Both the position numbers and the translations under genes were made by a program. DNA of 64,000 nt, taken from the NCBI GenBank assembly GCA_964577615.1, contig CAZNZW010000008.1, positions 54-64,053 of the forward strand, written 5' to 3'. The notes beneath the pieces were generated by a model, which had not been told where the DNA came from, did not search any database, and saw only the letters and a program-made list of their open reading frames with translations. Positions within the stretch are counted from its first letter, which is position 1; every line of letters starts with the position of its first letter. This DNA comes from an uncultured Desulfobacterales bacterium (lineage in GTDB: Bacteria > Desulfobacterota > Desulfobacteria > Desulfobacterales > QNYZ01). Shown here piece after piece: positions 1 to 64,000 of this stretch.

Positions 1-100
1 AATTCCTTACAAATGATTTTCAAAAAATGATCAGGAGATGAGCAACAATTAACACGACATGGGACACGATATGGTGATATAGAATATCGGATATGGGACA

Positions 101-254
101 TGTCAATAATATTGACAAGCTGCATGGAAAATAGGGGACGTCCCCTATTTTCGGCCATGTCAGGCACATCCCCGTTAAATGGTCTTCGAATCTAACGGGG
201 CAAGTAAACCATCAGCCTACGCCTCTTGCTTCGACTCGATAAATCAGCCTACGC
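101..254. repeat. Cluster of short palindromes and direct repeats (REP-like)
   Basis: TGTCAATA-A-TATTGACA (101-117); perfect 26-bp palindrome GAAAATAGGGGACGTCCCCTATTTTC (127-152); inverted repeat CCCCGTTA/TAACGGGG (170-177/193-200); direct repeat ATCAGCCTACGC (211-222, 243-254). Confidence 0.7.
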
Positions 255-450
255 TTTCAGCCTTGACCCGGTAAACCGATACCATAAGAGAGAATGTCTT
301 CTGGAATTTCCAAGAGATCGCCATAGCCGGAAAAACATTTTTATGGGATCAACCGTTACTGTGCCCAACCTCAAAAAGAACCAAAACGGACTCCCAAAAC
401 ACGGCTCAAACCGGGAACCGTGAATATTCGGAAAAATATTGTTCTTATGT

Positions 451-491
451 GGTGGCAGCCGCTTAACTTAAATGATAAGGTAGCTGCCGCC
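451..491. terminator. GC-rich stem-loop upstream of the sulfatase (terminator or REP-like hairpin)
   Basis: GGTGGCAGC (451-459) pairs with GCTGCCGCC (483-491), with inner CTTA/TAAG; no clear U-tract. Confidence 0.35.
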
Positions 492-579
492 TGAGTTGAG
501 TAAAAATAAATATAAATTATCCTGTCAAAAATTTTATAATAAACGGACAAGCCGGTAAACTTTTCAGGGAGCGGTAAAT

Positions 580-2142
580 ATGAATCAGGAAAAACTTAAC
601 TTTCTGTTTATTATGGCTGATCAAATGACAGCCAAAGCACTGCCGTTTTATGGGCATCCTGTTGTAAAAACACCCAATTTATCCAAATTAGCGGAAGAAG
701 GGGTTGTTTTTGAAAATGCCTATTGCAATAGCCCGCTATGCGCGCCATCACGGTTTTCCATGATGTCCGGGCAGCTGCCATCCACAATCGGTGCGCACGA
801 CAATGGGGCCAATTTTTCAGCTGATATTCCTACTTTTGCGCACTATCTACGGAATTCAGGGTATTATACCTGCCTGTCCGGAAAAATGCATTTTGTGGGT
901 GCTGATCAACTGCATGGTTTTGAAGATCGCTTGACCACGGACATTTATCCCGGAGATTACGGATGGGTTCCTGATTGGGAAAATTTTGAAGAACGACCGA
1001 CCTGGTATCACAACCTGTTGAGCGTCGTTCAATCTGGCCAATGTCAAACCAGTAACCAATTGGACTTTGATGAAGAGGTTGAGTTTTTATCTGTGCGGAA
1101 AATTTATGATCTGGCCCGGCGGCAAGATGACCGACCTTTTTTATTGCTGTCTTCTTTCACGCATCCGCATGATCCATTTGCGATTACCAAGGAATATTGG
1201 GACAGATACGATGACAGCGAGATCGATATGCCTGAGATACCGCTGACAGACTATGATGATCTGGATCCTCACAGCCAAAGAATTCATCATGTGTGCGCCA
1301 TGGGAGACTATAAACAGCATGAGAATTATGTGCGCAATTCCCGTCATGCCTATTATGCCATGATCAGCTATATCGATGACAAGGTTGGCGCGTTGATCAA
1401 CGCACTGGAAGCCACCGGGATGAGAGAAAACACGGCGATAATTTTTGTATCCGACCATGGTGAGATGCTGGGGAATCGCGGTTTGTGGTATAAAATGTCC
1501 TTTTTTGAATGGGCATCTCGAATTCCAATGATATTCAATCTGCCCAGACGATTTGCCCATCAACGCATTTCAAACCCGGTGTCGCTGGTCGATATTCTTC
1601 CCACCATTACCGAATTGGCGGCAGGCGAAGAGACCATGAAATATGCAGATCCACCGGAGGGACGTAATCTTGTTCCGGTGATGGAAGAGACAGAAGCGCT
1701 GGCAGATGAACCGGTTTATGGGGAGATGCTGTTTGAAACCGCCATTGCACCGGTATTGATGATTCGCGACAAGCGTTTTAAATATATTTATTGTGAAAAA
1801 GATCCTGAGCAGTTATTTGACCTGAAAAATGATCCCCAGGAGTTGACAAACTTGGCCACCCATCCGGAATATCAGAGAATAAGACAAAATTTTTATGATC
1901 AAGTGATGAAAAAATGGGATATTAAAGATTTAACCACCAAGGTGCTTGCCAGTCAAAAACGGCGTCAAGTGGTCTATCAGGCGCTGAATACCGGCCGGCG
2001 CACGTCCTGGGACTTTCAGCCGTTTGAGGATGCATCAGAAAAGTATATGCGAAGTCATATGGATCTCAACGTTTTAGAACGGACGGCACGTTATCCGGTA
2101 CCGGATGTGCCGCCGCCCGATGGAATTAATATCAAAAAGTAA
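580..2142 (+). CDS. betC: Choline-sulfatase (formylglycine-dependent sulfatase)
   Basis: N-terminal FIMADQ, FGly motif LCAPSRFSMMSG, GKMHF, SDHGEM; C-terminal WDFQPFEDASEKYMRSHMDL typical of choline-sulfatases; RBS GGGAG. Confidence 0.85.
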   Translation: MNQEKLNFLFIMADQMTAKALPFYGHPVVKTPNLSKLAEEGVVFENAYCNSPLCAPSRFSMMSGQLPSTIGAHDNGANFSADIPTFAHYLRNSGYYTCLSGKMHFVGADQLHGFEDRLTTDIYPGDYGWVPDWENFEERPTWYHNLLSVVQSGQCQTSNQLDFDEEVEFLSVRKIYDLARRQDDRPFLLLSSFTHPHDPFAITKEYWDRYDDSEIDMPEIPLTDYDDLDPHSQRIHHVCAMGDYKQHENYVRNSRHAYYAMISYIDDKVGALINALEATGMRENTAIIFVSDHGEMLGNRGLWYKMSFFEWASRIPMIFNLPRRFAHQRISNPVSLVDILPTITELAAGEETMKYADPPEGRNLVPVMEETEALADEPVYGEMLFETAIAPVLMIRDKRFKYIYCEKDPEQLFDLKNDPQELTNLATHPEYQRIRQNFYDQVMKKWDIKDLTTKVLASQKRRQVVYQALNTGRRTSWDFQPFEDASEKYMRSHMDLNVLERTARYPVPDVPPPDGINIKK

Positions 2143-2150
2143 TAAAAACT

Positions 2151-3305
2151 ATGGTTCATCCCTTTTCCCTGCTTGTGAAGCCCGCCTCGGCTGATTGTAA
2201 TTTGGCCTGTCAATATTGTTTTTATTTATCCAAATCAGAACTGTATTCTGAGACAAGAACCCATCGAATGTCTCCTGTTGTTTTGGAACAATTGATAAAA
2301 ACCTATCTGGCAACGGATCAGTTACACCATTCAATATGCTGGCAAGGTGGAGAACCCACGATGATGGGTGTTGAATTTTTTCGCCAAGCGGTGGCGTTTC
2401 AGCAAAAATATGGGAAGGCCGGTACAACAATAGCCAATTCGCTTCAGACCAATGCGACTTTGATTGATGATGAAATGGCGCGTCTGTTTTCTCAATATCA
2501 CTTTTTACTGGGGTGCAGCCTGGATGGGCCAGCCGCGGTTCATAACCGGTTTCGGCGGACACGGGCGGGACAGCCAACGCACGGGCGAGTGATAAAAGGG
2601 CTCAGTCTGCTGAATAAGCATAAAGTGGACTATAATATACTGACACTTGTGACGCAGGCCAATGTCCAGAAAGCCAAATCCGTTTATCGGTATTTGATTG
2701 AGAGAGGTGTTTTATTTCAGCAATATATTCCTTGTGTTGAATTTGATGAAACAGGAGCGCCAACACCGTTTTCTATTTCCGGAAAGGAGTGGGGAATATT
2801 CTTGTCCGAGCTGTTTGATGAGTGGATTTCCGATTCTCCCAAAACGATTTCAGTTCGTAATTTCGAATCCGTTCTGGCCAAATTAGTGGACAACGTAAAC
2901 AGTGTCTGCACAATGGGTACAAAGTGTGACCAGTACTTTGTTGTTGAGTACAACGGCGATGTTTATCCTTGTGACTTTTTTGTTGAGAATCGATGGAAGC
3001 TCGGCAATATCATGGAAAACTCCTGGCAGAAAATCATCGAAAGCCCTGTTTACCTACAATTTGGGTCACAGAAAAATCAGTGGCACGAACAATGCGGATC
3101 CTGTACCTATCGTTCACTTTGCAGCGGGGATTGTTTAAAATATCGAGTTGATTCCGAACAAGACCCCCGGACATTGAGCTGGCTGTGTGAGGGGTGGAAG
3201 GCTTTTTATGATCACACGCTGGTGCGTTTCCGCCATCTTGCCGATGAGATCCGCCAGATAAGAATCGATATGGCTCAAAATTCCCGCCCGATAAAACTAC
3301 CGTAG
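2151..3305 (+). CDS. Anaerobic sulfatase maturase (radical SAM/SPASM, anSME family)
   Basis: VKPASADCNLACQYC, WQGGEPT, LQTNATL; SPASM cysteines (CTMGTKC, GDVYPCD, CGSCTYRSLCSGDC); 8 bp downstream of the sulfatase. Confidence 0.92.
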   Translation: MVHPFSLLVKPASADCNLACQYCFYLSKSELYSETRTHRMSPVVLEQLIKTYLATDQLHHSICWQGGEPTMMGVEFFRQAVAFQQKYGKAGTTIANSLQTNATLIDDEMARLFSQYHFLLGCSLDGPAAVHNRFRRTRAGQPTHGRVIKGLSLLNKHKVDYNILTLVTQANVQKAKSVYRYLIERGVLFQQYIPCVEFDETGAPTPFSISGKEWGIFLSELFDEWISDSPKTISVRNFESVLAKLVDNVNSVCTMGTKCDQYFVVEYNGDVYPCDFFVENRWKLGNIMENSWQKIIESPVYLQFGSQKNQWHEQCGSCTYRSLCSGDCLKYRVDSEQDPRTLSWLCEGWKAFYDHTLVRFRHLADEIRQIRIDMAQNSRPIKLP

Positions 3306-3438
3306 TTGTCGCAAGAGAAAAAATATAAGTAGACATGATTCCTGCTCCGGTAATTTATTTTGACAAGCCAGACATGATCATGCCAACACCGCCGGGCTGC
3401 CTTATCAATAAAAGTACGATTCCAGCCAGGAGACCGGT

Positions 3439-3504
3439 ATGCCACGAACCGTAAGATTGATTATACCGGGTGAGCCGGCGGTGGATCATGCCCCGGGGTG
3501 TTGA
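3439..3504 (+). pseudogene. N-terminal relic of an IS200-like/REP-associated tyrosine transposase
   Basis: RBS CAGGAG then MPRTVRLIIPGEPAVDHAPGC*, resembling the MPRxxRxxxxGExxxYH start of RAYT/Y1 transposases; premature stop after 21 codons. Confidence 0.5.
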
Positions 3505-3637
3505 ACTGATTCTGTTATCAATTTTTCAGGCTGTCTCCTGTCACTAAAAACATCTCATTTGGAATACCCCGTTTCATTAACATTCAACTGCCCTGATGTT
3601 ACGAACGGCATTGGATGGATTTCCCATTGGTGATGTG

Positions 3638-3796
3638 GAGATGAATTTGCATAATGGAATAAAAAGGGGTAATCTGAAAGCGGATTGGGGGATTTAGCTT
3701 GTTTTATTCGGTAATATCCACATTGATCCGAATTTAGAAAATAAATAATGGCGATGCCGAAGGTTCCTTTTTACAAGAAAAAGTGGTCATCTGAAA
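3638..3796. repeat. Copy A of a ~160-bp duplicated non-coding element
   Basis: TTTGCATAATGGAATAAAAAGGGGTAATCTGAAAGCGGATT... aligns colinearly with 4661-4820. Confidence 0.8.
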
Positions 3797-3976
3797 TTAC
3801 GGTTTTTCTACACACTCGTTAGATCGATCAAACCTGGATTCTTCCGTAGGCTTTATTGCAGGGGTGGCATTGCAGTAAATCTTCCCAAAAACCTTATTTG
3901 GCGGCACGCAGACGCGGCCCTGTAAGTATTTTTGTGCTTCGGTGTCACTTAAGAATGGGAGAGGAGGCGTTAACAT

Positions 3977-4627
3977 ATGAAGACTACGAACAATCCTTCT
4001 GATATGTGCACGTGGCGGCCGTCATCTGAATGCGCAGACTGTTCTCTCGCAGGGCGGCTGAAATGCCGTTTTGACCGAGGCTATCTGTTTCATTTTATAG
4101 CGATGTTTGCCGGTTTTGCCATTCCGGCTGTTGTCGGTATGATTCTGGGCGGTTACGGCTGGTATCTTCTGGGGTGGGCAATGTTCTGCCTCTTCTTTTT
4201 TGAGTTATGGGAGATTCGCATTCTGTGCAGTCATTGTCCCTACTACGCTGAAAAGGGACGGACGCTGCACTGCATCGCCAATTACGGTTCCTTCAAGGCC
4301 TGGAAATATCATCCCGAACCGATTAGCCGGGGAGAGACAACCCAACTCATCATCGGCTTTATCATTCTGTGCGGGTATCCGTTTCCTTTTTTGCTTCTGG
4401 CCGGGCAGCTGGCCTGGAGTTTTGTGGCTGCGTGGGGGTTGGTCCTGTTTTTCTGGACATTGCGTAAATACACCTGCTCCCAGTGCATAAATTTTTCCTG
4501 CCTTATGAACACAGTACCCCCGGATGTGGTTGACAGGTATCTCGAGCGCAACCCGGTGATGAAAAAGGCGTGGGAAGATAGCGGCTGGCAATCTGAAGAC
4601 AAGCAACCGCCGCAAGGTAAGACGTAG
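3977..4627 (+). CDS. Cys-rich membrane protein of unknown function
   Basis: RBS GAGGAGG; about 4 hydrophobic segments; Cys clusters CADC, CSHCPYY, CSQCINFSC. Confidence 0.75.
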   Translation: MKTTNNPSDMCTWRPSSECADCSLAGRLKCRFDRGYLFHFIAMFAGFAIPAVVGMILGGYGWYLLGWAMFCLFFFELWEIRILCSHCPYYAEKGRTLHCIANYGSFKAWKYHPEPISRGETTQLIIGFIILCGYPFPFLLLAGQLAWSFVAAWGLVLFFWTLRKYTCSQCINFSCLMNTVPPDVVDRYLERNPVMKKAWEDSGWQSEDKQPPQGKT

Positions 4628-4660
4628 AGTGACAGCCCGAATTCAGAATTCTCCGGTCGG

Positions 4661-4820
4661 GAGTGGATTTGCACAATGGGATAAAAAAGGGTAGTCTGAA
4701 ATCGGATTTTTTGGGGGGAAGGCTATTTTAAATCGGAAATATCCGTATATATCCAAAATTGAAAGATAAATGCTGGCGAAGGCGGAGACTGCTTTCTGGA
4801 AAAAAGGCAGCCGTCTAAAA
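4661..4820. repeat. Copy B of the ~160-bp duplicated non-coding element
   Basis: GAGTGGATTTGCACAATGGGATAAAAAAGGGTAGTCTGAAATCGGATT... direct-orientation homolog of 3638-3796. Confidence 0.8.
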
Positions 4821-4860
4821 ATATGGATCCAAACACGCGTCAGATTCCCAAGAGGCATCA

Positions 4861-5613
4861 ATGAAAATCGCGGCGTTGTCAGATATTCACAGTAACGCAT
4901 TTGCACTGGCAGCTGTTATTGACGATGTAAAAAAGCGTGGTGTAGAGCAAATGCTCAATCTTGGAGATATTTTTTATGGCCCAATTGCACCAAAGGCAAC
5001 TTTTGATATTCTAAAAAAGCATAGTTTCATCACTATTCGAGGAAATCAGGATCGCCAGATCTGTGAGGCCTCCCAAGAAGAAATAGACTCTAATCCAACA
5101 TTGCGGTTTGTTCTTGATGATCTTGGCAAAGAACCAATTTCCTGGCTTAAATCACTTCCATTCGACAACCAGATAGATGATGAAATCTACATGTGCCACG
5201 GGACTCCAAACAATGACATGGAATATCTTCTTGAAAATATTGAGACCGGATTTCCCTGCCTGCGTTCTGATTGCGAGATAATGTCCGCACTTCATGGACA
5301 GTCATCGAACATAATTATTTGTGGGCATACGCATATTCCGCGAACTGTAAGAATTGCTTCCGGCCAGCTCATAATAAATCCAGGCAGTGTCGGTTTACCA
5401 GCCTACACTGATGATGAGCCTGTCGCTCATGCTATGGAAAATTATTGTCCGCATGCATCATATGCCGTTATTGAAAAAAGTAAAAAGGGGTGGACAGTCC
5501 AACAGATAAAAGTATCTTATGATTATCAGGAAGCCGTTAAAATGGCCAAAGAAAGACAACGAGATGATTGGGGGCATTTTTTAAACACCGGCAGGCGATT
5601 AGATAATGGATAA
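4861..5613 (+). CDS. Metallophosphoesterase (calcineurin-like, YfcE/MJ0936 family)
   Basis: Motifs SDIHSN, LGD, RGNQD, CHGTP, GHTH, NPGSVG. Confidence 0.9.
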   Translation: MKIAALSDIHSNAFALAAVIDDVKKRGVEQMLNLGDIFYGPIAPKATFDILKKHSFITIRGNQDRQICEASQEEIDSNPTLRFVLDDLGKEPISWLKSLPFDNQIDDEIYMCHGTPNNDMEYLLENIETGFPCLRSDCEIMSALHGQSSNIIICGHTHIPRTVRIASGQLIINPGSVGLPAYTDDEPVAHAMENYCPHASYAVIEKSKKGWTVQQIKVSYDYQEAVKMAKERQRDDWGHFLNTGRRLDNG

Positions 5614-5708
5614 AATTTTTCTCACAATTGGGGCGGTGGATTCAATTATGCGAAAATTTCTGGGCACTACCTCGGATGGCGGTCCCAAAAAGGAGTGGTT
5701 GCCGGCGT

Positions 5709-6431
5709 TTATTCGCCCAGGTACGCTTTCCGGATTTCAGGATTGTTGAGGAGCTTGTCGGCGCTGTCCTCGAGGGTGATGCGGCCGGTTTCAAGCACAT
5801 ATCCCCGGGAGGCGACCTGAAGGGCCAGGTTGGCATTCTGTTCCACCAGCAAAATCGTGGTACCTTCTTTTTTATTGACGTCCTTGATGATGTCAAATAT
5901 CTGCTGGACAATCAGGGGCGCCAGGCCCAGAGAGGGTTCATCCAGCAGCAGGACCCTGGGCCGGCCCATCAGGGCCCGGGCAATGGCCAGCATCTGCTGC
6001 TCGCCGCCGGATAAAGTGCCGCCATGCTGCCGGCACCGGTCTTTCAGAATGGGAAAAAGGGAATAAACATGCTGCCGGTCTTCTTCAATCGTATCTTTAT
6101 CGGTACGATAAAAGGCCCCCAGAGTCAAATTTTCATCGACGGTCAGCCGGGGAAAAATCCGCCGCCCCTCGGGAACCTGGCACAATCCCATCCTGGGGAG
6201 TGCTTCCGCCGCCATCTTGTGAATGGGGGCGCCATCATACCAGATCTCTCCCCGGTCGATGGGCACCACGCCGCAGGTTGTCATTAATGCGGTGGATTTG
6301 CCGGCCCCGTTGGCGCCGATGATCGCCACAATTTCCCCGGGATAGACTTTCAGGGAAATTCCCTTGAGGGATTTGATGCTGCCATAGCTGGAATGCACTT
6401 CTTTCAGTTCAAGTATCGGCTGCGTCGCCAT
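5709..6431 (-). CDS. livF: Branched-chain amino acid ABC transporter ATP-binding protein
   Basis: Walker A GANGAGKST, QVPEGRRIF, LSGGEQQM, LLLDEPS, VEQN. Confidence 0.93.
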   Translation of the reverse strand: MATQPILELKEVHSSYGSIKSLKGISLKVYPGEIVAIIGANGAGKSTALMTTCGVVPIDRGEIWYDGAPIHKMAAEALPRMGLCQVPEGRRIFPRLTVDENLTLGAFYRTDKDTIEEDRQHVYSLFPILKDRCRQHGGTLSGGEQQMLAIARALMGRPRVLLLDEPSLGLAPLIVQQIFDIIKDVNKKEGTTILLVEQNANLALQVASRGYVLETGRITLEDSADKLLNNPEIRKAYLGE

Positions 6432-7658
6432 CTACCCCTCCCTCTCTTCACTACGCGCGCCCATCCGTTTGGCGGGAAGCAGTCCGGCCGGGCGAAACAG
6501 CATCATCACGACCATGGCCATGCCAAAGACCAGCATCCGATAGGTTTCAAATTCCCGGAAAACTTCCGGCAGGATAATCAAGGCTGCCGATCCCAATATC
6601 ACGCCGGGGATGGACGCCATGCCGCCCAGCACCACCATACTGAGAACCATGGCCGATTCAAGAAAAGTAAAGCTCTCCGGACTGACGAAGCGCATGCGGG
6701 CACAGAAAAAAGTGCCGGCCAGTCCGGCAAAAGCCGCCCCCATGGCGTAGGCCAGCAGCTTGAGTTTGAAGGTGTCTACGCCCATCAGCTCAGCGGCGGT
6801 TTCATCTTCGCGGATCGATTCCCATGCCCGCCCGATTCGGGAAAAATTCAGTCGTTTGACTGCAACGATGGTAATGATCGCCAGAATCAGGGCAACATAG
6901 TAAAGGTAGTACAGTTTTTTCAGGTAGAATATTTCCAGCCTGAATCCACCGTCAAAATGGGGGATGTAGATACTGGGCGGCTTGACCCCCAGGATGCCGT
7001 TGGGTCCGTTGGTAAGCGACATCCAGTTGTTGAGCAGGATACGGACGATTTCCCCGAAACCCAGCGTTACGATTGCCAGATAATCCCCCCGCATGCGAAG
7101 CGTAGGGTACCCGATGAGACATCCGGCAATCAGCGCCAGTGTGGCTGAAATCGGCAGACAAAGCCAGAAGGAAAGACCGAAATGGATATTCATCAAGGCG
7201 TAGGTGTACGCGCCCACTCCGTAAAAGGCGATGTATCCCAGATCAAGCATGCCGGCCAGCCCCACAACCACATTAAGCCCCAGCCCCAGACAGATATAGA
7301 TCAGGACGTTAATGGCAACATCCTGCGCATATCGGCCGGTAAAAAACGGGTAGCAGAAAGCCAGGCCGAACAGGACAGCCAGCCACACCCCGCTTGGCAC
7401 GGCCCTTGACGCCAGTTTGACGCGCGTTTGCAGCCCCGCTATCGGTCTGCTGATAAAATCCAGCCCCCCGCTTTTATTCAGAACGTAAAGCAGCAGGCAG
7501 ATAAACGTGGCAACGGCAATATAACCCCATACGCTAAAAGTATTGCCAAAGGAGATTGTACCGTCAGGATGAATTCCCAGAAGCGGCCACAACAGGCCCA
7601 GCAGCCACAAAATGCCGATGGCCCAGGTTTTCCAGACTTTTTTAAACTCTTGTATCAT
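6432..7658 (-). CDS. livM: Branched-chain amino acid ABC transporter permease
   Basis: GLNVVVGLAGMLDLGYIAFYGVGAY, LRMRGDYLAIVTLGFGEI. Confidence 0.92.
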   Translation of the reverse strand: MIQEFKKVWKTWAIGILWLLGLLWPLLGIHPDGTISFGNTFSVWGYIAVATFICLLLYVLNKSGGLDFISRPIAGLQTRVKLASRAVPSGVWLAVLFGLAFCYPFFTGRYAQDVAINVLIYICLGLGLNVVVGLAGMLDLGYIAFYGVGAYTYALMNIHFGLSFWLCLPISATLALIAGCLIGYPTLRMRGDYLAIVTLGFGEIVRILLNNWMSLTNGPNGILGVKPPSIYIPHFDGGFRLEIFYLKKLYYLYYVALILAIITIVAVKRLNFSRIGRAWESIREDETAAELMGVDTFKLKLLAYAMGAAFAGLAGTFFCARMRFVSPESFTFLESAMVLSMVVLGGMASIPGVILGSAALIILPEVFREFETYRMLVFGMAMVVMMLFRPAGLLPAKRMGARSEEREG

Positions 7659-8553
7659 CGATATTTTCGCCCATGATTCCGGTCGGTTTGAAATAGAGCA
7701 CGGAGATCAGAATGATAAATGCAAACACATCTTTATATTGGCCGGAGATATAGCCCGCGCCAAATACTTCCACCATGCCGATGATCAGGCCACCCAGCAT
7801 CGCGCCGGTGATGTTCCCGATGCCGCCCAGAACCGCCGCGGCAAAAGCCTTTATCCCCGGCAGAAATCCCATATCATAGCGGACCGAACCGTAGTACAGG
7901 CCCACCATGATACCGGCGGCCGCGGCAAGCCCCGCCCCGATGGCGAAAGTCAGGGAAATGATGCGGTTACTGCTGATGGAGACCAGGGAGCTCATTACCT
8001 TGTCCTGGGCGGTGGCCCGCATGGCCATGCCGATTTTTGTTTTGAAAACCAGAACATTCAGTCCAACGAGCAGAAAAATCGTCATGCCCACGATCAGCAT
8101 TTGAAGATAGCTGATCGTAATCATTCCGAAATTTAATCCGCCCTGAAACAGCTCGCTGGGATAAGCCTTATCGTAAACTCCCTGGGTCAGCATCAATCCG
8201 TTCGACAAAAAAATCGACATCCCCAGCGCGGACAGCAGAACCGCCAGCCGGGACTGACTGCGCAGGGGTTTGTAGGCAACTTTTTCAACGCCGATGGCGA
8301 GAAAAGCGCAATACCCCATGGAAAGCGCAAAGGCCGCGGTCAGGCAGAGAATCGGATGCGTGTCCAGATACCCCCGGCCGGTGAAATAGCTGAGCAGAAT
8401 CACGCCGACGTAGCCGCCGGCCGAAAAGAATTCACCGTGCGCAAAGTTGATCAGCTGGATAACCCCGTACACCATCGTGTATCCAAGGGCGATCAGGGCA
8501 TACAGCCCGCCCAGCGTGATCCCGTTAATCAGTTGCTGAATAAAATATTCCAT
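7642..8553 (-). CDS. livH: Branched-chain amino acid ABC transporter permease
   Basis: LINGITLGGLYALIALGYTMVYG...INFAHGEF, KAFAAAVLGGIG. Confidence 0.93.
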   Translation of the reverse strand: MEYFIQQLINGITLGGLYALIALGYTMVYGVIQLINFAHGEFFSAGGYVGVILLSYFTGRGYLDTHPILCLTAAFALSMGYCAFLAIGVEKVAYKPLRSQSRLAVLLSALGMSIFLSNGLMLTQGVYDKAYPSELFQGGLNFGMITISYLQMLIVGMTIFLLVGLNVLVFKTKIGMAMRATAQDKVMSSLVSISSNRIISLTFAIGAGLAAAAGIMVGLYYGSVRYDMGFLPGIKAFAAAVLGGIGNITGAMLGGLIIGMVEVFGAGYISGQYKDVFAFIILISVLYFKPTGIMGENIDDTRV

Positions 8554-8600
8554 GGCGGTCGGTCTTTACTGTCCACGTCTGCAGAAAAGCAGGCAATAAT

Positions 8601-8632
8601 AAAACGGCTGCCCCGTTTATTACAGGACAGCC
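8601..8632 (-). terminator. Intergenic hairpin after the binding-protein gene
   Basis: Minus strand GGCTGTCC...GGGCAGCC followed by GTTTTATT. Confidence 0.55.
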
Positions 8633-8648
8633 ATGTGACGACAAACGT

Positions 8649-9785
8649 CTACTTCAGCAACCCCTTTTCAGGAGACCAGTAGGGGACAAATTTGCCTTTG
8701 GTGATTTTATAGGCAATGTAAGAAGATCCGGAATCACCGTTGGCTCTGAACTTGATCCGCTTGGCCACGCCGTTGAAGTCCATCTTCATGATCTCGGCCT
8801 TGATCTTGGCCGGGTCGGTGGCGCCGGCCGCCTTGATCGCCTTGAGCAGTACCGTGGCCGCATCATAGGCATACGTTGCATAGGCGGCAATGGGGCCATA
8901 CTTGGGAACGTAAAGCTTCTCAAAGGCCTTGTATTCGGGGGTTGTTGTATCGGTGAAGCCGTAGGTGATGTAGATCCCCTCGGCCGCGTCCTTGGCCACA
9001 TCCATGAATTTGGGCTGAAACATGGCATCCTGGGAAACGATCTGAGATTTCAACCCCATCCGCTTGGCCTGAAGAGCCATCAATGCACCTGGCGAGTACC
9101 CCTGCAGAGACATATAGAATACATCGGCATTGGCCCGTTTGGCTTTGGTCAAAACAGCAGAGAAGTCTTTGTCTCCCTGGTTGACGTGATCATGCTCGAC
9201 AATCTTGATACCGAGTTTTTCACATGCTTTGGCCACACCGTCGGCCAGTCCCTGGGAGTAGGTCGTTTTGTCATCAACGATGAAAATGGTTTTTATTTTC
9301 AGCGCCTCTTTCATAAATTTGGCCGCCGCCGGCGCCTGATCATCATCCCGGCCGCAGAGACGGAACATATAGGGCAGCCCGCGGTCGGTCACCTTCTCGT
9401 TGGTGGACGCCGGGGTCAGCATGGGAATGTCTTCTTCATTAAGTGTTTCGGAAGACGGAATAGTGGAAGATGAGCAGTAGGCGCCGATCACGCCAACTAC
9501 TTCAAGGTTGATCAGTTTGTTGGCGGCGGCCACGGCCTGCTTCGGATCACAGGCGGTATCCTGGGCAAGCAGTTCGATCTTATCATAACCGGGTACGCCA
9601 CCGGCCTGCTGAAACACTTCGATAGCCGTCAATACGCCGTTCTTAATGTCCGTACCATCCGATGCGTACGGCCCTGTCAACGGGCTCATCGATCCAATCT
9701 TTAAGGTTTTTGCCGTTGTGGTTCCCACAATAAAGGGAACGATCATCAAACCAAATACCAGTGCGACAAACAGTTTTTTTCTCAT
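8649..9785 (-). CDS. livK: Branched-chain amino acid ABC transporter substrate-binding protein (LivK/LivJ family)
   Basis: Signal peptide; KIGSMSPLTGPYA, DTACDPKQAVAAANKL, GAYCSSSTIP. Confidence 0.88.
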   Translation of the reverse strand: MRKKLFVALVFGLMIVPFIVGTTTAKTLKIGSMSPLTGPYASDGTDIKNGVLTAIEVFQQAGGVPGYDKIELLAQDTACDPKQAVAAANKLINLEVVGVIGAYCSSSTIPSSETLNEEDIPMLTPASTNEKVTDRGLPYMFRLCGRDDDQAPAAAKFMKEALKIKTIFIVDDKTTYSQGLADGVAKACEKLGIKIVEHDHVNQGDKDFSAVLTKAKRANADVFYMSLQGYSPGALMALQAKRMGLKSQIVSQDAMFQPKFMDVAKDAAEGIYITYGFTDTTTPEYKAFEKLYVPKYGPIAAYATYAYDAATVLLKAIKAAGATDPAKIKAEIMKMDFNGVAKRIKFRANGDSGSSYIAYKITKGKFVPYWSPEKGLLK

Positions 9786-9827
9786 TTAACGCTCCTCCTG
9801 AAATGAATGTGTCTAACGCGATTAACT

Positions 9828-10592
9828 CTATCCGGCCGGTTGCCCCAGGTATGCTTCAATCACCTGCGGGTTGGACTGAATGGCTTCCGGTGTCCCTTCG
9901 GCAATCTTGACGCCATGGTCCACACATACGATCCGGTGACAGACCCCCATCACCACTTTCATATCGTGTTCTACCAGCAACACGTTAATTCCGATATCAC
10001 AGATACGGGCGATATCCTTCATCAGCGCCGAGCTTTCGGACGGGTTCATGCCGGCCGCAGGCTCGTCCAGCAAAAGTACTTTGGGGTTGGACGCCAGGGC
10101 CCGGGCAATTTCCAGGCGCCGCTGCAACCCATAGGGCAGTGTGGACGCCACTGTATCCGCGTACTGATCAACACCCATTATTTTCAACGCGTCCAGCGCG
10201 TGTTCCCGGATCTGTGCTTCTTCCCGGCGCTGTGATTTTGTCCGAAAAATAGCCCCCGCCACGCCTTTTTTCGACCGGCAGTGCCGGGCCACCATGGCAT
10301 TTTCAATGGCCGTCATGGCTGAAAAAAGGCGGATATTCTGGAAGGTCCGGGCCACGCCCCGGGCGAATATTTCGCTGGGCCGCTTTCCTATAATACTCTG
10401 GCCATCAAACCGCACGTCGCCGCTGCTGGCTTTGTAGACGCCGGTCAGCACATTGAATACCGTGGTTTTACCGGCGCCATTGGGACCAATCAGTCCCAGA
10501 ATCTCACCGGCATTAATCGTAAAACTCAGATCCGACAGGGCCAGCAAACCGCCGAATTTGACTGTCACATTGCTGAATTCCAGATGCGCCAT
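9828..10592 (-). CDS. livG: Branched-chain amino acid ABC transporter ATP-binding protein
   Basis: [48 protein letters not shown]. Confidence 0.93.
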
Positions 10593-10710
10593 ATTTTTAA
10601 ACCATCAGCTGATATAAGATGATTAACCGAAAACCCGCTCCGACATGGCTTAAAACGGCCGGCCCGAAAAGATATTTCCATGGTATTCGGTCGAAAATGT
10701 TGGATCACTA

Positions 10711-10739
10711 CCTATAGCCAACACGTGATTTGGTGTCAA
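10711..10739 (-). promoter_or_regulatory. Putative sigma70 promoter of the liv operon
   Basis: TTGACA-17 bp-TATAGG on minus strand; spacer contains near-palindrome CCAACACGTGATTTGG. Confidence 0.5.
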
Positions 10740-10883
10740 GAGGCATTGCTTTTAATTCACTTGATATAAATGAGATATCCGCTGTATATGGGTGCAATTA
10801 AATCAACTGCAATGGACGGCGGGAAGAAAAAGAAGCCGGCGCAATGGTAAAATACGTCCCACTTCCTTGCTTTCAACGTTTGT

Positions 10884-10899
10884 TTGACAGCGCTGTCAA
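10884..10899. promoter_or_regulatory. Perfect 16-bp palindrome, possible operator
   Basis: TTGACAGCGCTGTCAA, 70 bp upstream of prmA in the divergent liv/prmA intergenic region. Confidence 0.4.
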
Positions 10900-10968
10900 C
10901 CGATAATCGTTATCGATGACAAACCATCGATTTTGAACCTGTCAAAACCATTTTCAGGGTGATCTTCC

Positions 10969-11904
10969 ATGAAATATATCGAAGCCCGCGTCATTATATC
11001 TTCCGGCAGCCCGGACCCGGCGGAAGAGCTGATCGTATCAATTTTAGACGATCTCGGTTTGAAGGGGGCAATAATCGAAAACCCGGCGGACGGCCTGCAG
11101 ACCCTGGCCGGTAAAACCGGCACCCTACCGCCCGAACATACCGTTACCGGTTTTTTCCCGGCCGACGCATCAGGGAAAAAACGCTGTCTGCAGATGGAAT
11201 CGGCGCTGGCGGATTTAAAAACCCGCGGCGCCATCCACACGCGCATAGTCTACCGCAACATCGACGAAGAAGACTGGGCCGAATCGTGGAAAGCTTTTTT
11301 TCACCCGGAAAAGATCACCTCCCGTCTGGTGGTCAAACCCACCTGGCGAAAGTATTCGCCCGGCCCCGATGAAACCGTGATCGAAATCGACCCGGGCATG
11401 GCTTTTGGCACCGGCACCCACCCCACCACGACATTATGCGCCCGGATGCTCGAAGAAAACCTGTGCCCGGGCCAGCGTATTCTCGATGTGGGCACCGGCT
11501 CCGGAATTTTGTCGATCATTGCCGCAAGGCTGGGTGCGGCCAGCGGCGTCGGGATCGACAACGATCTTCAGGCTGTCCGGATAGCACGATCCAATTTGCA
11601 CCTCAATCACCTGGATCCGAACCGCTTCCGCGTGGTCACAGGAAACCTGGTCGCCCCGCTGTCCGGCCGTTTTGACCTGGTCGTCGCCAACATCCTGACC
11701 GATGTTATTCTGTCCCTGATCACCTCGCTGGACCGGGTGCTGACGCCCGGCGGCCTGTTTATCTGCTCCGGCATCATCCGGCGGGATATCCAGAAGATCG
11801 CCGACAGTCTCCGGCGACACCGCCTGGACGTCATCGACCAGCAGGTCCTGGAAGAATGGGCGGCTTTCACCGCCCGATCACGGGAAAATGGAACTATCTC
11901 TTGA
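10969..11904 (+). CDS. prmA: Ribosomal protein L11 methyltransferase
   Basis: EEDWAESWK, IEIDPGMAFGTGTHPTT, LDVGTGSGILS, VVANIL. Confidence 0.95.
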   Translation: MKYIEARVIISSGSPDPAEELIVSILDDLGLKGAIIENPADGLQTLAGKTGTLPPEHTVTGFFPADASGKKRCLQMESALADLKTRGAIHTRIVYRNIDEEDWAESWKAFFHPEKITSRLVVKPTWRKYSPGPDETVIEIDPGMAFGTGTHPTTTLCARMLEENLCPGQRILDVGTGSGILSIIAARLGAASGVGIDNDLQAVRIARSNLHLNHLDPNRFRVVTGNLVAPLSGRFDLVVANILTDVILSLITSLDRVLTPGGLFICSGIIRRDIQKIADSLRRHRLDVIDQQVLEEWAAFTARSRENGTIS

Positions 11905-12001
11905 CGAACCAGTCAGCCGCTGCTATGAAAGTCGCCAAAAATGATATAAATAATAGCACGATAGGCGCCCGGATCACCTGAATCCGGAAAAGGTGTCAGC
12001 C

Positions 12002-12388
12002 ATGGCCCGTAAAGTCCCCAATTCAGACCGAAATTCCGAGCACCGCAGCGAGCAGAGGAAACTGGTTGACCGATACTACAGCGTCCAGTTTTCACTTGAA
12101 AAAAAAATACCGATTTACCAGTTCAAGCTCAAAGACATATCGACATACGGCCTGTGTATTATCATCAAACAGGGATCCCCCATTCTCGATAAAATCCATG
12201 AAGATGAAAACCTGGAGATGACCTTCTGCGCGGCGGACGCCCCCCATGATCAGTCTCGATTCAAAACGAAAATTATCCACATCACACCGGATAAAAGAGG
12301 CAAATATAAAAATCACGTATTGATGGGCCTTGCCATTATTGATGACGACCAGAAGCCCTTAAATGCGCCCCGCGCCGGACTGCGATGA
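12002..12388 (+). CDS. PilZ-domain protein (c-di-GMP receptor)
   Basis: RxxxR (RSEQR) and DxSxxG (DISTYG) motifs; ORF track starts at GTG 11993. Confidence 0.75.
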   Translation: MARKVPNSDRNSEHRSEQRKLVDRYYSVQFSLEKKIPIYQFKLKDISTYGLCIIIKQGSPILDKIHEDENLEMTFCAADAPHDQSRFKTKIIHITPDKRGKYKNHVLMGLAIIDDDQKPLNAPRAGLR

Positions 12389-13677
12389 GATCTCTGTCAG
12401 ACGCGTCCATCGCCGGTAAAGCATGGGTTCTCGCCATCATCTGCCTGCTGACCGCCGGCCTGACCAACAGCGCCTACGGGTTCACGGCGGCCGAGCTGCA
12501 CCGCTTTCAAAAATCAATTATTGATTATCGCAGCCGGATCCACCCGAAATTTAAAAAAAAACTCCGAAGAAAAACCAGATACATCATTGTTCATACATCT
12601 GAAGGCGGTTTGAAAAGCACGCTCAACGTGGTATTGACCGGCAAATCCGTCCGGGGACGGCGGATCACTTACGGCGGCCATGCCAACTACGTCATTGCCC
12701 GGGACGGGCGCACGTTTCGCACCCTGGATAAAAAATACCGGGCCGACCATGCCGGGCGCAGCATGTGGCGGGGGCAGACCGATATCAGCAGCGTTTCCAT
12801 CGGTATTGAGCTGGTGGGGTATCATTATACCGACATCACCCCCCGCCAGTACCACGCCGTCGGTCTCCTGCTCGATATCCTCAAAAAGCACTACCATCTA
12901 TCCGACCGGGCGATACTCACCCACAGCCAGGTTGCCTACGGCCGGCCCAACCGCTGGTTCAGGCGCGCCCATCGCGGGCGAAAACGGTGTGCCAAGAATT
13001 TTATCCGATCCAAGGCCCACCTGGGTCCGGGCTGGGCTTACGATCCGGATGTCCGGGCCGGCCGGCTGACACCGGATCCCAAACTGGCCAGAATTTTATA
13101 CGCCCGGCGGCGGGTACCGCCGTCGGAACAGATCGGGACCAATATTATTACCGCCCGGAACACCGCCTGGACCATTGCGGGGGAAGATTACAATTCAGCC
13201 AACACCTTATACAAACTGCCCAACGGGAAAATCATTCCGGGAGACAAGGTTAAAGAACGCATTGGATGGAACCGGCTCCCCGAAAAAACCGTGGTATTGC
13301 TCAATCAGACCCAGATCCCCGTCAAGACCGGACCGATCAAAACGATTACCGACGGGCTTTCCGCCTGGACGCTGGCCGGAGCCGCCTACAACCGGCGAAC
13401 AACCTTTTACTTTTTCCCCAATGGCACGGTTAAAAACGGCCGCCAGATTTCAGACTGGGACGGGCTGCCGCCGCGCACCAAAATGATCGTCGGATATCAG
13501 GTCAAGGGCCGGATATCCCGCGCCAAACCGCCCACCCTTCTTGCCGGCAGGCGGTACAACCACCGGACCACGATCTATTATTTTCCCAACAACACGTTAT
13601 TGCCCGGAAATATAATCAAGAACTTCAGAAAATTTCCCAGCGGCGTCAAGATTTACCTGCCCGTAAAGAATTCGTAG
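12385..13677 (+). CDS. N-acetylmuramoyl-L-alanine amidase (Amidase_2) with three C-terminal repeats
   Basis: Signal peptide; IIVHTSE, HANYVIARDG, ADHAG, SIGIELVG, LTHSQV; start overlaps PilZ stop (ATGA). Confidence 0.85.
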   Translation: MRSLSDASIAGKAWVLAIICLLTAGLTNSAYGFTAAELHRFQKSIIDYRSRIHPKFKKKLRRKTRYIIVHTSEGGLKSTLNVVLTGKSVRGRRITYGGHANYVIARDGRTFRTLDKKYRADHAGRSMWRGQTDISSVSIGIELVGYHYTDITPRQYHAVGLLLDILKKHYHLSDRAILTHSQVAYGRPNRWFRRAHRGRKRCAKNFIRSKAHLGPGWAYDPDVRAGRLTPDPKLARILYARRRVPPSEQIGTNIITARNTAWTIAGEDYNSANTLYKLPNGKIIPGDKVKERIGWNRLPEKTVVLLNQTQIPVKTGPIKTITDGLSAWTLAGAAYNRRTTFYFFPNGTVKNGRQISDWDGLPPRTKMIVGYQVKGRISRAKPPTLLAGRRYNHRTTIYYFPNNTLLPGNIIKNFRKFPSGVKIYLPVKNS

Positions 13678-13688
13678 CCCGTTGGCCA

Positions 13689-14951
13689 TCACACGGTTTT
13701 GCGGCCAAACGCCCGGCCGGCCTTGCTGCGCTGCCGGGGCCGATAGGTATCGTTGGCGATTTCCCGCGTCATTACCCGCTTGAAGAGACGGAACATCTTC
13801 ATCTGCTGGGATTCGTCGGCATAGAAAGAATCCCAGGCATGATGAAACAGCTCCTGGAGGCGATCCGGCGGGATCTGTCTGGGCTGGTAGACCACCTGAT
13901 CAGCCGTATATTTTTTCCAGTCATAGGTTAAAATCCGTTTCTCTTTCTCCAGGTTTCGAAACGCGCGGGTGTGGGGAAAGGGCGTCAGGATGGTGAACTC
14001 CGCCAGATCCAGATCGATCTCGAGGAGAAAGTCGATCAGGCGCCGGATATCATCTTCGGTGTGTTCGTCAAGCCCCAGTAAAATCGTGCCTTCAACGGCA
14101 ATCCCGTGATCGTGGTAGCGCTGAATCCGGTCCCGGATCAGATCCGATGTATCAAAAACGGCCTGATAGACATACCAGGCGCCGGCCTGAGCGGCCAGAT
14201 CGAGCACCTCGGGATCGTCTTCGATGGGGTGGCTGCACCAGTTTTTTTTCAACGGGATCATTTCCCGGAAAAGGTCCTTTTCCCACTGGGTATTCTGGGC
14301 CAGGGAGTTATCGACGAGAAAAAGCCGGTTGTTGTCAATACCGGCCATCTCCGCCACCACCTTGTCGATGGGACGGGGGCGGAATCGGCGACCGCCCAGA
14401 TACGCCACCGCACACGGATAGCAGTTAAACCGGCACCCCCTTGAAGCGTGCACCAGATCGACCATCTGAATGCCCCGGTAATTGTACAGATCCCGGTTCA
14501 GGATATCCCGCCGGGCCGGGCCGATGAGCGCCACCGGCGGCTGGTCGTCCATGTAGTTGTATACTTTTTTCAATTGCCCGTTTTTGAAATCGGCCAGCAC
14601 CGTATCGATGTGGCCTTCGGCCTCGCCGATGAAAACCGCATCGGCATGCGCCGCCGTTTCTTCGGCGTGCAGCATGGTGGCAATCCCCCCGAAAATCACC
14701 GGGATGCCCCGGGCGCGAAAGGTATCGGCGATTTCCCAGCCCCGCTGGATCTGACTGGTGAGCATGGCCGATATGCCAACCATATCCGCCGACGCATCGA
14801 AATCGACCGTCTCCAGGTTTTCGTCGGTAAAGACAACCTCCACATCTTCGGGCAGAGCGGCGGCGAAAACCACCGGGCCGTGGGGGGGCAGATGAAACTC
14901 GGTCTGTCCGGTCAGCTTGGGCCATTTGGGATAGATCAGATATAATTTCAT
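13689..14951 (-). CDS. Cobalamin-binding radical SAM enzyme (class B-like)
   Basis: N-terminal B12-binding fold (VGISAM, VIFGGIATM, AVFIGEAEG); SRGCRFNCYPC. Confidence 0.88.
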   Translation of the reverse strand: MKLYLIYPKWPKLTGQTEFHLPPHGPVVFAAALPEDVEVVFTDENLETVDFDASADMVGISAMLTSQIQRGWEIADTFRARGIPVIFGGIATMLHAEETAAHADAVFIGEAEGHIDTVLADFKNGQLKKVYNYMDDQPPVALIGPARRDILNRDLYNYRGIQMVDLVHASRGCRFNCYPCAVAYLGGRRFRPRPIDKVVAEMAGIDNNRLFLVDNSLAQNTQWEKDLFREMIPLKKNWCSHPIEDDPEVLDLAAQAGAWYVYQAVFDTSDLIRDRIQRYHDHGIAVEGTILLGLDEHTEDDIRRLIDFLLEIDLDLAEFTILTPFPHTRAFRNLEKEKRILTYDWKKYTADQVVYQPRQIPPDRLQELFHHAWDSFYADESQQMKMFRLFKRVMTREIANDTYRPRQRSKAGRAFGRKTV

Positions 14952-15021
14952 ATAATTTCAGTATATTCCTCTTTGTTTTGATGCCGCGGGAAAAACACGC
15001 ATCCGGTCTTTCCGGGATTTT

Positions 15022-15705
15022 TTAATGGTTTATCGGCGTTGCCGACAGCAGTCGGAAATGCAGGGAGTATCCATGGGTCCCCGGCGCTGTCAGAGAAAAT
15101 GTGTCCGGGATAAAAAGTGTTCCGGCCGTGTTTTTCCGGCCCGTGGCCCCGGAGATGACCTCGCGGGTCATCCGGCCGGCATCGTCGTATTTCCGAATCC
15201 GCCAGGTGCCGTCCCGGGCCGTGGCCACTTCCACGACACCCCCCCGGGCATCGACAAACCGGCAGGCCGTGCCGGCCGTTGTCCGGCCTGTTTCCCGAAG
15301 GTTCCCCTGCGGCGGCAGAAAAATCAGCGCCACGTCGGCCAGGATACCGGTGGCCAGCGCCGGCCGGTCAAAGGGCGGGATCGCTTTCATCACCGCTGCT
15401 GTTCCGGCCAAACGGGCATCGAACAGGACGAGACCTTCCAGGGTCAGGAGGGTGCAGCGAATGGCGTTTCCGTTCGGATCCACATCGATCACCCCGTTGA
15501 AAAACGACGACCGCCCGGCCACATCCATCCGGATGGCATGGACAAACTGCCACCGCGCGCGGACAAACGGTCCCCGGCAGTCCGGGCCGGCGCCAGCATC
15601 CCCAAGCGGGGCCAGCGGGGCCATGCGCGTCGTTCCACCACAGGCCGTCAAAACGACAATCAGGAGAATCAGCCATCCCGGCGGCAGGCGGGTAAAACGG
15701 GTCAC
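15022..15705 (-). CDS. Lipoprotein, DUF3261-like (aryl-polyene-cluster type)
   Basis: Lipobox LTAC; LLTLEGLVLFD segment; sits directly downstream of the LolA-like gene. Confidence 0.6.
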   Translation of the reverse strand: MTRFTRLPPGWLILLIVVLTACGGTTRMAPLAPLGDAGAGPDCRGPFVRARWQFVHAIRMDVAGRSSFFNGVIDVDPNGNAIRCTLLTLEGLVLFDARLAGTAAVMKAIPPFDRPALATGILADVALIFLPPQGNLRETGRTTAGTACRFVDARGGVVEVATARDGTWRIRKYDDAGRMTREVISGATGRKNTAGTLFIPDTFSLTAPGTHGYSLHFRLLSATPINH

Positions 15706-16355
15706 GGGATCCTGGAAAAAACAGCCGGCGGCAGCGGCATGTTGGTGCGCGTATGCGTAAATGTCCAGACGGTATAGGCATCGGCACCTTCCACCACGGT
15801 AACGGTGTCGACCACGCCCGGTGCATCGGACAGTATCAGCTCGATCCGATTGATTATCCGGGACAGTGCCGCCTTTTTGGGCGTCAGGACCACCTTGTTG
15901 CTGCCGACGAGCGCCGCGTCAAAATCCGCGCTGTCGGAAAACCGGCCGGACATCCAGCCGCTGATCTGGCCCATCACCACCTGCATTCCCGCCATCTTGA
16001 CACCGGCATCGGCAATCCATCTGCCGTCCTGTTCCACAAACCGCCGGGTATTTCCCTGACGGGACACAAGAATGCTTTTTACGGGCGATACGTATTCCCA
16101 CCGTACCGATCCCGGCCGCTGAAAAAAAAACCGCCCCGTGGACGTCAGGGGCCGGGCCAGAAAGGGCAGATGTTTTTCCTGGACAAAATCCGCCTGGACC
16201 GTAACAATTTTTTCCGACGCCGCCCGGATCGCCTCCCAGCTGTCCGCCCATCCGGCGGTGGCCACCAGCAGCGCCGCAAGATTCAGGCCGATCAGCAGCC
16301 GGCCGGCGGTTGTCGCTATTTTTCCAGAAATTTTCACTGGGTCAGGCCATGCCAC
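15702..16355 (-). CDS. LolA-like outer-membrane lipoprotein/lipid carrier
   Basis: Signal peptide; ADFVQEKHL, STGRFFFQRPGSVRWEYVSP. Confidence 0.82.
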   Translation of the reverse strand: MAWPDPVKISGKIATTAGRLLIGLNLAALLVATAGWADSWEAIRAASEKIVTVQADFVQEKHLPFLARPLTSTGRFFFQRPGSVRWEYVSPVKSILVSRQGNTRRFVEQDGRWIADAGVKMAGMQVVMGQISGWMSGRFSDSADFDAALVGSNKVVLTPKKAALSRIINRIELILSDAPGVVDTVTVVEGADAYTVWTFTHTRTNMPLPPAVFSRIP

Positions 16356-17079
16356 CGTTCACGGAAATGACCTGCCCCGTAATATACGAGGCATCGGCCG
16401 AACAAAGAAAACGGACGACATTGGCAATCTCTTCCGGCTGGCCGATCCGGGCCATCGGAATCATGTTCTTCAGCCCGGTCAGGGCCACATCCCTGATCAT
16501 ATCCGTGTCGATGATACCGGGGGCCACCACGTTGACACGAATGCCGAGCCGGCCGACTTCGGTGGCCAGGGATCGGCTGGCGCCAATCAACCCCGCCTTG
16601 GCCGCCGAATAATTGGCCTGCCCGCGATTGCCGATCAGCCCGGCGATGGAAGAAATCGAGACCACGGCCCCTTTTTTGCGCCGCACCATCTTTTTCAGCA
16701 CCGGTTTGGTGACGTTGTAAAACCCGGTCAGGGTGGTATCGATCACCTGCCGCCAGTCTTTTTCCGGCATCATCATGAAAAGGCCATCGGCCGTGATGCC
16801 GGCGTTGTTCACCAGCACATCGATGCCTTTGTAGCGGGAAAAGAGATCGTCGAGCGCGGCTTTGGTCCGGCCGGCATCGGTGACATCAAAGGGCAGCAGT
16901 TCGCCCCGGCCGCCGTCTTTTTTGATCTGCGCCAGCGTTTCTTCGGCGGCCGTTGCGCTGGAGCGGTAATTGACCGCCACGTACCAGCCGGCCCGGGCCA
17001 GGGCAACGGCAATGGCCCGCCCGATTCCCTTGCCGGCGCCCGTGACGATGGCCACTTCGGTATCCGTATTTTTATCCAT
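16342..17079 (-). CDS. fabG: 3-oxoacyl-ACP reductase
   Basis: TGAGKGIG, NNAGIT, YSAAK, VAPGIIDTDM, GQVISVNGG; start at MDKN after GGAG (ORF track 17103). Confidence 0.9.
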   Translation of the reverse strand: MDKNTDTEVAIVTGAGKGIGRAIAVALARAGWYVAVNYRSSATAAEETLAQIKKDGGRGELLPFDVTDAGRTKAALDDLFSRYKGIDVLVNNAGITADGLFMMMPEKDWRQVIDTTLTGFYNVTKPVLKKMVRRKKGAVVSISSIAGLIGNRGQANYSAAKAGLIGASRSLATEVGRLGIRVNVVAPGIIDTDMIRDVALTGLKNMIPMARIGQPEEIANVVRFLCSADASYITGQVISVNGGMA

Positions 17080-17129
17080 GCTTATCTCCCCGATGTTTGA
17101 CATATTAACAGATTGTTCGCTGCCTGTTT

Positions 17130-17561
17130 TCAGTCTTCTTCCTGAACCACCTGGAGGGTGATTTCCGCAATCGACCGATCCCCGATCCGAACGTGCCCGG
17201 CAATTTCGGACAAGCCTTCAAAACTGAACGTCTGCCGGGTCGCTGTCACCATCCGGGCACCGAATGGCAGGGGATCCAGATGAAAAACCGCTTTTTTTAT
17301 CCCCACCAGCCATCCCCGGCCCCCGGTGGTATTGCCATGTTTTTTCAGTTCCCGCCAGCCGATGCAGATACCGGCCGTCTGGGCCACCAGCTCGATCAGA
17401 ACCACGGCCCCCACGCCGGACGCGGCGGACGCCGGCCAGCGTTCGGACACCACCGCTGCCGTAACGGCGCCCTGGTCGTCCACTGACACAATGTCGTCCA
17501 CCAGCTTCATCTGCTCCCGGTGCGGGATCAGATCCTCGATGGTAATCGTATTCGGATGCAT
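17130..17561 (-). CDS. Hotdog-fold 3-hydroxyacyl-ACP dehydratase (ApeP-like)
   Basis: LIPHREQMKLVD, IELVAQTAG, GWLVGIK. Confidence 0.8.
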   Translation of the reverse strand: MHPNTITIEDLIPHREQMKLVDDIVSVDDQGAVTAAVVSERWPASAASGVGAVVLIELVAQTAGICIGWRELKKHGNTTGGRGWLVGIKKAVFHLDPLPFGARMVTATRQTFSFEGLSEIAGHVRIGDRSIAEITLQVVQEED

Positions 17562-17730
17562 ACTGCCGCCGTAACCTGAAAAAACCGTTTGAAAGTTGGT
17601 GCCGGATCGCGTAATAAAAGCAGCGGGTCCGTCTGGCTATACCGTAAACCACCGCATCTTGTAAAGCCAGGTACCCGACCGGCCGGCGCATGCTGAAAAA
17701 ATCACCCAAACAGATAAGGAAAACACATAT

Positions 17731-17997
17731 ATGAACTCCCTGATCGAAGAGCTCCGGGTCAAAATCATCGACGCCCTCGACCTGATCGATATCGCCCCGG
17801 ACGATATTGACATTGAAGCCCCGCTCATCGGCGGCAAGCTGGGTATCGACTCCATTGATGTCCTCGAGCTGGTGATGATGACCGAAAGGGATTATGGCGT
17901 CACCATCGACAATCAGGAACTGGGCGCCCGGGTGTTTGCTTCCCTGAAATCGCTGGCCGAATACATCGACGCGCACCAGGCGGAAAAGGCCAGTTGA
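17731..17997 (+). CDS. Acyl carrier protein 1
   Basis: LGIDSIDVLEL phosphopantetheine motif; acidic 88 aa. Confidence 0.92.
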   Translation: MNSLIEELRVKIIDALDLIDIAPDDIDIEAPLIGGKLGIDSIDVLELVMMTERDYGVTIDNQELGARVFASLKSLAEYIDAHQAEKAS

Positions 17998-20168
17998 CCG
18001 GCCCGCGAATCTTCATTACCGGCATGGGCATCATCAGCCCGCTGGGGACTGGATGCCCGGCCACACTGGCCGCCCTGAACCGTGAAGAAAAAAATATCCG
18101 CCCGCTTTCTCTTTTTCCCATCCCCCATGGCACGCCCCTGCCAGTCGGCGAAGTCACCGAAAATATAGAATCTTCCGGCCTGCCCCGTACCCACCAGCTG
18201 GCCGAAATCGCCGCCCGGGAAGCGGTTGGCGACAACAACCGGCCGGTAGATGCCATCGTCATCGGCACGACCACCGGCGGCCTGCCCGACACGGAGGCCC
18301 GGCTCATGGCCGGCATTGATACGCCCGACGCCTACCGCTGCCACGCAGCAGGTTCGATCGCCGGCCATCTGGCAAAGCTTTTTGCATGCCACGGCCCTGT
18401 CCTGACCATTTCCACGGCCTGTTCATCCGGCGTCGCCGCCTTTGCGCTGGCCCGGGCCATTCTGCAAAACGGTCTGGCCACGCGCGTACTGGCCGGCGGC
18501 GCCGATGCCCTCTGCCGGCTGACCTATCATGGATTTAATGCCCTGCAGCTCATCGACCCGGCCGGCCCCAGACCCTTTGACCACCACCGGCGCGGCATGG
18601 CCGTCGGCGAAGGGGCGGCCATGCTCCTGCTTGAAGCCGCCCAGACGCCCCCGGCCGGCGCCGTCGCCGAATTTCTCGGCGCGGGTCTTTCCTGCGATGC
18701 ATACCACCCCACGGCCCCTCATCCGGAAGGCGCCGGCGCCCGGGCCGCCATGCAGGCCGCCCTGACCGATGCGGATGTGCGCCCGGACCAGATCGATTAC
18801 ATCCACCTTCACGGAACCGGCACCCCGGAAAACGACCGGGCCGAAGCCCGGGCGGTTGACCGTCTTTTTTCCAGTCACCCGCCAGCCGCGTCGTCGATCA
18901 AGGGCGCCACCGGTCACAGCCTGGCCGCCGCCGGTGCCGTGGGGGCCGTGATATCTGCCCTGGCCCTTGCACACCACCTGATTCCGGCAACCGCGGGCCT
19001 GGCCGAACCGGATCCGGATCTTCCCTTACGGCCGGTCTCCACCTTGATCCGCCGCCGGTACCGCCGAACCATGATCAACGCTTTCGGCTTTGGCGGCAAT
19101 AACGCTGTCGCCATCCTGGGGGCCGTTGGCAGCAGTGGCCCCCGCTGCCGGACCCACACTCCTTTCGAACGGTTTTCCGTGCGGGCCTGGGCCTGTCTGA
19201 CCGGCGCGGGCGATACGGCCGAAAGCACTGCCCGTTTCCGTCTGGGAAAATCCCTGGCCGGTCAATCTCCCGAAGCCGAGTTTGCCGCCGGCCTGCCCGC
19301 CGCCGCCCGCCGCCGGCTGAAGCGGCTGCCCCGCATGGTCCTCGCCCTCTGCGCGGCGGCTGCCCGCCAGTGGGCCGCGGGCGACGCCCCCCGATCGATT
19401 TTCCTCGGTACGGGCTGGGGGGCACTGACGGAAACCCACCGGTTTCTCACCCGGCTGTTCGAATCGGATGAACGCTTTGCCAGCCCCATCGATTTTTCCG
19501 GCTCCGTCCACAATGCCCCGGCGGGTCAGGCGGCCATCCATCTGAGCGCCACGGGCCCCAACCTGACTTTGACCGGGGGAGACGCTTCCTTCGAGCAGGC
19601 CCTCTTTGCCGCCGCCCGTCTGACCGACCCGGCAACCGGGCCGTGCATCGTCATCGGCGCCGACGAATACCATCCGGATTATTCTCCCCTTTTTGATGCA
19701 TCGTGCCGACAATCCGGCCGCCCGGCGGACGGGGGTGCCGCCTTCTGCCTGACACGGACCGCCGATTCCCGGCGCCCGACCCTGGACCTGCTGTTTTACG
19801 GCCGGGCTGAAAAACGCCCGCAAACGATTTCCGATCTGGCGGCCGCCGTCAACAGCGCCACGTCTCACGGGATCGGGTATGACGCCATTTTATACGGGGT
19901 TCCCATGTGTTATGATGAATCGGGCAGGCAACAGCTCGCCTTGCTTACCCGGTCCCTTCACCACCGCGTCCCCGGCATTGCCTACCGGCCGTATACCGGC
20001 GAATTTGCCACTGCCGCCGGCGTGGCCACGGCCCTGGCCCTGGATCTGGTCTCCCGGTCAGCCATTCCGGCCGCCCTGACCGGTGGCGATCCGCTGGCCC
20101 TGACCCATCACGGCCTCCTGGTTATCGGCCTGGGAGATGATGTATCTGCCATCATGGTGCGTGCCTGA
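17994..20168 (+). CDS. Fused beta-ketoacyl synthase / chain-length-factor protein
   Basis: KS half: STACSS, HLHGTGTPEND, KGATGHSL, NAFGFGGNN; second half SPIDFSGSVHNAPAG (aryl-polyene CLF-type) with no catalytic Cys; TTG start overlaps ACP stop. Confidence 0.85.
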   Translation: MTGPRIFITGMGIISPLGTGCPATLAALNREEKNIRPLSLFPIPHGTPLPVGEVTENIESSGLPRTHQLAEIAAREAVGDNNRPVDAIVIGTTTGGLPDTEARLMAGIDTPDAYRCHAAGSIAGHLAKLFACHGPVLTISTACSSGVAAFALARAILQNGLATRVLAGGADALCRLTYHGFNALQLIDPAGPRPFDHHRRGMAVGEGAAMLLLEAAQTPPAGAVAEFLGAGLSCDAYHPTAPHPEGAGARAAMQAALTDADVRPDQIDYIHLHGTGTPENDRAEARAVDRLFSSHPPAASSIKGATGHSLAAAGAVGAVISALALAHHLIPATAGLAEPDPDLPLRPVSTLIRRRYRRTMINAFGFGGNNAVAILGAVGSSGPRCRTHTPFERFSVRAWACLTGAGDTAESTARFRLGKSLAGQSPEAEFAAGLPAAARRRLKRLPRMVLALCAAAARQWAAGDAPRSIFLGTGWGALTETHRFLTRLFESDERFASPIDFSGSVHNAPAGQAAIHLSATGPNLTLTGGDASFEQALFAAARLTDPATGPCIVIGADEYHPDYSPLFDASCRQSGRPADGGAAFCLTRTADSRRPTLDLLFYGRAEKRPQTISDLAAAVNSATSHGIGYDAILYGVPMCYDESGRQQLALLTRSLHHRVPGIAYRPYTGEFATAAGVATALALDLVSRSAIPAALTGGDPLALTHHGLLVIGLGDDVSAIMVRA

Positions 20169-21515
20169 ATGAATGTCCTGCTCATCTCGGCCAACCCGCT
20201 GACAACGCCTTACCCGGTGTATCCGGTGGGCCTCGATTACGTGGCCGGCGCCATTCCCCCCCGGCACCGGGTCCACATTGCCGACATCAACCTGACCCGG
20301 CCCGATGCGCTCACCGCTCTCATCGATTCTTTCCATCCGGATGTCGTCGGTCTTTCCCTGCGTAACGTCGACAATACGGACATCGAAAATCCCCGCGCCT
20401 TTCTCGACGACCACCGCGGCCTTTGCCATCGCGTCCGACAGGCCACCCGGGCGCCGATCATTCTCGGCGGCAGCGGTTTTACCATTTTCCCCACGGAAAT
20501 GCTGGCGGCGCTGGATGCCGACTACGGCATTGCGGGTGAGGGGGAACGGCTGGCCCCGCTGCTCGACGCGCTTGAAAACGGCACCGATCCGGCCCGTCTG
20601 CCGGGGGTGATTGTCCGTGGCGGCACCGGCCACATTCCGCCTCCACTGGCCCGCATGATTCAACGCCCCGTCGTGGCCGACGGCGCCCACCGCCGCTTCT
20701 ATCTGGACCGGGGCGGCATGCTCAACCTCCAGACCAAACGGGGCTGCCCGTTCAAATGCGTCTATTGCACCTACCCGCACATCGAGGGCCGCCATATGCG
20801 CCGGATCCCCCCGGCCGATGTGGCGGCCACTGCCGTCCGGCTCGTCAATGCCGGCGCCAGATACCTTTTTATTACCGATTCGGCCTTTAACGCCGACTTT
20901 ACCCACAGCGCGGCGGTGGCCGAGGCCTTTGTTCACGCGGGAATCAAGGTCCCCTGGGGCGGTTTCTTCACGCCCATCGCGCCGCCTGCCGGATATTTCC
21001 GTCGACTGGCCCGGGCCGGTCTTACCCATGTGGAATTCGGCACGGAATCGCTGGCCGACGAGGTGCTCAAAGCGTACGGCAAGCCCTTTACCGCCGGCGA
21101 GGTGCTCGCCACCCACCGGCGGGCCGTGGCCGCCGGCCTGTATGTGGCCCATTACATGCTGCTCGGCGGCCCCGGTGAAACACCCGAAACCATCCAGCAG
21201 ACGCTGCGCACCATTGACAAGCTCGAGAAAACCGTCATATTTATCTTCTGCGGCATGCGGATTTACCCCCACACGGCCCTTTACGATCTCGCCTGCCGGC
21301 AGGGTCAGGTGGTGCCCGGTCGCAGTCTGCTTGCCCCGGTATTTTACCGCTCGCCGGCCATGGCGCCGGAAAGGATCCTTGCCCGGATCCATGCGGCGGC
21401 CGCCGGCCGCGGCAACTGGATTTTAAACGACGGCGGCGACGGTTCGGCCACTGTCCTGGATGCCATGTACCGGCGGGGGTTCAGCGGCCCCCTGTGGGAG
21501 TACCTGATCAAATGA
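20169..21515 (+). CDS. Lipid-biosynthesis cobalamin-binding radical SAM protein
   Basis: MNVLLISAN..PYPVYPVGL, VVGLSLRNVD, ILGGSGF, QTKRGCPFKCVYC; resembles the TIGR04072 family as recalled, not searched. Confidence 0.85.
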   Translation: MNVLLISANPLTTPYPVYPVGLDYVAGAIPPRHRVHIADINLTRPDALTALIDSFHPDVVGLSLRNVDNTDIENPRAFLDDHRGLCHRVRQATRAPIILGGSGFTIFPTEMLAALDADYGIAGEGERLAPLLDALENGTDPARLPGVIVRGGTGHIPPPLARMIQRPVVADGAHRRFYLDRGGMLNLQTKRGCPFKCVYCTYPHIEGRHMRRIPPADVAATAVRLVNAGARYLFITDSAFNADFTHSAAVAEAFVHAGIKVPWGGFFTPIAPPAGYFRRLARAGLTHVEFGTESLADEVLKAYGKPFTAGEVLATHRRAVAAGLYVAHYMLLGGPGETPETIQQTLRTIDKLEKTVIFIFCGMRIYPHTALYDLACRQGQVVPGRSLLAPVFYRSPAMAPERILARIHAAAAGRGNWILNDGGDGSATVLDAMYRRGFSGPLWEYLIK

Positions 21516-21904
21516 CAAAAATCCCCTCATCTCCCCTTTTAATTGATCGGAAAAAATGGTATCGCTTTGCGGATTTGACCATTGGCGATCATGGGGAGAT
21601 TACAGCCCGGTTGCAGATGGATGCCGCCTCGTTATGGTTCTGTGGCCATTTCCCCGGCAATCCGATTCTCCCGGGGATTGCCCAGCTGGCCCTGGTCATC
21701 GATGCCATCGGGCAGGCCAGTGACGCGACGGTTCGGCTGAAGCAGATCAACCGGGTCCGCTTCAAGCGGCCCATTCGTCCGGGGGAGTCCATCGAGATCA
21801 GGATCCGGCCCGACGGGCACCGGCCGTCCGCGTATACTTTTTTGATCGATTCCGGTGGACAGCGCGCCTGTTCAGGACGGCTGGAGACAGTCCACGAATC
21901 ATAA
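21512..21904 (+). CDS. FabZ/ApeI-type hotdog dehydratase
   Basis: WFCGHFPGNPILPGIAQL, VRFKRPIRPG; ATG overlaps upstream TGA (ORF track 21494). Confidence 0.82.
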   Translation: MTKIPSSPLLIDRKKWYRFADLTIGDHGEITARLQMDAASLWFCGHFPGNPILPGIAQLALVIDAIGQASDATVRLKQINRVRFKRPIRPGESIEIRIRPDGHRPSAYTFLIDSGGQRACSGRLETVHES

Positions 21905-21940
21905 TAAGAATAACATTATAAATAAGTTGGAGAGCAAATC

Positions 21941-22204
21941 ATGACGGACGGAAAGACCCTTGAAACAATCATCCAGCGCGTGGCCGAAGTGATGATCGAC
22001 GAGCTGAAACTGGAAGATGTGACCCCGGAAACCTTTGACGCCGACGTGGACCTCATCGATGAGATCGGTATCGACAGCATGGATCTGGCGACCGTGGCAC
22101 TGGTCCTCCAGGACGAATACGCCATTCATATCGATGAGGACGATTACCCGAAACTCACCACTGTCCGCCTGATCGCCGAATATGTCCAGCAGCGGGTCCG
22201 GTAG
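21941..22204 (+). CDS. Acyl carrier protein 2
   Basis: IGIDSMDL motif; acidic 87 aa; RBS GGAG. Confidence 0.92.
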   Translation: MTDGKTLETIIQRVAEVMIDELKLEDVTPETFDADVDLIDEIGIDSMDLATVALVLQDEYAIHIDEDDYPKLTTVRLIAEYVQQRVR

Positions 22205-22208
22205 AGGC

Positions 22209-23321
22209 ATGACCATGGGCCATACCGTCTCCACAGCATCGCCCGGCCGGGAAACCACCGGACCGGATTCCCCCCGGGTCTATAAATTCGCCGATATCCT
22301 GTCCGACCCGGCCATCCGCCGCCGCTGGGAAAAGGTTCGCCGCTATTTCTTTCTGCGGGAATCCACCTACGACATGACCAATCGCTGCAATATCCGCTGT
22401 GACGGGTGCTATTTTTACGAAGGCGAGAAACAGTTCTCACAAAACAACACCGACCCCGAAGCCTGGCGCCGGCACATGATCGCGGAAAAGGAACGGGGCA
22501 TCACCTATGCCGTTCTCGCCGGGGCGGAACCCTCTCTGGTACCCGACCTCTGTCAGGCCTGCTTTGATGTGATTCCCAAGGGGGCCATCGCCACCAACGG
22601 CGTGCAGCCAATCCCGGCCCCGGTGGGATACCGGATTCACATCTCGGTCTGGGGCAGCGACGACACCAGCCAGCGGGTCCGGCATGCCCGGCATCTGCTC
22701 GAAAAACAGATGGAAAACTACCGGGACGATCCCCGGGTGGTCTTTGTTTACACATTTACCCGGGAAAATATCGATGAAAGCCGGGACGTCATCCGTACCC
22801 TGGTCGACAACGATTTCAAGGTAACGTTTAACGTTTTTTCCGCCCCGGTCGGATACCGGGGCCACCTGCGCCATACGCCGGAGACCTTGACCCGCATGCA
22901 GACCGTCATGACGGATCTGCTCGGCCAGTATCCGCGCCACGTGCTTTACGCGCATTACAATGCCGTTGCCCATACGCATCGTCTGGGTCTGCACGCCCTG
23001 TTCGGCTGTTCATACCCCCGCCGGAACCCGTCCAGGGCCATCGGTCTGGGGCGCTCTTTCCGCCAGTACCGGTCCGATCTGACCTGGGACCGCCAGGCGG
23101 CCTGCTGCGTGCCGGATACCGACTGCGATGACTGCCGGCATTACGCCGCCGGGAGCGCCGTCGTCACCGCCCGGCTGTTTCGCCATGCCGCCGATCCCGA
23201 CACTTTCAAAGCCTGGCTTGATTATGTTGATACCTACCTGTCGGTCTGGGTAGTGGACTATCCCAAGGGAAATAACCTCTGCCACCAGCCGGTGTCGCCG
23301 CCCGGCCATCATCAGGCCTGA
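22209..23321 (+). CDS. Radical SAM protein A with C-terminal Cys cluster (unknown function)
   Basis: CNIRCDGC, AGAEPS, ATNG; C-terminal ACCVPDTDCDDC; start after AGAGG (ORF track 22182). Confidence 0.85.
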   Translation: MTMGHTVSTASPGRETTGPDSPRVYKFADILSDPAIRRRWEKVRRYFFLRESTYDMTNRCNIRCDGCYFYEGEKQFSQNNTDPEAWRRHMIAEKERGITYAVLAGAEPSLVPDLCQACFDVIPKGAIATNGVQPIPAPVGYRIHISVWGSDDTSQRVRHARHLLEKQMENYRDDPRVVFVYTFTRENIDESRDVIRTLVDNDFKVTFNVFSAPVGYRGHLRHTPETLTRMQTVMTDLLGQYPRHVLYAHYNAVAHTHRLGLHALFGCSYPRRNPSRAIGLGRSFRQYRSDLTWDRQAACCVPDTDCDDCRHYAAGSAVVTARLFRHAADPDTFKAWLDYVDTYLSVWVVDYPKGNNLCHQPVSPPGHHQA

Positions 23322-23353
23322 TGTCCCCGGCCTGATTATCTGGAGTGTTTTGA

Positions 23354-24352
23354 ATGAAAACAATCAGTTCTTTATTAAATGAAGAATGGTATAACCGCTA
23401 CAAAAAGATATCCAAGCTCAATATCCGCAGTTCCATCTACGACGTCAACAACCGCTGCAACCTGCGCTGCAAAGGGTGTTTCTTTTTCTCATCCAACGAG
23501 GACAAAGCGGCCGACGAAGAAACCGATCTTGGCAAATGGGAAGCGTTTATCGACAATGAGAAAGCCCGCGGCGTCAATCTGGCCATCCTGATCGGTGGCG
23601 AACCGAGCCTGAATCTGGACCGGATTGACGCTTTTTACCGCCGGATGCCGACGTTCTGCGCCACCAACGGCCTGATCAAAGTCCCCCGCGACCGGTTCCC
23701 CGACCTGATGGTGGGAATTTCGCTCTGGGGCGATGAAGAAGACGAAAAAAAGCTGCGCGGCAAAGACACCTTCGCGGTTTCCAGCAAAAATTACGCCGGA
23801 GACGCCTATACGTATTACCTGTATACCATCACGCCCCGGCAGATCGGCAAAACCGAGCAGATCGTCCGCAAGATCCGGGACATCGGTGTCAAAGTGCACA
23901 TGCAGCTGCTGTCCAACGATGAAGACGTGGACGGCTTTTCATGGCAGCCCGAAGAGCTGGTGGATATCCGGGCGGAAATGGACGCCATGCTCGACCGGTA
24001 CGCCGACACGGTCATTTCATCCAAATATTATCATAAGATCATTACGACGGGAGAGATGCTCGGCCGCCGGTTTGGCTGGCTGGAATGCCCGTCAGTGACC
24101 GAATCGTTCGACACCCGTGACCCGCAGCCCAAACGGCTGATCCATTTTATCCGCTGGGCCTCGGATTTAAAGACGACCCACCGCTGCTGTACATCGGAAA
24201 CCCGGGACTGCAGTACGTGTAAGGACGGTGCGGCGCACATGAGCTGGGTCATGGTCAACAAGCGCGCCCACATGCGCTCTGCTGAAGATTTTCAGAACTG
24301 GATCGAAGTGTACGAGATGTTTGCCAAACTCTACCGGTTTATTCCCTGGTAA
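23354..24352 (+). CDS. Radical SAM protein B, paralog of A
   Basis: CNLRCKGC, GGEPS, ATNG; C-terminal RCCTSETRDCSTC. Confidence 0.87.
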   Translation: MKTISSLLNEEWYNRYKKISKLNIRSSIYDVNNRCNLRCKGCFFFSSNEDKAADEETDLGKWEAFIDNEKARGVNLAILIGGEPSLNLDRIDAFYRRMPTFCATNGLIKVPRDRFPDLMVGISLWGDEEDEKKLRGKDTFAVSSKNYAGDAYTYYLYTITPRQIGKTEQIVRKIRDIGVKVHMQLLSNDEDVDGFSWQPEELVDIRAEMDAMLDRYADTVISSKYYHKIITTGEMLGRRFGWLECPSVTESFDTRDPQPKRLIHFIRWASDLKTTHRCCTSETRDCSTCKDGAAHMSWVMVNKRAHMRSAEDFQNWIEVYEMFAKLYRFIPW

Positions 24353-24394
24353 TGCCGCCGGCGCCGCGGTTTTCCCGGCGCCCGGAAAAAAATC

Positions 24395-25645
24395 ATGACC
24401 CCCAAAACCGCCGTTATCGCCGGATTCGATGCCGTCTCTCCCCTGGGTACGACGCTGCCCGTTCAATGGAAGCGCGCGCTTGCCGGGCAGAGCGGCATCG
24501 GCCCCCTGACCCGCTTTGAATACGACGCCCGTTTTCCGGTACGGATCGCCGGCCAGGTGCCCCCTTTTGACCCGTCGCCATACCCGTTTCTTTCCCCGCG
24601 GGCCATGGCGCACTGGTCCTCTCCCATTTTTCCCCATGCCCTGCTTACCGTCCACCGGGCCCTGGGCAGCAGCGGCATTGAGATCGATGCGGCCCTGGCG
24701 CCCCGGGTGGCGGTGACGTTCAGCTCGGCCGTGGGCGGGCAGGATGCCGTTCTGGCCGCCGACCGGAAAATGATTGCACACGGCAAGCTGCCCCACCCGT
24801 TCACCAACCCCAATGCCTGCATCAACATGGTGGGCGGCAAGGTATCGATGCTGACCGGCGCCACCGGCCCGATCGTTTCGACCATTACCGCCTGTGCCAC
24901 GGGCCTGACCTCGATGATCACCGGCGCCATGCTGATCGGACAGGGGATGGCCGACGTCGCCATCTGCGGGGCCGTGGATTTCGCTCTGGTCGAACCGATT
25001 GTCGCCGGTTTTTTTACGATGAACGGCGCCTTTAACCCCAGACGCGGCCAGGAAAACGAGCCGCCCCACCGGGCCAGCCGGCCCTTTTCCGTCGACCGCC
25101 GGGGATTTGTCATCTCCGAGGGAGCGGCGGCGGTGATTCTCTGCAGCCATGACTTTGCCAGGGCCCACGGCCTGGATGCAAAGATCGCCCTGGCCGGCTA
25201 TGCCATGACGTCCGATGCCCGCCATTTTGTGGCGCCCAATCTGCCCACGGTGAGCCGCTGTATCCGGGAGAGCCTGACCGCCGCCCGCATTGATGCCGGC
25301 CAGATCGACGCGGTCAATGCCCATGCGGCCTCGACCCGGGTGGGCGACAGGGTCGAATACGATGCGCTGGCCGCAAATTTCGGCGACCGGATACCGCCGG
25401 TTACGGCCAACAAATCGCTGATCGGCCACGCCATGGGTGCGTCCAGCGCCATTGAATCGGTATTCGCCTTTCTGGGCATGGAAAACAACCGTCTCCTGCC
25501 GACCCGCAACTATTCCGCAGACCCGGAGATGGGTCTCGACTGCGCCGCCGAAGGTCCCCGTCGACTTGACCAGGAATTTGTGTTAAAAAATGCGTTCGGC
25601 TTTGGCGGCTGCAATTCATGCGCCGTCTTTCAGAAAATCGCCTGA
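24395..25645 (+). CDS. FabF-like beta-ketoacyl-ACP synthase
   Basis: ITACATG (Cys), NAHAAST (His), KSLIGHAMGA (His), NAFGFGG. Confidence 0.88.
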   Translation: MTPKTAVIAGFDAVSPLGTTLPVQWKRALAGQSGIGPLTRFEYDARFPVRIAGQVPPFDPSPYPFLSPRAMAHWSSPIFPHALLTVHRALGSSGIEIDAALAPRVAVTFSSAVGGQDAVLAADRKMIAHGKLPHPFTNPNACINMVGGKVSMLTGATGPIVSTITACATGLTSMITGAMLIGQGMADVAICGAVDFALVEPIVAGFFTMNGAFNPRRGQENEPPHRASRPFSVDRRGFVISEGAAAVILCSHDFARAHGLDAKIALAGYAMTSDARHFVAPNLPTVSRCIRESLTAARIDAGQIDAVNAHAASTRVGDRVEYDALAANFGDRIPPVTANKSLIGHAMGASSAIESVFAFLGMENNRLLPTRNYSADPEMGLDCAAEGPRRLDQEFVLKNAFGFGGCNSCAVFQKIA

Positions 25646-25689
25646 GGCCGTTTCTTCGTTCCGGCATCGGCCGGGAAAACGGATGATAT

Positions 25690-26955
25690 ATGAAAGCACC
25701 TTTAAACAGACGCGTCACCGTTGTCGGATATGCGGCGGCCACGGCGCTGGGGAAAACCTTTGCGACCACCTGGGGCCGATCGGTCGCCGGGGCCGCCGGG
25801 TTTCGCAGAATCACCCGCTGCGAGGTACAGACCCGGAGCAATGTCGTGGGCGAAATCCCCGGCTGGGATCCGCTGGCCTATGATTTTATCGACCGCAAGG
25901 AAGCGTACAACTGGAATGCGGATTATGTCATTCTGACTGTGGCGACCTGCCGGCAGGCCCTGCACGATGCCGGCCTCGACATCACCCCGGAAACCGGGCC
26001 CCGCACCGCCTGCCTGATCGGTTCGGCCTTAAACGGCGCCGACGCGTTCCGGGTGGCCATGGACAATTATGTCAACCGGGGGCCTTTCAAAGTCAGCCCC
26101 TACCTCCTGCCCAACCTCTGCGCCAACGTCCCCGCCGGCAAGGCCGGGATGGCCCTGGGATTTACCGGCCCGATTTTTTCTCCCCAGGGCGCCTGCGCCT
26201 CGGGGAATCACGCCATCGCCCTGGGCGCCCGCATGATCCGGGACGGCGACTGCGATTTCGCTCTGGTCGGCGGCGTGGACACCTGCCTGATACCGGAAAT
26301 CGTCCAGGGATTTGCCAATATGCTGGCCACGATCAGCATCGGGCCCGGCGACCGGGCCTTTGACGATCCGGCCCAGGCCTGCCGCCCCTTTTCCGTCGAC
26401 CGCAGGGGGATCGTGCTGGCCGAAGGATGCGGCGTTCTGGTCCTGGCCGCCGAAGAGGCCGCCGCCGCCTGGGGCCTGACCCCCCGGGCCGAGGTTCTCG
26501 GCGTCGGGTGGACTTCCGACGCCTACCACTTTACCCTGCCCAACCGGGAAACGATTATCCGGGCGATTGCCGCGGCCATCGACGATGCGGATCTGTCCCC
26601 GGACGATATCGATTACATCAACGCCCACGGCACATCGACCCGGAAGGGAGACCTGACGGAAATCGAATGTCTGCGCACTATCTTCGGGCCACGGCTGCCG
26701 CAGATCCCCGTTTCCGCCAACAAATCCCAGCTCGGCCATTCCCTGGGGGCCTCGGCCGCCATCGAAGCCGCCCTGGCCATTGAAGGCATGCGGCAGCAGG
26801 TCATTTTGCCCACGATCAACCATGTGCCCGACCCGGCCCTGGCCGACGTCGACGTGGTGCCCGGTACGGCCCGCCGGCAGGCCCACGAATTCGTCCTGTC
26901 AAACGCCTTCGGATTCGGCGGGACCAACTGCTGCCTGGTTTTAAGAGGAATGTGA
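25690..26955 (+). CDS. FabF-like beta-ketoacyl-ACP synthase
   Basis: GACASG (Cys), NAHGTST (His), KSQLGHSLGA (His), NAFGFGG. Confidence 0.9.
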   Translation: MKAPLNRRVTVVGYAAATALGKTFATTWGRSVAGAAGFRRITRCEVQTRSNVVGEIPGWDPLAYDFIDRKEAYNWNADYVILTVATCRQALHDAGLDITPETGPRTACLIGSALNGADAFRVAMDNYVNRGPFKVSPYLLPNLCANVPAGKAGMALGFTGPIFSPQGACASGNHAIALGARMIRDGDCDFALVGGVDTCLIPEIVQGFANMLATISIGPGDRAFDDPAQACRPFSVDRRGIVLAEGCGVLVLAAEEAAAAWGLTPRAEVLGVGWTSDAYHFTLPNRETIIRAIAAAIDDADLSPDDIDYINAHGTSTRKGDLTEIECLRTIFGPRLPQIPVSANKSQLGHSLGASAAIEAALAIEGMRQQVILPTINHVPDPALADVDVVPGTARRQAHEFVLSNAFGFGGTNCCLVLRGM

Positions 26956-26956
26956 T

Positions 26957-27436
26957 GTGAAACCGAAACCGTTTCAACCGGAAAAAAAAGCGGCCGATTC
27001 GCCCTACGTCCGGGACCTCACCGACAATCGCTGGTGGCATCGCTGCAGCCACCGGATTCTCTACGCCGACACGGACCGCTCCCAGGTGGTTTACCACGCC
27101 AATTACCTGCGTTACTTCGAGCAGGGCCGGGCCACTCTCATGCGGGACAGCGGTTACCCCTACCGCGAGGTGGAAGACAGCGGGTTTATTTACCCGATCA
27201 TTGCCATGGGGGTGGATTATTTTACACCGCTTTATTACGACGACCCGATCTACATCCACACCCGGCCGGCGGAAATGGAACGGGTGCGCCTGCAGTTTGA
27301 TTACCTGATCACCCACCAAGACACCGGCGCCGTTGTCTGCAAGGGCTTTACCCGTCACTGTGCCACCAACACCGCCGGAACGCCGGTGGGCATTGATGCA
27401 AAAACGACGCACCTATGGCTGACTTTTCCCCGCTGA
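26957..27436 (+). CDS. Acyl-CoA/ACP thioesterase (YbgC/4HBT family)
   Basis: YADTDRSQVVYHANYLRYFEQGR. Confidence 0.88.
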   Translation: MKPKPFQPEKKAADSPYVRDLTDNRWWHRCSHRILYADTDRSQVVYHANYLRYFEQGRATLMRDSGYPYREVEDSGFIYPIIAMGVDYFTPLYYDDPIYIHTRPAEMERVRLQFDYLITHQDTGAVVCKGFTRHCATNTAGTPVGIDAKTTHLWLTFPR

Positions 27437-28260
27437 CCGTTACGGTCGATTTCCCGTTGCCCGCCTACCTGCGGGACCATCGCCTCGGCGGCCGGTCCGT
27501 CCTGCCGGCGGTTGACGCCCTCCGGATACTGGCAGACACCGCCGGCAAATCGATGCCGCCAGCAAATATCCGTCACATGCGCGACATCGCGCTGATCCGG
27601 CTGCTGTCCATCCCCCCTGATGATTCGCGCTGCCGGCTGTTTGTCACGCTTGCCCCGGCCCACGGACCGGACGGCGTGGCCGCGTCGCTGTGCACCCGGT
27701 TCCGGTCGAAATCCGGCCGGATTACCCGTCTGAAGACGCATGTATCGGTGATCTTCGGCGGTCCGCCGCCGCCGGCGGCACCGCTCCCGGATCGGCCGCC
27801 CAGGACCGGGTTCGACGTTGACGCCGCCCGGCTCTACCGGGAGCTGGTGCCCTTCGGGCCGGGGTTCCAGAGCCTGACCGGCACGGTGACGCTCTCACCG
27901 GAAGGCGCCACCGGCACGGCGATGACGCCCCCGAAAACCGTTTCCATCGGTGGCCCGACCGGATCGCCGTTTCCGCTCGATGCGGCTTTTCATGCCGCCT
28001 GCGCCTGGGGCCAGCGGTTTCATCACAAAATCGTCTATCCAATGGCCATCACCCGGCGCGTTATCACAACCCCCACCGCCGTTGACGGGCGCTATGCGGT
28101 CACGGTCAGACCGGTGGCCGCCGGAAACGACACATTGACCTTTGATATCTGGATTACGTCTGCCGCCGGCATCGTGTGCGAAACCGTCCGGGGCGTCCGC
28201 ATGGCGCCCATCGATGGAATCTCCACCGATCCGCCGGCCTGGATATCCGCACCGTGCTGA
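27415..28260 (+). CDS. Stand-alone PKS-type (double-hotdog) dehydratase
   Basis: YLRDHRLGGRSVLP (HxxxGxxxxP), YRELVPFGPGFQSL, PFPLDAAFHAA (catalytic Asp position). Confidence 0.75.
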   Translation: MADFSPLTVTVDFPLPAYLRDHRLGGRSVLPAVDALRILADTAGKSMPPANIRHMRDIALIRLLSIPPDDSRCRLFVTLAPAHGPDGVAASLCTRFRSKSGRITRLKTHVSVIFGGPPPPAAPLPDRPPRTGFDVDAARLYRELVPFGPGFQSLTGTVTLSPEGATGTAMTPPKTVSIGGPTGSPFPLDAAFHAACAWGQRFHHKIVYPMAITRRVITTPTAVDGRYAVTVRPVAAGNDTLTFDIWITSAAGIVCETVRGVRMAPIDGISTDPPAWISAPC

Positions 28261-28320
28261 ATCAAAGTGACGAACGGGTACCCGGCGTCAAGCCGGATTT
28301 AAAATAGAAGAGGAGCCGCG

Positions 28321-28896
28321 ATGACCCTGCGTTTTCTGCTGCTGTTGACCACGGCCTATCTCGCCGGATCGATCAATATTTCCATCGGCCTTTTCCGGCT
28401 GCTGGGGAAAAAAGACCCGCGCGACGCCTTCAGCGGCAACCCCGGTGTCACCAACGTCTACCGCCTGGCCGGACCGGCATGGGCCCTGGGGGTATTGCTG
28501 CTCGAAATGGGAAAAGCCGTTTTTATTGCCCTTCTCGCGCACCGTCTCCTGTCCCCCGGCGTCGTCCCCTGGATCGGCAGCGGCCTGATTATCGGCAACC
28601 GCTTCCCCTGCTTTCACCGATTCAGCGGCGGCAAGGGGGTGGCCAATTTTCTCGGGTTTGCCGCCCCGCTTGCCCCGCTCGCCGCCGGGCTCGGCATGCT
28701 GCTCTGGCTGGCCGCATTTACCCTGAGTCGTCAGCCGTTTATCGGGTCCTTCGCCCTGATCGCCGCTCTGGGCATCGGTATGGCCGCCGCCTGCGGAATC
28801 GGCATCCTCCCTTTATCAGGCACCCTCGTCACTGTCGCCCTGATCGTCCACGCCCATAAAAAAAATATCGCCGGCATTCGCGCCAGCGCTGGATAA
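28321..28896 (+). CDS. plsY: Glycerol-3-phosphate acyltransferase, PlsY family
   Basis: AYLAGS, SGNPGVTNVYR, FSGGKGVA, HKKNI; multi-pass membrane; RBS GAGGAG. Confidence 0.85.
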   Translation: MTLRFLLLLTTAYLAGSINISIGLFRLLGKKDPRDAFSGNPGVTNVYRLAGPAWALGVLLLEMGKAVFIALLAHRLLSPGVVPWIGSGLIIGNRFPCFHRFSGGKGVANFLGFAAPLAPLAAGLGMLLWLAAFTLSRQPFIGSFALIAALGIGMAAACGIGILPLSGTLVTVALIVHAHKKNIAGIRASAG

Positions 28897-28948
28897 CGCG
28901 TCAGCCGTGCCGCATCTGTTTCCCGGCGCCCCTGTTTCCGTGTCTCTT

Positions 28949-29611
28949 TCACTCCGCCCGCGGCCGCATCCCGATCGCCCCGGCCGGGCAGATGGTCGCG
29001 CACAGGCCGCATCCATAGCATCGGGCCGGGTCGAAATGCATTTTACCGATAATCATCCGGCGGGCATCAAAAATACAGCGATCCACACACAGGCTGCAAT
29101 GGACACATTTTTCCGCTGCATCCACGGCGATAAAATCGGACCGCACAACGAGATCGGGCCGGTGATACTGTTTCAGAATCTGCAGATCATGGCAGCAGCA
29201 GGCGCAGCAGCTGCACAGGGCATAGATGTCGGGGCCGGGCATATGGAAGGTCAGGTGAACCAGTCCCTCTTTATCGGCGGTTTCCAGGATTTTTTTTGCC
29301 GCTTTTAGAGAAACCGGACGGGCCTGTTTTCTTTTGATCTCTGCGGCGGCCACACTGTTTAGCAGCAGGCAGACATCCACGGGATGGCCGCACCGCTGAT
29401 AATGACTGCGGCAGACACAGGCGGTAACCGCGATGGGGTCTGCGGCCTGCAGAATATCCCGCACCTGGGAGGCCGGCAATATCCACTGACGCGTATCAAT
29501 TGCTTCACGCACTGGAATCACCCGGGCGGAAAAATCGATCTTCCCCTTCGCCATCCACCGCTCGTAGCGCGCCAGCCGGTTTTCCAGAAAGGCGTCTTTT
29601 TCTCCCTTCAT
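28949..29611 (-). CDS. 4Fe-4S dicluster-domain protein
   Basis: CVHCSLCVDRC, CYGCGLCATICP; also CVCR and CSCCACCC. Confidence 0.85.
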   Translation of the reverse strand: MKGEKDAFLENRLARYERWMAKGKIDFSARVIPVREAIDTRQWILPASQVRDILQAADPIAVTACVCRSHYQRCGHPVDVCLLLNSVAAAEIKRKQARPVSLKAAKKILETADKEGLVHLTFHMPGPDIYALCSCCACCCHDLQILKQYHRPDLVVRSDFIAVDAAEKCVHCSLCVDRCIFDARRMIIGKMHFDPARCYGCGLCATICPAGAIGMRPRAE

Positions 29612-30810
29612 CCGGACATCTCCTTTTCATACTGCCGAATCACATCGCCCAGAGTAGTCACGGCCCGGGAAATATCTTTTTCATCGGGGCAGGTAAAGCT
29701 GAGGCGCGCCGTTTCCATGCCGTCGCCTTTGCGGACAAAGAAAAATGTTCCGGGAACAAAGGCCACGTTCCGCGCCACGGCCCGGGCGTAGACCTGCGTC
29801 ATGTCCATGCCTTCCGGTCCCCGCAGCCAGACAAACATGCCGCCTTCAGGCCGGGACCAGTGAAAATACGGCGGGAAAGCGTCTTCCAGCGCCCGGAACA
29901 TGGCGGCCTGCCGGGGCGCATAAATCGACAGAATATGCGGCAGATGGCGGTCAAGGTAGCCGCCTGTCAGATATTCGGCGGCCAGGGCCTGACCAAAGGT
30001 GCTGGTATGCAGGTCCACGCCCTGCCTGGCCGTCACCAGCCATTTTCGAATCGAAGGCGGAGAGATGCAGAATCCGATGCGCAGCCCCGGCGCGAATATC
30101 TTGGAGAACGTCCCGACGTAAACCACGTTATCCGGCGCCATGGAAAAAATGGACGGGACGGCCTCTCCCCGGTATCGCAGGGCGCTGTACGGGTCATCTT
30201 CGATGAGCAGGGCATGATATTTTATCAGCAGGTCGGCAATTTTCTGCCGGAGAGATATCGGGATTGTCCGGCCGGTGGGATTCTGGAAGGTCGGCACCAG
30301 ATAGACGCATTTCACCCGGCCCTGCTTTAAAACCGCTTCAAGCGCATCCGGCGAGACCCCGTCATCGCCGGTCTGAAGGCTGACATAGTTCGGCTGGTAT
30401 GGGGCAAATGCCTGGATGGCGCCCAGATAGGTCGGCGCCTCGATCGCTATTGAATCGCCTCTGGAAATGAGTATTTTCCCCAGGCCATCGAGAATCCCCT
30501 GGGATCCGCTGCCGATGAGCACATCTCCGGTTGACACATCAAGCCCCTCTTTTTCACCAATATATGCGGCCAGGGCTTCCCGGAGCGGCCCGAATCCTTC
30601 CGTCAGGTCGTATTGCAGGGCCCGGTGGCCGTATGTGGTCAGCACCTTGTCAACAAGTTCCGGAAAAATCCGCAGGGGAAAAGAATCCGGTGCGGGCATA
30701 CCGCCGGCCAGGGAGATCATTTTTGGCCGGGCCGCCACCTTCAAAATTTCACGAATGGCACTGGCATCCACGGCCCGCATTCGATCGGCCAGCAGTTGAT
30801 CAAAGTCCAT
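29608..30810 (-). CDS. PLP-dependent aminotransferase class I/II (LysN/ARO8-like)
   Basis: ISLAGGMP, PTFQNPTG, IEDDPY, GTFSKIFAPGLRIG. Confidence 0.9.
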   Translation of the reverse strand: MDFDQLLADRMRAVDASAIREILKVAARPKMISLAGGMPAPDSFPLRIFPELVDKVLTTYGHRALQYDLTEGFGPLREALAAYIGEKEGLDVSTGDVLIGSGSQGILDGLGKILISRGDSIAIEAPTYLGAIQAFAPYQPNYVSLQTGDDGVSPDALEAVLKQGRVKCVYLVPTFQNPTGRTIPISLRQKIADLLIKYHALLIEDDPYSALRYRGEAVPSIFSMAPDNVVYVGTFSKIFAPGLRIGFCISPPSIRKWLVTARQGVDLHTSTFGQALAAEYLTGGYLDRHLPHILSIYAPRQAAMFRALEDAFPPYFHWSRPEGGMFVWLRGPEGMDMTQVYARAVARNVAFVPGTFFFVRKGDGMETARLSFTCPDEKDISRAVTTLGDVIRQYEKEMSG

Positions 30811-30816
30811 TTTATT

Positions 30817-31413
30817 TCACCTTCTCAATTGGGTTAAATACGCGCGCAGCTGCGCAACGGTCTGTCTCCAGATCATCGGGTCCCGGCTGGCCGCATAGAG
30901 CGGCGCCGCCCCGTTGACGGCAATAACGATAAAATCGGCCACTTCCCGGTATTTTACGCCGGGTCTGAGAAGCCCCTTGCCATCGGCCTCTTCCAGCCAG
31001 GTCTGGAGCAGCCGGGAAAAACGGACATACCCCTTGAGAATATGGCGGCTCATGGTGGAAGACTGGCCGGACAGTTCGGTCAGCATATTGAAAAAAAAAC
31101 ATCCCCCGTCAAACACATCGGCGCCGAGGTAATCGTGCATGTTGTTGTACACAGTCTGCTCGATGCGCTGGACGGGATCATCAATGTCGGCAATATTCCT
31201 GAAAACAATGCCCCGCCAGATCGTTACCGCCCGGTCGTAAACCGCATACCAGATATCTTCCTTGCTGCGGAAGTGCCCGTACAGCCCGCCTTTGGTGAGC
31301 CTGGTGGCCGCCAGGATATCGCCGACAGACGTGTTAAAATACCCTTTGACGGTAAACAGTTGAAGAGTCTGCTCAACGATATTGCGCCGGGTGCGACTGC
31401 CTTTGGTGCCCAT
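30817..31413 (-). CDS. TetR/AcrR-family regulator
   Basis: GYFNTSVGDILAATRLTKGGLYGHFRSKEDI HTH; start after GGAGG (ORF track 31470). Confidence 0.92.
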   Translation of the reverse strand: MGTKGSRTRRNIVEQTLQLFTVKGYFNTSVGDILAATRLTKGGLYGHFRSKEDIWYAVYDRAVTIWRGIVFRNIADIDDPVQRIEQTVYNNMHDYLGADVFDGGCFFFNMLTELSGQSSTMSRHILKGYVRFSRLLQTWLEEADGKGLLRPGVKYREVADFIVIAVNGAAPLYAASRDPMIWRQTVAQLRAYLTQLRR

Positions 31414-31512
31414 CTCGATGCCTCCCGTGATCCAGCCGGTCGCGGATGATCGGCTTCCGGAACGGCCCATGAAACCCGGTACTGATCAATACTCACGAAT
31501 CACCAATTACAA

Positions 31513-31534
31513 ATATACCGACCGGTCTTTTTAT
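31513..31534. promoter_or_regulatory. Possible TetR operator
   Basis: ATATACCGACCGGTCTTTTTAT containing GACCGGTC palindrome, upstream of the TetR gene. Confidence 0.35.
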
Positions 31535-31647
31535 ATTTAAACTGGCGAGCCGTGTCAAGCGTTAAGACGTTATCCTCCGATATTTTTTCTGTCTGCGGGA
31601 TGTATCCGGATGGCAGGTAAAAACCAGCACGCCGGCTCCATCAAATT

Positions 31648-31815
31648 GTGACGATACGAATTTTAAAGATACTTGGGGTAAACACCACGGTCAGTAGCAT
31701 TCCAGGCGCTTCCGCCGGGGATCTGGATACCGCGCGGCAATTGTTCAGAACGTACACAGAATGTTTCGATGTCGGTTTGTGCTTTCAGATTTTTGAAACG
31801 GAAAAAGTCCGGTGA
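31648..31815 (+). pseudogene. Truncated GNAT acetyltransferase fragment
   Basis: Frame reads ...DLDTARQLFRTYTECFDVGLCFQIFETEKVR*, matching the GNAT N-terminal pattern ...LFxEYxxxLxxDLCFQxFExEL; stops before the acetyl-CoA-binding motif. Confidence 0.5.
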
Positions 31816-31817
31816 TC

Positions 31818-32318
31818 CTAAGCCTGCGACAGCTTAAGTACCAGCCGCTGCTCGTTGACGGCGGTGCCCCACTCGGTTCCCATACATTGTTCGGTGAGAA
31901 CAAATCCGTTTTTCTCATACAACCGCCGGGCGACATGAAGCCCTTCAAAGGTCCACAAATAAACCGTTGGATATTTTTTTCCCCGGCAAAAACTGATGGC
32001 CGCATGGAGCAACTGATGGCCGATCCGTTTTCCATGCAGATGCTCGGCAACGATAAACCAGCGCAGATGGGCCCCCTTGCTGCCGGCGTGGATGCCGTCA
32101 ATGGAAATGGTGGCAACGACCCGTCCCATTTCAGATACCGTCCAGAACCCGTCGCGTGATTCATCGTATCGATTCAAAAACGTGGACAAACCAGTGGCGA
32201 CCATGGCTTCGAAGTAAAGATCAAATCCCCAGTGGCGGTGGTAGTAGGTGCCGTGAAGTTCGGTAACCTGCCCGATGGCGCCCGGAAAATAGCCTTGATC
32301 CACCCGAATCTCTGACAT
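31818..32318 (-). CDS. GNAT-family N-acetyltransferase
   Basis: AHLRWFIV, GKRIGHQLL, LWTFEGLHVARRLYEKNGF. Confidence 0.88.
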   Translation of the reverse strand: MSEIRVDQGYFPGAIGQVTELHGTYYHRHWGFDLYFEAMVATGLSTFLNRYDESRDGFWTVSEMGRVVATISIDGIHAGSKGAHLRWFIVAEHLHGKRIGHQLLHAAISFCRGKKYPTVYLWTFEGLHVARRLYEKNGFVLTEQCMGTEWGTAVNEQRLVLKLSQA

Positions 32319-32552
32319 TCGAAGCCCTCCGAATCAGCTGGGTGTAAAGAATTGGGTTGAAGTAAATATGGGATTAATATCTTTTCTCTTTTAGCCATAC
32401 CCGCCCTTTTTGTCAACGATCCGGGCCGATCGCGCAACCATCACATCGCCCCTGTCAGATGAATACCGCATGAAGACGCAATCCCGGATAGAATCTTGCC
32501 AAATAGAGACAGGTCGGTTATAGAAAAACGCTTTTTATGCTATGATGCCAAA

Positions 32553-35500
32553 ATGACTTTCAACGAACCGATTGCCGTGGTGGGAATGGGCGGGGTATTC
32601 CCCGGCGCACAAACGCTTTCCACCTTCTGGCAGAATATTCTCAATCGCGTCGAAACCGCCGACGATGTACCGGCTGCCCGGTGGGGAATACCGCCCCGGG
32701 CCATGCTGGCCGAGCAGTTTGCACCGGATAAGGCATACGGCCGGCGCGCCTGTTTAATTCAAAATTTCCAGTTCGACCCATCCGGCCTGAACATCTCATC
32801 AACGGCTGCCCGCGATCTGGACCCGCTTTATCACCTGGCCCTGCATGCCGGCCGGGAGGCCCTGGCCGGAAGTATTTCGCCGGGCCTTAACCGGGACCGG
32901 ACCGGCGTGATTTTAGCGGCCATCGCATTGCCCACCGACGGGGCATCGGATGCAGCCCGAAGGATCGTCGGGCAGTCTCTGGCCGATTCCGTTATGGCGG
33001 TCATGGGGGACACGCCATCCCGTCAGAATCGTCCGTTACCGGACCGCACGTTCCTGTCCGGGCAGGTCACATCGCTTCCGGCTGCGCTGATCGCCAGGGC
33101 GCTCGATCTGGGGGGCGGCACCCTGACCCTGGACGCCGCCTGCGCCTCGTCGCTTTACGCCATTAAACTGGCCTGCGACGAACTGGCCGCCCGCCGTGCC
33201 GATGCCATGCTGGCCGGGGGCGTCTCCCGGCCCGACTGCCTCTATACCCAGGTGGGGTTTACCCAGCTGCGCGCGCTGTCACCGTCGGGCCGATGCGCGC
33301 CCTTTGACCGGACCGCCGACGGCCTGGTGGTGGGCGAAGGCGCCGGCATCGTCATGCTGAAACGACTCGCCGATGCAGTATCGGCCGGCGATGTGATTCA
33401 CGGCGTTATCCGGGGCATCGGGTGGTCCAACGATCTTCGCGGCAACCTGCTGGCCCCGAGCAGCGAAGGCCAGATCCGGGCCATGCAGCAGGCCTACCGC
33501 TCTTCCGGCTGGTCTCCCCACGATGTGGACCTGATCGAATGCCACGGCGCGGGGACGCCCCTGGGCGATGCCACGGAGCTGGCCAGCCTGCAGACCCTGT
33601 GGGGTCACCCGGAAACATCCCGGAGAACCTGCGCCATTGGATCCGTCAAATCGATGATCGGTCATTTGCTGACCGGTGCCGCGGCCGCCGGGCTGATTAA
33701 AACCTTGCTGGCCATCAAGAATCACACCCTGCCGCCATCGATCAACTTTGACCAGCCGCCTGCGGACAGCCCGCTGATTGACGGGCCGTTCAGGGTGCAG
33801 ACCAACGCCGCGGCCTGGTCCCAACGGGATTCGAACACCCCGCGCCGGGCAGCGGTGAACGCCTTTGGATTTGGGGGAATCAATGCCCATCTGCTGGTTG
33901 AGGAGTATGTTGACGCGGCGGCCGGTGGGCCGGTGGGCCAGCCGGCCAGCCGGCCAGTCAGCCAGTCGGCCAGTGGGGCAATCGTGCAGCCGGCCGGGCA
34001 GCCGGTGGCCATCGTCGGGATGGCGGCGGCTTTTGGGCGGCTGACGTCTCTCGAATCATTCGAAAACGCCGTTTTTAACGGAGAATCCGCCATCGGGCGC
34101 CGTCCCGATGCCCGGTGGAAGGGTTGTGACGCATATGCTCCCGGATTGCCGGGTACCGCCGGGATGTCCGGGGCCTTCATGGATCAGATCCAGATCCAGC
34201 CCGGCGAATTTCGCATTCCCCCGACCGAAATCGTCGATATTCTCCCCCAGCACCTGCTCATGCTCCAAACCGCCTGCCGGGCGGCCCGGGACGCCGGCCT
34301 GGCGACAGAAGCCAGACCCCGCGCCGGGACGATCATCGGGATCGAGTTTGATTATGAAGCCACGAATTTTCACCTGCGCTGGGATCTGTTCAACGCGGTT
34401 CAGCGCTGGAATGATGAAAAAAACCTGGGGCTCAGCCGCCGCGATATGGACCAGTGGCGGCAGCAGCTCCAGAAGATTACCGGCCCGCCCCTGACCCACG
34501 AACGCACCCTGGGCGCCCTGGGCAGCATGGTCGCCAGCCGGGTGGCCCGTGAACTGCGGCTGGGCGGCCCGAGTTTTGTCATATCCGACGGACCGGCCTC
34601 TGGACTGCGGGCCCTGGAAATCGGTGTCCGATCCCTCCAGCGGGGGGAAACCGACGCCATGCTCATCGGTGCGGTGGATCTGTTCGGGGATATCCGCAAT
34701 CTGGCGACGGCATCGGACGGATTACGGTTTTCATCGACCGACACCCTGCGCCCCTTTCACTCCGATACTGACGGCACCCTGCCCGGCGACGGCGCCGGTG
34801 CGGTGGTGATCAAACGGCTGGACGACGCGCTGAAAGCGAACGATCGCATCTATGCGGTGATTCAGGGACTTTCGGCCACCACCGGAAACAGATCCGATTC
34901 GAATTCAATGACGGCGGCCTATGCGCGGGCCGTCCATCAGGCCACGGCAGCGGCCGGATGGCGTGTCGACGATGTGGGGTTTCTGGAAGTTCACGGCAGC
35001 GGCGATCCTGGAGAAGACCGGTTGGAGAAAGCGGCGCTGACCACCCTGTTTCCGGCGGCCCCCCGGCCGGCCGGTCCATGCTTTCTTGGCACATCGAAGC
35101 CAACGGTCGGCTATGTGGGGGCGGCGGCATCCATGGCGTCTTTAATTAAAACCGCCTGCTGCCTGTTCCGGCGGCAATTGCCCCCCTGGACGGCACCGGC
35201 GGAAATCGATCCCGACATCCGGTCAAACGGATCGTTTCAGCTGACCGGTCACACGATTTCCTGGCCTTCCCCAGCGGCTGGCACTCAGTACCGGGCAGGA
35301 ATCGTTGCCCTGACCCCTTCGGGTGGCTGTGCCTGCATCGCCCTGGAAAACGGGCCTGAGTCAGGCCCCACTTGTGCGGCACCCGCGCCGCACCCGCTGG
35401 AAACCACGACCGCCGCCACGCCGATCACCCTGACCATCGGGGGATTGCCCGAATCGCCGCCGCTGCCACCGGAACGACTGCGGAAAACCGTTCGCCCGGT

Positions 35501-38189
35501 TGAAAAAACGGCCCCATCCACATCCGGCATCCCCGCAGACATACCCGAGGTGGAAATGATCCGCCAGGTGGCTGAAAATACCGCGGCAACGGAAAAAGCC
35601 CACAGCCGCTTCCTCGCATTTTCCGCGGACCTGACCCGGATCTATGGTGACACCCTGGCCTTTCAGCGGGAATTCCTGGAACAGCATCCAGCGGCAGCCA
35701 ACCTGTTTAAGTCACCGTCTGAAGACCGGTCCCGCCCCGGCCGCCCACCGCAAGCCGGCCGCCCCGAACACGATGCCCCTGTTTTCCCCCGTCCGATGTG
35801 CATGGAATTTGCCATCGGATCCGTGGCAAAGGTGCTGGGCCCGGCCTTTTCCGATGTGGATACCTATCCGGCCCGGGTGAGGCTGCCCGACGAGCCGTTG
35901 ATGCTCGTTGACCGGATCATCGCCATCGAGGGCCGGAAAGGCGTCCTCGGACCGGGCCGCATCATCACCGAACACGACGTCCACCCGGATATCTGGTATC
36001 TCGACGGCGGCCGGACGCCGGTGTGCATTTCGGTGGAGGCCGGCCAGGCCGACCTGTTTCTGTGCGCCTATCTCGGAATTGATTTTAAGGTAAAGGGAAA
36101 ACGGACCTACCGTCTGCTCGATGCCACGGTGACCTTTCACAGTGCGCTTCCCCGCCCCGGCGATACCATCCGCTACGATATCCACATCGACAAATTTGTT
36201 CGCCAGGGCGAGACCTGGCTCTTCTTTTTCCGGTTTGAGGGCGCCATCAACGGCCGGCCGTTGATTACCATGGTCGATGGCTGTGCCGGGTTCTTCACCC
36301 ACGAGGAGGTCACCCGGTCCGGCGGGATTATCACCACGGATGACACGCCGCCCGACGCCCCCAAGGGCCGGGGAAAATGGGCCCCCTGGGTGCCGGTCAA
36401 AACCGAACGCTATTCCGATGCCCAGCTCGATGCCCTGCGGCAGGGCGACATGGCCGCCTGCTTTGGCAATGATTTTCGCGGCATGACCGTCCCCGGCGCC
36501 CTGCGGCTGCCCGGCGGGCGGATGCGGCTCATCGACCGGGTGCTCCTTGTCGATCCGGCCGGCGGAAAATTCGGCCTCGGATTTATCCGGGCCGAAGCGG
36601 ATATCCATCCGGACGACTGGTTTCTCACCTGCCATTTCGTGGATGACAGGGTCATGCCGGGCACATTGATGTACGAATGCTGCGCCCACACGCTTCGGGT
36701 TCTGCTCCAGCGCATGGGCTGGGTCTGCGATCAGCCGGCGGCCGCATACGAGCCGGTCATCGGTGTTCAGAGCAAGCTGAAATGCCGCGGACCGGTGACC
36801 CCGGATACCCGAAAAGTCCATTACGAATTAACCATCCGGGAAGTCGGCTACGAACCGGAGCCCTACGTGATCGGCGATGCCGACATGTTTGCCGATGGCC
36901 GTCATATTGTCCGGTTCAACGATATTTCCATGAAGATGACCGGCGTGACCCGGCACGACCTGCGTGATTACTGGCATCGCCATACCCACGGCACCCCACC
37001 GGATCAACGCGGTCAGAAAAAACCGGCCGCCGTCTTCAGCCATGCGCAAATCCTCGCCTTTGCCCAAGGAAACCCGTCCGAGGCATTCGGCCGCCGATAT
37101 CGGCCCTTTGACAGCAACAGGTTCATCGCCCGGCTGCCCAGACCGCCGTATCTCTTCATCGACCGGATCACCCGGTGCGACCCGCCGCCGTGGATCGTCA
37201 AGGCCGATGGCTGGGTGGAGGCCCGATTTGACACTGCGCCGGCCGACTGGTATTTCACGGCCGACCGCTCCGGTATCATGCCCTATGCCATCCTGCTGGA
37301 AATTGCCCTGCAACCCTGCGGCTGGCTGGCCGCATATATGGGGTCGGCCCTGCTGAGTGAAGACGATCTCCACTTCCGGAACCTAGGGGGGCAGGGGATT
37401 ATCCAGGCCGATATCCCGGCCGGCGATCATCCCCTCGCCACCCGGGTTCGCCTGACACGGATATCCAAGGCGGCGGGGATGATTGTGGAATCGTTCGATT
37501 TCGACGTCCGCGCCGGGTCCCAACTGATTTACAAGGGTGATTCCTATTTCGGTTTTTTTTCCAAAACCGCCCTGGCCCAGCAGGAAGGGATCCGCGATGC
37601 CGAAAAGCGGGTTTTCCGGGCCGACCCGGCCGGTTCGATTTTGTCTGAGCCCTGCTGTTTTCCCGACGTGCCGCCCCTGCGGCCAGAAGATACCGACCCG
37701 GCCGGCACGGGGTCGACATCGGCCCTGCAGATGCCGGCCACGGCCATCCGGATGGTCGATCGAATCGATCTCTTCATTCCCGACGGCGGCCCCCGGCGGC
37801 TGGGCTACATCCGGGGGCAGAAGCAGGTCAACCCCGACGACTGGTTCTTCAAGGCGCATTTCCACCAGGACCCGGTCTGGCCGGGATCGCTGGGAATCGA
37901 GTCTTTTATCCAGCTGCTCAAATACTATCTGATCGCCACCTGGAAAGAGAAAGTTGACGGCCACCGGTTTTCCATCACGTTTCCCCGGCGCCACGAGTGG
38001 ATCTACCGGGGTCAGATTTTACCGACCGACGGGAATGTCACCGTGGAAGCGATCATCACGCAGGTGACGACCGACCCGTCTGTATCCATCACGGCTGACG
38101 GATTTCTCAGCGTCGATGGCCGTTATATCTATGAAATGAAACAATTCGGTATCTCACTGGTACCGCTCTCATCAAGGTCAATCCCATGA
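32553..38189 (+). CDS. pfaC: PfaC-like PUFA-synthase subunit (KS - KS/CLF - FabA-type DH domains)
   Basis: KS1 DAACASS, ECHGAGT, KSMIGH; KS2 lacks Cys (SDGPAS); FabA-like repeats RLPDEPLMLVDRI, DWFLTCHFVDDRVMPG, RLPRPPYLFIDRI, DWFFKAHFHQDPVWPG; no AT or ACP domain; ORF track start 32496. Confidence 0.88.
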   Translation: MTFNEPIAVVGMGGVFPGAQTLSTFWQNILNRVETADDVPAARWGIPPRAMLAEQFAPDKAYGRRACLIQNFQFDPSGLNISSTAARDLDPLYHLALHAGREALAGSISPGLNRDRTGVILAAIALPTDGASDAARRIVGQSLADSVMAVMGDTPSRQNRPLPDRTFLSGQVTSLPAALIARALDLGGGTLTLDAACASSLYAIKLACDELAARRADAMLAGGVSRPDCLYTQVGFTQLRALSPSGRCAPFDRTADGLVVGEGAGIVMLKRLADAVSAGDVIHGVIRGIGWSNDLRGNLLAPSSEGQIRAMQQAYRSSGWSPHDVDLIECHGAGTPLGDATELASLQTLWGHPETSRRTCAIGSVKSMIGHLLTGAAAAGLIKTLLAIKNHTLPPSINFDQPPADSPLIDGPFRVQTNAAAWSQRDSNTPRRAAVNAFGFGGINAHLLVEEYVDAAAGGPVGQPASRPVSQSASGAIVQPAGQPVAIVGMAAAFGRLTSLESFENAVFNGESAIGRRPDARWKGCDAYAPGLPGTAGMSGAFMDQIQIQPGEFRIPPTEIVDILPQHLLMLQTACRAARDAGLATEARPRAGTIIGIEFDYEATNFHLRWDLFNAVQRWNDEKNLGLSRRDMDQWRQQLQKITGPPLTHERTLGALGSMVASRVARELRLGGPSFVISDGPASGLRALEIGVRSLQRGETDAMLIGAVDLFGDIRNLATASDGLRFSSTDTLRPFHSDTDGTLPGDGAGAVVIKRLDDALKANDRIYAVIQGLSATTGNRSDSNSMTAAYARAVHQATAAAGWRVDDVGFLEVHGSGDPGEDRLEKAALTTLFPAAPRPAGPCFLGTSKPTVGYVGAAASMASLIKTACCLFRRQLPPWTAPAEIDPDIRSNGSFQLTGHTISWPSPAAGTQYRAGIVALTPSGGCACIALENGPESGPTCAAPAPHPLETTTAATPITLTIGGLPESPPLPPERLRKTVRPVEKTAPSTSGIPADIPEVEMIRQVAENTAATEKAHSRFLAFSADLTRIYGDTLAFQREFLEQHPAAANLFKSPSEDRSRPGRPPQAGRPEHDAPVFPRPMCMEFAIGSVAKVLGPAFSDVDTYPARVRLPDEPLMLVDRIIAIEGRKGVLGPGRIITEHDVHPDIWYLDGGRTPVCISVEAGQADLFLCAYLGIDFKVKGKRTYRLLDATVTFHSALPRPGDTIRYDIHIDKFVRQGETWLFFFRFEGAINGRPLITMVDGCAGFFTHEEVTRSGGIITTDDTPPDAPKGRGKWAPWVPVKTERYSDAQLDALRQGDMAACFGNDFRGMTVPGALRLPGGRMRLIDRVLLVDPAGGKFGLGFIRAEADIHPDDWFLTCHFVDDRVMPGTLMYECCAHTLRVLLQRMGWVCDQPAAAYEPVIGVQSKLKCRGPVTPDTRKVHYELTIREVGYEPEPYVIGDADMFADGRHIVRFNDISMKMTGVTRHDLRDYWHRHTHGTPPDQRGQKKPAAVFSHAQILAFAQGNPSEAFGRRYRPFDSNRFIARLPRPPYLFIDRITRCDPPPWIVKADGWVEARFDTAPADWYFTADRSGIMPYAILLEIALQPCGWLAAYMGSALLSEDDLHFRNLGGQGIIQADIPAGDHPLATRVRLTRISKAAGMIVESFDFDVRAGSQLIYKGDSYFGFFSKTALAQQEGIRDAEKRVFRADPAGSILSEPCCFPDVPPLRPEDTDPAGTGSTSALQMPATAIRMVDRIDLFIPDGGPRRLGYIRGQKQVNPDDWFFKAHFHQDPVWPGSLGIESFIQLLKYYLIATWKEKVDGHRFSITFPRRHEWIYRGQILPTDGNVTVEAIITQVTTDPSVSITADGFLSVDGRYIYEMKQFGISLVPLSSRSIP

Positions 38190-39226
38190 AATATACGAAC
38201 GTTTTCATCGATGCCTTCGGGTACGAGCTGCCCCCCAACGTCATCACATCCGACGATCTGGAAAACCGGCTGGCCCCGCTGTATCGAACGCTCCACATCA
38301 CCCCGGGGCAATTGACGGCCATCACCGGCGTCCGGGAACGCCGCTTCTGGGACCGCGGCTTCCGCATGCGCACCGGCGCCATCATGGCCGGCCGCAAGGC
38401 GCTGGCCGACTCGGCGGCCGCTCCCGCCGATGTCGGCATGCTGATATACGGCGGCGTCTGCCGGGATCATCTGGAACCGGCCACGGCCTGCGCGGTGGCC
38501 GAGGGCCTGGGCATCGGCCCCGATGCCGAGATCCTTGACATTTCCAACGCCTGTCTCGGGGTTTTAAACGGCATCATCCATGTGGCCAACGCCATCGAAC
38601 TCGGCCAGATCCAGGCGGGAATGATCGTTTCCTGCGAATCCGCCCGCCAGATCGTGGAGCAGACCATCGAGCGGATGCTGGACCAGCCGAACATGGAAAT
38701 ATTCAAAAAATCCCTGGCCACCCTCACCGGCGGATCCGGCGCCGTGGCCGTGGTGCTGACCCACCGCGACCTGGCTGACCGGGGCCACCGTATCCAGGGC
38801 GGCATCGCCTTAAACGACACCCGGCACCACCGGCTCTGCATCTGGGGGCCGGACACGGGCATCCCGGCCACCATGCCCCTGGTGATGGAAACCGATGCCG
38901 TGGGCGTCCTCGAAAACGGCGTCAAGCTCGGCACGCGGACCTACCGGGCATTTCGGGAGACGATCTGGCGCAACGCCGGACCACCCGACAAGATCATCTG
39001 CCACCAGGTGGGCGCGGCCCACCAGCGAACCATCCTTCAGGCCCTGGATATCCCCGCCGAAAAAGATTTTGTCACCTATCCTTTTCTCGGCAACATCGGC
39101 ACGGTTTCTCTGCCGATCACGGCGGCCATCGCCCGCGAACGCGGCTTCCTGACAGCCGGCGACCAGGTGGGATTTTTCGGTATCGGCAGCGGCCTGAACT
39201 GTCTGCTGCTGGGGGTTCGATGGTAA
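38186..39226 (+). CDS. oleA: OleA head-to-head acyl condensing enzyme (thiolase/KAS III fold)
   Basis: TGVRERRFW, DHLEPATA (Glu), ISNACLG (Cys), ICHQVG (His), LGNIG; start overlaps pfaC stop. Confidence 0.88.
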   Translation: MKYTNVFIDAFGYELPPNVITSDDLENRLAPLYRTLHITPGQLTAITGVRERRFWDRGFRMRTGAIMAGRKALADSAAAPADVGMLIYGGVCRDHLEPATACAVAEGLGIGPDAEILDISNACLGVLNGIIHVANAIELGQIQAGMIVSCESARQIVEQTIERMLDQPNMEIFKKSLATLTGGSGAVAVVLTHRDLADRGHRIQGGIALNDTRHHRLCIWGPDTGIPATMPLVMETDAVGVLENGVKLGTRTYRAFRETIWRNAGPPDKIICHQVGAAHQRTILQALDIPAEKDFVTYPFLGNIGTVSLPITAAIARERGFLTAGDQVGFFGIGSGLNCLLLGVRW

Positions 39227-40125
39227 TCCGCGCTCTGCCTGCCGCTGTCCGGCAACTGTATCCGTTCCCGTCCCGTTACCTGACGGCCAGCGGCCTTCAG
39301 TACCACTACCTGGACGAAGGGCGGGGCACGCCGATCGTCATGGTTCATGGCAATCCGACCTGGTCGTTTTTTTTCCGGGATCTGATCCGGGATCTGTCAC
39401 GCGACCACCGGGTCATCGTCCCGGACCATATTGGCTGCGGCCTGTCAGATACGCCGCCCCGGTCCCGGTACGGCTACCGGCTGGCCGACCGGGTCGCCGA
39501 CCTTGACCGCCTGCTGGCCCGACGGGTGCCCGACGAAAAAATCACCCTGCTCGTACACGACTGGGGCGGCATGATCGGCATGGCCTGGGCCATCGATCAT
39601 ATCCCCCGCATCGCCCGGATCATTGTCCTCAACACCGCCGCTTTTCTCCCCATGCCAGGCAAACCGCTGCCCTGGCAGCTGCGCCTGATCCGAAACGTGC
39701 CGGCCGTTGCCACCGGTGCGGTCCTCGGCCTGAACCTGTTCGCCGCCGGCGCCATTTTCATGGCCCCCTTTTACCGCCTGCCGCCCGCCGTCCGGGCCGG
39801 ATACCTGGCCCCGTACAACCGGCCTGCCCACCGGATCGCCACCCTGGCCTTTGTGCAGGATATTCCGGTGAAGCCGACAGACCCAAGCTACCCTGTTGCC
39901 GCCCGGACCGACGCCGCGCTCTGCCGGCTGGCCCACGTACCGATGGGCATCTTCTGGGGAAAGCACGATTTCGTATTCGACACCGACTATCTGACCGAAT
40001 GGCGGCGGCGCTTTCCCGATGCCGAGGCCCATCTGTTCAACGATGCCGGCCATTACCTGCTCGAAGATGCCGGCGACCGGATCATTCCCCGGATACGTTC
40101 GTTCTTGCAAAAGCACCCGCTTTGA
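39220..40125 (+). CDS. oleB: OleB beta-lactone decarboxylase (haloalkane-dehalogenase-like alpha/beta hydrolase)
   Basis: VHGNPTWSF, PDHIGCGLSD, VHDWGG (Asp nucleophile), AGHYLLED; position between oleA and oleC. Confidence 0.87.
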   Translation: MVIRALPAAVRQLYPFPSRYLTASGLQYHYLDEGRGTPIVMVHGNPTWSFFFRDLIRDLSRDHRVIVPDHIGCGLSDTPPRSRYGYRLADRVADLDRLLARRVPDEKITLLVHDWGGMIGMAWAIDHIPRIARIIVLNTAAFLPMPGKPLPWQLRLIRNVPAVATGAVLGLNLFAAGAIFMAPFYRLPPAVRAGYLAPYNRPAHRIATLAFVQDIPVKPTDPSYPVAARTDAALCRLAHVPMGIFWGKHDFVFDTDYLTEWRRRFPDAEAHLFNDAGHYLLEDAGDRIIPRIRSFLQKHPL

Positions 40126-40224
40126 TAGTAAGAAGTTGTATTCATAACCGTACCCCTGAAATAAAGACCTGAAAGCAACATCCGGCAACAAGAGTCGATC
40201 TTGCCATTTTAGAAAAAGGACCGG

Positions 40225-41925
40225 TTGATTTTTCCCATGACAGACGCTCCCCAAACCGACCATTCCACCGCCGCCGCAGAAAAAACCGTGAATGTAGCGG
40301 TCCACCTGGCGCGGATGGCACGTGATTTTCCGTATCGAAAAGCGGTTATCCAGCCCGTCGGGCGCGACCACCAGAACCGGGTGGCCTATTCCCACCTGAC
40401 CTTCCGGCAGCTGCACCGGGAATCCGACTGTCTGGCCCACGGCCTCGATCAGGCCGGCATTTCCGCGGGTGTCCGGACGGTTTTGATGGTCCCGCCCAGC
40501 CCGGATTTTTTTGTTCTGATTTTCGCCCTTTTCAAGGTCGGCGCCGTCCCGGTCATCGTGGATCCGGGCATGGGAATCCAGCGCATGCTCCGCTGCCTGC
40601 GGGGAACGGAGCCAACAGCTTTCATCGGTATTTCCAAGGCCCATGTCCTGCGTTTTTTTTATCCCCGTTTTTTCCGCAGCGTCACGCATTGGGTCACCGT
40701 GGGGCGGCGCTGGTTCTGGAGCGGCCGGACCCTGGATCAATTGCTCGTCAAACCCTGGACACCCTATCCGGCCAACCCCACCCGGCGGGATGAGACCGCC
40801 GCCATTCTGTTCACCACGGGAAGCACCGGCCCGGCCAAGGGTGCCGTCTATACCCACGGCAATTTTGACGCCCAGGTGGCGCTGATCCGTTCCCATTTCA
40901 ATATTGCCCCCGGTGAAATTGACCTGCCCACCTTCCCTCTGTTTTCGCTGTTTGATCCGGCCCTGGGAATGACCGCCGTGATCCCCGACATGGACCCGAC
41001 CCGGCCGGCCCGGGCCCATCCGGTCAAAATCATCGAAGCCATCATTGATCATGGCATCACCAACATGTTCGCATCCCCGGCCCTGCTCAAACGTCTGGGA
41101 GAATACGGCCGGGACCGGGACATCCGCCTGCCGTCCCTGCGGCGGGTCATTTCGGCCGGGGCGCCGGTGTCGCCGGATGTCATCGACCTGTTTTCCCGCA
41201 TGCTGCCGCGCCATGCCGAAGTGCACACCCCGTACGGCGCCACGGAAGCCATGCCCGTCGCATCCATTGCCAGCCACGAAATCCTGAAAAACACCCGGCA
41301 GATGAGCGCCAAGGGTTTCGGCATCTGCGTCGGGCGCCCCATTGACGGCATTGACGTTAAAATCATTAAAATCACGGACGACCCGATTGACCGGTGGCGG
41401 GATGATCTGGTTCTGCCCGCCGGGCGAATCGGAGAAATCACTGCCTGCGGACCGCCGGTCACGCGCCGGTACTATGCGGATCCCCCGGCCGATGCGCTGG
41501 CAAAGATAAAAGACGGCGACGGTTTCCGGCACCGGATGGGGGATCTGGGATGGATCGACAGTTCCGGGCGAATCTGGTTTTGCGGACGCAAAAACCATCG
41601 GGTCATCATCAATGAAAACGATGCGCTCTATTCAATTCCCTGCGAATCAATCTACAACAACCACCCGGATGTTTCCCGCAGCGCCCTGGTGGGCGTGGGA
41701 GACGCCCCGCACCAAACCCCGGTCATCTGTATCGAGCTGAAAGAAGACGTTTCCCCGCAGGCGCATGAGCGAATCCAGGCTGAACTGGTGGCACTTGGCA
41801 AAACCAGTCCGCATACAAAGGCGGTAAAAGAGGTGCTTTTCCACGACGCTTTTCCCGTGGATATTCGCCATAACGCCAAGATTTTCCGCGAACAGCTCGC
41901 CCAATGGGCCGAAGAACAGATGTAG
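40225..41925 (+). CDS. oleC: OleC beta-lactone synthetase (AMP-dependent ligase family)
   Basis: AILFTTGSTGPAKG, DLPTFPLFSLF, TPYGATEAMPV, HRMGDLG, FPVDIRHNAKIFR. Confidence 0.9.
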   Translation: MIFPMTDAPQTDHSTAAAEKTVNVAVHLARMARDFPYRKAVIQPVGRDHQNRVAYSHLTFRQLHRESDCLAHGLDQAGISAGVRTVLMVPPSPDFFVLIFALFKVGAVPVIVDPGMGIQRMLRCLRGTEPTAFIGISKAHVLRFFYPRFFRSVTHWVTVGRRWFWSGRTLDQLLVKPWTPYPANPTRRDETAAILFTTGSTGPAKGAVYTHGNFDAQVALIRSHFNIAPGEIDLPTFPLFSLFDPALGMTAVIPDMDPTRPARAHPVKIIEAIIDHGITNMFASPALLKRLGEYGRDRDIRLPSLRRVISAGAPVSPDVIDLFSRMLPRHAEVHTPYGATEAMPVASIASHEILKNTRQMSAKGFGICVGRPIDGIDVKIIKITDDPIDRWRDDLVLPAGRIGEITACGPPVTRRYYADPPADALAKIKDGDGFRHRMGDLGWIDSSGRIWFCGRKNHRVIINENDALYSIPCESIYNNHPDVSRSALVGVGDAPHQTPVICIELKEDVSPQAHERIQAELVALGKTSPHTKAVKEVLFHDAFPVDIRHNAKIFREQLAQWAEEQM

Positions 41926-42020
41926 ATGGCGCCTCTGTTGAAACCGAAAAACCGATCCAATGCCATAGAGCGGGGAACAATGCCCCTTTTTAATACCATT
42001 GTCCAAAGAAGGAGATCGCC

Positions 42021-42539
42021 ATGGAATTATCCGGAAAAAACTTTATCGTGCTGGCCGAGGAGATGGTAAACGATCAGGAATTCTGGTACCCCTATTTCCG
42101 GCTCCAGGAAGCCGGCGCCAGGGTGACTGTTGTGGGTTCGGGCAGTGCCGACCATTATACCGGCAAGGCCGGCACCCACATCGAAGTCGATGCCGCCGCC
42201 GACCAGATATCGCTGGAAAAATACGATGGCATCGTGATTCCCGGCGGATACGCCCCGGATCACCTGCGCCGCTATCCGGCGGTGCTGCATCTGGTAAAAC
42301 GGCTTTTTGAAACCGGGAAAGTCGTGGCCGCCATCTGCCATGCGGGCTGGGTGCTTGTTTCCGCGGAGATTCTACGCGATCGCCAGGTGACTTCCTACAT
42401 CGCCATCAAGGATGATCTGGTCAATGCCGGCGCCCGATGGACAGACGCTGAAGTGGTCATCGACGGTAATCTGGTAACGAGCCGCACCCCGGCGGATCTG
42501 CCCGCCTTCATGCGGGCCATCATCAGCGTCGCCGCCTGA
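42021..42539 (+). CDS. PfpI/DJ-1 family type 1 glutamine-amidotransferase-like protein
   Basis: PGGYAPD, AICHAGW, VVIDGNLVTSR. Confidence 0.9.
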   Translation: MELSGKNFIVLAEEMVNDQEFWYPYFRLQEAGARVTVVGSGSADHYTGKAGTHIEVDAAADQISLEKYDGIVIPGGYAPDHLRRYPAVLHLVKRLFETGKVVAAICHAGWVLVSAEILRDRQVTSYIAIKDDLVNAGARWTDAEVVIDGNLVTSRTPADLPAFMRAIISVAA

Positions 42540-42590
42540 CGGCATGACGCCTGCCGGTGACCCGCAAAATTAACGAAAGTCCGTGCCTGC

Positions 42591-43460
42591 ATGTCACAAC
42601 CCCAGTCCATACGCACCCTGCTCCGGGAACACAAAGCCCTGCTCATCGTCATGATCGTGGGGATTATCCTGCTGGAAGTTGAGATTTTTGCTTTTGCCGC
42701 CCTGAAAACGGGCCGAAAGTCGGTGCTCGAAATTCGCGACAAGCAGGGGAATCTGATCCATGTCACCGACGGCGACCATCTGAGCTCATTCAACAAATAC
42801 TACTTTGAGCAGACCTTCGGCCCCCTGACGCAATACCAGACCCGCCTGGCCGTCAAAGACCGCCCCTTCCCCTTCCGCGCCTGGTTCGCTGCGGCCGTGG
42901 GCATTCCCGTCGGCGCCGTCCTCCTGTTCGGCTTTGTCGTCCGGGCCTATCTGGCCATCGTCCACGGTGACGTTCTGGCCGGAGATACGGCCCCACACCC
43001 GGCGAATGCCCCGGGCTCCCGTCTGCAGCGGATCATCGGCCACCTCCGGCGAACGAATGTTTTTATTCTCGGGGCGGGGATTTTCCTGCTTGCGGCAGGA
43101 TACTGGATCGTTCCCAACATGATCACCTACCTGGGACGCGCCAGCCTCGATACAATCATCCGATATAAATGGATTTTTCTGCCCGCGGCAACCGTCTTGG
43201 CCGCCATTGTCGTCTGGATTATCTATCTGCGCTATCTGCTGGCCAGGGCGGCCATCGCCAGCCAGGCGGAAGTTGAGAAATACCAGCTCCGGCTCACCAT
43301 GGAAAATACTGCCCCGCTGGCGCTGACACATGACGCCCGCTCTGGAGACAGCGCCGCTGATGCCGCCAACCCCGCCACCGGTAATCCGCCCCGTGCCGGT
43401 GACACGCCGGCAGCGGGCCGGCGGCCGGCCGCTCAGTCAAACACCGACACGCCGGTATAA
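42591..43460 (+). CDS. Membrane protein of unknown function
   Basis: About 4 hydrophobic segments; Ala/Pro-rich tail overlapping the purB stop. Confidence 0.7.
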   Translation: MSQPQSIRTLLREHKALLIVMIVGIILLEVEIFAFAALKTGRKSVLEIRDKQGNLIHVTDGDHLSSFNKYYFEQTFGPLTQYQTRLAVKDRPFPFRAWFAAAVGIPVGAVLLFGFVVRAYLAIVHGDVLAGDTAPHPANAPGSRLQRIIGHLRRTNVFILGAGIFLLAAGYWIVPNMITYLGRASLDTIIRYKWIFLPAATVLAAIVVWIIYLRYLLARAAIASQAEVEKYQLRLTMENTAPLALTHDARSGDSAADAANPATGNPPRAGDTPAAGRRPAAQSNTDTPV

Positions 43461-44788
43461 TTTTCCGGCGTTATCTGCATTAATTCGGCTTTCACGGCAT
43501 CCGTGACATCCAGCCCTTCGATAAATACCGCCAGCGTTTCTTCCGTTATGGTCCCATGGGTACGGGTCAGCGCCTTCAACGCCTCGTAGGGTTTCGGATA
43601 TCCTTCCCGGCGCAGAACCGTCTGAATACCTTCCGCCACCACCGCCCAGTGATCGTGCAGATCCGCCAGAATGGCCGCTTCGTTGAGCACCAGTTTATTC
43701 AGCCCTTTCTGTATCGATTTCAAAGCGATCAGGGTATGGGCCAGCGGCATGCCGGTATTGCGCGTGACCGTTGAATCGGTCAGATCCCGCTGCAGCCGTG
43801 AAACAGGCAGTTTTCCGGACAGGTGGGAAAACAGGGCGTTGGCCAGCCCCAGATTGCCTTCCGCATTTTCGAAATCGATGGGGTTGACCTTATGGGGCAT
43901 GGCGGAAGACCCCACCTCGTTGGCAATGATTTTCTGCTTGAAATAATTAAGGGAAATATATGCCCAGATATCCCGGCAGCTGTCGATCAGGATGGTATTG
44001 ATCCGCCGGACGCCGTCGCAGAAGGCCGCCAGATGGTCATACGGTTCAATCTGGGTGGTGACCGCCGTGCGGTCCAGATCGAGGACGTCATTGACCAGAT
44101 AGTCGGCAAACGCGGGCCAGTCGATATCCGGATAGGCCACTTTGTGCGCATTGAAATTCCCGGTGGCGCCGCCAAATTTAGCGGCATACGGCACCTGGGC
44201 CAGCAGGGACCGCTGCCGTTCGAGCCGATGTACGAAAACATAGATTTCTTTTCCCAGGATCGTCGGCGATGCCGGTTGTCCGTGGGTGCGGGCCAGCATC
44301 GGTATACCTCGCCACTCGCGGGCCAGCCGGATCATCTGGTTCATGGTTTCGTCCAGTTCCGGCCGGATCACGCTCTGCCAGGCGTCTTTGAGCATCAGGG
44401 GCAGAGCGGTATTATTGATATCCTGGGAAGTCAGGCCAAAATGGATAAATTCCTGACAGGATGTCAGCGCCAGCGATGTAAATTTTTCCTTTAAAAAATA
44501 TTCGACCGCCTTGACATCGTGGTTGGTTGTTTTCTCGATGGCCTTGACCCGTTCGGCGTCGGCCAGTGTAAACTTCCGGTAGAGATCCCGTAAGGCCTGC
44601 TGCGCCCCGGCATCAACACCCTTGAGCTGGGGCAGCGGCAGCTGGCAGAGCGCGATAAAGTATTCAACCTCCACCATCACCCGATAACGGATCAATGCTT
44701 TTTCAGAAAAATAATCAGCCAGTGGTGCGACTGCCTGGCGATAGCGCCCGTCCACGGGAGAGATCGCCGTTAACATATTTAATTCCAT
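43433..44788 (-). CDS. purB: Adenylosuccinate lyase
   Basis: LTAISPVDGRY, TNHDVKAVEY, ARTHGQ, SSAMPHKVNPIDFEN, SRLQRDLTDST; ORF track start 44836. Confidence 0.96.
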   Translation of the reverse strand: MELNMLTAISPVDGRYRQAVAPLADYFSEKALIRYRVMVEVEYFIALCQLPLPQLKGVDAGAQQALRDLYRKFTLADAERVKAIEKTTNHDVKAVEYFLKEKFTSLALTSCQEFIHFGLTSQDINNTALPLMLKDAWQSVIRPELDETMNQMIRLAREWRGIPMLARTHGQPASPTILGKEIYVFVHRLERQRSLLAQVPYAAKFGGATGNFNAHKVAYPDIDWPAFADYLVNDVLDLDRTAVTTQIEPYDHLAAFCDGVRRINTILIDSCRDIWAYISLNYFKQKIIANEVGSSAMPHKVNPIDFENAEGNLGLANALFSHLSGKLPVSRLQRDLTDSTVTRNTGMPLAHTLIALKSIQKGLNKLVLNEAAILADLHDHWAVVAEGIQTVLRREGYPKPYEALKALTRTHGTITEETLAVFIEGLDVTDAVKAELMQITPENYTGVSVFD

Positions 44789-44965
44789 TCCCGTCTCCTG
44801 AATCCCTTCCACCGGCCCGGCATTCAACAATCGCACAGGGCTGCCGCTGTCAGGATTATTGTCTTTTCTCCGACTGGTTTGAGTGTATCTTTAATCTTTA
44901 AAATCTACCATTCGCCCGATAAAAACGCGCTTCCGGCACACCTTCAGCTTTATGGCCTGCGCGCC

Positions 44966-45415
44966 TCAGGTTTTGAGCGTGAGCGCCGTTCCATAGGCAA
45001 TGGCCTCCACGCAGCCAACGCCTTTTTTATTGGCCCGCCGGCCGATGGATGCCGTTTCAATGCGGACATTGATGATGGCGGTGGCATCGGGCGCCGCTGC
45101 CCGCATCCGCAGAAGGGCCTCCCGCCGGGCCCGGTCGAGCAGTGTTTCATAAGACACCACCGTCCCCCCGAAGATGTTCCGCAGAGAAGCCAGCAGCCGC
45201 TTGAAATAGTCCACGGAGATAACGGCGCTGCCGGCAACGAGTGCCGCCGCCCGGACTTCGTTTTCCGGGTATGACAGGTTTTCAAGGGTAACGATCGGTT
45301 GCGACAGGTGTGCCGCCTCCCTTTTTTCGATGGAACGGAAATGGCGTTTTTCAGCCATGCTGCCGGCAAAGTAGCCCAGCGTCACCAGAACCAGAAAAAC
45401 AAAAATATTAATCAA
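44966..45415 (-). CDS. YbjQ-like (UPF0145) protein with N-terminal membrane anchor
   Basis: DYFKRLLASLRNIFGGTVVSYETLLDRARREALLRM, AYGTAL; probable TTG start 45415 (ORF track 45523). Confidence 0.8.
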   Translation of the reverse strand: MINIFVFLVLVTLGYFAGSMAEKRHFRSIEKREAAHLSQPIVTLENLSYPENEVRAAALVAGSAVISVDYFKRLLASLRNIFGGTVVSYETLLDRARREALLRMRAAAPDATAIINVRIETASIGRRANKKGVGCVEAIAYGTALTLKT

Positions 45416-45425
45416 GGCACTCTCT

Positions 45426-45740
45426 CTATTCCACCCGGACGGCCGTGCCGTAAACGTATAATTCCGCGGCGCCCTGGGTGATGGAAGAAGTGGAAAACCG
45501 CACATTAACGATGGCAGTGGCACCGAGCTGTTCGGCTTGCTGGATCATTCGGGATGTGGCCTGGCGGCGGGATTCCTGCAGCAGCTTGGTATACCCCTTC
45601 AGCTCGCCGCCGATAATATTTTTCAGGCTGGCCATAATGTCCCGGCCGATATGTTTGGCCCGGATGGTGTTCCCCGAAACCATGCCGAAGTGCTCGACAA
45701 TCGTTTTTCCGGGGATTGTTTCAATATTGGTGACAATCAT
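45426..45740 (-). CDS. YbjQ (UPF0145) family protein
   Basis: GRDIMASLKNIIGGELKGYTKLL, GATAIVNVRF, YGTAV. Confidence 0.9.
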   Translation of the reverse strand: MIVTNIETIPGKTIVEHFGMVSGNTIRAKHIGRDIMASLKNIIGGELKGYTKLLQESRRQATSRMIQQAEQLGATAIVNVRFSTSSITQGAAELYVYGTAVRVE

Positions 45741-45770
45741 GGGTATTTCCTTTCGCGGCTGATGATTTTT

Positions 45771-47318
45771 TTACTTCTTTCTCTGTAAAAATGAGCTTCG
45801 GGTCATGCCGGCGCCCACGGAATCATTTAAGATAATCCGGGCCCGGCGCAACGCATCGAGATTGCGATTAATCGGGATTCCCTGGATTGAATCTGGTTTC
45901 AGGGCGCCGCGCTGCAGATCGTATGGCAGCCGCTGCATGCAGACCACCGAGCAGTTCCCCCGGGTATGAATATTGGTCACCGCCTTGTTGGCAAGAAATG
46001 ACGACACCTCGCTTTTGACGTCCCTGGCGCCATCGGCCAGCAGCTGCTCAAGAGTCAGGGGGATCATGGCAAAATTGGCCTGGTGCTCGATCAGCAGGTC
46101 GATGTCCCGGATAGTCAGCTGGTGGGATGCCAGCAATTTGCTCAAATGGAAACCCGCTCCGCGGGTGGCATAGAGAAAGACGCCTTTACCGTCCATTTCT
46201 CCATACACATCGCCATCGCTTTCTTTTTTTTCCGCCTGAATAAAATGCCCGAAGCATCCATGGGTGCTGGTGGCCGCGTCAACAATACCGTATTTCGGCG
46301 ACACAAAGTCAAACCCCCTCCCCTGGTGAACGGTAACCCGCAGGCGGCCATCGGCACGGGTACGGACAGCCGCAACCGTATGGTATTTTCCCGAGCGGAC
46401 ATACGCCCGGGCAATCAGATCAACAATCCCCGGTTGTCCCGTCATGGTCATGATATCAAACGCAAAACTATTGACCTTTTCCTCATAAAAACGCAACGCA
46501 TCCTTGAAACGGGTAAATACGCCGGCATCAACCGCTTCCGGGTACATCAGTTCCACCATCCGGTGCTGAACCCGGGCCGCCGTTGCCGGTACCCGGTATT
46601 CTATTTTTCCCAGATGATTGTCGACGATCAGGCCGTCGACGCGCTGGCCGTCGGTGACTTCGAGTACCGCCCGGGCAATGGCATCGACCGGATCGGTTCC
46701 CAATGGGTATTCGGCAGGTTCAGACACGGCGTCATTTCCCGCCAGATCAAAGGCGCCGTGTGTCTGAAAAGCGGTGGCCAGGGCATCATCGCCGAAAATT
46801 ATCGACGCCGTATCCGATGACCGGAACGCATTGGCCCTGTGAATATTTTCAGCGCCGACGATCACCGAAAGATCGTCCGGAGACAGCACCCCCGTGGCCG
46901 ACAGCATCAAAAGCATTTCAACGGCCACATTATAGCCGGGACAGCCGGCATACAGGTCGATGGCCACCAGATCGGGATTTTCGTTTTTGATCACTTCCCA
47001 GGGAAATCGAACGAGCGGGCCGGGATCGTATTTATCTTCACCGATATTGGTCGCGCCAATCAGAAAACGGACCCGGGACGGATCCACCGCCGGATCGCTG
47101 AGCAGGTCCTTCAGCGCCAGCACACCGATCCGGGTATCTTCGGGGGCCGCCATCCGCGTCCGGACCCCTATGCGTTCCTCGATCGTCTGGCTGTTTACCG
47201 GGACGTTATTTTTAAACACCATTCCCTTGTCTTCGTAGTAGCTGTTGTCCACCAGTGTACCGCCATTCCAGGCCCCATAGGCCAGAATGGACAAGATCGA
47301 TTCTGTCATGAATATCAT
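45771..47318 (-). CDS. Enlarged 3-oxoacyl-ACP synthase III (FabH)-like protein
   Basis: IEERIGVRTR, AGCPG (Cys), IFGDDA, MDGKGVF, EHQAN (His), RGNCS (Asn); 515 aa. Confidence 0.75.
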   Translation of the reverse strand: MIFMTESILSILAYGAWNGGTLVDNSYYEDKGMVFKNNVPVNSQTIEERIGVRTRMAAPEDTRIGVLALKDLLSDPAVDPSRVRFLIGATNIGEDKYDPGPLVRFPWEVIKNENPDLVAIDLYAGCPGYNVAVEMLLMLSATGVLSPDDLSVIVGAENIHRANAFRSSDTASIIFGDDALATAFQTHGAFDLAGNDAVSEPAEYPLGTDPVDAIARAVLEVTDGQRVDGLIVDNHLGKIEYRVPATAARVQHRMVELMYPEAVDAGVFTRFKDALRFYEEKVNSFAFDIMTMTGQPGIVDLIARAYVRSGKYHTVAAVRTRADGRLRVTVHQGRGFDFVSPKYGIVDAATSTHGCFGHFIQAEKKESDGDVYGEMDGKGVFLYATRGAGFHLSKLLASHQLTIRDIDLLIEHQANFAMIPLTLEQLLADGARDVKSEVSSFLANKAVTNIHTRGNCSVVCMQRLPYDLQRGALKPDSIQGIPINRNLDALRRARIILNDSVGAGMTRSSFLQRKK

Positions 47319-47475
47319 TCCCTTCGCAAGAAAGTATATGGGTGGGCATTGGGCGTATCATGCACGGGAAGTTCTATTGCCCCGATGAGATGATTTTAAA
47401 ATTACCCTGTTTGGAAAGTCAATAGTCATTGCTGAAAAAGGCTGCCGGCCGGATGGATTGGACAAAAAAAAGACA

Positions 47476-47504
47476 TTTACAAAAACGACTAAATTTATTA
47501 TAGA
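47476..47504 (+). promoter_or_regulatory. Putative sigma70 promoter
   Basis: TTTACA-17 bp-TATAGA upstream of 47582. Confidence 0.5.
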
Positions 47505-47581
47505 TGTCATGCTCAACTCCGTCTGGAACGGTTCAGTATTTTACATGCCGATTCAAACCATACTGATTCAAAGGGGACATT

Positions 47582-48499
47582 ATGGGGAAAAACAGCCTGA
47601 TCAAATCCACTGCGAAAAAGAAGAAAAAGCCATCCAAACCCTCCGCGCCCGCCACGCCCAAAGCCACGGAAAAACCGATCCCGAAAACAGGCACGCCGCC
47701 GGTACCCAAAACCGGCGCCGCGGAAAAAACAGTAAAACCGGCGTCTCCTCCGGTGAAAAAAGCGGTACCCAAACCGCCGGAAACCAATAAAACCGCCAGC
47801 GAAAAATCGGCGCCGACACCGCCGAAAACAGAGGCCCCCGCCCCGCCGGTGACGATTACCTACGATACGCCGCAGGCATCCGCGCCCCGGGATCCGATGG
47901 ACAAAACCCTGCTGATCGCCGCCGCCGCGATCCTTTTTCTGACGCTTCTCGTCATCGGTGCCAGCGTGACCAATACCGACAGGTATTATATTAAAACCCG
48001 GCCCATGGGGATCGAAATCTGGCGCGGCAAGTTCGCCCCGCTGGGAGAGAAGAAAGTCATGGCCCTGCCGGATATGACAGCGCCCGAGAAAGGAAAAACC
48101 GTCTACAGCCGTAACGATGTTTATCCGCTCATCTTTACGCATTACCTGAAAAAGGCCGACGCCCTGCTGGCCCGGCCGGGCATGCCCGACTACGAAAGCA
48201 TCCGGGCGTACCTGATCCGGGCCCAGAATTATGCCGTCACCAACGAACTGGCCGATGCCGCCTCCCGGCGCCTGGTCGCCATCGATTTCAACAATCTGCT
48301 CTACCGGGCCGCAATCGCCGGGAACCAGAATACGGTGGAAGACCAGGAAAAGGCGCTCGACTACCTGGCCCGGGCCAGCCGCCTCAAACTGGACGACAAT
48401 CAGATTGACCAGGTCACCCGGCAGCGGGAAATCTGCAAAGAAAAACTGACCCGGCTGCAGAAAACCCGGGCCGCTGAAAATCAGGCGACGGGCGACTAA
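47582..48499 (+). CDS. Single-pass membrane protein with Lys/Pro-rich N-terminus
   Basis: Low-complexity K/P/A/T first ~100 aa, one TM (LLIAAAAILFLTLLVIG), helical C-terminus; RBS AGGGG. Confidence 0.7.
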   Translation: MGKNSLIKSTAKKKKKPSKPSAPATPKATEKPIPKTGTPPVPKTGAAEKTVKPASPPVKKAVPKPPETNKTASEKSAPTPPKTEAPAPPVTITYDTPQASAPRDPMDKTLLIAAAAILFLTLLVIGASVTNTDRYYIKTRPMGIEIWRGKFAPLGEKKVMALPDMTAPEKGKTVYSRNDVYPLIFTHYLKKADALLARPGMPDYESIRAYLIRAQNYAVTNELADAASRRLVAIDFNNLLYRAAIAGNQNTVEDQEKALDYLARASRLKLDDNQIDQVTRQREICKEKLTRLQKTRAAENQATGD

Positions 48500-48506
48500 A
48501 ACGATT

Positions 48507-48541
48507 GCGTACCGGTGCCGGCAGACGCGGCATCGGTACGC
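48507..48541. terminator. Hairpin between convergent genes
   Basis: GCGTACCGGTGCCG / CGGCATCGGTACGC 14-bp stem (one wobble), 7-nt loop. Confidence 0.55.
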
Positions 48542-48646
48542 CTGTCATGGCGCCCGCCGGGCATAAACCCATCCGCCGTTTCTGCCGGCGGCACCGCTGA
48601 TCTCTTTATCCTTCCATGGCCCCGCCCGTTTTTACCGTTTACCCGC

Positions 48647-49651
48647 TCACAGGTTCAGCTCACCGGCACGGATGCACGCCACCTGGTGGGACGACGCGGA
48701 TTCCCCGGCCACCGGAGCCAGGGCGGGCACCTCTTTGCGGCATGCCGTCACCGCGTGGGGACAGCGGGTATGAAAAACGCACCCCGCCGGAGGATGGATG
48801 GGCGACGGCACGTCACCGGCCAGCACCTGCGCTTTTTTCTTTACCGTCGGGTCGGGAATCGGGATCGCCGAAATCAGCGCCGCCGTATAGGGATGCAGCG
48901 GATGGGCGTACAATGCTTCGGCATCGGCGTACTCCATGATCCTGCCCAGATACATGACCGCAATCCGGTCCGAAATATGTTTGACCACGGCCAGATCGTG
49001 GGCAATAAAAAGGTAGGCCAGCCCCATCTCCTTTTGAAGATCGAGGAGGAGGTTGAGGATCTGGGACTGGATCGACACATCCAGAGCGGAAACCGGTTCA
49101 TCGCATATAACGAGTTTTGGATTGAGCGCAATGGCCCGGGCAATACCCACCCGCTGCCGCTGGCCGCCGGAAAACTCATGGGGGAACCGGACCATTGCCC
49201 GGGCGGGAAGCCCCACCCGGCGAAGCAGCTTCCGGACCCTGTCTTCACGGTCGGCGGGCGTGCCGATCCCGTGGATGACAAACGGCTCTTCGATGATATT
49301 CCCGATGGTGTGCCGGGCGTTGAGCGATTCAAACGGGTCCTGGAAAATCATCTGCATTTCCCGCCGGGCGGCCCGCAGCTCGGCGCGATTGAGGCTGGAC
49401 ATGTCCCTGCCATCAAAAATCACCTGTCCGGCCGTGGGCGTATACAGCCGGAGAATACTCCGGCCGGCCGTGGTTTTTCCGCATCCCGACTCGCCGACCA
49501 GCCCGACCGTCTCCCCGGCCCGTATCGTCAGAGAGATATCATCGACGGCATAAACCGTGCCCACCCGGCGACGGAATACACCGCCCAGAACGGGAAAATG
49601 CATCTTCAGATGCCGGACGTCAAGAAGCGTATCAGGAGATTTATTTTTCAT
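48647..49651 (-). CDS. Oligopeptide ABC transporter ATP-binding protein (OppF/DppF family)
   Basis: [39 protein letters not shown]. Confidence 0.92.
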
Positions 49652-49760
49652 TTTTCCTCAAAAAAACGGGTTGCGGACAGTGCCGTCTGAAAAAAACCGG
49701 CTCTGGATTTCCGCCGATCCCGGCCCGGTCGATCCATTCCTCTGCCTGTCGATCCCCTGC

Positions 49761-50738
49761 CTACCGATAAAGATAACATCGCACCCAATGCCCGTCGCCG
49801 ATCTGGGTCAGGGGGGGAGGCGCCAGGCCGCATCCGGCCATGGCATAGGGACACCGGTTCTGGAAACGGCAGCCGTCCGGCAGGTCGTACAGGCTCGGCA
49901 CCATCCCCCGGATGGTGCTGAGCCGGGTCTTGGGCACATTTTCCATCCGGGGAATCGAGGCCAGCAGCCCCAGGGTATACGGGTGCCGGGGGTGGGCGAA
50001 CAGCTCCCGGACCGGTGCCTTTTCGGCCACGGTCCCCGCATACATGACCAGCACATCGTCGCAGATTTCGGCGATCACCCCCAGGGCATGGGTAATAAAA
50101 ATCAGCGCCATACCCGTCTGGCGCTGCAATTGTGTCATCAGGTCGAGGATCTGCGCCTGGATCGTGACATCCAGGGCCGTGGTCGGTTCATCGGCGATCA
50201 GAACCTCCGGCCGCCCGGCCAGCGCCATGGCGATCATCACCCGCTGGCGCATGCCGCCGGACAGCTGATGCGGGTAGGCATTCATCCGCCGCCGGGCTTC
50301 GGGGATCCCCACTTCCCTCAGCAGGGCAACCGATCTGTCCTGGATTTCATTCGTACTCATATCCGGAAAATGGAGCTCAAACACCTCACCCAGCTGCCGG
50401 TGGATCCGGTGGACCGGATTGAGCGCCGTCATCGGCTCCTGGAAAATCATGGCAATGCTGTAGCCCCGGATCTCGTGCATCCGGTCCGCCGGCAGGGTGG
50501 CAATATCCTCATCCTGAAAAAGAATCCGGCCGCTTTCGATACGGCCGTGGGGCCTGGGCAGCAACCGCATGATCGACAGGGCCGTCACACTTTTACCGCA
50601 GCCCGATTCGCCCACGATCCCCAGGGTTTTCCCGGCCGTGACATCAAAGCTGACATCCTCCACGGCACGGATAAGGCCCTGTTCGGTGTCAAAAGCAGTC
50701 ACCAGGTTCTTAACCTGCAGAATAGGGGGTTCGTTCAC
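49761..50738 (-). CDS. Oligopeptide ABC transporter ATP-binding protein (OppD/DppD family)
   Basis: [36 protein letters not shown]. Confidence 0.92.
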
Positions 50739-50777
50739 TCGTCATCCTCTGTCCGGCTGGCCGTTGCCAGACGACGG

Positions 50778-52691
50778 TCATTGTTTTTTAAAGGTTTCAT
50801 CAACAGTGGTCTGCGGGGGAAACGTTTTTTTCTTTTTCCGGGCCTTCTTCGTTTCGTCGTGCCGGGTCTTGTCATACCAGAAAAGGCCGCCGGTCATGCT
50901 GTCAAACGGGCTGAACGCGCTGCCCGAATGCCGGGTGGCCGCCGGTGACGGCAGCCGCCACCAGCGCCAGAAAGCCTGCCGGAAATAAGGCCGCATCGTT
51001 TCCGGCACAAAGGCGCCGATGGCATGAATTTTCTCCTGAATGGCCAGGGACAGACGCACCCGCTCGGTCGTTTCCAGGGCGTTTCGATACGCGTCAATCA
51101 TCCGGTCCAGTTCCGGATCGTCGGTGTTGGTGACGTTATTGGTCTGGGGTTTATGCGCATTGTCCGAATGCCAGGTCTGCCAGTAGGACGGCCGCAGTCC
51201 CGTGCCAAAACCCATGATAATCACTTCATGCCGGTTCTCGCTGATCTTCTTGAACCAGGCGCTTGGATCGAGTTTTTCGAGCGTCAGTTCAACGCCGGCC
51301 CGTTTGGCCTCTTCCTTGAGCACCACCAGTTTGGCCGTGTGCCGTTCCGCGCCGTAAGTGACCTTCACGGAAAACCGCCGGCCGTTCCTGGCCCAGATCC
51401 CGTCCGCCCCCCGCTGCCAGCCGGCGGCGGTCATATAATGGTCCACTTTTTCAAGGTCAAATCGCCGGGCCCGGATCCGGTCATTGGAGTAGGGGCCGTA
51501 CCCCACATAGGCCTGCTCGAGCCGGAAAACATCGTTGCGCAATACCTCCCGGATCACCTTACCGATGTTCATGGCATGGGCAAAGGCATACCGCACGTTC
51601 TGGTCCTTGAATATTTCCTTGTCCAAATTGAGCCAGAGTCCAAAAGGCGACCGGGGCGTATCGTTATAGAACCACAGGCGCTGGACATATCCTTTGTCGA
51701 CCACCGGTGTCCGGCTTTTCACGTGCCAGTATTTGGGCTGGTCCATATCAAAAACGTCGATCCGGGCCTTCTTGAAATACTCCCATTCCATGTTGTCGTT
51801 GCGCACAACCGTGTAAATCACCCGGTTGACGTTGAACCGGTTTTTAAAATATTTCAGATCCCGGGCCCACCAGTCTTTCTTGCGCTTGAATTTGACAAAC
51901 TTTCCTTTTTTAAACGCTGAAATCTGATACGGGCCGGTGTTGGGAACAATTTTCCAGTTGTACCGCCGGACAAAATCATCGCCCAGTTCGCCGTAGTAGT
52001 GCCGCGGCGTGGGCGACAGCGACAGTTTCAGGTGGAGGTCCGGCGCGGCCTTTGTGCCGACAACGGCCAGCGTGTAATCGTCGTAGACGATCACCTTGTC
52101 GATCTCCCGGGTAAAATAATCGTTGTACCAGGGCGCGACGATCTTTTTGGAGCGCATGAACACCAGCGTGTAGGCAAAATCATGGGCTGTCACCGGTGTA
52201 CCGTCCGACCAGCGGGCTTTCCGGTTGAGCTTGAAATACATGGTCTTCCTGTCTTTTCCAAAGGCCCAGTGCGTGGCCAGCTCGGGGATAATGCGCATCG
52301 TATTGGGATGCAGCCCGATCAGGCTCAGGTTGTTGCCCAGAATCGCCCCCCGGAAAACCGCGTTGGAATCCGGTCCGACGGTCCGAAACGTCAGGGGAAA
52401 ACTGCGTATGGCCAGATGGAGGGTGCCGCCTTTTTCGGCCCCGGGATCAGCAAAGACCGGGTCCGTGTCATTGGTCAGCCATTTCAGGCCGGCCGGGGGC
52501 GGCGTGGGCGATATCCCGGCCCGGAAAATCTTCTTTTCCCCGGCGGCTCCGGCGCTGTCGCCATCGGTCCGGCCACCGTCGCTGCAGGCGCCACAGATAA
52601 CCAGGGCCGCGAGGAGCCATATTGCCGGGCGCCACCTGCCTTGCCCTGCCGGCCGTGGAACCGGGGAGCCGCTGCTGCCGCGTTTCTGCAT
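50778..52691 (-). CDS. Peptide ABC transporter substrate-binding lipoprotein (family 5, YejA-like)
   Basis: Lipobox CGAC; ADPGAEKGGTL, ARWSDGTPVTAHDF, GPYQI. Confidence 0.88.
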   Translation of the reverse strand: MQKRGSSGSPVPRPAGQGRWRPAIWLLAALVICGACSDGGRTDGDSAGAAGEKKIFRAGISPTPPPAGLKWLTNDTDPVFADPGAEKGGTLHLAIRSFPLTFRTVGPDSNAVFRGAILGNNLSLIGLHPNTMRIIPELATHWAFGKDRKTMYFKLNRKARWSDGTPVTAHDFAYTLVFMRSKKIVAPWYNDYFTREIDKVIVYDDYTLAVVGTKAAPDLHLKLSLSPTPRHYYGELGDDFVRRYNWKIVPNTGPYQISAFKKGKFVKFKRKKDWWARDLKYFKNRFNVNRVIYTVVRNDNMEWEYFKKARIDVFDMDQPKYWHVKSRTPVVDKGYVQRLWFYNDTPRSPFGLWLNLDKEIFKDQNVRYAFAHAMNIGKVIREVLRNDVFRLEQAYVGYGPYSNDRIRARRFDLEKVDHYMTAAGWQRGADGIWARNGRRFSVKVTYGAERHTAKLVVLKEEAKRAGVELTLEKLDPSAWFKKISENRHEVIIMGFGTGLRPSYWQTWHSDNAHKPQTNNVTNTDDPELDRMIDAYRNALETTERVRLSLAIQEKIHAIGAFVPETMRPYFRQAFWRWWRLPSPAATRHSGSAFSPFDSMTGGLFWYDKTRHDETKKARKKKKTFPPQTTVDETFKKQ

Positions 52692-52724
52692 CTTACCTTT
52701 CTCCCTGCCGCTTTGCGTTCATGC

Positions 52725-53768
52725 CTATTCGTACGTCGTGTGCTGTCTGGGATCAAACGCCTCCCGGACGGCTTCACCAATAAAAGTGACGATCATCAGC
52801 GTGACAATCATGGCGCCGATGACCGACCCGGAAATCCACCAGGCGTCGAGGTTGTTCCACCCTTCCTGAATCAGTTCACCCCAGCTCGGCGTCGGTGGCG
52901 GCAATCCGAAACCGAGGTAGTCCAGCGACGTCAGGGCAACAATGCCGCCGGAAACGGAGAACGGGGCAAAAGTCACGATGATGGCAATCGTATTGGGGAT
53001 GATATGCTTGAAGATAATGCGCCGGTTGGATGCCCCCAGGGCCCGGGCGGCCAGAACATATTCCCGGGAGCGTTCCTTGTAGGTCACGGTACGCATCGTC
53101 CAGGTAATCCCCATCCAGCCGAAAACCGCCATGATGAGCACGAGCATCATGAAGCTGGGCACCACGATGGAAGAAATGATGATGATAACGTATAAAAACG
53201 GTACATTGGACCAGATCTCGATAATCCGTTGAAAGATCAGGTCGAAAAAACCGCCCCAGTATCCCATGGCGCTGCCGATGGAGACCCCGATGGCGTAATT
53301 GGTGACGAGCAGCAGCAGCGAAAAAAAGATGGCAATCCGGAAGCCGTAGATGAGCCGCGCCAGAATATCCCGCCCCACGGCGTCGGTGCCGAGATAGTGC
53401 TGCTCGGCCCATGAGGGGGGAAAGGGCGGATAGGCATCCTTCTTCAGGTCGGTTTCCAGGGGGCTGTACGGCACGGGCGGCAGCAGCGCCCAGTTGCCGC
53501 TGTTTTCCTTTTTAAACCGGGCGGCCAGCGCCCGGTAGTTGGTTTCGTAGTCATAGCCCAGATCGAACATTGTGCCGGGCATCATGGCGCGGTAAGTGGG
53601 GAAAAAATATTGCCCGTCGTAATGAACGATAAGGGCCCGGTTGTTGACGATCAGCTCGGCAAAGAGCGAGACGGTCAGCATCAGGGCAAAGATCAGAAAC
53701 GAATAATAACCCCGTTTGATGGATCTGAATCGCCGAATTTTACGGATTGTCAGCGGGTTGAGTGTCAT
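52725..53768 (-). CDS. Peptide ABC transporter permease (YejE-like)
   Basis: RRFRSIKRGYYS, HYLGTDAVGRDILARLIYGFR, EYVLAARALG. Confidence 0.9.
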   Translation of the reverse strand: MTLNPLTIRKIRRFRSIKRGYYSFLIFALMLTVSLFAELIVNNRALIVHYDGQYFFPTYRAMMPGTMFDLGYDYETNYRALAARFKKENSGNWALLPPVPYSPLETDLKKDAYPPFPPSWAEQHYLGTDAVGRDILARLIYGFRIAIFFSLLLLVTNYAIGVSIGSAMGYWGGFFDLIFQRIIEIWSNVPFLYVIIIISSIVVPSFMMLVLIMAVFGWMGITWTMRTVTYKERSREYVLAARALGASNRRIIFKHIIPNTIAIIVTFAPFSVSGGIVALTSLDYLGFGLPPPTPSWGELIQEGWNNLDAWWISGSVIGAMIVTLMIVTFIGEAVREAFDPRQHTTYE

Positions 53769-53826
53769 GGGCGCTGTCAGCCGATCTCCCTGCCGATCCC
53801 GGACACAGAGGGTCCGGATGCCGGTA

Positions 53827-54840
53827 TCATTCGAATTTCACCCGCGGGTCCACCAGGGCCACGCAGATATCCGATAAAATATTGCCAATCATAAAGAGCA
53901 GCGACGAAATCACCAGAATCCCCATGACCACGGGATAATCCCGTTCCACCACCGATTCGTATCCCAGCAGTCCCATGCCGTCGATATTGAAAACGGTCTC
54001 GATGAGAAACGAGCCCATCAGGATGACGGAGACGTTGTTCCCGAAGCTGGTGGCAATGGGGATGAGACTGTTTTGCAGGGCATGCCGGAATATCGCTTTT
54101 TTAAAGGGCAGCCCCTTGGCGATGGCCGTGCGCACGTAGTCGGCCGCCAGGTTGTCCATGAGGCTGTTTTTCATCAGGAACGTCATCACGGTGAACGACC
54201 CGGCCACATAGGCGGTCAGCGGCAGGGCGGTATGCCAGGCAATGTCGATCAGCTTTCCCAGGGCAGTAAAGTCCTCGAAATCATCGCTGACCAGCCCGCC
54301 CAGCGGAAAAATCTCCCAGTGCGAGGCCAGAACGACCAGGGCCAGAACCCCCACCACCCATCCGGGAATCGCATAGCCGATAAAGACCACCACCGACGAC
54401 ACATTGTCAAAGGGGGTTTTGTGCTTGATTGCCTTGAGAATGCCCAGCGGGATACAGATACCGTACGTTAAAACCAACGACAGCATACCAAAATAAAGAG
54501 AGATCGGGATCCGCGCACGGATCATTTCCCAGACCGGATCGTAATAGCGGGTCGACGTGCCCAGGTCGCCGGTCAACACCTTGCCCAGCCATAAAAAATA
54601 GCTGGTCAGTATGGGTTTATCAAATCCATAGTATTTTTTCAGCTCCCCGATCTGCTCTTCGGACAGCGGCTGCGTCTGCTCTGCCGTGCCGCCGCCGATT
54701 CCCGACATCTGCCGGGACTGGGCAATGATCCGCTCGATGGGCCCGCCCGGCACAAACCGGGTGATGATGAATACCATCACGGTGATGCCGATAAAGGTCG
54801 GGATAATCAGAAGTAATCGGCGGATAAAATAGGCGATCAT
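53827..54840 (-). CDS. Peptide ABC transporter permease (YejB-like)
   Basis: AYFIRRLLLIIPT, PGGPIE, YVRTAIAKGL, RDYPVVMG; ORF track start 54954. Confidence 0.9.
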   Translation of the reverse strand: MIAYFIRRLLLIIPTFIGITVMVFIITRFVPGGPIERIIAQSRQMSGIGGGTAEQTQPLSEEQIGELKKYYGFDKPILTSYFLWLGKVLTGDLGTSTRYYDPVWEMIRARIPISLYFGMLSLVLTYGICIPLGILKAIKHKTPFDNVSSVVVFIGYAIPGWVVGVLALVVLASHWEIFPLGGLVSDDFEDFTALGKLIDIAWHTALPLTAYVAGSFTVMTFLMKNSLMDNLAADYVRTAIAKGLPFKKAIFRHALQNSLIPIATSFGNNVSVILMGSFLIETVFNIDGMGLLGYESVVERDYPVVMGILVISSLLFMIGNILSDICVALVDPRVKFE

Positions 54841-54925
54841 GACAGAAACCGTTTCTGAAAGTATCGACCGGCCCTCGCAGGTATCCGGATTGGCCGAAAA
54901 GACGCCGGTCGGGAAAAGAGCATTT

Positions 54926-54954
54926 CTTATACGCCAGCCAGGTATAAATATCAA
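54926..54954 (-). promoter_or_regulatory. Putative sigma70 promoter of the peptide ABC operon
   Basis: TTGATA-17 bp-TATAAG on minus strand. Confidence 0.5.
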
Positions 54955-55147
54955 GGCAGACGCGTACCGTTATTGCCTTGACAGGCAACGCCCGCGCTTC
55001 TCCCTGCCAGATTCATATTCCCCCATCCGGCCGGCGGCCGGAAGACGGCACGGAAAAGACGAATGGATGTTGTCCGGGCAATCACAGGGATGGCACGGTA
55101 TCCGCCCGCCCGTTCGGCTGATCTGGGAACAGGCAGCGGCCGGACAA

Positions 55148-55185
55148 TAAAAAAGGGGAAAGCCGCGTCTGCCGCCCTCCCCTTT
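55148..55185 (-). terminator. Rho-independent terminator of rplM-rpsI
   Basis: Minus strand AAAGGGGA...TTCCCC followed by a T-run. Confidence 0.7.
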
Positions 55186-55213
55186 CACAATCAATCTGAA
55201 TAAATTGTCAATA

Positions 55214-55609
55214 TTAACGTTTCGAGAACTGGAACCGCTTGCGCGCGCCGGGCTGACCGTATTTTTTCCGCTCTTTCTGGCGGGGATCCCGTTTAACAAA
55301 GCCGGCTTTTTTCAGGGGGGTCCGCAGATCCGGATCGATGAGAACCAGGGCCTTGGTGATGCCATGTCGAATGGCGCCCGCCTGACCCGAAATCCCGCCA
55401 CCAATCACTTTGACTCGGATATCATAAGATTGCGCGTTATTGGTTAAATGCAGCGGTTGGAGCAACGCCGCCTTGGCCGTTTCCATGGGAAAATATTCTT
55501 CCAGCGTACGGTTGTTAATGCTGATATTTCCCGTTCCCGGCGTCATCCATGTTCTGGCGATGGCCGTTTTCCGTTTCCCGGTTGCGTAGTAGACATTTTC
55601 CTGTACCAT
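55214..55609 (-). CDS. rpsI: 30S ribosomal protein S9
   Basis: [46 protein letters not shown]; ORF track start 55654. Confidence 0.98.
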
Positions 55610-55680
55610 GAACTGTTTCCCTTTTGCTTGTAAAATAGACGGAATCACCGGCAAATCAGGCGATGATCCCTCCCGCTGTT

Positions 55681-56115
55681 CTAAACGGCCAGTTCTTCCA
55701 GCTGCTGGGCCTTGTGAGGATGATCTTCGCCCTTGTACACCTTCAGCCGTTTAAATATCTGGCGCCCCAGTTTATTTTTGGGCAGCATTCCCCTCACGGC
55801 AAACCGGACCAGATCTTCGGGCTGTTTTTCCATCAATTTCTCGGCCGTGATCGTCTTCAGGCTGCCGATATACCCGCTGTGGCGGTAGTATTTTTTCTGT
55901 TTCATTTTACGGCCGGTCAGAACAATCTTGTCGGCGTTAATCACCACCACCCCGTCACCCATATTTGCGTGCGGCGTAAAAAGCGGGGTATGCTTGCCGC
56001 GCAGACGTGCGGCCACCGTAGTGGCCAGCCGCCCCAGGACCTGGCCGCTGGCATCTACAATCACCCATTTTCCCGGATTATCGCTGCTTTTGGCGCTGTA
56101 CGTATATTTTTTCAC
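55681..56115 (-). CDS. rplM: 50S ribosomal protein L13
   Basis: [31 protein letters not shown]. Confidence 0.98.
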
Positions 56116-56231
56116 TGCGTGCCTCTTAGTTCTGTTTTATTAAAAAAGAATATATGTAATAAGCATCCTGGATGTTGTCAAGAATAATTTAACCCCAGGA
56201 TAAATTTACGCGGCTGTTTAAGAATCATAAA

Positions 56232-56260
56232 TTGAACTTACCCATCGAATCCGTTATATT
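56232..56260 (+). promoter_or_regulatory. Putative sigma70 promoter of the CYTH-EEP pair
   Basis: TTGAAC-17 bp-TATATT. Confidence 0.45.
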
Positions 56261-56299
56261 GATTTTTATCTTTTTTACCTTTGGATGCAAGGAGTTTTT

Positions 56300-56923
56300 A
56301 TGTCCCTTGAACAGGAAGCCAAATTCATTTTAACCGATCCCGGCGCATGCCGGGACACGATCATTTCCCTGGGCGGCGTTTCCCGGGGCCGGGTGTTTGA
56401 AACCAACATCTGCTATGATGACAGAAAGCGCCGGCTGGCCGCCAGCCAATCGATTCTGCGTCTGCGCCGGGACAAGATCGTCCGGCTGACGTTTAAATCT
56501 CCCCTGGCCGGCGAACCGGATACCCAGGTCAAAACCATGCGCGAGCTCGAAACCACGGTGACCGATTTTGACACCATGGATCAGATCCTGACGGCCATCG
56601 GGTTTGCACCGGCCCAGATTTACGAAAAATGGCGGGAAACCTTCACCCTTGACGGTGCCGAGCTCTGTCTGGATACCATGCCTTTTGGCAATTTTCTTGA
56701 AATCGAAAGTTCGCCGGCGCAGGTCAAATCCCTGTCCGCGGCCCTGGGATTCCGCTGGGAAAAACGGGTGCTGGCCAATTATCTGGCCATCTTCGCCCTG
56801 ATCCGGAAAAAGGAAGGCTTTGACTTTACCGACATCACCTTTGCCCACTTTAAACCCCTTGCCATCGATCTGGAACAATACGCACCGCTGCTTGAGGCCG
56901 GCTCATGCGACCCGCCGGATTAA
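56300..56923 (+). CDS. CYTH-domain protein (class IV adenylate cyclase-like)
   Basis: ExExK (EQEAK), LRLR, YEKWRETF, GNFLEIE; RBS AGGAG. Confidence 0.88.
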   Translation: MSLEQEAKFILTDPGACRDTIISLGGVSRGRVFETNICYDDRKRRLAASQSILRLRRDKIVRLTFKSPLAGEPDTQVKTMRELETTVTDFDTMDQILTAIGFAPAQIYEKWRETFTLDGAELCLDTMPFGNFLEIESSPAQVKSLSAALGFRWEKRVLANYLAIFALIRKKEGFDFTDITFAHFKPLAIDLEQYAPLLEAGSCDPPD

Positions 56924-57669
56924 CGGTTTTTTCACTGAATATCCGGTTTGGCCGGGCCGACGACGGCCCCAACGGCTGGACGCATCGCAGACACTTTTTC
57001 CCCCGTCTGCTGGCCAGATACCCGGCCGACTTTTACGCCTTTCAGGAGGTCAACGATTTCCAGGCCGATGACCTGAAGGCCATGCTCCCCGCGTACCGCT
57101 GCATCGGCCAGCGGCTGCCGGCCCCCGATTACTGGCAGAGCAATATCATTTTTTACCGCCGCACCTGGCAATGTGCCGGCCAATATCATTATTACTTAAG
57201 CCAGACCCCGGAAATTCCAAGTAAATTCAATGGCAGCAAATGGCCGCGCCAGTGTACCATGGGCGTATTCCAGCGGGCCGGCCGGCGGGTCCTCTGTGTC
57301 AATACACATTTTGATTTTACCGAAAAGGTCCGAAAAAAAAGCGCCCGGCTCATCCTCTCCCGGCTGCCCCCGCTCACTGACGCTGAACCTGCCATTGTCA
57401 CGGGAGATTTCAATGCCTCTCCGGGCAGCCCCTGTTATCGGATTTTTACCGGAAACAGGGGTAAAGGACGGTTTGAGAACATATTCCAGCCGCCGTTTTC
57501 AGCCACTCACCACGGGTTTACCGGCAACACCGACGGGGATGCCATTGACTGGATACTGTATCGCGGTCCCGTAAGCCCCATTGAAAGCGAGATACTTCGC
57601 GACACTTTTAACCACCGTTACCCTTCCGACCATTTCCCCCTGCGGGTTCGTTTTCAATGGACGGTTTAA
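56905..57669 (+). CDS. Endonuclease/exonuclease/phosphatase-family protein
   Basis: SLNIR, FQEV, VNTHFD, TGDFNA, IDWILY, PSDHFP. Confidence 0.9.
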   Translation: MRPAGLTVFSLNIRFGRADDGPNGWTHRRHFFPRLLARYPADFYAFQEVNDFQADDLKAMLPAYRCIGQRLPAPDYWQSNIIFYRRTWQCAGQYHYYLSQTPEIPSKFNGSKWPRQCTMGVFQRAGRRVLCVNTHFDFTEKVRKKSARLILSRLPPLTDAEPAIVTGDFNASPGSPCYRIFTGNRGKGRFENIFQPPFSATHHGFTGNTDGDAIDWILYRGPVSPIESEILRDTFNHRYPSDHFPLRVRFQWTV

Positions 57670-57682
57670 CGCATGAAATGGA

Positions 57683-58489
57683 TCATGATTTGACGGACAC
57701 ACGGACGGCGCTTCCCTTGCCGATGCCGAGACGAGAGGCGGCATTGCCTTGATTCAGGGCAATTTCAAGAAACCGGCGGCTGCCGATATAGGCGGACAGG
57801 CTGCCCGGTGGCCGGTCCTGATAGGTCACCGCCAGTCCGTCGATACGATGGTTTCCCAGGGCAATGACGATCGAAGGGTCTGGCTGCCCATGGCGCAGGG
57901 ATTCGATCTGGTCCGCATCGATATCGGATATCAGGTTCCCGAAGCGGTCCACATCAATAATCCGTCCGGTGATCACTTCTTTATTCAACAACCGGGGCGG
58001 AGAATAATCAAGCGCCACCATGTCGGCGGGGGCCATGGGTGAGCCGAGCTGATCCGGGGGAACACCATTGGTAATATGCGCGGCCACCGGTGCGAAGACA
58101 TCCCGGCCGTGAAATGTATTGCTGACCGGATGACGAAACAGATCCGGATTATCAACGGCCACCAGCCACCGCATCTCTTCTTCGCGCCGGACAAGATCGA
58201 AAACACCGTTATCCGGTCCGAGAAAGATATGACCCGATGCTTCAAAGGCCACCACCGCCCGGCCGGTACCGACACCGGGATCAACCACCACCACATGTAC
58301 CGTAGCATCCGGGAAATATCTAAAGGAAGACCGGATCGAAAAGGCGGCCTGGACCCGATCCTGGGGATCAATCTGGTGGGTGATATCGACCACCACCGCC
58401 TGGGGGGCAATGCCGAGAATGACCCCCTTCATGACCCCCGCGTATCCGTCTTTGTCTCCGAAATCAGTGGTGAGCGTGATAATCCGCAT
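57683..58489 (-). CDS. SAM hydroxide adenosyltransferase (DUF62; fluorinase/chlorinase superfamily)
   Basis: IITLTTDFG, VVVVDPGVGT, SNTFHGRDVFAP, VDRFGNLIS, LEIALNQG; ORF track start 58519. Confidence 0.9.
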   Translation of the reverse strand: MRIITLTTDFGDKDGYAGVMKGVILGIAPQAVVVDITHQIDPQDRVQAAFSIRSSFRYFPDATVHVVVVDPGVGTGRAVVAFEASGHIFLGPDNGVFDLVRREEEMRWLVAVDNPDLFRHPVSNTFHGRDVFAPVAAHITNGVPPDQLGSPMAPADMVALDYSPPRLLNKEVITGRIIDVDRFGNLISDIDADQIESLRHGQPDPSIVIALGNHRIDGLAVTYQDRPPGSLSAYIGSRRFLEIALNQGNAASRLGIGKGSAVRVSVKS

Positions 58490-58580
58490 CGGTTTCAATC
58501 GGCCGGGAGAACATAGCATGATAATGGCTTCATGGCTTCAGGTACCTGGCCGCTGGCAATCTGCCTGACTGGCCGGCTTT

Positions 58581-59621
58581 TCAGAACAACCCTTCCTGGA
58601 CCGGATAGCCCAGGTGACGATAGGCCGCTTCCGACGCCCGCCGGCCCGAAGATGTCCGCAGCACCATGCCGATCTTTAACAGGTAGGGTTCGACCACATC
58701 GACCAGAGTATCGGTTTCTTCCTGCAGGGTGGCGGCAATGGCCTCGATCCCCACCGGCCCCCCTTTGTAAAAATCAATAATGGTCTTCAAATAGCGGCGA
58801 TCCAGGCGGGTCAGCCCCTTTTCGTCAACCCCTTCCAGGGTCAGTGCGGCCTGGACAGTGTCAAGCAGTATCACGCCATCGGCCTTGACCTGCGCATAGT
58901 CCCGGACCCGTTTGAGCAGCCGGTTGACGACACGGGGCGTTCCCCGGGATCGGCGGGCCAGCTCCAGGGCCGCGTCGTCCTTGATTTCCACATCGAGCAG
59001 ATCAGCCGACCGTTTGTTGATGCGGATCAGGTCGGTTTCGCTGTAAAAATCGAGCGAGCGAAAAATTCCGAAACGATCCCGCAGCGGCGCGGATAACAGC
59101 CCCACCCGCGTGGTGGCCCCCACCAGGATGAACTGTTTGAGCGGAATCTTGTGGCTCCGGGCATGCACGCCTTTGTCGAAAACAATGTCGACGGAAAAAT
59201 CTTCCATGGCCGGGTAGAGAAATTCCTCGACAACCTTGGGCATGCGGTGGATCTCGTCCACAAACAGAACATCGCCGGCCGCCAGATGCGTCAGAATCCC
59301 CACCAGATCACCGCCCTTTTCCAGGGCCGGCCCGGAAGTAATCGTCATCTCGCCGCCGGTTTCTACGGCAATAATGTGAGCCAGCGTGGTTTTTCCCAGA
59401 CCGGGAGGCCCGTGAAAAAGAACATGATCCATGACCTCATTGCGTTTCCGGGCGGCCTGGATCGCGATTTTAAGCGTTTCCACCACATCAATCTGGCCAA
59501 TATAGTCGGTCAGACGCTGGGGACGCAGGGAGACCAGTTCCGCTTCGTTATCCTCGGGGAGGGGGTTTGGATCAAGGACTCCCTGAATCTGATGAGATTC
59601 GGTCAATACCGGGTTGGTCAT
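58581..59621 (-). CDS. ruvB: Holliday junction helicase RuvB
   Basis: [37 protein letters not shown]. Confidence 0.97.
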
Positions 59622-60235
59622 GGCGTGGGTTCACCTCGATAAATTTCATCGATGAGCATATCGGCCGAGGCGATCCCGGGATTCCGGGCCATTGCCTGGC
59701 TGATCAATCGTTTGGCATCGGACGGTTTGTGTCCCATCTGAGCGATCAGGACATCGAGAACCTGGTTTCGGAATTCGGCTTCCGGCAGCGGCACCGTTGC
59801 CCGGTCCGGCAGGGCCGATGCAAATTTTTCGATCTTTCCCTGAAGCGTCGCCACGATTTTCTGGGCGGTGCGCCGGCCGATGCCCTTCAGCCCGGCCAGG
59901 CGGCTGATATCCCCGGCCTCGATGGCCGTGGCGATCTCTTCGATGGGGATTGTCAGGGCAGCGATGGCCTTTAAGGGGCCAATGGCCGACACGGAAATAA
60001 AATGTTGAAAAAACTCATTTTCGACCTGCAGCTGGAATCCAATCAGAACCGGTTTGGGCTGGCGCTCGGTCTGGTGATGGTAGATATAAAGGGCCACATC
60101 GTCGCCGACCTGCCGGGATGCCAGCCGCGCCATCACAATACCGGGCACAAGCACTTCGTATCCGATCTGATTGGCCAGAACCAGCAGCCGGTCGGCATCC
60201 TTGGCTAATATTTTTCCCTCAATGTACCCGATCAT
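59618..60235 (-). CDS. ruvA: Holliday junction branch-migration protein RuvA
   Basis: [35 protein letters not shown]; ORF track start 60277. Confidence 0.93.
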
Positions 60236-60289
60236 GGACCCCCTTCCCGAGCGGCCGGAACAGGGCCGCCACTGCATCGCTCCGACGGG

Positions 60290-60790
60290 CTATCCCGCCG
60301 GAAAAAACCCCAGCGTATCCAACCGGAACAACCCGATCAGCGCCAGCCCCAGCGCATCCGAGGCATGATCCGGTGTAATCGGTGCCTGGCGCATCAGGGT
60401 CTGCCGTACTGCCCTTTCCATCTGCTGTTTCGACGCATTTCCATTGCCGGTCAGCGTCTGCTTGGCTTCCCGGACAGGGACTTCCCGAACCGGAATGCCG
60501 GATTTGCTGCCGGCCAGCATGACAACACCGACCACTTTCCCCAGCTGAATCGCCGACGCTGGATAGCGCGGCAATGAGAATACTTTTTCCACCACCATGA
60601 GGTCGGGGGGGTCTTTTTCAATCACGGATATCAAACGGGAGTAAATCAATTCAAGGCGGGACGGCAGGGCGGCGGTTTTTTGGGTATGGATAACGCCGTA
60701 GGCATAACCGGCAACATGTGATCGGTGCCCCCAGACAACGCCGATGCCTGTTTCGGCCAGCCCCGGATCAATACCGATAATTCTGGCCAT
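60290..60790 (-). CDS. ruvC: Crossover junction endodeoxyribonuclease RuvC
   Basis: IIGIDPG, VVEKVF, TGNGNASKQQM, HASDALGLA; ORF track start 60817. Confidence 0.95.
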   Translation of the reverse strand: MARIIGIDPGLAETGIGVVWGHRSHVAGYAYGVIHTQKTAALPSRLELIYSRLISVIEKDPPDLMVVEKVFSLPRYPASAIQLGKVVGVVMLAGSKSGIPVREVPVREAKQTLTGNGNASKQQMERAVRQTLMRQAPITPDHASDALGLALIGLFRLDTLGFFPAG

Positions 60791-60824
60791 GCCCCGTTTC
60801 TTCCCCGATCCCGCCATCGGGAGA

Positions 60825-61688
60825 TCAAATCTCTTTCAGTTTTTTCCCGGCAATCAAAGCGGCATGCGTATGCGGGTATTTTTTGATCAACTCTTTCAAG
60901 ATCAGACGGGCATTGGCTTTATCTTTAAGCTTGTAAAATGCCAGCCCCTGCTTGAGCATGGCATCAGGCGCCTTGTTCCCTCTGGGATAGGTTTCGATAA
61001 CCTTCTGATACTCAAGGATGGCTTTTTCGTACCATTGTTCACGATAAAATATTTCGGCGATCCAGAACTGGGCGTTGTCCGCATTCTTTGATTTCGAATA
61101 TTTCTTTATGAACGCCTTGAACTGCGCCCGGGCGGTTTCGTCATCGCCTTTGTCAAAGGCGCTTTTGGCCGCCTGATACAATTCCGCTTCCGTGGCGGGC
61201 AGGCTGACGGACTGACCGGATTTTTCCCCGGCGGGTTTCTCCACCCGGGAGGCCGGTTGTTCGACGCCTAAATAGCTTTCAAGGTAAGCGATACGCTGTT
61301 TGGCATTTTCGAGTGCCGCCGCCAGCTGATCCATTCGCTGGCCGTATTGCGCCTCAACCTCATTGGTGGCGCCATTTTTCTGCTTCAGCTGATAGGCCAG
61401 TTCTTCCAGACGCCCTTCAAGCTGGCGGGTCTCCTGCTTCATGCCGTCAAGCGTCGCCGTAAGCGTGGCCGATTGATTGCGGATCTGCTGCGTACTGTTT
61501 TTCCGCAGCATCAATTCGCTTTTATATTCTTCCCTGCTCTTAAGCAGTTCCTTTTCCTGCTCGGCCAACTGCTTTTCGATCCGGTACATGTGTTCGTCAT
61601 AGGGATACAGATCTTTTTGCGTGACACAGCCGGTAATCGCCCCCGCGAACCACGCACCCAGAACAATGAGTATAACCCGTTTCATCAT
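60825..61688 (-). CDS. cpoB: Tol-Pal system protein CpoB/YbgF (lipoprotein form)
   Basis: Lipobox ITGC, coiled-coil, TPRs ADNAQFWIAE, GNKAPDAMLKQG; follows pal; ORF track start 61793. Confidence 0.9.
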   Translation of the reverse strand: MMKRVILIVLGAWFAGAITGCVTQKDLYPYDEHMYRIEKQLAEQEKELLKSREEYKSELMLRKNSTQQIRNQSATLTATLDGMKQETRQLEGRLEELAYQLKQKNGATNEVEAQYGQRMDQLAAALENAKQRIAYLESYLGVEQPASRVEKPAGEKSGQSVSLPATEAELYQAAKSAFDKGDDETARAQFKAFIKKYSKSKNADNAQFWIAEIFYREQWYEKAILEYQKVIETYPRGNKAPDAMLKQGLAFYKLKDKANARLILKELIKKYPHTHAALIAGKKLKEI

Positions 61689-61811
61689 GTATTCCATTTC
61701 GATAAATACGGTACCCGCCCGAAAAACCACTGCCACCGGCCGGGTACCGCACGCAATTATCAGCGGCCGCCGAAAGCTCGCCCGGCGACCCACTTTAAAT
61801 CAGACCGTCAG

Positions 61812-62390
61812 TTACCGGATAACAAACTGAGCCCGTCTGTTTTTGGCCCACGCCGCTTCGCCCATTCCCGTGTCGATGGGGCGTTCTTCACCAAAGCTCA
61901 CGGTCGACAGTCGCGACGGGTCAATGCCCAGGCTGACCAAAAACCGTTTGGCGCTTTCCGCCCGGCGATCTCCCAGTGCCAGGTTATAGGCAACGGTTCC
62001 CCGTTCATCGCAATGCCCTTCGATCAACGCTTTGCTTTCCGGATTATTGCGCAACCACTCGGCCTTGTCCTTTAAAATATTCTGGGCCATATCATCTAAA
62101 ACAGCGCTGTCATAAGAAAAGTGCACCAGCACATTCTCAAATTGATCCCGAGCTTCCTTTGCCATCTGCTCGGCCTTCAGGCGCTCTTCTTCCAATCTTT
62201 GTTTTTCCAGCTGTTTCTGACGTTCAAGCTCCGCCAGCCGCGCTTTTTCAGCCGCCTTTTTTGCAGCATCATCCTCGCTGCTCATGGCGTTCCCATTTTT
62301 ATTCATGGCTTTTTTGGCACATGAGGTCGTGAACAGCAACCCTGGAACAACCAGCATCAGTGCCATGGCAATCCACAAGCTTTTCCGCAT
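61812..62390 (-). CDS. pal: Peptidoglycan-associated lipoprotein
   Basis: Lipobox TTSC; [34 protein letters not shown]. Confidence 0.96.
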
Positions 62391-62452
62391 ACTACCCTCC
62401 TTGTTTACGTTATTGCGCGTTTAAATATCATTGGTTTGACTGGTCCGGCGCA

Positions 62453-63820
62453 TTATTCTCCCCCCACATTGGCCGACCAGTTCGGCTCACTCTGCCGTCC
62501 CGGCAAGCTGAGCAATCGTCGCTGATCCGTCCCATAGGCAGTCATGATATAAATCCGGGACTTCCCTTCCCGGTCCGAGCTGAAGACAAGCAGACTCCCG
62601 TCCGGCGACCATGAGGGCGATTCATTATCCCCCGCATCATGGGTCATCTGGGCCAGCCCCTTGCCATCGACTCCGATCACCCGGATATTCAACCCATCCC
62701 GATTCATGGCGGTGAAGGCGATTCGGTTTCCATTGGGTGACCAGGCCGGCTGGGTATTATTTTTGCCTTCGAATGTCAGACGACGTACCTGGTTCGAAGC
62801 CATGTCCTTGATGTAGATTTGAGGAGACCCGGCACGTTTGGAAACAAAGGCCATCTGTTTGCCGTCCGGTGACCAGCTGACGGACACATCAATCCCGTGG
62901 CTATGGGTTAATCTATTAATAATTTTTCCGGTTTCGGTCAACAAATAAATTTCAGGATCCCCCGTAAAAGAAAGCGTCGCCGCCAGCTGTAATTTTCCCG
63001 GCACCCAGCTGGGCGCGATATTTATCCCTTTTTTGGCGACCACCGCCCCCATTTTTTTATAGACCTGCCGGATGTACAAATCCGGTTTATGCTTGGCGTA
63101 GGATGTATAAGCGATCCATTGGCCGTCTGACGACCAGGCCGGAGAGAGGTTAATGCTCTTGTTATGTGTCAGCCGTACCGGATCTTTTCCATCAAAATCA
63201 CATACGAAGATTTCCTTATTCCCCTTTACCGTTGAAACAAAAGCGATTTTGCTGTCGAATATGCCCCGTCTGCCTGTCAATACAAAAATAATTTCACTGG
63301 AAAATCGGCGAATTATGTGGCGCAGGTCCGCGGGACGGCCCTTATATCGCTTGCCCACCAGCAGGGTACCTTTAAAGGTATCAAACAGCCGCAGCTCCAT
63401 ATTCAGCAGGCCGTTATCCAGTACAACCCCCCCGGTGACCAGCAGCTCGGCCCCCACCCCCGTCCAGTTTTTAAACTTGATCTGACGGCCCTCAAGGTTG
63501 GGCGAAAAAGGCTCAATGAGAAACGCTCCCCGGTCAAGCATTTTGAAAAAACCGGTAAACGTCAGCATATCGGTCAGCATGTCCGCCGCCTGGCGGCTGA
63601 TTTTTTTTTCATCGTCAGTGAGATGGGCCGGTTTAAACAGCGGTATCGCCGTGGGGATCTTTCTCAGCCCCGGGCTGTTGATATCGACATAGTCATACTG
63701 CGCCCCCAGGGCCGGAAAAACGCCAAAAAAACCGATCAATATTCCCACCAGAACAGGCAAATAGCGCCGGCGGTCAAAGTGATTTGAAATAATAGCCATA
63801 AGAGATTCCTTCATCTGCAT
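62453..63820 (-). CDS. tolB: Tol-Pal beta-propeller protein TolB
   Basis: IFDSKIAFV, multiple PAWSxDG/PSWSPDG repeats; precedes pal. Confidence 0.95.
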   Translation of the reverse strand: MQMKESLMAIISNHFDRRRYLPVLVGILIGFFGVFPALGAQYDYVDINSPGLRKIPTAIPLFKPAHLTDDEKKISRQAADMLTDMLTFTGFFKMLDRGAFLIEPFSPNLEGRQIKFKNWTGVGAELLVTGGVVLDNGLLNMELRLFDTFKGTLLVGKRYKGRPADLRHIIRRFSSEIIFVLTGRRGIFDSKIAFVSTVKGNKEIFVCDFDGKDPVRLTHNKSINLSPAWSSDGQWIAYTSYAKHKPDLYIRQVYKKMGAVVAKKGINIAPSWVPGKLQLAATLSFTGDPEIYLLTETGKIINRLTHSHGIDVSVSWSPDGKQMAFVSKRAGSPQIYIKDMASNQVRRLTFEGKNNTQPAWSPNGNRIAFTAMNRDGLNIRVIGVDGKGLAQMTHDAGDNESPSWSPDGSLLVFSSDREGKSRIYIMTAYGTDQRRLLSLPGRQSEPNWSANVGGE

Positions 63821-63852
63821 GCGTGAACAGTCATTGATTCAGTCGTCCATGT

Positions 63853-63999
63853 CTATTTTACACCTTCCGGAGTAAAAATCAGCCCCAGATTGTAGAACGC
63901 CTGGTGATACCCCGGGGGCAGCGGCGGCAGCGGGCTGGATTTTTTAACCGCCTTATACGCTGAATCGTCCAGATATTGATTGCCCGACCGTTTTTCAAA
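63853..63999 (-). CDS. C-terminus of a TolA/TonB-family protein (truncated by window edge)
   Basis: Minus frame FEKRSGNQYLDDSAYKAVKKSSPLPPLPPG...FTPEGVK*; directly upstream of tolB. Confidence 0.8.
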   Translation of the reverse strand, partial: FEKRSGNQYLDDSAYKAVKKSSPLPPLPPGYHQAFYNLGLIFTPEGVK

Positions 64000-64000
64000 C

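Follow-up and report, generated by a model that had tools for sequence, protein, structure and literature searches.

A radical-SAM-rich type II fatty-acid/polyketide gene cluster resembling aryl-polyene pathways in an uncultured Desulfobacterales bacterium: a candidate lipid pathway

In aryl-polyene (APE) lipids, polyene acyl chains are attached to an anchor of phosphate and glycerol (bioRxiv 10.1101/2020.12.19.423268), and a table of the APE genes is available, in which ApeN is a LolB-like DUF3261 protein (PMC8253772). Clusters combining type II fatty-acid synthesis with radical-SAM enzymes, similar to the one analysed here, were described in 2009 from Desulfotalea, Geobacter and Pelobacter; C31:8 and C31:9 hydrocarbons were found in Desulfotalea, a carrier of such a cluster, and ladderanes were not detected in it (Rattray et al. 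2009, PMC2649909). Ladderanes are so far known from anammox bacteria only (PMC13459092), in which a KS/CLF-like heterodimer decarboxylates malonyl-ACP (bioRxiv 10.64898/2026.05.19.726425). Surveys based on antiSMASH have since recorded 'ladderane' BGCs in Desulfobacterota and their expression in situ (PMC9902471). Given these reports and an existing NCBIfam model, the designation of the present locus as a best candidate for an undescribed system in an earlier note was overstated: this kind of cluster is already described. A paper naming a product for such clusters was not found in the literature. To our knowledge, no odd lipid has been reported from cultured carriers by standard fatty-acid analyses.

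In the 64,000-nucleotide stretch of DNA analysed here (the window), which comes from a bacterium of the sulfate-reducer type, the ORF map and domain searches revealed 17 genes in two divergent arms at 13689-28896 (about 15 kb), gene for gene as the earlier note had placed them. The minus arm comprises g01-g05 and the plus arm g06-g17:

13689..14951, minus strand: g01, B12-binding radical-SAM enzyme of 420 aa at the end of the minus arm (Pfam B12-binding and Radical_SAM)
15022..15705, minus strand: g02, DUF3261/LolB-like, ApeN-like lipoprotein (lipobox LTAC in the translation)
15702..16355, minus strand: g03, LolA-like periplasmic lipid/lipoprotein carrier, ApeL-like (Pfam LolA, 52.5 bits)
16342..17103, minus strand: g04, 3-oxoacyl-ACP reductase, FabG/ApeQ/FlxB-like (NF004200, 299.9 bits, cutoff 273)
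17130..17561, minus strand: g05, ApeP-like single-hotdog dehydratase subunit (Pfam ApeP-like, 22.1 bits, under the GA of 27)
17562..17730, no strand: divergent intergenic region, presumed shared promoter region of both arms (position between the arms)
17731..17997, plus strand: g06, ACP1, GIDSID, ApeE-like (NCBIfam PRK09184, 69.7 bits, cutoff 70)
17994..20168, plus strand: g07, fused ketosynthase (KS) and chain-length factor (CLF), 724 aa (Pfam domains)
20169..21515, plus strand: g08, B12-binding radical-SAM protein, TIGR04072 (NCBIfam, 380.9 bits, cutoff 360)
21494..21904, plus strand: g09, ApeI/FabA-like dehydratase, first gene of the core (Pfam FabA 35.4, ApeI-like 32.6 bits)
21941..22204, plus strand: g10, ACP2, GIDSMD (Pfam PP-binding)
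22182..23321, plus strand: g11, radical-SAM protein with C-terminal CCx6Cx2C motif (Pfam Radical_SAM, 35.2 bits)
23354..24352, plus strand: g12, radical-SAM protein of 332 aa, the most conserved of the cluster (ortholog comparison)
24395..25645, plus strand: g13, KSa, FabF-like, Cys/His/His triad intact (Pfam KS N and C)
25690..26955, plus strand: g14, KSb, FabF-like, triad intact (TIGR03150, 360 bits, under cutoff)
26957..27436, plus strand: g15, YbgC/4HBT-type thioesterase, ApeK-like (TIGR00051, 85 bits, cutoff 68.7)
27415..28260, plus strand: g16, PKS-type double-hotdog dehydratase, PS-DH (Pfam PS-DH, 45.4 bits)
28321..28896, plus strand: g17, PlsY-like glycerol-3-phosphate acyltransferase paralog (Pfam G3P_acyltransf, 110.9 bits)

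The cluster thus holds two ACPs, the KS-CLF fusion and two further intact KS, a FabG, three types of dehydratase, a thioesterase, four radical-SAM enzymes (two with B12 domains), LolA-like and lipoprotein genes and the PlsY-like gene. The plus arm is gapless, with ATGA-type overlaps running from ACP1 via g09 into the core. From the start context, g09 likely begins at ATG 21512, which overlaps the stop codon of g08 as ATGA, and g11 at ATG 22209, 5 nt past the ACP2 stop. ACP1 was assigned to the plus-strand ORF 17731-17997; an overlapping minus-strand ORF was set aside. Since no sigma-70-like site was found in 17562..17730, the promoter role of this region is inferred only. The interval 13689-28896 contains no enoyl reductase, AMP-ligase, glycosyltransferase or MMPL gene and has room for none. 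This absence, claimed before, holds for the present copy but does not extend to MMPL in the relatives, where at least 20 loci have such a gene just downstream; LPLAT genes accompany 5 related loci and phytoene-desaturase-like genes 4.

Comparison with 80 related genomes, from Desulfobacterota and some Spirochaetota, showed an eight-gene core, DH-ACP-rSAM-rSAM-KS-KS-TE-DH (g09-g16), to be syntenic in nearly all of them. Cultured carriers include, for instance, Hydrosulfovibrio ferrireducens CB1MN, Desulfosarcina widdelii and Desulfosudis oleivorans. Counted for each gene only over the loci with room for it (52-68 loci), core genes were syntenic in 49-68 (about 94-100%) and accessory genes in 60-75%, with flanks that were never conserved. 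One relative, L086, has the identical 17-gene layout in an independent public gene call, between other flanks; together with the core synteny this shows that the grouping is not due to chance. The Cys/His/His triads of the three KS, the CxxxCxxC motifs of the four radical-SAM enzymes, the His and Asp of PS-DH (HxxxGxxxxP and DxxxH), the Asp of the thioesterase motif YxDTD and the Ser of the ACPs (in g06 with its DS motif) all occur in this copy and are invariant (100%) among the orthologs. Judged from these sequence comparisons, the cluster is real and under strong purifying selection, and its family is widespread in anaerobes.

On balance, we lean towards a dedicated type II FAS/highly reducing PKS lipid pathway built on the APE plan and complemented by four radical-SAM enzymes. 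As far as the chemistry can be inferred from the genes, its product is most likely an unsaturated acyl chain, tailored by the radical-SAM enzymes, anchored to glycerol-phosphate and bound for the outer membrane. Synthesis would be primed by the KS-CLF g07 through decarboxylation of malonyl-ACP1, and g07, FabG g04 and the ApeI/ApeP-type dehydratase pair g09/g05 would extend the chain. The earlier count of three catalytically intact KS plus a CLF was borne out: in g07 (Pfam ketoacyl-synt N and C at residues 89-335, Ketoacyl-synt_2 at 431-568) the KS triad is intact, whereas the fused CLF domain has no Cys, its Cys motif being replaced by GGD(A/Y)SF. The KS-CLF fusion is conserved in 37 loci. The GHFP His of g09 and the Glu of the E..AQ motif of g05, which itself has no GHFP His, are each 100% conserved. 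With no enoyl reductase in the cluster, the chain would stay unsaturated, as a putative conjugated polyene, barring a housekeeping reductase; a housekeeping FabI could reduce it.

The B12-dependent enzymes g08 and g01 would then act on carrier-bound carbon, with C-methylation as the most probable reaction. The family of g08, rSAM_ladder_B12, is entitled 'lipid biosynthesis B12-binding/radical SAM protein', and among solved structures that of the Trp C-methyltransferase TsrM (6wte, E 3.5e-33) comes nearest; B12-dependent radical-SAM enzymes also catalyse non-methylating reactions. Membership of g01 in TIGR04072 was rejected (42.6 bits only); its orthologs are about 74% identical. A second radical step, possibly C-C bond formation/cyclisation or else dehydrogenation, may act on the ACP2-bound chain through the twitch-like paralogs g11 and g12, encoded directly past ACP2. 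They share 28% identity and invariant CxxxCxxC and CCx6Cx2C motifs. All seven Cys of g11 are 100% conserved, and the gene was found in 68/68 loci, as was ACP2 in 67/67 loci with room (median identity 72%); a g11 relative elsewhere, 40% identical, likewise lies beside an ACP gene. In the 80 genomes g12 is always exactly 332 codons long and 77-84% identical, at a near-saturated third-position identity of 0.4-0.55. Its AF2 model (pLDDT 92) gave only generic SPASM/twitch-type radical-SAM matches in Foldseek (TM about 0.5), anSME, DesII and SpeY among them, and neither Foldseek nor the HMM libraries returned a specific function for g11, g12 or g01.

The tailored chain would be lengthened by the FabF-like KS g13 (TIGR03150, 303 bits, under cutoff) and g14, whose top PDB matches are canonical FabF enzymes, together with g16, and proofread or released by the thioesterase g15. 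Loading onto the glycerol-phosphate anchor would fall to g17, or to LPLAT in other family members, and transport of the lipid towards the outer membrane to g03 and g02, for which many relatives additionally have an MMPL pump. With 83.4 bits, g17 is under the PlsY equivalog cutoff of 137.2. The cluster-linked copies in 21 loci have the signature GN(R/H)(F/Y)PCFH..GGKGVANYLG in common, with Asn where Aquifex PlsY has His92 (motif 3). Acyl-phosphate is the substrate of PlsY enzymes, yet the cluster contains neither PlsX nor a kinase; this and the replaced His speak against such a role, as does a PlsY-like gene in only 21/52 loci (40%). These PlsY-like genes do form a distinct subfamily that adjoins the cluster across phyla and trails it in those 21 loci, so that the cluster may plausibly be linked to glycerolipid assembly.

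Were the PlsY-like gene a mere neighbour, the product could instead be a specialised metabolite that is released and has no place in the membrane, for instance a signal, a compound resembling an antibiotic or a modified polyene carboxylic acid. The thioesterase belongs to the invariant core, the PlsY-like gene does not, and the relatives Iga11 (ishigamide) and AmcF (cispentacin) give soluble products. We nevertheless regard such a metabolite as unlikely, in view of the LolA-like and LolB/DUF3261-like genes here, MMPL and LPLAT in relatives and the dedicated PlsY-like subfamily; very strong conservation and a wide, vertical-looking spread also better fit a cell-envelope component.

Little probability attaches to a plain PUFA or hydrocarbon made anaerobically, as hypothesised by Rattray et al. 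(2009), in which the non-B12 radical-SAM enzymes would do no more than desaturate or dehydrogenate independently of oxygen, and neither cyclisation nor methylation would take place. The Desulfotalea hydrocarbons (PMC2649909), the twitch/SPASM-type dehydrogenases among the structural neighbours of g12 and the phytoene-desaturase-like genes of some relatives would agree with it. However, a ketoreductase/dehydratase system without enoyl reductase already yields double bonds, making desaturases superfluous, and the two B12 enzymes would have no role. Moreover, a PfaC-like gene and OleA/B/C-like genes, the known route to such hydrocarbons, already lie at 32496-41925 in the same window, 3.6 kb from the cluster.

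Between about one quarter and one third of loci have the core but no KS-CLF/LolA arm within 10 kb of it (as in L025, L035, L042, L049 and L047), so that the two halves may be separable, and ortholog identity is sharply unequal (65-80% for the core vs 34-48% for KS-CLF, LolA and lipoprotein). It is nonetheless rather improbable that an APE-like arm (g01-g08) and a radical-SAM/FAS core (g09-g16) are independent, adjacent systems with unrelated products: the arms occur together in about 60-75% of loci with room, in Desulfobacterales, Desulfobulbales and Spirochaetota, the gapless plus arm joins both halves, the core alone has no ketoreductase, and the g09 His and g05 Glu fit an ApeI:ApeP-type heterodimer across them.

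The single lipid pathway that we favour does share features with the anammox clusters, and the link to their fatty-acid islands proposed in the earlier note was recovered. Besides g08 in TIGR04072, g01 (31% identity over the full length to the Cluster I B12-rSAM, E 4e-56) and the g07 KS (34% to amxFabF2) are the closest relatives of these proteins in the window, and Kuenenia cluster II, FabZ-ACP-FabG-rSAM-rSAM-FabFs, resembles this cluster in composition (PMC4790861). A ladderane or other concatenated-cyclobutane lipid, the kind of product suggested for the anammox clusters, is in spite of these likenesses very improbable, given the distribution of ladderanes outlined above, the low identities overall (23-34%), an anammox Cluster I B12-rSAM that is itself outside TIGR04072 (88 bits), ACPs without a BLAST match to amxACP, dehydratases that are ApeI/ApeP-like instead of amxFabZ-like, the lack of a phytoene-desaturase-like gene in this copy and the fact that experiments have yet to link any anammox gene with the formation of ladderanes.

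The top PDB matches of g07 are an anammox KS (9s5h_B), Iga11 (6kxd) and ApeO (6qsp, E 5e-51); Iga11 and AmcF represent related highly reducing type II PKS. Of the 17 genes, 11 match APE lipid functions, and the APE-like toolkit recognised earlier was retrieved. The assignment is based on the matches to ApeO and, for g09, to 3esi and ApeI (6qsr, E 3e-9), on the ApeI/ApeP-like Pfam domains, on the scores of g03 against LolA2_flexi (100 bits, under the cutoff of 125) and of g04 against FlxB (303.6 bits, under 340), and on weak DUF3261 matches in 12/34 orthologs of g02, which itself has no Pfam match in this copy.

The 17 genes in two divergent arms that the earlier note had placed at 13689-28896 were all recovered by ORF listing, translation and scans with Pfam and NCBIfam models. 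The arms are separated by an intergenic region of about 170 bp (17562-17730), in which a sigma-70 scan found no site; an Rfam scan of the whole window returned no riboswitch and no other RNA family. It was also correct that 13689-28896 holds no enoyl reductase, AMP-ligase, glycosyltransferase or MMPL gene at the locus level. Since the cluster genes abut or overlap (an ATGA overlap at the g08/g09 junction) and leave no room for others, this list of absent functions is valid for the window locus.

Genes of the cluster, with supporting matches and the predicted counterpart in the E. coli aryl polyene (APE) pathway
13689-14951, minus strand: g01, B12-binding radical-SAM enzyme (Pfam/NCBIfam)
15022-15705, minus strand: g02, lipoprotein (LTAC lipobox); ApeN
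15702-16355, minus strand: g03, LolA-like protein (LolA2_flexi 100 bits, cutoff 125); ApeL
16342-17103, minus strand: g04, FabG (NCBIfam FabG model 299.9 bits, cutoff 273; FlxB 304/340); ApeQ
17130-17561, minus strand: g05, ApeP-like hotdog dehydratase (Pfam ApeP-like 22.1 bits, below GA 27); ApeP
17731-17997, plus strand: g06, ACP1 (GIDSID); ApeE
17994-20168, plus strand: g07, fusion of ketosynthase and chain-length factor (KS-CLF), 724 aa (KS domain, then Ketoacyl-synt_2 without the active Cys); ApeO + ApeC
20169-21515, plus strand: g08, second B12 radical-SAM enzyme (TIGR04072 380.9 bits)
21494/21512-21904, plus strand: g09, ApeI/FabA-like dehydratase (Pfam ApeI-like 32.6 bits, GA 28.5); ApeI
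21941-22204, plus strand: g10, ACP2; ApeF
22182/22209-23321, plus strand: g11, radical-SAM enzyme, paralog of g12
23354-24352, plus strand: g12, radical-SAM enzyme, paralog of g11
24395-25645, plus strand: g13, FabF-like ketosynthase (KSa); g13 or g14, one of the two, ApeR
25690-26955, plus strand: g14, FabF-like ketosynthase (KSb)
26957-27436, plus strand: g15, YbgC-type thioesterase; ApeK
27415-28260, plus strand: g16, PKS-type double-hotdog dehydratase (PS-DH)
28321-28896, plus strand: g17, PlsY-like protein; functional analogue of ApeD, a predicted G3P acyltransferase

One genome per GTDB species was scanned with a g11/g12 profile, which gave at least 600 matching stretches, and relatives are encoded by 591 of the 600 listed. 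Each of the best 80 loci holds a g12 ortholog at 77-84% identity. The presence of the other genes was determined by tblastn of all 17 proteins against these 80 loci, counting for each gene the loci with room for it. The core g09-g10-g11-g12-g13-g14-g15-g16 was found in 49-68 of 52-68 such loci, g02-g08 in 60-75% and the PlsY-like g17 in 21 of 52, and g01 is present at about 74% identity in at least 25 related loci. This invariant core of eight genes, defined here, is a new point. The window shares the order g09-g10-g11-g12-g13-g14 with 62-68 related loci, and a relative (L086, g12 90% identical) has the same 17-gene layout with different neighbours in an independent public gene call. The genes flanking the cluster in the window (amidase, ferredoxin-like, aminotransferase, TetR) are conserved in none of the related loci, which fixes the cluster boundaries. 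At the left end of the window, 580-3305 has a GC content of about 44%, lower than the roughly 60% of most of the sequence, and pairs a choline-sulfatase-like gene with a radical SAM/SPASM protein resembling anaerobic sulfatase maturases; it may be an acquired island.

The window itself comes from an uncultured Desulfobacterota-type MAG. Carriers comprise Desulfobacterales, Desulfobulbales (Desulfogranum japonicum, Desulfocapsa), Desulfosudis oleivorans, Syntrophaceae and Hydrosulfovibrio ferrireducens; Desulfosarcina widdelii also encodes g12, and the core is present in the Desulfobulbales and Desulfocapsaceae genomes L047, L048 and L076. Nine Spirochaetota/Leptospirales MAGs (L032, L035, L042, L045, L057, L058, L064, L066 and L079) carry the core, often the full cluster, at identity levels equal to those of Desulfobacterales. 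The codon composition fits each of these hosts (GC3 0.37-0.86), which points to long residence rather than to contamination during binning. In L048 (12477-17312) and in L035/L042 (12838-14433) the two core KS genes are separated by inserted foreign genes, a lipase-like/laminin-G protein in one case and a Na+/H+ antiporter in the other, with an RHS-repeat protein upstream of the core in the locus of the former; translational coupling of KSa and KSb is thus not obligatory.

Related loci also encode proteins without a counterpart in the window cluster: an MMPL pump in 20 loci, in many cases as a methyltransferase fusion, a NodB-type deacetylase, alone or accompanied by a methyltransferase, in 22, an LPLAT in five and a phytoene-desaturase-like flavoprotein in four. 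Two fusion proteins were seen at L045 6205-7680, L070 6492-7988 and L047 16047-19091, one joining a NodB-type polysaccharide deacetylase to a SAM methyltransferase and adjoining g08, the other an MMPL transporter to a methyltransferase; separate genes encode the corresponding domains in Kuenenia cluster II (Kuste3351, Kuste3347). A PDB search with the methyltransferase domain of the related loci did not match the anammox methyltransferase 8HD2.

Catalytic residues are 100% conserved among the orthologs throughout the cluster. This holds for the three KS Cys/His/His triads, the four radical-SAM CxxxCxxC motifs, both ACP serines, the additional CCx6Cx2C motif of g11 and g12, the His and Asp of PS-DH, the GHFP His of g09, the Glu of g05 and the thioesterase Asp. 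The strongest constraint is on g12, which has exactly 332 codons and 77-84% protein identity in all of the 80 orthologs, with third-codon-position identity of just 0.4-0.55 and GC3 ranging from 0.37 to 0.95. Protein identity and length kept in spite of such third-position divergence indicate long divergence under very strong purifying selection, and the pattern is unlike what recent transfer or contamination would leave. Such constraint, a new point, is unusually strong for a tailoring enzyme and tighter than we would expect of typical housekeeping enzymes; it appears to point to a tight protein-protein or substrate geometry.

No characterized member of the g11/g12 family was found, and matches to NCBIfam superfamily models were weak. 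A search of representative sequences placed the whole g12 family in one cluster at 50% identity, and no further relative exceeded 36%. The AF2 model of g12 (pLDDT 92.4) has generic SPASM/twitch-type Foldseek neighbours at TM of about 0.5, among them CteB, DesII, SkfB, anSME, viperin and GDGT-MAS; they were too generic for assigning function from structure, which was dropped. A profile of distant relatives recovered no anammox orthologs of g11/g12 and found instead a subfamily of Streptomyces, Burkholderia and Tistrella in non-FAS contexts. To this subfamily belongs a distant relative in Burkholderia ambifaria (L081, 8375-11718), beside a PaaA/PaaC-like protein and a thioesterase, with a LuxI/RsaM-linked cluster of an AMP-ligase, two carrier proteins and a PhyH-family oxygenase on the opposite side; the locus appears to be a different, uncharacterized pathway. 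Scanning metagenomes with a divergent g11-like protein gave one contig of 42% GC (L087), where a lone g11-like radical-SAM gene at 40% identity (8001-9255) overlaps a downstream ACP gene in a polysaccharide locus with GDP-mannose dehydratase, sulfotransferase and WcbI. This junction supports a carrier-protein-bound substrate, and it shows that pairing of the family with carrier proteins is not confined to fatty-acid clusters.

The terminal g17 passes Pfam PF02660 and falls below the equivalog cutoff of PlsY TIGR00023 (83.4 vs 137.2 bits). It keeps SGNxGxTNxxR, GGKG and the C-terminal His. The position of Aquifex PlsY His92 is occupied by Asn in 20 of 21 cluster-linked copies, from Desulfobacterales to Spirochaetota, and by Thr in the remaining one, within a subfamily signature GN(R/H)(F/Y)PCFH..GGKGVANYLG. 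The view of g17 as a housekeeping PlsY lying next door by chance was rejected as the leading one, given the sub-cutoff score and the signature in cluster-linked copies across phyla. A predicted PlsY-like subfamily dedicated to the cluster is a new point.

The aryl-polyene-like toolkit that the note had recognized is borne out by PDB, Pfam and NCBIfam matches of 11 of the 17 genes to E. coli ape functions, mapped on the published ape gene table, where ApeN is assigned to the LolB-like DUF3261 family (PMC8253772). In the PDB search the KS domain of g07 matches ApeO 6qsp (E 5e-51), so that the ApeO/ApeC-type pair of KS and CLF partner is present in fused form, and g09 matches ApeI 6qsr and 3esi. 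The dehydratase motifs are complementary, with His in g09 and Glu in g05, the ApeP-like match of g05 being weak and below GA. The models closest to g03 and g04 are those of flexirubin LolA2 and FlxB, both sub-cutoff, and per-member Pfam scans gave a weak DUF3261 match for 12 of 34 g02 orthologs (best E 1e-4). An ApeH-type AMP-binding gene is absent from 13689-28896, the nearest one at 40225-41925 being part of an Ole-like set; MMPL genes are absent from the entire window; and the cluster has neither ApeD (LPLAT) nor ApeJ (glycosyl/acyltransferase) and ends the operon with the PlsY-like gene instead.

A link to the anammox gene islands is supported: g08 is a member of TIGR04072, and g01 and the g07 KS domain are distantly homologous to Cluster I proteins. 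The ACPs and dehydratases differ. g08 scores 380.9 bits against a threshold of 360 for this NCBIfam family (rSAM_ladder_B12, lipid biosynthesis B12-binding/radical SAM) over model positions 1-443, and g01 (42.6 bits) and the anammox Cluster I B12 radical-SAM enzyme (87.9 bits) are both non-members. The closest window relative of the latter is g01, not g08, with 31% identity over the full length (E 4e-56); as judged by sequence, the homolog of the Cluster I enzyme is therefore g01 rather than the TIGR04072 enzyme, which is a new point. The best solved-structure match of the g07 KS domain in the PDB search was 9s5h_B. All organism-named entries among its 120 top relatives are Brocadiales, which marks it as an anammox protein, and it fits amxFabF2 of the 2026 preprint; the amxFabF2 clade (at least 65% identity) contains Brocadiales only among these top relatives. 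Compared with the proteins of the anammox Cluster I locus (L085), the g07 KS domain is 34% identical to amxFabF2 and the CLF domain 26% identical to amxFabFmut over 150 residues. Neither window ACP gave a BLAST match to amxACP at E 1e-3, and in BLAST against L085 the alignment of g09 to amxFabZ was limited to 70 residues and g05 had no match. A phytoene-desaturase-like flavoprotein is lacking in the window cluster, and those of the four related loci are 22% identical to the anammox protein. The anammox amxFabZ (L085 9536-9991) scores 98.6 bits on the NCBIfam model of AmcE (cutoff 140), the ring-forming "cyclizing decarboxylase" of cispentacin biosynthesis, a sub-threshold likeness that may interest work on ladderane ring formation.

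We infer the following pathway in all of its steps. Priming would occur by malonyl-ACP1 decarboxylation by g07, as in the anammox KS/CLF-like heterodimer, for which malonyl-ACP decarboxylation has been shown (bioRxiv 10.64898/2026.05.19.726425). g07 would then extend the chain with g04 and the dehydratase pair g09 (His)/g05 (Glu), and the chain would stay unsaturated because the cluster lacks an enoyl reductase, giving a polyene unless housekeeping FabI acts on it. C-methylation would follow, most probably by the B12 enzymes g08 and g01, the nearest structure to g08 being the methyltransferase TsrM and its nearest families BzaD and Trp-methyltransferase. A second radical step on the ACP2-bound chain, either C-C bond formation or dehydrogenation, would be carried out by g11 and g12, each of which has one auxiliary-cluster motif. 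The tailored primer would be elongated by the canonical-looking FabF paralogs g13/g14 with g16, g15 would serve in chain release or proofreading, the PlsY-like g17 would attach the chain to a glycerol-phosphate acceptor, and g03 and g02 would deliver the lipid to the outer membrane. In a further-reaching reading, the cluster would produce an envelope lipid of a structurally new class in sulfate reducers and other anaerobic bacteria, with a polyene-derived chain, radical-made C-C bonds (a carbocycle or cross-link) and B12-dependent C-methylation, and g01/g07 and g11/g12 would perform the same kinds of step as anammox relatives. We hold this further-reaching reading only tentatively and consider it rather unlikely; if true, cultivable Desulfobacterota would be a tractable model for the unsolved ladderane pathway.

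Against the proposed pathway, the core is found without the other arm in some genomes, and the PlsY-like gene follows the cluster in just 40% of loci and would need an acyl-phosphate donor. Two independent systems that happen to be adjacent, or a soluble metabolite as the product, are improbable, each to about the same degree and more so than the envelope lipid. Soluble products are made by the ishigamide and cispentacin systems, which have no radical-SAM enzymes and no lipid-trafficking genes. An anaerobic route to PUFA or hydrocarbons, as suggested by Rattray, is weakened by the PfaC-like and OleA/B/C-like genes 3.6 kb downstream (window 32496-41925). This set starts with a PfaC-like multidomain protein of 1897 aa with KS, CLF-like and FabA-type DH domains and continues with the following genes; no OleD-like gene was seen next to it.

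Ole-like genes downstream of the cluster
38186-39226: OleA-like
39220-40125: OleB-like alpha/beta-hydrolase
40225-41925: OleC-like AMP-ligase

From its domains, 32496-41925 looks like a pfa/ole-type polyunsaturated hydrocarbon gene set. Such sets are a known route to C31 polyenes, and the C31:8/C31:9 hydrocarbons reported for Desulfotalea could be explained by one of them without the radical-SAM cluster. Ladderane synthesis by the cluster is very unlikely, since Desulfotalea is not reported to contain ladderanes (PMC2649909), the window proteins share little identity with those of anammox bacteria, and the cluster lacks several features of Cluster I.

An envelope lipid is the most likely reading. 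As to novelty, the "undescribed system" of the earlier note survives insofar as no product has been named; on the other side, clusters like it were already reported in 2009, an NCBIfam model exists for one of its enzymes, and "ladderane" BGCs have been surveyed. Surveys based on antiSMASH report that "ladderane" BGCs of Desulfobacterota and of other phyla outside the anammox group are expressed (PMC9902471), and in a 2026 review ladderane biosynthesis still counts as unsolved and no product is given for clusters of this type (PMC13459092). Literature searches on TIGR04072, on products of sulfate-reducer clusters and on cobalamin-radical-SAM/ACP systems yielded nothing naming a product. This kind of cluster is therefore previously noticed and functionally uncharacterized, not a categorically new system. 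Some of the clusters called "ladderane" by genome mining outside the anammox bacteria (PMC9902471) may be APE-like ones of the window type.

It is a large "known unknown" of ecological importance; its hosts can be cultivated, and it bears to some extent on the ladderane problem. The cluster occurs in at least 80 species-level genomes, mostly of Desulfobacterota, and there are many more relatives. Desulfobacterota dominate anoxic marine sediments. The identity of the lipid could provide a new biomarker and would show by what means the outer membrane is built or protected in strict anaerobes. Very little has been explored of radical-SAM tailoring of ketoacyl (non-isoprenoid) lipids, for which the 2026 review gives just ladderanes and jawsamycin (PMC13459092). 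Several cluster proteins are the nearest non-anammox relatives of candidate ladderane enzymes, and cultured carriers, with Hydrosulfovibrio ferrireducens, Desulfosarcina widdelii, Desulfosudis oleivorans and Desulfogranum japonicum as candidates, would be much more convenient to study than anammox enrichments.

Among the known systems, those of ishigamide (Iga11/Iga12) and cispentacin (AmcF/AmcG) have in common with the window cluster a KS with a non-catalytic partner, a discrete ACP and no ER. The g07 KS domain is near Iga11 (6kxd, E 8.5e-54); on the AmcF model it reaches 189 bits, below the equivalog cutoff of 325. Anammox Cluster I (kuste3603-3608), a putative ladderane cluster whose own function is unproven (bioRxiv 10.64898/2026.05.19.726425), consists of amxACP, amxFabZ, amxFabF2/amxFabFmut, a phytoene-desaturase-like protein and a B12-radical SAM. 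A KS with a catalytically dead partner, a B12-radical SAM, a dedicated ACP and a hotdog dehydratase are common to both, whereas the dehydratases are ApeI/ApeP-like in the window and FabZ-like in Cluster I, and Cluster I lacks the g11/g12 pair and the TE, PS-DH, LolA-like and PlsY-like genes.

According to published gene lists (PMC2649909, PMC4790861), Kuenenia cluster II (kuste3335-3352) and the Desulfotalea psychrophila FASII/radical-SAM cluster (DP1853/DP1855) that is syntenic with it (Rattray et al. 2009) contain FabZ, ACP, FabG, two close non-B12 radical-SAM genes and several FabF paralogs, as well as a SAM methyltransferase and polysaccharide-deacetylase-like, phytoene-desaturase-like and MMP-like membrane proteins. 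The last four occur in relatives of the window cluster. Judged by the published gene list, the window order DH-ACP-rSAM-rSAM-KS-KS resembles these clusters, and two adjacent non-B12 radical-SAM genes lie between the ACP/dehydratase and FabF genes in the window as in the cluster II list (PMC4790861). In contrast to them, the window cluster has no acyl-CoA ligase, methyltransferases, glycosyltransferase or membrane transporter and adds LolA-like and LolB-like genes.

The APE clusters (E. coli CFT073 apeA-R; Xenorhabdus doucetiae) and related flexirubin clusters share with the window two ACPs, a KS with CLF partner and an extra KS, a FabG-type KR, a dehydratase pair that in the window is putatively of ApeI/ApeP type, the lack of an enoyl reductase, a 4HBT thioesterase, a LolA-like carrier, a lipoprotein that in the window is weakly DUF3261/LolB-like and a glycerol-phosphate acyltransferase step. 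Unlike them, the window cluster has no ApeH (aryl-starter activation), ApeB methyltransferase, ApeD LPLAT, ApeJ glycosyltransferase, ApeG or ApeM pump. Its KS and CLF are one protein, it adds four radical-SAM enzymes (two of them B12-dependent), a PKS-type double-hotdog DH, a second FabF-like KS and a PlsY-like acyltransferase, and its carriers are strict anaerobes. The conservation of the KS-CLF fusion and the nearly one-to-one correspondence with the APE lipid pathway, as predicted from the protein matches, are new points. In the finished APE lipid of Xenorhabdus, a galactosamine-phosphate-glycerol head group bears the aryl polyene together with a C26:5 acyl chain that is conjugated (bioRxiv 10.1101/2020.12.19.423268); polyene acyl chains on a glycerol-phosphate anchor are thus a known product of the APE enzyme set.

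Follow-up and report, generated by a model that had tools for sequence, protein, structure and literature searches.

Several described systems combine Pfa synthases with Ole enzymes, and linkage of pfa and ole genes, pfaC adjoining oleA included, has been published before (PMC4882568, PMC3098273). In Shewanella oneidensis and Photobacterium profundum, C31:9 arises from the Pfa product 16:4n-3 through condensation by OleA and further processing, and in the latter species the pfa operon adjoins the ole operon (PMC6463001). Geobacter bemidjiensis Bem carries the tandem pfaD,A,B,C,oleA,B,C,D,pfaE and makes hentriacontanonaene C31:9 (PMC4882568), and ole genes were reported by Shulse and Allen to be often linked to pfa-like clusters and sometimes located elsewhere (PMC3098273).

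The stretch of DNA analysed here (64 kb, hereafter the window) holds, at positions 32553-41925, four plus-strand genes in the order pfaC, oleA, oleB and oleC, all with intact catalytic motifs. The locus resembles that of G. bemidjiensis in having pfaC immediately ahead of the series oleA, oleB, oleC, in the same enzyme families and in its anaerobic 'deltaproteobacterial' host (PMC4882568, PMC3098273), but only the middle four genes are present: no pfaD or pfaA was found upstream, nor any AT (pfaB), oleD or pfaE in the window, and PfpI occupies the oleD position. The PfaABCDE and OleABCD proteins of S. oneidensis and P. profundum supply the biochemical logic assumed for the window, although in these species the pfa and ole operons are complete, with PfaC kept out of the ole operon and OleD a constant member of oleABCD. 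The OleABCD system of Xanthomonas campestris, the biochemical and structural reference, shares with the window a full-length OleA with Glu/Cys/His/Asn, an OleB with Asp and His and an OleC of the same NCBIfam family; unlike the window, it uses ordinary fatty acyl-CoAs, involves no Pfa synthase and includes oleD among the clustered genes. A similar layout is that of the Desulfobacterales pfaBC-oleABCD operons ('Type I'-like secondary lipid synthase of Shulse and Allen, with a pfaBC fusion), which share the order pfa(B)C-oleA-oleB-oleC at 61-71% identity for OleA and about 50-58% for PfaC. Most of these relatives have the AT inside PfaBC (2.3-2.5 kaa) and oleD after oleC, whereas the clade of the window is both AT-less and oleD-less.

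Gene content and predicted enzymes

The four genes and their neighbours are listed in Table 1. As read directly at the junctions, the pfaC stop and the oleA start share ATGA, oleA and oleB overlap by 7 nt (ATGGTAA), oleB and oleC are spaced by ~110 nt, and 95 nt separate oleC from pfpI, whose ATG is preceded by GGAG. The initial annotation had described a KS-CLF-DH protein of ~1.9 kaa coupled through ATGA to oleA, then oleB and oleC, with a divergent GNAT upstream and PfpI downstream; the ORFs, the domain and family matches, the motifs and the junctions all agree with this description, as do the Pfam matches of the two flanking genes.

Table 1. Coordinates of the pfaC-oleABC genes and their neighbours in the window
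Feature	Position	Strand	Details
Divergent GNAT acetyltransferase	31818-32318	-	PF00583, E 2.4e-14
pfaC	32496/32553-38189	+	ORF; 1897 aa from TTG 32496, 1878 aa from ATG 32553
oleA	38186-39226	+	ORF, 346 aa
oleB	39220-40125	+	ORF, 301 aa
oleC	40225/40237-41925	+	ORF; 566 aa (TTG 40225) or 562 aa (40237)
DJ-1/PfpI family gene (pfpI)	42021-42539	+	PF01965, E 3.4e-52; TIGR01382, 182.7 bits; AICHAG Cys-His elbow
Conserved hypothetical protein	42591-43460	+	Four hydrophobic membrane-span-like segments; no Pfam match

The first protein was identified as a PfaC subunit by Pfam, NCBIfam and motifs, with KS, CLF and two FabA-type DH domains. Pfam returned ketoacyl-synt twice (E 7.7e-89) and FabA over three matched stretches (E 7.3e-84). 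The KS carries DAACAS with Cys216, HGAGT350 and GHL389, the second KS-like domain (chain-length factor) is devoid of the active Cys, and the DH motifs HFVDDRVMPG and HFHQDPVWPG lie at about residue 1380 and at 1788, respectively. A Pfam scan of the protein gave no AT match (PF00698), and a 65-aa Pro/Ala-rich linker (residues 952-1016) stands where PfaBC relatives have an AT region of ~580 aa (residues 930-1509 in P0027). PfaC is AT-less in 24 of the 120 best matches, and its full-length identity to PfaC/PfaBC proteins from clusters with pfaA and pfaD amounts to 52-58%.

OleA scored 461.6 bits against NF006720 (cut-off 285) and matched the Xanthomonas OleA structures 3fk5 and 3row over the full length (E 3e-56 and 1e-54, respectively), whereas true FabH structures reached just E 1e-15 to 1e-16. 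By sequence, it is assigned as a FabH-like thiolase of the head-to-head Claisen condensing type, with Xanthomonas OleA as the nearest characterised enzyme. In X. campestris OleA, the catalytic residues are Cys143, His285 and Asn315, with Glu117 as a second base; E97, C123, the His of CHQV and the Asn of GNIG align with the 3fk5 counterparts of Glu117, Cys143, His285 and Asn315, respectively. The published search pattern EPxx[AS]x(14,18)DxxNACL (PMC7158056) is matched by EPATA, 16 residues and DISNACL, and the predicted activity is a non-decarboxylative Claisen condensation of two long acyl-CoAs.

OleB is a presumed beta-lactone decarboxylase of the haloalkane-dehalogenase-like alpha/beta hydrolases, a function whose gene marks olefin clusters (PMC7064751). 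It matches Pfam Abhydrolase_1 (E 2.7e-32) and haloalkane dehalogenase structures (E down to 1e-30), with the nucleophile elbow HDWGG (Asp114) and a C-terminal GHY (His278). OleC is predicted to be AMP-forming and a member of the olefin beta-lactone synthetase family. It passed NF006754 (741 bits; cut-off 478) and fell below the narrow cut-offs of the two 'olefin beta-lactone synthetase' equivalog models NF045786 (630 bits; cut-off 900) and NF045785 (621 bits; cut-off 850); the adenylation motifs TTGSTGPAK, YGATE, GDL and RHNAK are intact, and positional orthology extends to oleC in 80 loci.

Absent partner genes and gene order in relatives

Pfam scans covered essentially all ORFs of at least 150 aa in the window, and tblastn was run with OleD, PfaD and full-length PfaA of relatives as queries. 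Neither approach revealed PfaA, an AT domain, PfaD or a 3-beta-HSD-type OleD anywhere in the 64 kb, and tblastn gave no pseudogene remnants of pfaA, pfaD or oleD, so that the lack of PfaA, AT, ER (PfaD) and OleD-type reductase noted initially holds for the whole window. For OleD, no PF01073/Epimerase protein was matched by Pfam and neither of two queries gave a tblastn match better than E 0.08. The 2032-aa PfaA (KS-AT-tandem ACP-KR) of locus L095 matched nothing in the window beyond KS domains and, weakly, a single KR. Two PfaD queries remained without a match and Pfam detected no NMO or FabD_helical_ins in the window; a PfaB-type AT, free-standing or PfaBC-fused, was likewise not found there, and no PfaE phosphopantetheinyl transferase was matched among the scanned ORFs, small ones being scanned in part. 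These absences are not a contig-edge effect, the window holding 32 kb upstream and 22 kb downstream of the genes. The same local layout was seen on contigs of relatives of up to 305 kb, within the fetched 21-kb locus (L013). Furthermore, the DEAD helicase that follows pfaA elsewhere is kept in the clade members L013 and L093, and since pfaA does not lie beyond it, pfaA and pfaD are truly gone from the locus in the clade of the window.

Gene order was compared, as the initial annotation had suggested, across 80 MAG loci of Desulfobacterales that had been retrieved with OleA, 59 of which were informative for the gene after oleC. Either pfaC or pfaBC was found immediately 5' of oleA-oleB-oleC in 66 of the 80, the module being widespread in Desulfobacterota. 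The gene oleD follows oleC in 45 of the 59 informative loci and is not there in the other 14, which comprise at least two clades and three single loci, among them the six-member clade of the window and a nine-locus Desulfobacteraceae clade with an ABC transporter after oleC. The description of an operon lacking pfaA, pfaB, pfaD and oleD was correct for the gene content and absences in the window, but the layout is not exceptional, given these counts and the frequency of AT-less PfaC. Dispersal of the remaining genes was also encountered. One JGI contig bears the full layout pfaD - pfaA - (helicase, ORF) - pfaBC - oleA - oleB, with oleC and oleD not adjoining oleAB; the sister-clade locus L100, which has oleD, shows no pfaA or pfaD within 10 kb upstream of pfaC; and in the complete 8-Mb genome of Desulfonema magnum pfaBC stands alone, with no pfaA or pfaD within 10 kb on either side.

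In the oleD-less clade, purifying selection acts on pfaC, oleA, oleB and oleC alike. Against relatives at 61-82% amino-acid identity, where dS is near-saturated, dN/dS was 0.09-0.20 across the four genes (pfaC, 0.17-0.20; oleA, 0.09-0.14; oleB, about 0.19-0.20; oleC, 0.13). At a given OleA identity, OleB and OleC were no less identical in oleD-less than in oleD-containing pairs, and the pfaC-oleABC arrangement is shared by six lineages, with PfaC identity falling as low as 63%.

Neighbouring genes

In all six clade members (the window, L008, L012, L013, L093 and L098), pfpI directly follows oleC, the position of oleD in other lineages, and it may be co-transcribed with oleC. The hypothetical protein after pfpI is 61-63% identical to the post-pfpI ORFs of L093 and L013 and does not occur at that place in L008, L012 and L098. 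The GNAT gene was found upstream in the closest relatives only (L009/L012, L096), being replaced in L013 and L093 by the DEAD helicase and a 200-aa ORF, and is probably outside the pathway.

A type II, ladderane/aryl-polyene-like lipid cluster, absent from the initial annotation, extends over 13.7-28.9 kb of the window and ends 3.6 kb upstream of pfaC. It comprises two discrete ACPs, a FabG-type KR, ApeI/ApeP/PS-DH dehydratases, four KS-type proteins, a 4HBT thioesterase and radical SAM enzymes, including a B12/radical-SAM protein of TIGR04072, a family whose definition refers to a separate lipid pathway. The sole SDR of the window also sits in this cluster, which is unlinked to pfaC in L013 and L093.

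Proposed route and alternative readings

The four genes probably constitute the conserved core module of the known, dispersed Pfa/Ole route to very-long-chain polyunsaturated olefins, here in an uncultured Desulfobacterota lineage known from metagenomes of hydrothermal vents. From the comparative analysis we infer both this product and the existence of unlinked partners, most likely encoded elsewhere in the genome; for that reason the locus probably does not represent a new kind of pathway. The mechanism, inferred by analogy with the systems characterised in Shewanella, Geobacter and Xanthomonas, would begin with PfaC contributing the KS/CLF elongation and FabA-type dehydration/isomerisation of a PUFA-type synthase, in which PfaA (the ACP, KR and AT carrier) and PfaD (enoyl reductase) would come from another locus. 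OleA would then condense the polyunsaturated acyl product head-to-head, the beta-keto acid would be reduced by an enzyme from outside the locus, an unlinked OleD being the simplest candidate, OleC would close the beta-lactone and OleB would decarboxylate it to the cis-olefin.

Three alternatives had been raised initially, and of these a split pathway appears to fit best, with a widespread module, L100 and D. magnum without nearby pfaA/pfaD and the repeated lack of oleD on its side; a ketone or beta-lactone end fared worse, in view of the OleB with Asp/His and the constraint on OleB and OleC. If the partners do lie elsewhere, vent-associated Desulfobacterota would be one more lineage among the known producers of polyunsaturated hydrocarbons, and pfaC, not the whole pfa operon, would be the gene travelling with oleABC.

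It is also conceivable, though rather unlikely, that OleD was lost and that a non-orthologous reductase (another SDR or a KR) reduces the beta-keto acid made by OleA, with OleC and OleB still making olefin and pfaA/pfaD encoded elsewhere or not. The cluster lacks oleD in every member of the window's clade and in the independent nine-locus clade, the window holds no oleD remnant, and the constraint on OleB and OleC stays normal; indeed, the stable lack of a linked oleD in two clades is also what a non-orthologous replacement would look like. Nevertheless, no replacement candidate is conserved beside the cluster, since PfpI and the membrane protein are non-reductases, the second oleD-less clade has its ABC transporter at that place, and the only SDR of the window belongs to the separate lipid cluster. 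Unlinked pathway genes are demonstrably common in the group (D. magnum, the JGI contig, L100), so that an unlinked oleD is the more economical explanation. In its boldest form, the replacement would mean that at least two Desulfobacterota clades (the six-member one and the nine-locus Desulfobacteraceae) make olefins without any OleD orthologue, PfpI/DJ-1 perhaps being accessory, and that the AT-less PfaC of the window's clade works as a stand-alone protein with a carrier system that is unlinked or unconventional; this is a speculative proposal to which we give little credence. With no clustered oleD in roughly one in four of the examined Desulfobacterales loci while oleB and oleC remain normally constrained, replaceability of OleD, if true, would matter for the engineering of olefin and beta-lactone pathways and for annotation rules demanding oleBCD beside oleA.

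A different end product, either a long-chain ketone or a beta-lactone natural product made by OleC, is very improbable. The cluster is without a reductase, and OleA alone yields ketones because its beta-keto acid decarboxylates spontaneously (PMC7064751). However, if the pathway ended in a ketone, OleB and OleC would have nothing to act on; both enzymes are nevertheless intact and under purifying selection, with dN/dS of 0.13-0.20, and the two outcomes are disfavoured because these proteins are as conserved as in oleD-containing lineages. The beta-lactone clusters of the oleACD type (lipstatin, nocardiolactone) share OleA-like and OleC-like enzymes with the window, but they have oleD and lack oleB (PMC7064751); the window shows the reverse, its oleB overlapping oleA and encoding the Asp/His pair.

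Equally doubtful is a complete new system within the window, in which PfaC would work with the type II lipid cluster instead of PfaA and PfaD. Two ACPs, the KR, the dehydratases and the thioesterase do lie 3.6-18 kb upstream of pfaC, but between the clusters stand four unrelated genes in divergent orientation (ferredoxin, aminotransferase, TetR, GNAT), L013 and L093 have the helicase and other genes upstream of pfaC in place of the lipid cluster, neither an enoyl reductase nor an AT turned up in that cluster, and its TIGR04072 protein belongs to a separate lipid pathway family. Finally, a decaying, productless remnant of a once complete pfa-ole cluster, suggested by the loss of the AT domain, pfaA/pfaD and oleD relative to the fuller layouts of relatives, is hardly credible with all ORFs and catalytic motifs intact, dN/dS this low at near-saturated dS and the arrangement kept in six lineages.

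The pfaC-oleA-oleB-oleC module and the absence of its partners from the window

The pfaC-oleA-oleB-oleC region is made up of four ORFs on one strand. The best NCBIfam matches of the pfaC product, to PfaA and polyketide synthase models, span only its ketosynthase (KS) part. The first KS carries the DAACAS cysteine and the HGAGT and GHL motifs; in the second, DGPASGL is aligned with DAACASS and the active cysteine is missing, and this domain was therefore assigned as a chain-length factor (CLF). The HFxxDxxxPG histidine motif is kept in both FabA-type dehydratases, and a 65-aa Pro/Ala-rich linker stands cleanly in place of the ~580-aa acyltransferase (AT) region of the PfaBC relatives, in which PfaB is fused to PfaC. 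OleA aligned over its full length with the Xanthomonas OleA structures (E values of 1e-54 to 3e-56), conserves the active-site Glu, Cys, His and Asn, and fits the OleA pattern known from the literature, EPxx[AS]x(14,18)DxxNACL. The adenylation motifs of OleC are intact, and its scores fall under the narrow cut-offs of both NCBIfam 'olefin beta-lactone synthetase' equivalogs. The pfaC stop and the oleA start share an ATGA overlap, and oleB begins within the last 7 nt of oleA. Scans for promoters and terminators yielded no more matches than did shuffled sequence. The initial annotation of these genes was correct in every detail that it gave.

Features of the window, in order of position
Feature	Position	Strand	Characteristics
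Sulfatase	580-2142		Low-GC stretch
Radical SAM/SPASM maturase-like protein	2151-3305		Low-GC stretch
Type II lipid/polyketide cluster (whole)	13689-28896 (13.7-28.9 kb)		Separate from pfaC-ole
B12/radical SAM protein	13689-14951	-	Type II lipid cluster
LolA, FabG-type KR, ApeP-like dehydratase		-	Type II lipid cluster
Two discrete ACPs			Type II lipid cluster; first before fused KS-CLF, second with ApeI-like dehydratase
Fused KS-CLF	17994-20168		Type II lipid cluster
B12/radical SAM protein	20169-21515		TIGR04072 'lipid biosynthesis B12-binding/radical SAM', 380.9 bits (cut-off 360)
ApeI-like dehydratase, two further radical SAM proteins (four in all)			Type II lipid cluster
Two FabF-like KSs, 4HBT thioesterase, PS-DH dehydratase, PlsY			Type II lipid cluster
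4Fe-4S ferredoxin-domain protein, class I/II aminotransferase, then TetR regulator	28949-30810	-	Between both lipid clusters
pfaC	32496/32553-38189	+	1.9 kaa; two ketosynthase-type and FabA-type dehydratase domains (Pfam)
oleA	38186-39226	+	NF006720, 461.6 bits (cut-off 285)
oleB	39220-40125	+	Haloalkane-dehalogenase-like alpha/beta hydrolase; HDWGG Asp114 and His278, in line with OleB
oleC	40225/40237-41925	+	AMP-forming, OleC family; NF006754, 741 bits
pfpI with next ORF	42021-43460		DJ-1/PfpI
515-aa protein	45771-47318	-	No Pfam match at normal thresholds; FabH-type motifs AGCPG, HQAN, GNCS

The reported absence of PfaA, AT, PfaD and OleD from the window was also borne out. Pfam scans of essentially all its long ORFs revealed no PfaA, acyltransferase domain, PfaD or 3-beta-HSD-type OleD, and tblastn of the window with the OleD, PfaD and full-length PfaA of relatives agreed, with no remnant of any of them.

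Gene order among relatives

In Deltaproteobacteria, pfa-like clusters of 'Type I', in which pfaB and pfaC are fused, have been proposed as feeders of olefin synthesis, and ole genes are often linked to such clusters, yet can sit elsewhere (Shulse and Allen, PMC3098273). In G. bemidjiensis, which produces C31:9, a single tandem array contains pfaD, A, B, C, oleA, B, C, D and pfaE (review, PMC4882568). Gene order in related genomes was compared by scanning species-representative genomes with OleA, which yielded 80 loci, all from Desulfobacterota-type MAGs; a metagenome scan with PfaC gave four loci only. In 66 of the 80, oleA, oleB and oleC come in this order directly after a pfaC or pfaBC gene. 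Among the 59 loci with enough sequence downstream, oleD (confirmed as 3-beta-HSD family by Pfam) follows oleC in 45 and is missing in 14. The latter are not scattered: two (L012 and L013) belong to the clade of the window, nine form a second clade, within the Desulfobacteraceae, with an ABC transporter after oleC, and three are single loci.

The clade of the window has six members (the window and the loci L008, L012, on the same contig as L009, L013, L093 and L098), with PfaC identity down to 63%, and all six share the AT-less order pfaC-oleA-oleB-oleC-pfpI. The neighboring group in the distance tree has an AT-less pfaC-oleA-oleB-x-oleC-oleD, with neither pfaA nor pfaD found within 10 kb upstream of pfaC. 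AT-less PfaC proteins account for 24 of the best 120 database matches and are spread over several tree groups. A fuller layout was found on a JGI contig, where pfaD, a small ORF and pfaA (KS-AT-ACP-KR-DH) are followed first by a DEAD helicase and a 200-aa ORF on the opposite strand and then by pfaBC, oleA and oleB; on this contig (BBDRAFT_10310258 1-20000, locus L095) unrelated genes follow oleB, without oleC or oleD. Both L013 and L093 retain the helicase and the 200-aa ORF 5' of pfaC, and pfaA is not present beyond this landmark in either. In the complete genome of Desulfonema magnum, pfaBC stands by itself, and a CRISPR-Cas locus that includes an RT-Cas1 fusion and a type III Cas10 gene comes after it (L092, CP061800.1). 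The loci shown to lack pfaA nearby are the window (over 32 kb upstream), D. magnum and the sister-group locus L100 (over 10 kb), and L013 and L093 (past the helicase); in most AT-containing loci, the 10-kb flank covered ends at about the point where pfaA would start.

In L013 (4237-10004), from a long-read MAG, pfaC consists of two abutting ORFs of 1030 and 891 aa meeting at 7329, either through an assembly frameshift error or through a real split of PfaC between its CLF and DH parts. The pfaBC frames are heavily fragmented in other long-read MAG loci too (L014, L035 and L066).

A probable dispersed pathway and the reduction of the OleA product

The pfaC-oleABC genes are probably the core module of a Pfa/Ole polyolefin pathway whose genes are dispersed. 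Since elongation by PfaC depends on an ACP carrier, a KR and an ER, and OleC needs a reduced OleA product, the missing functions would most simply lie elsewhere: the carrier, KR and ER for elongation would be encoded at other sites, as would the reductase acting on the OleA product before OleC. Dispersal fits the free shuffling of these genes within the order Desulfobacterales, with pfaBC alone, oleAB without oleCD, oleABC without oleD, and pfaC-ole without pfaA or pfaD. The pfa-ole linkage itself is of an ordinary, already described kind, here in a lineage-specific reduced form.

Against relatives of 61-82% amino acid identity, dN/dS values were 0.17-0.20 for pfaC, 0.09-0.14 for oleA, 0.19-0.20 for oleB and 0.13 for oleC, and at a given OleA identity the conservation of OleB and OleC in oleD-less pairs was not below that in oleD-containing pairs. 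These low values and the undiminished conservation indicate that OleC and OleB still have work, and this work calls for a beta-hydroxy acid and hence for a reductase. The main alternative, that a non-orthologous reductase replaces OleD in the oleD-less clades, would supply this activity and is considered unlikely, as no conserved candidate was found adjoining the cluster. No Rossmann motif or reductase match was found in PfpI, in the 289-aa ORF after it or in the two conserved ORFs of 305 and 515 aa further downstream. PfpI has a Cys-His elbow, yet is not a reductase, and the 289-aa ORF, with its four hydrophobic segments, resembles a membrane protein.

The remaining readings are each highly improbable. 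The OleA product yields a ketone by spontaneous decarboxylation, and oleACD clusters without oleB lead to beta-lactones, those containing oleB to olefins (Smith et al., PMC7064751). Neither of these end points, both put forward in the initial annotation, was favored: the constraint on OleB and OleC argues against a ketone and also against a decaying remnant, and the presence of oleB argues against a beta-lactone. Cooperation with the type II lipid cluster upstream, as a supplier of ACP and KR to PfaC, was rejected as the main reading, the linkage not being conserved in L013 and L093.

Neighboring genes and origin of the sequence

The type II lipid/polyketide cluster, overlooked in the initial annotation, resembles aryl-polyene and radical-SAM 'ladderane-type' clusters. 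Between it and pfaC are four unrelated genes in divergent orientation, and it does not adjoin pfaC in L013 or L093; it was therefore treated as a neighbor and not as a partner. A ferredoxin-domain protein, an aminotransferase and a TetR regulator are encoded between both lipid clusters.

Downstream, pfpI directly follows oleC in all six clade members (gaps of ~26-95 nt), filling the slot held by oleD in other lineages, and in three of them the next gene is a conserved ORF that lacks a Pfam match and has four hydrophobic segments resembling membrane spans. The 515-aa protein, encoded 3.8 kb 3' of oleC on the opposite strand, shows 78-79% identity to its counterparts in L008 and L012 and matches FabH structures (E = 8e-8), being ~190 residues longer than those; it is a divergent KAS III-like (FabH-like) condensing enzyme.

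Positions 1-6000 of the window have a GC content of 44-48%, compared with 52-67% in the rest. The exact sulfatase protein from this stretch was found in only one record, on a short JGI contig; the matches did not include the long ENA contigs with the ole region. This suggests a segment that varies between strains or was acquired, or else a join made during assembly. Metagenome contigs from ENA, JGI and Logan encode proteins identical to those of the window. The runs containing the sequence are hydrothermal-vent and epibiont metagenomes, and the organism is at a depth of ~300-500x in one of them. A search for RNA runs yielded only runs of unlabelled kind, in which the depth was flat and DNA-like. 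The closest genomes are unclassified 'Deltaproteobacteria' MAGs, the wider relatives are Desulfobacterales, and the presence of Tol-Pal and RuvABC genes in the window is in keeping with a Gram-negative chromosome.
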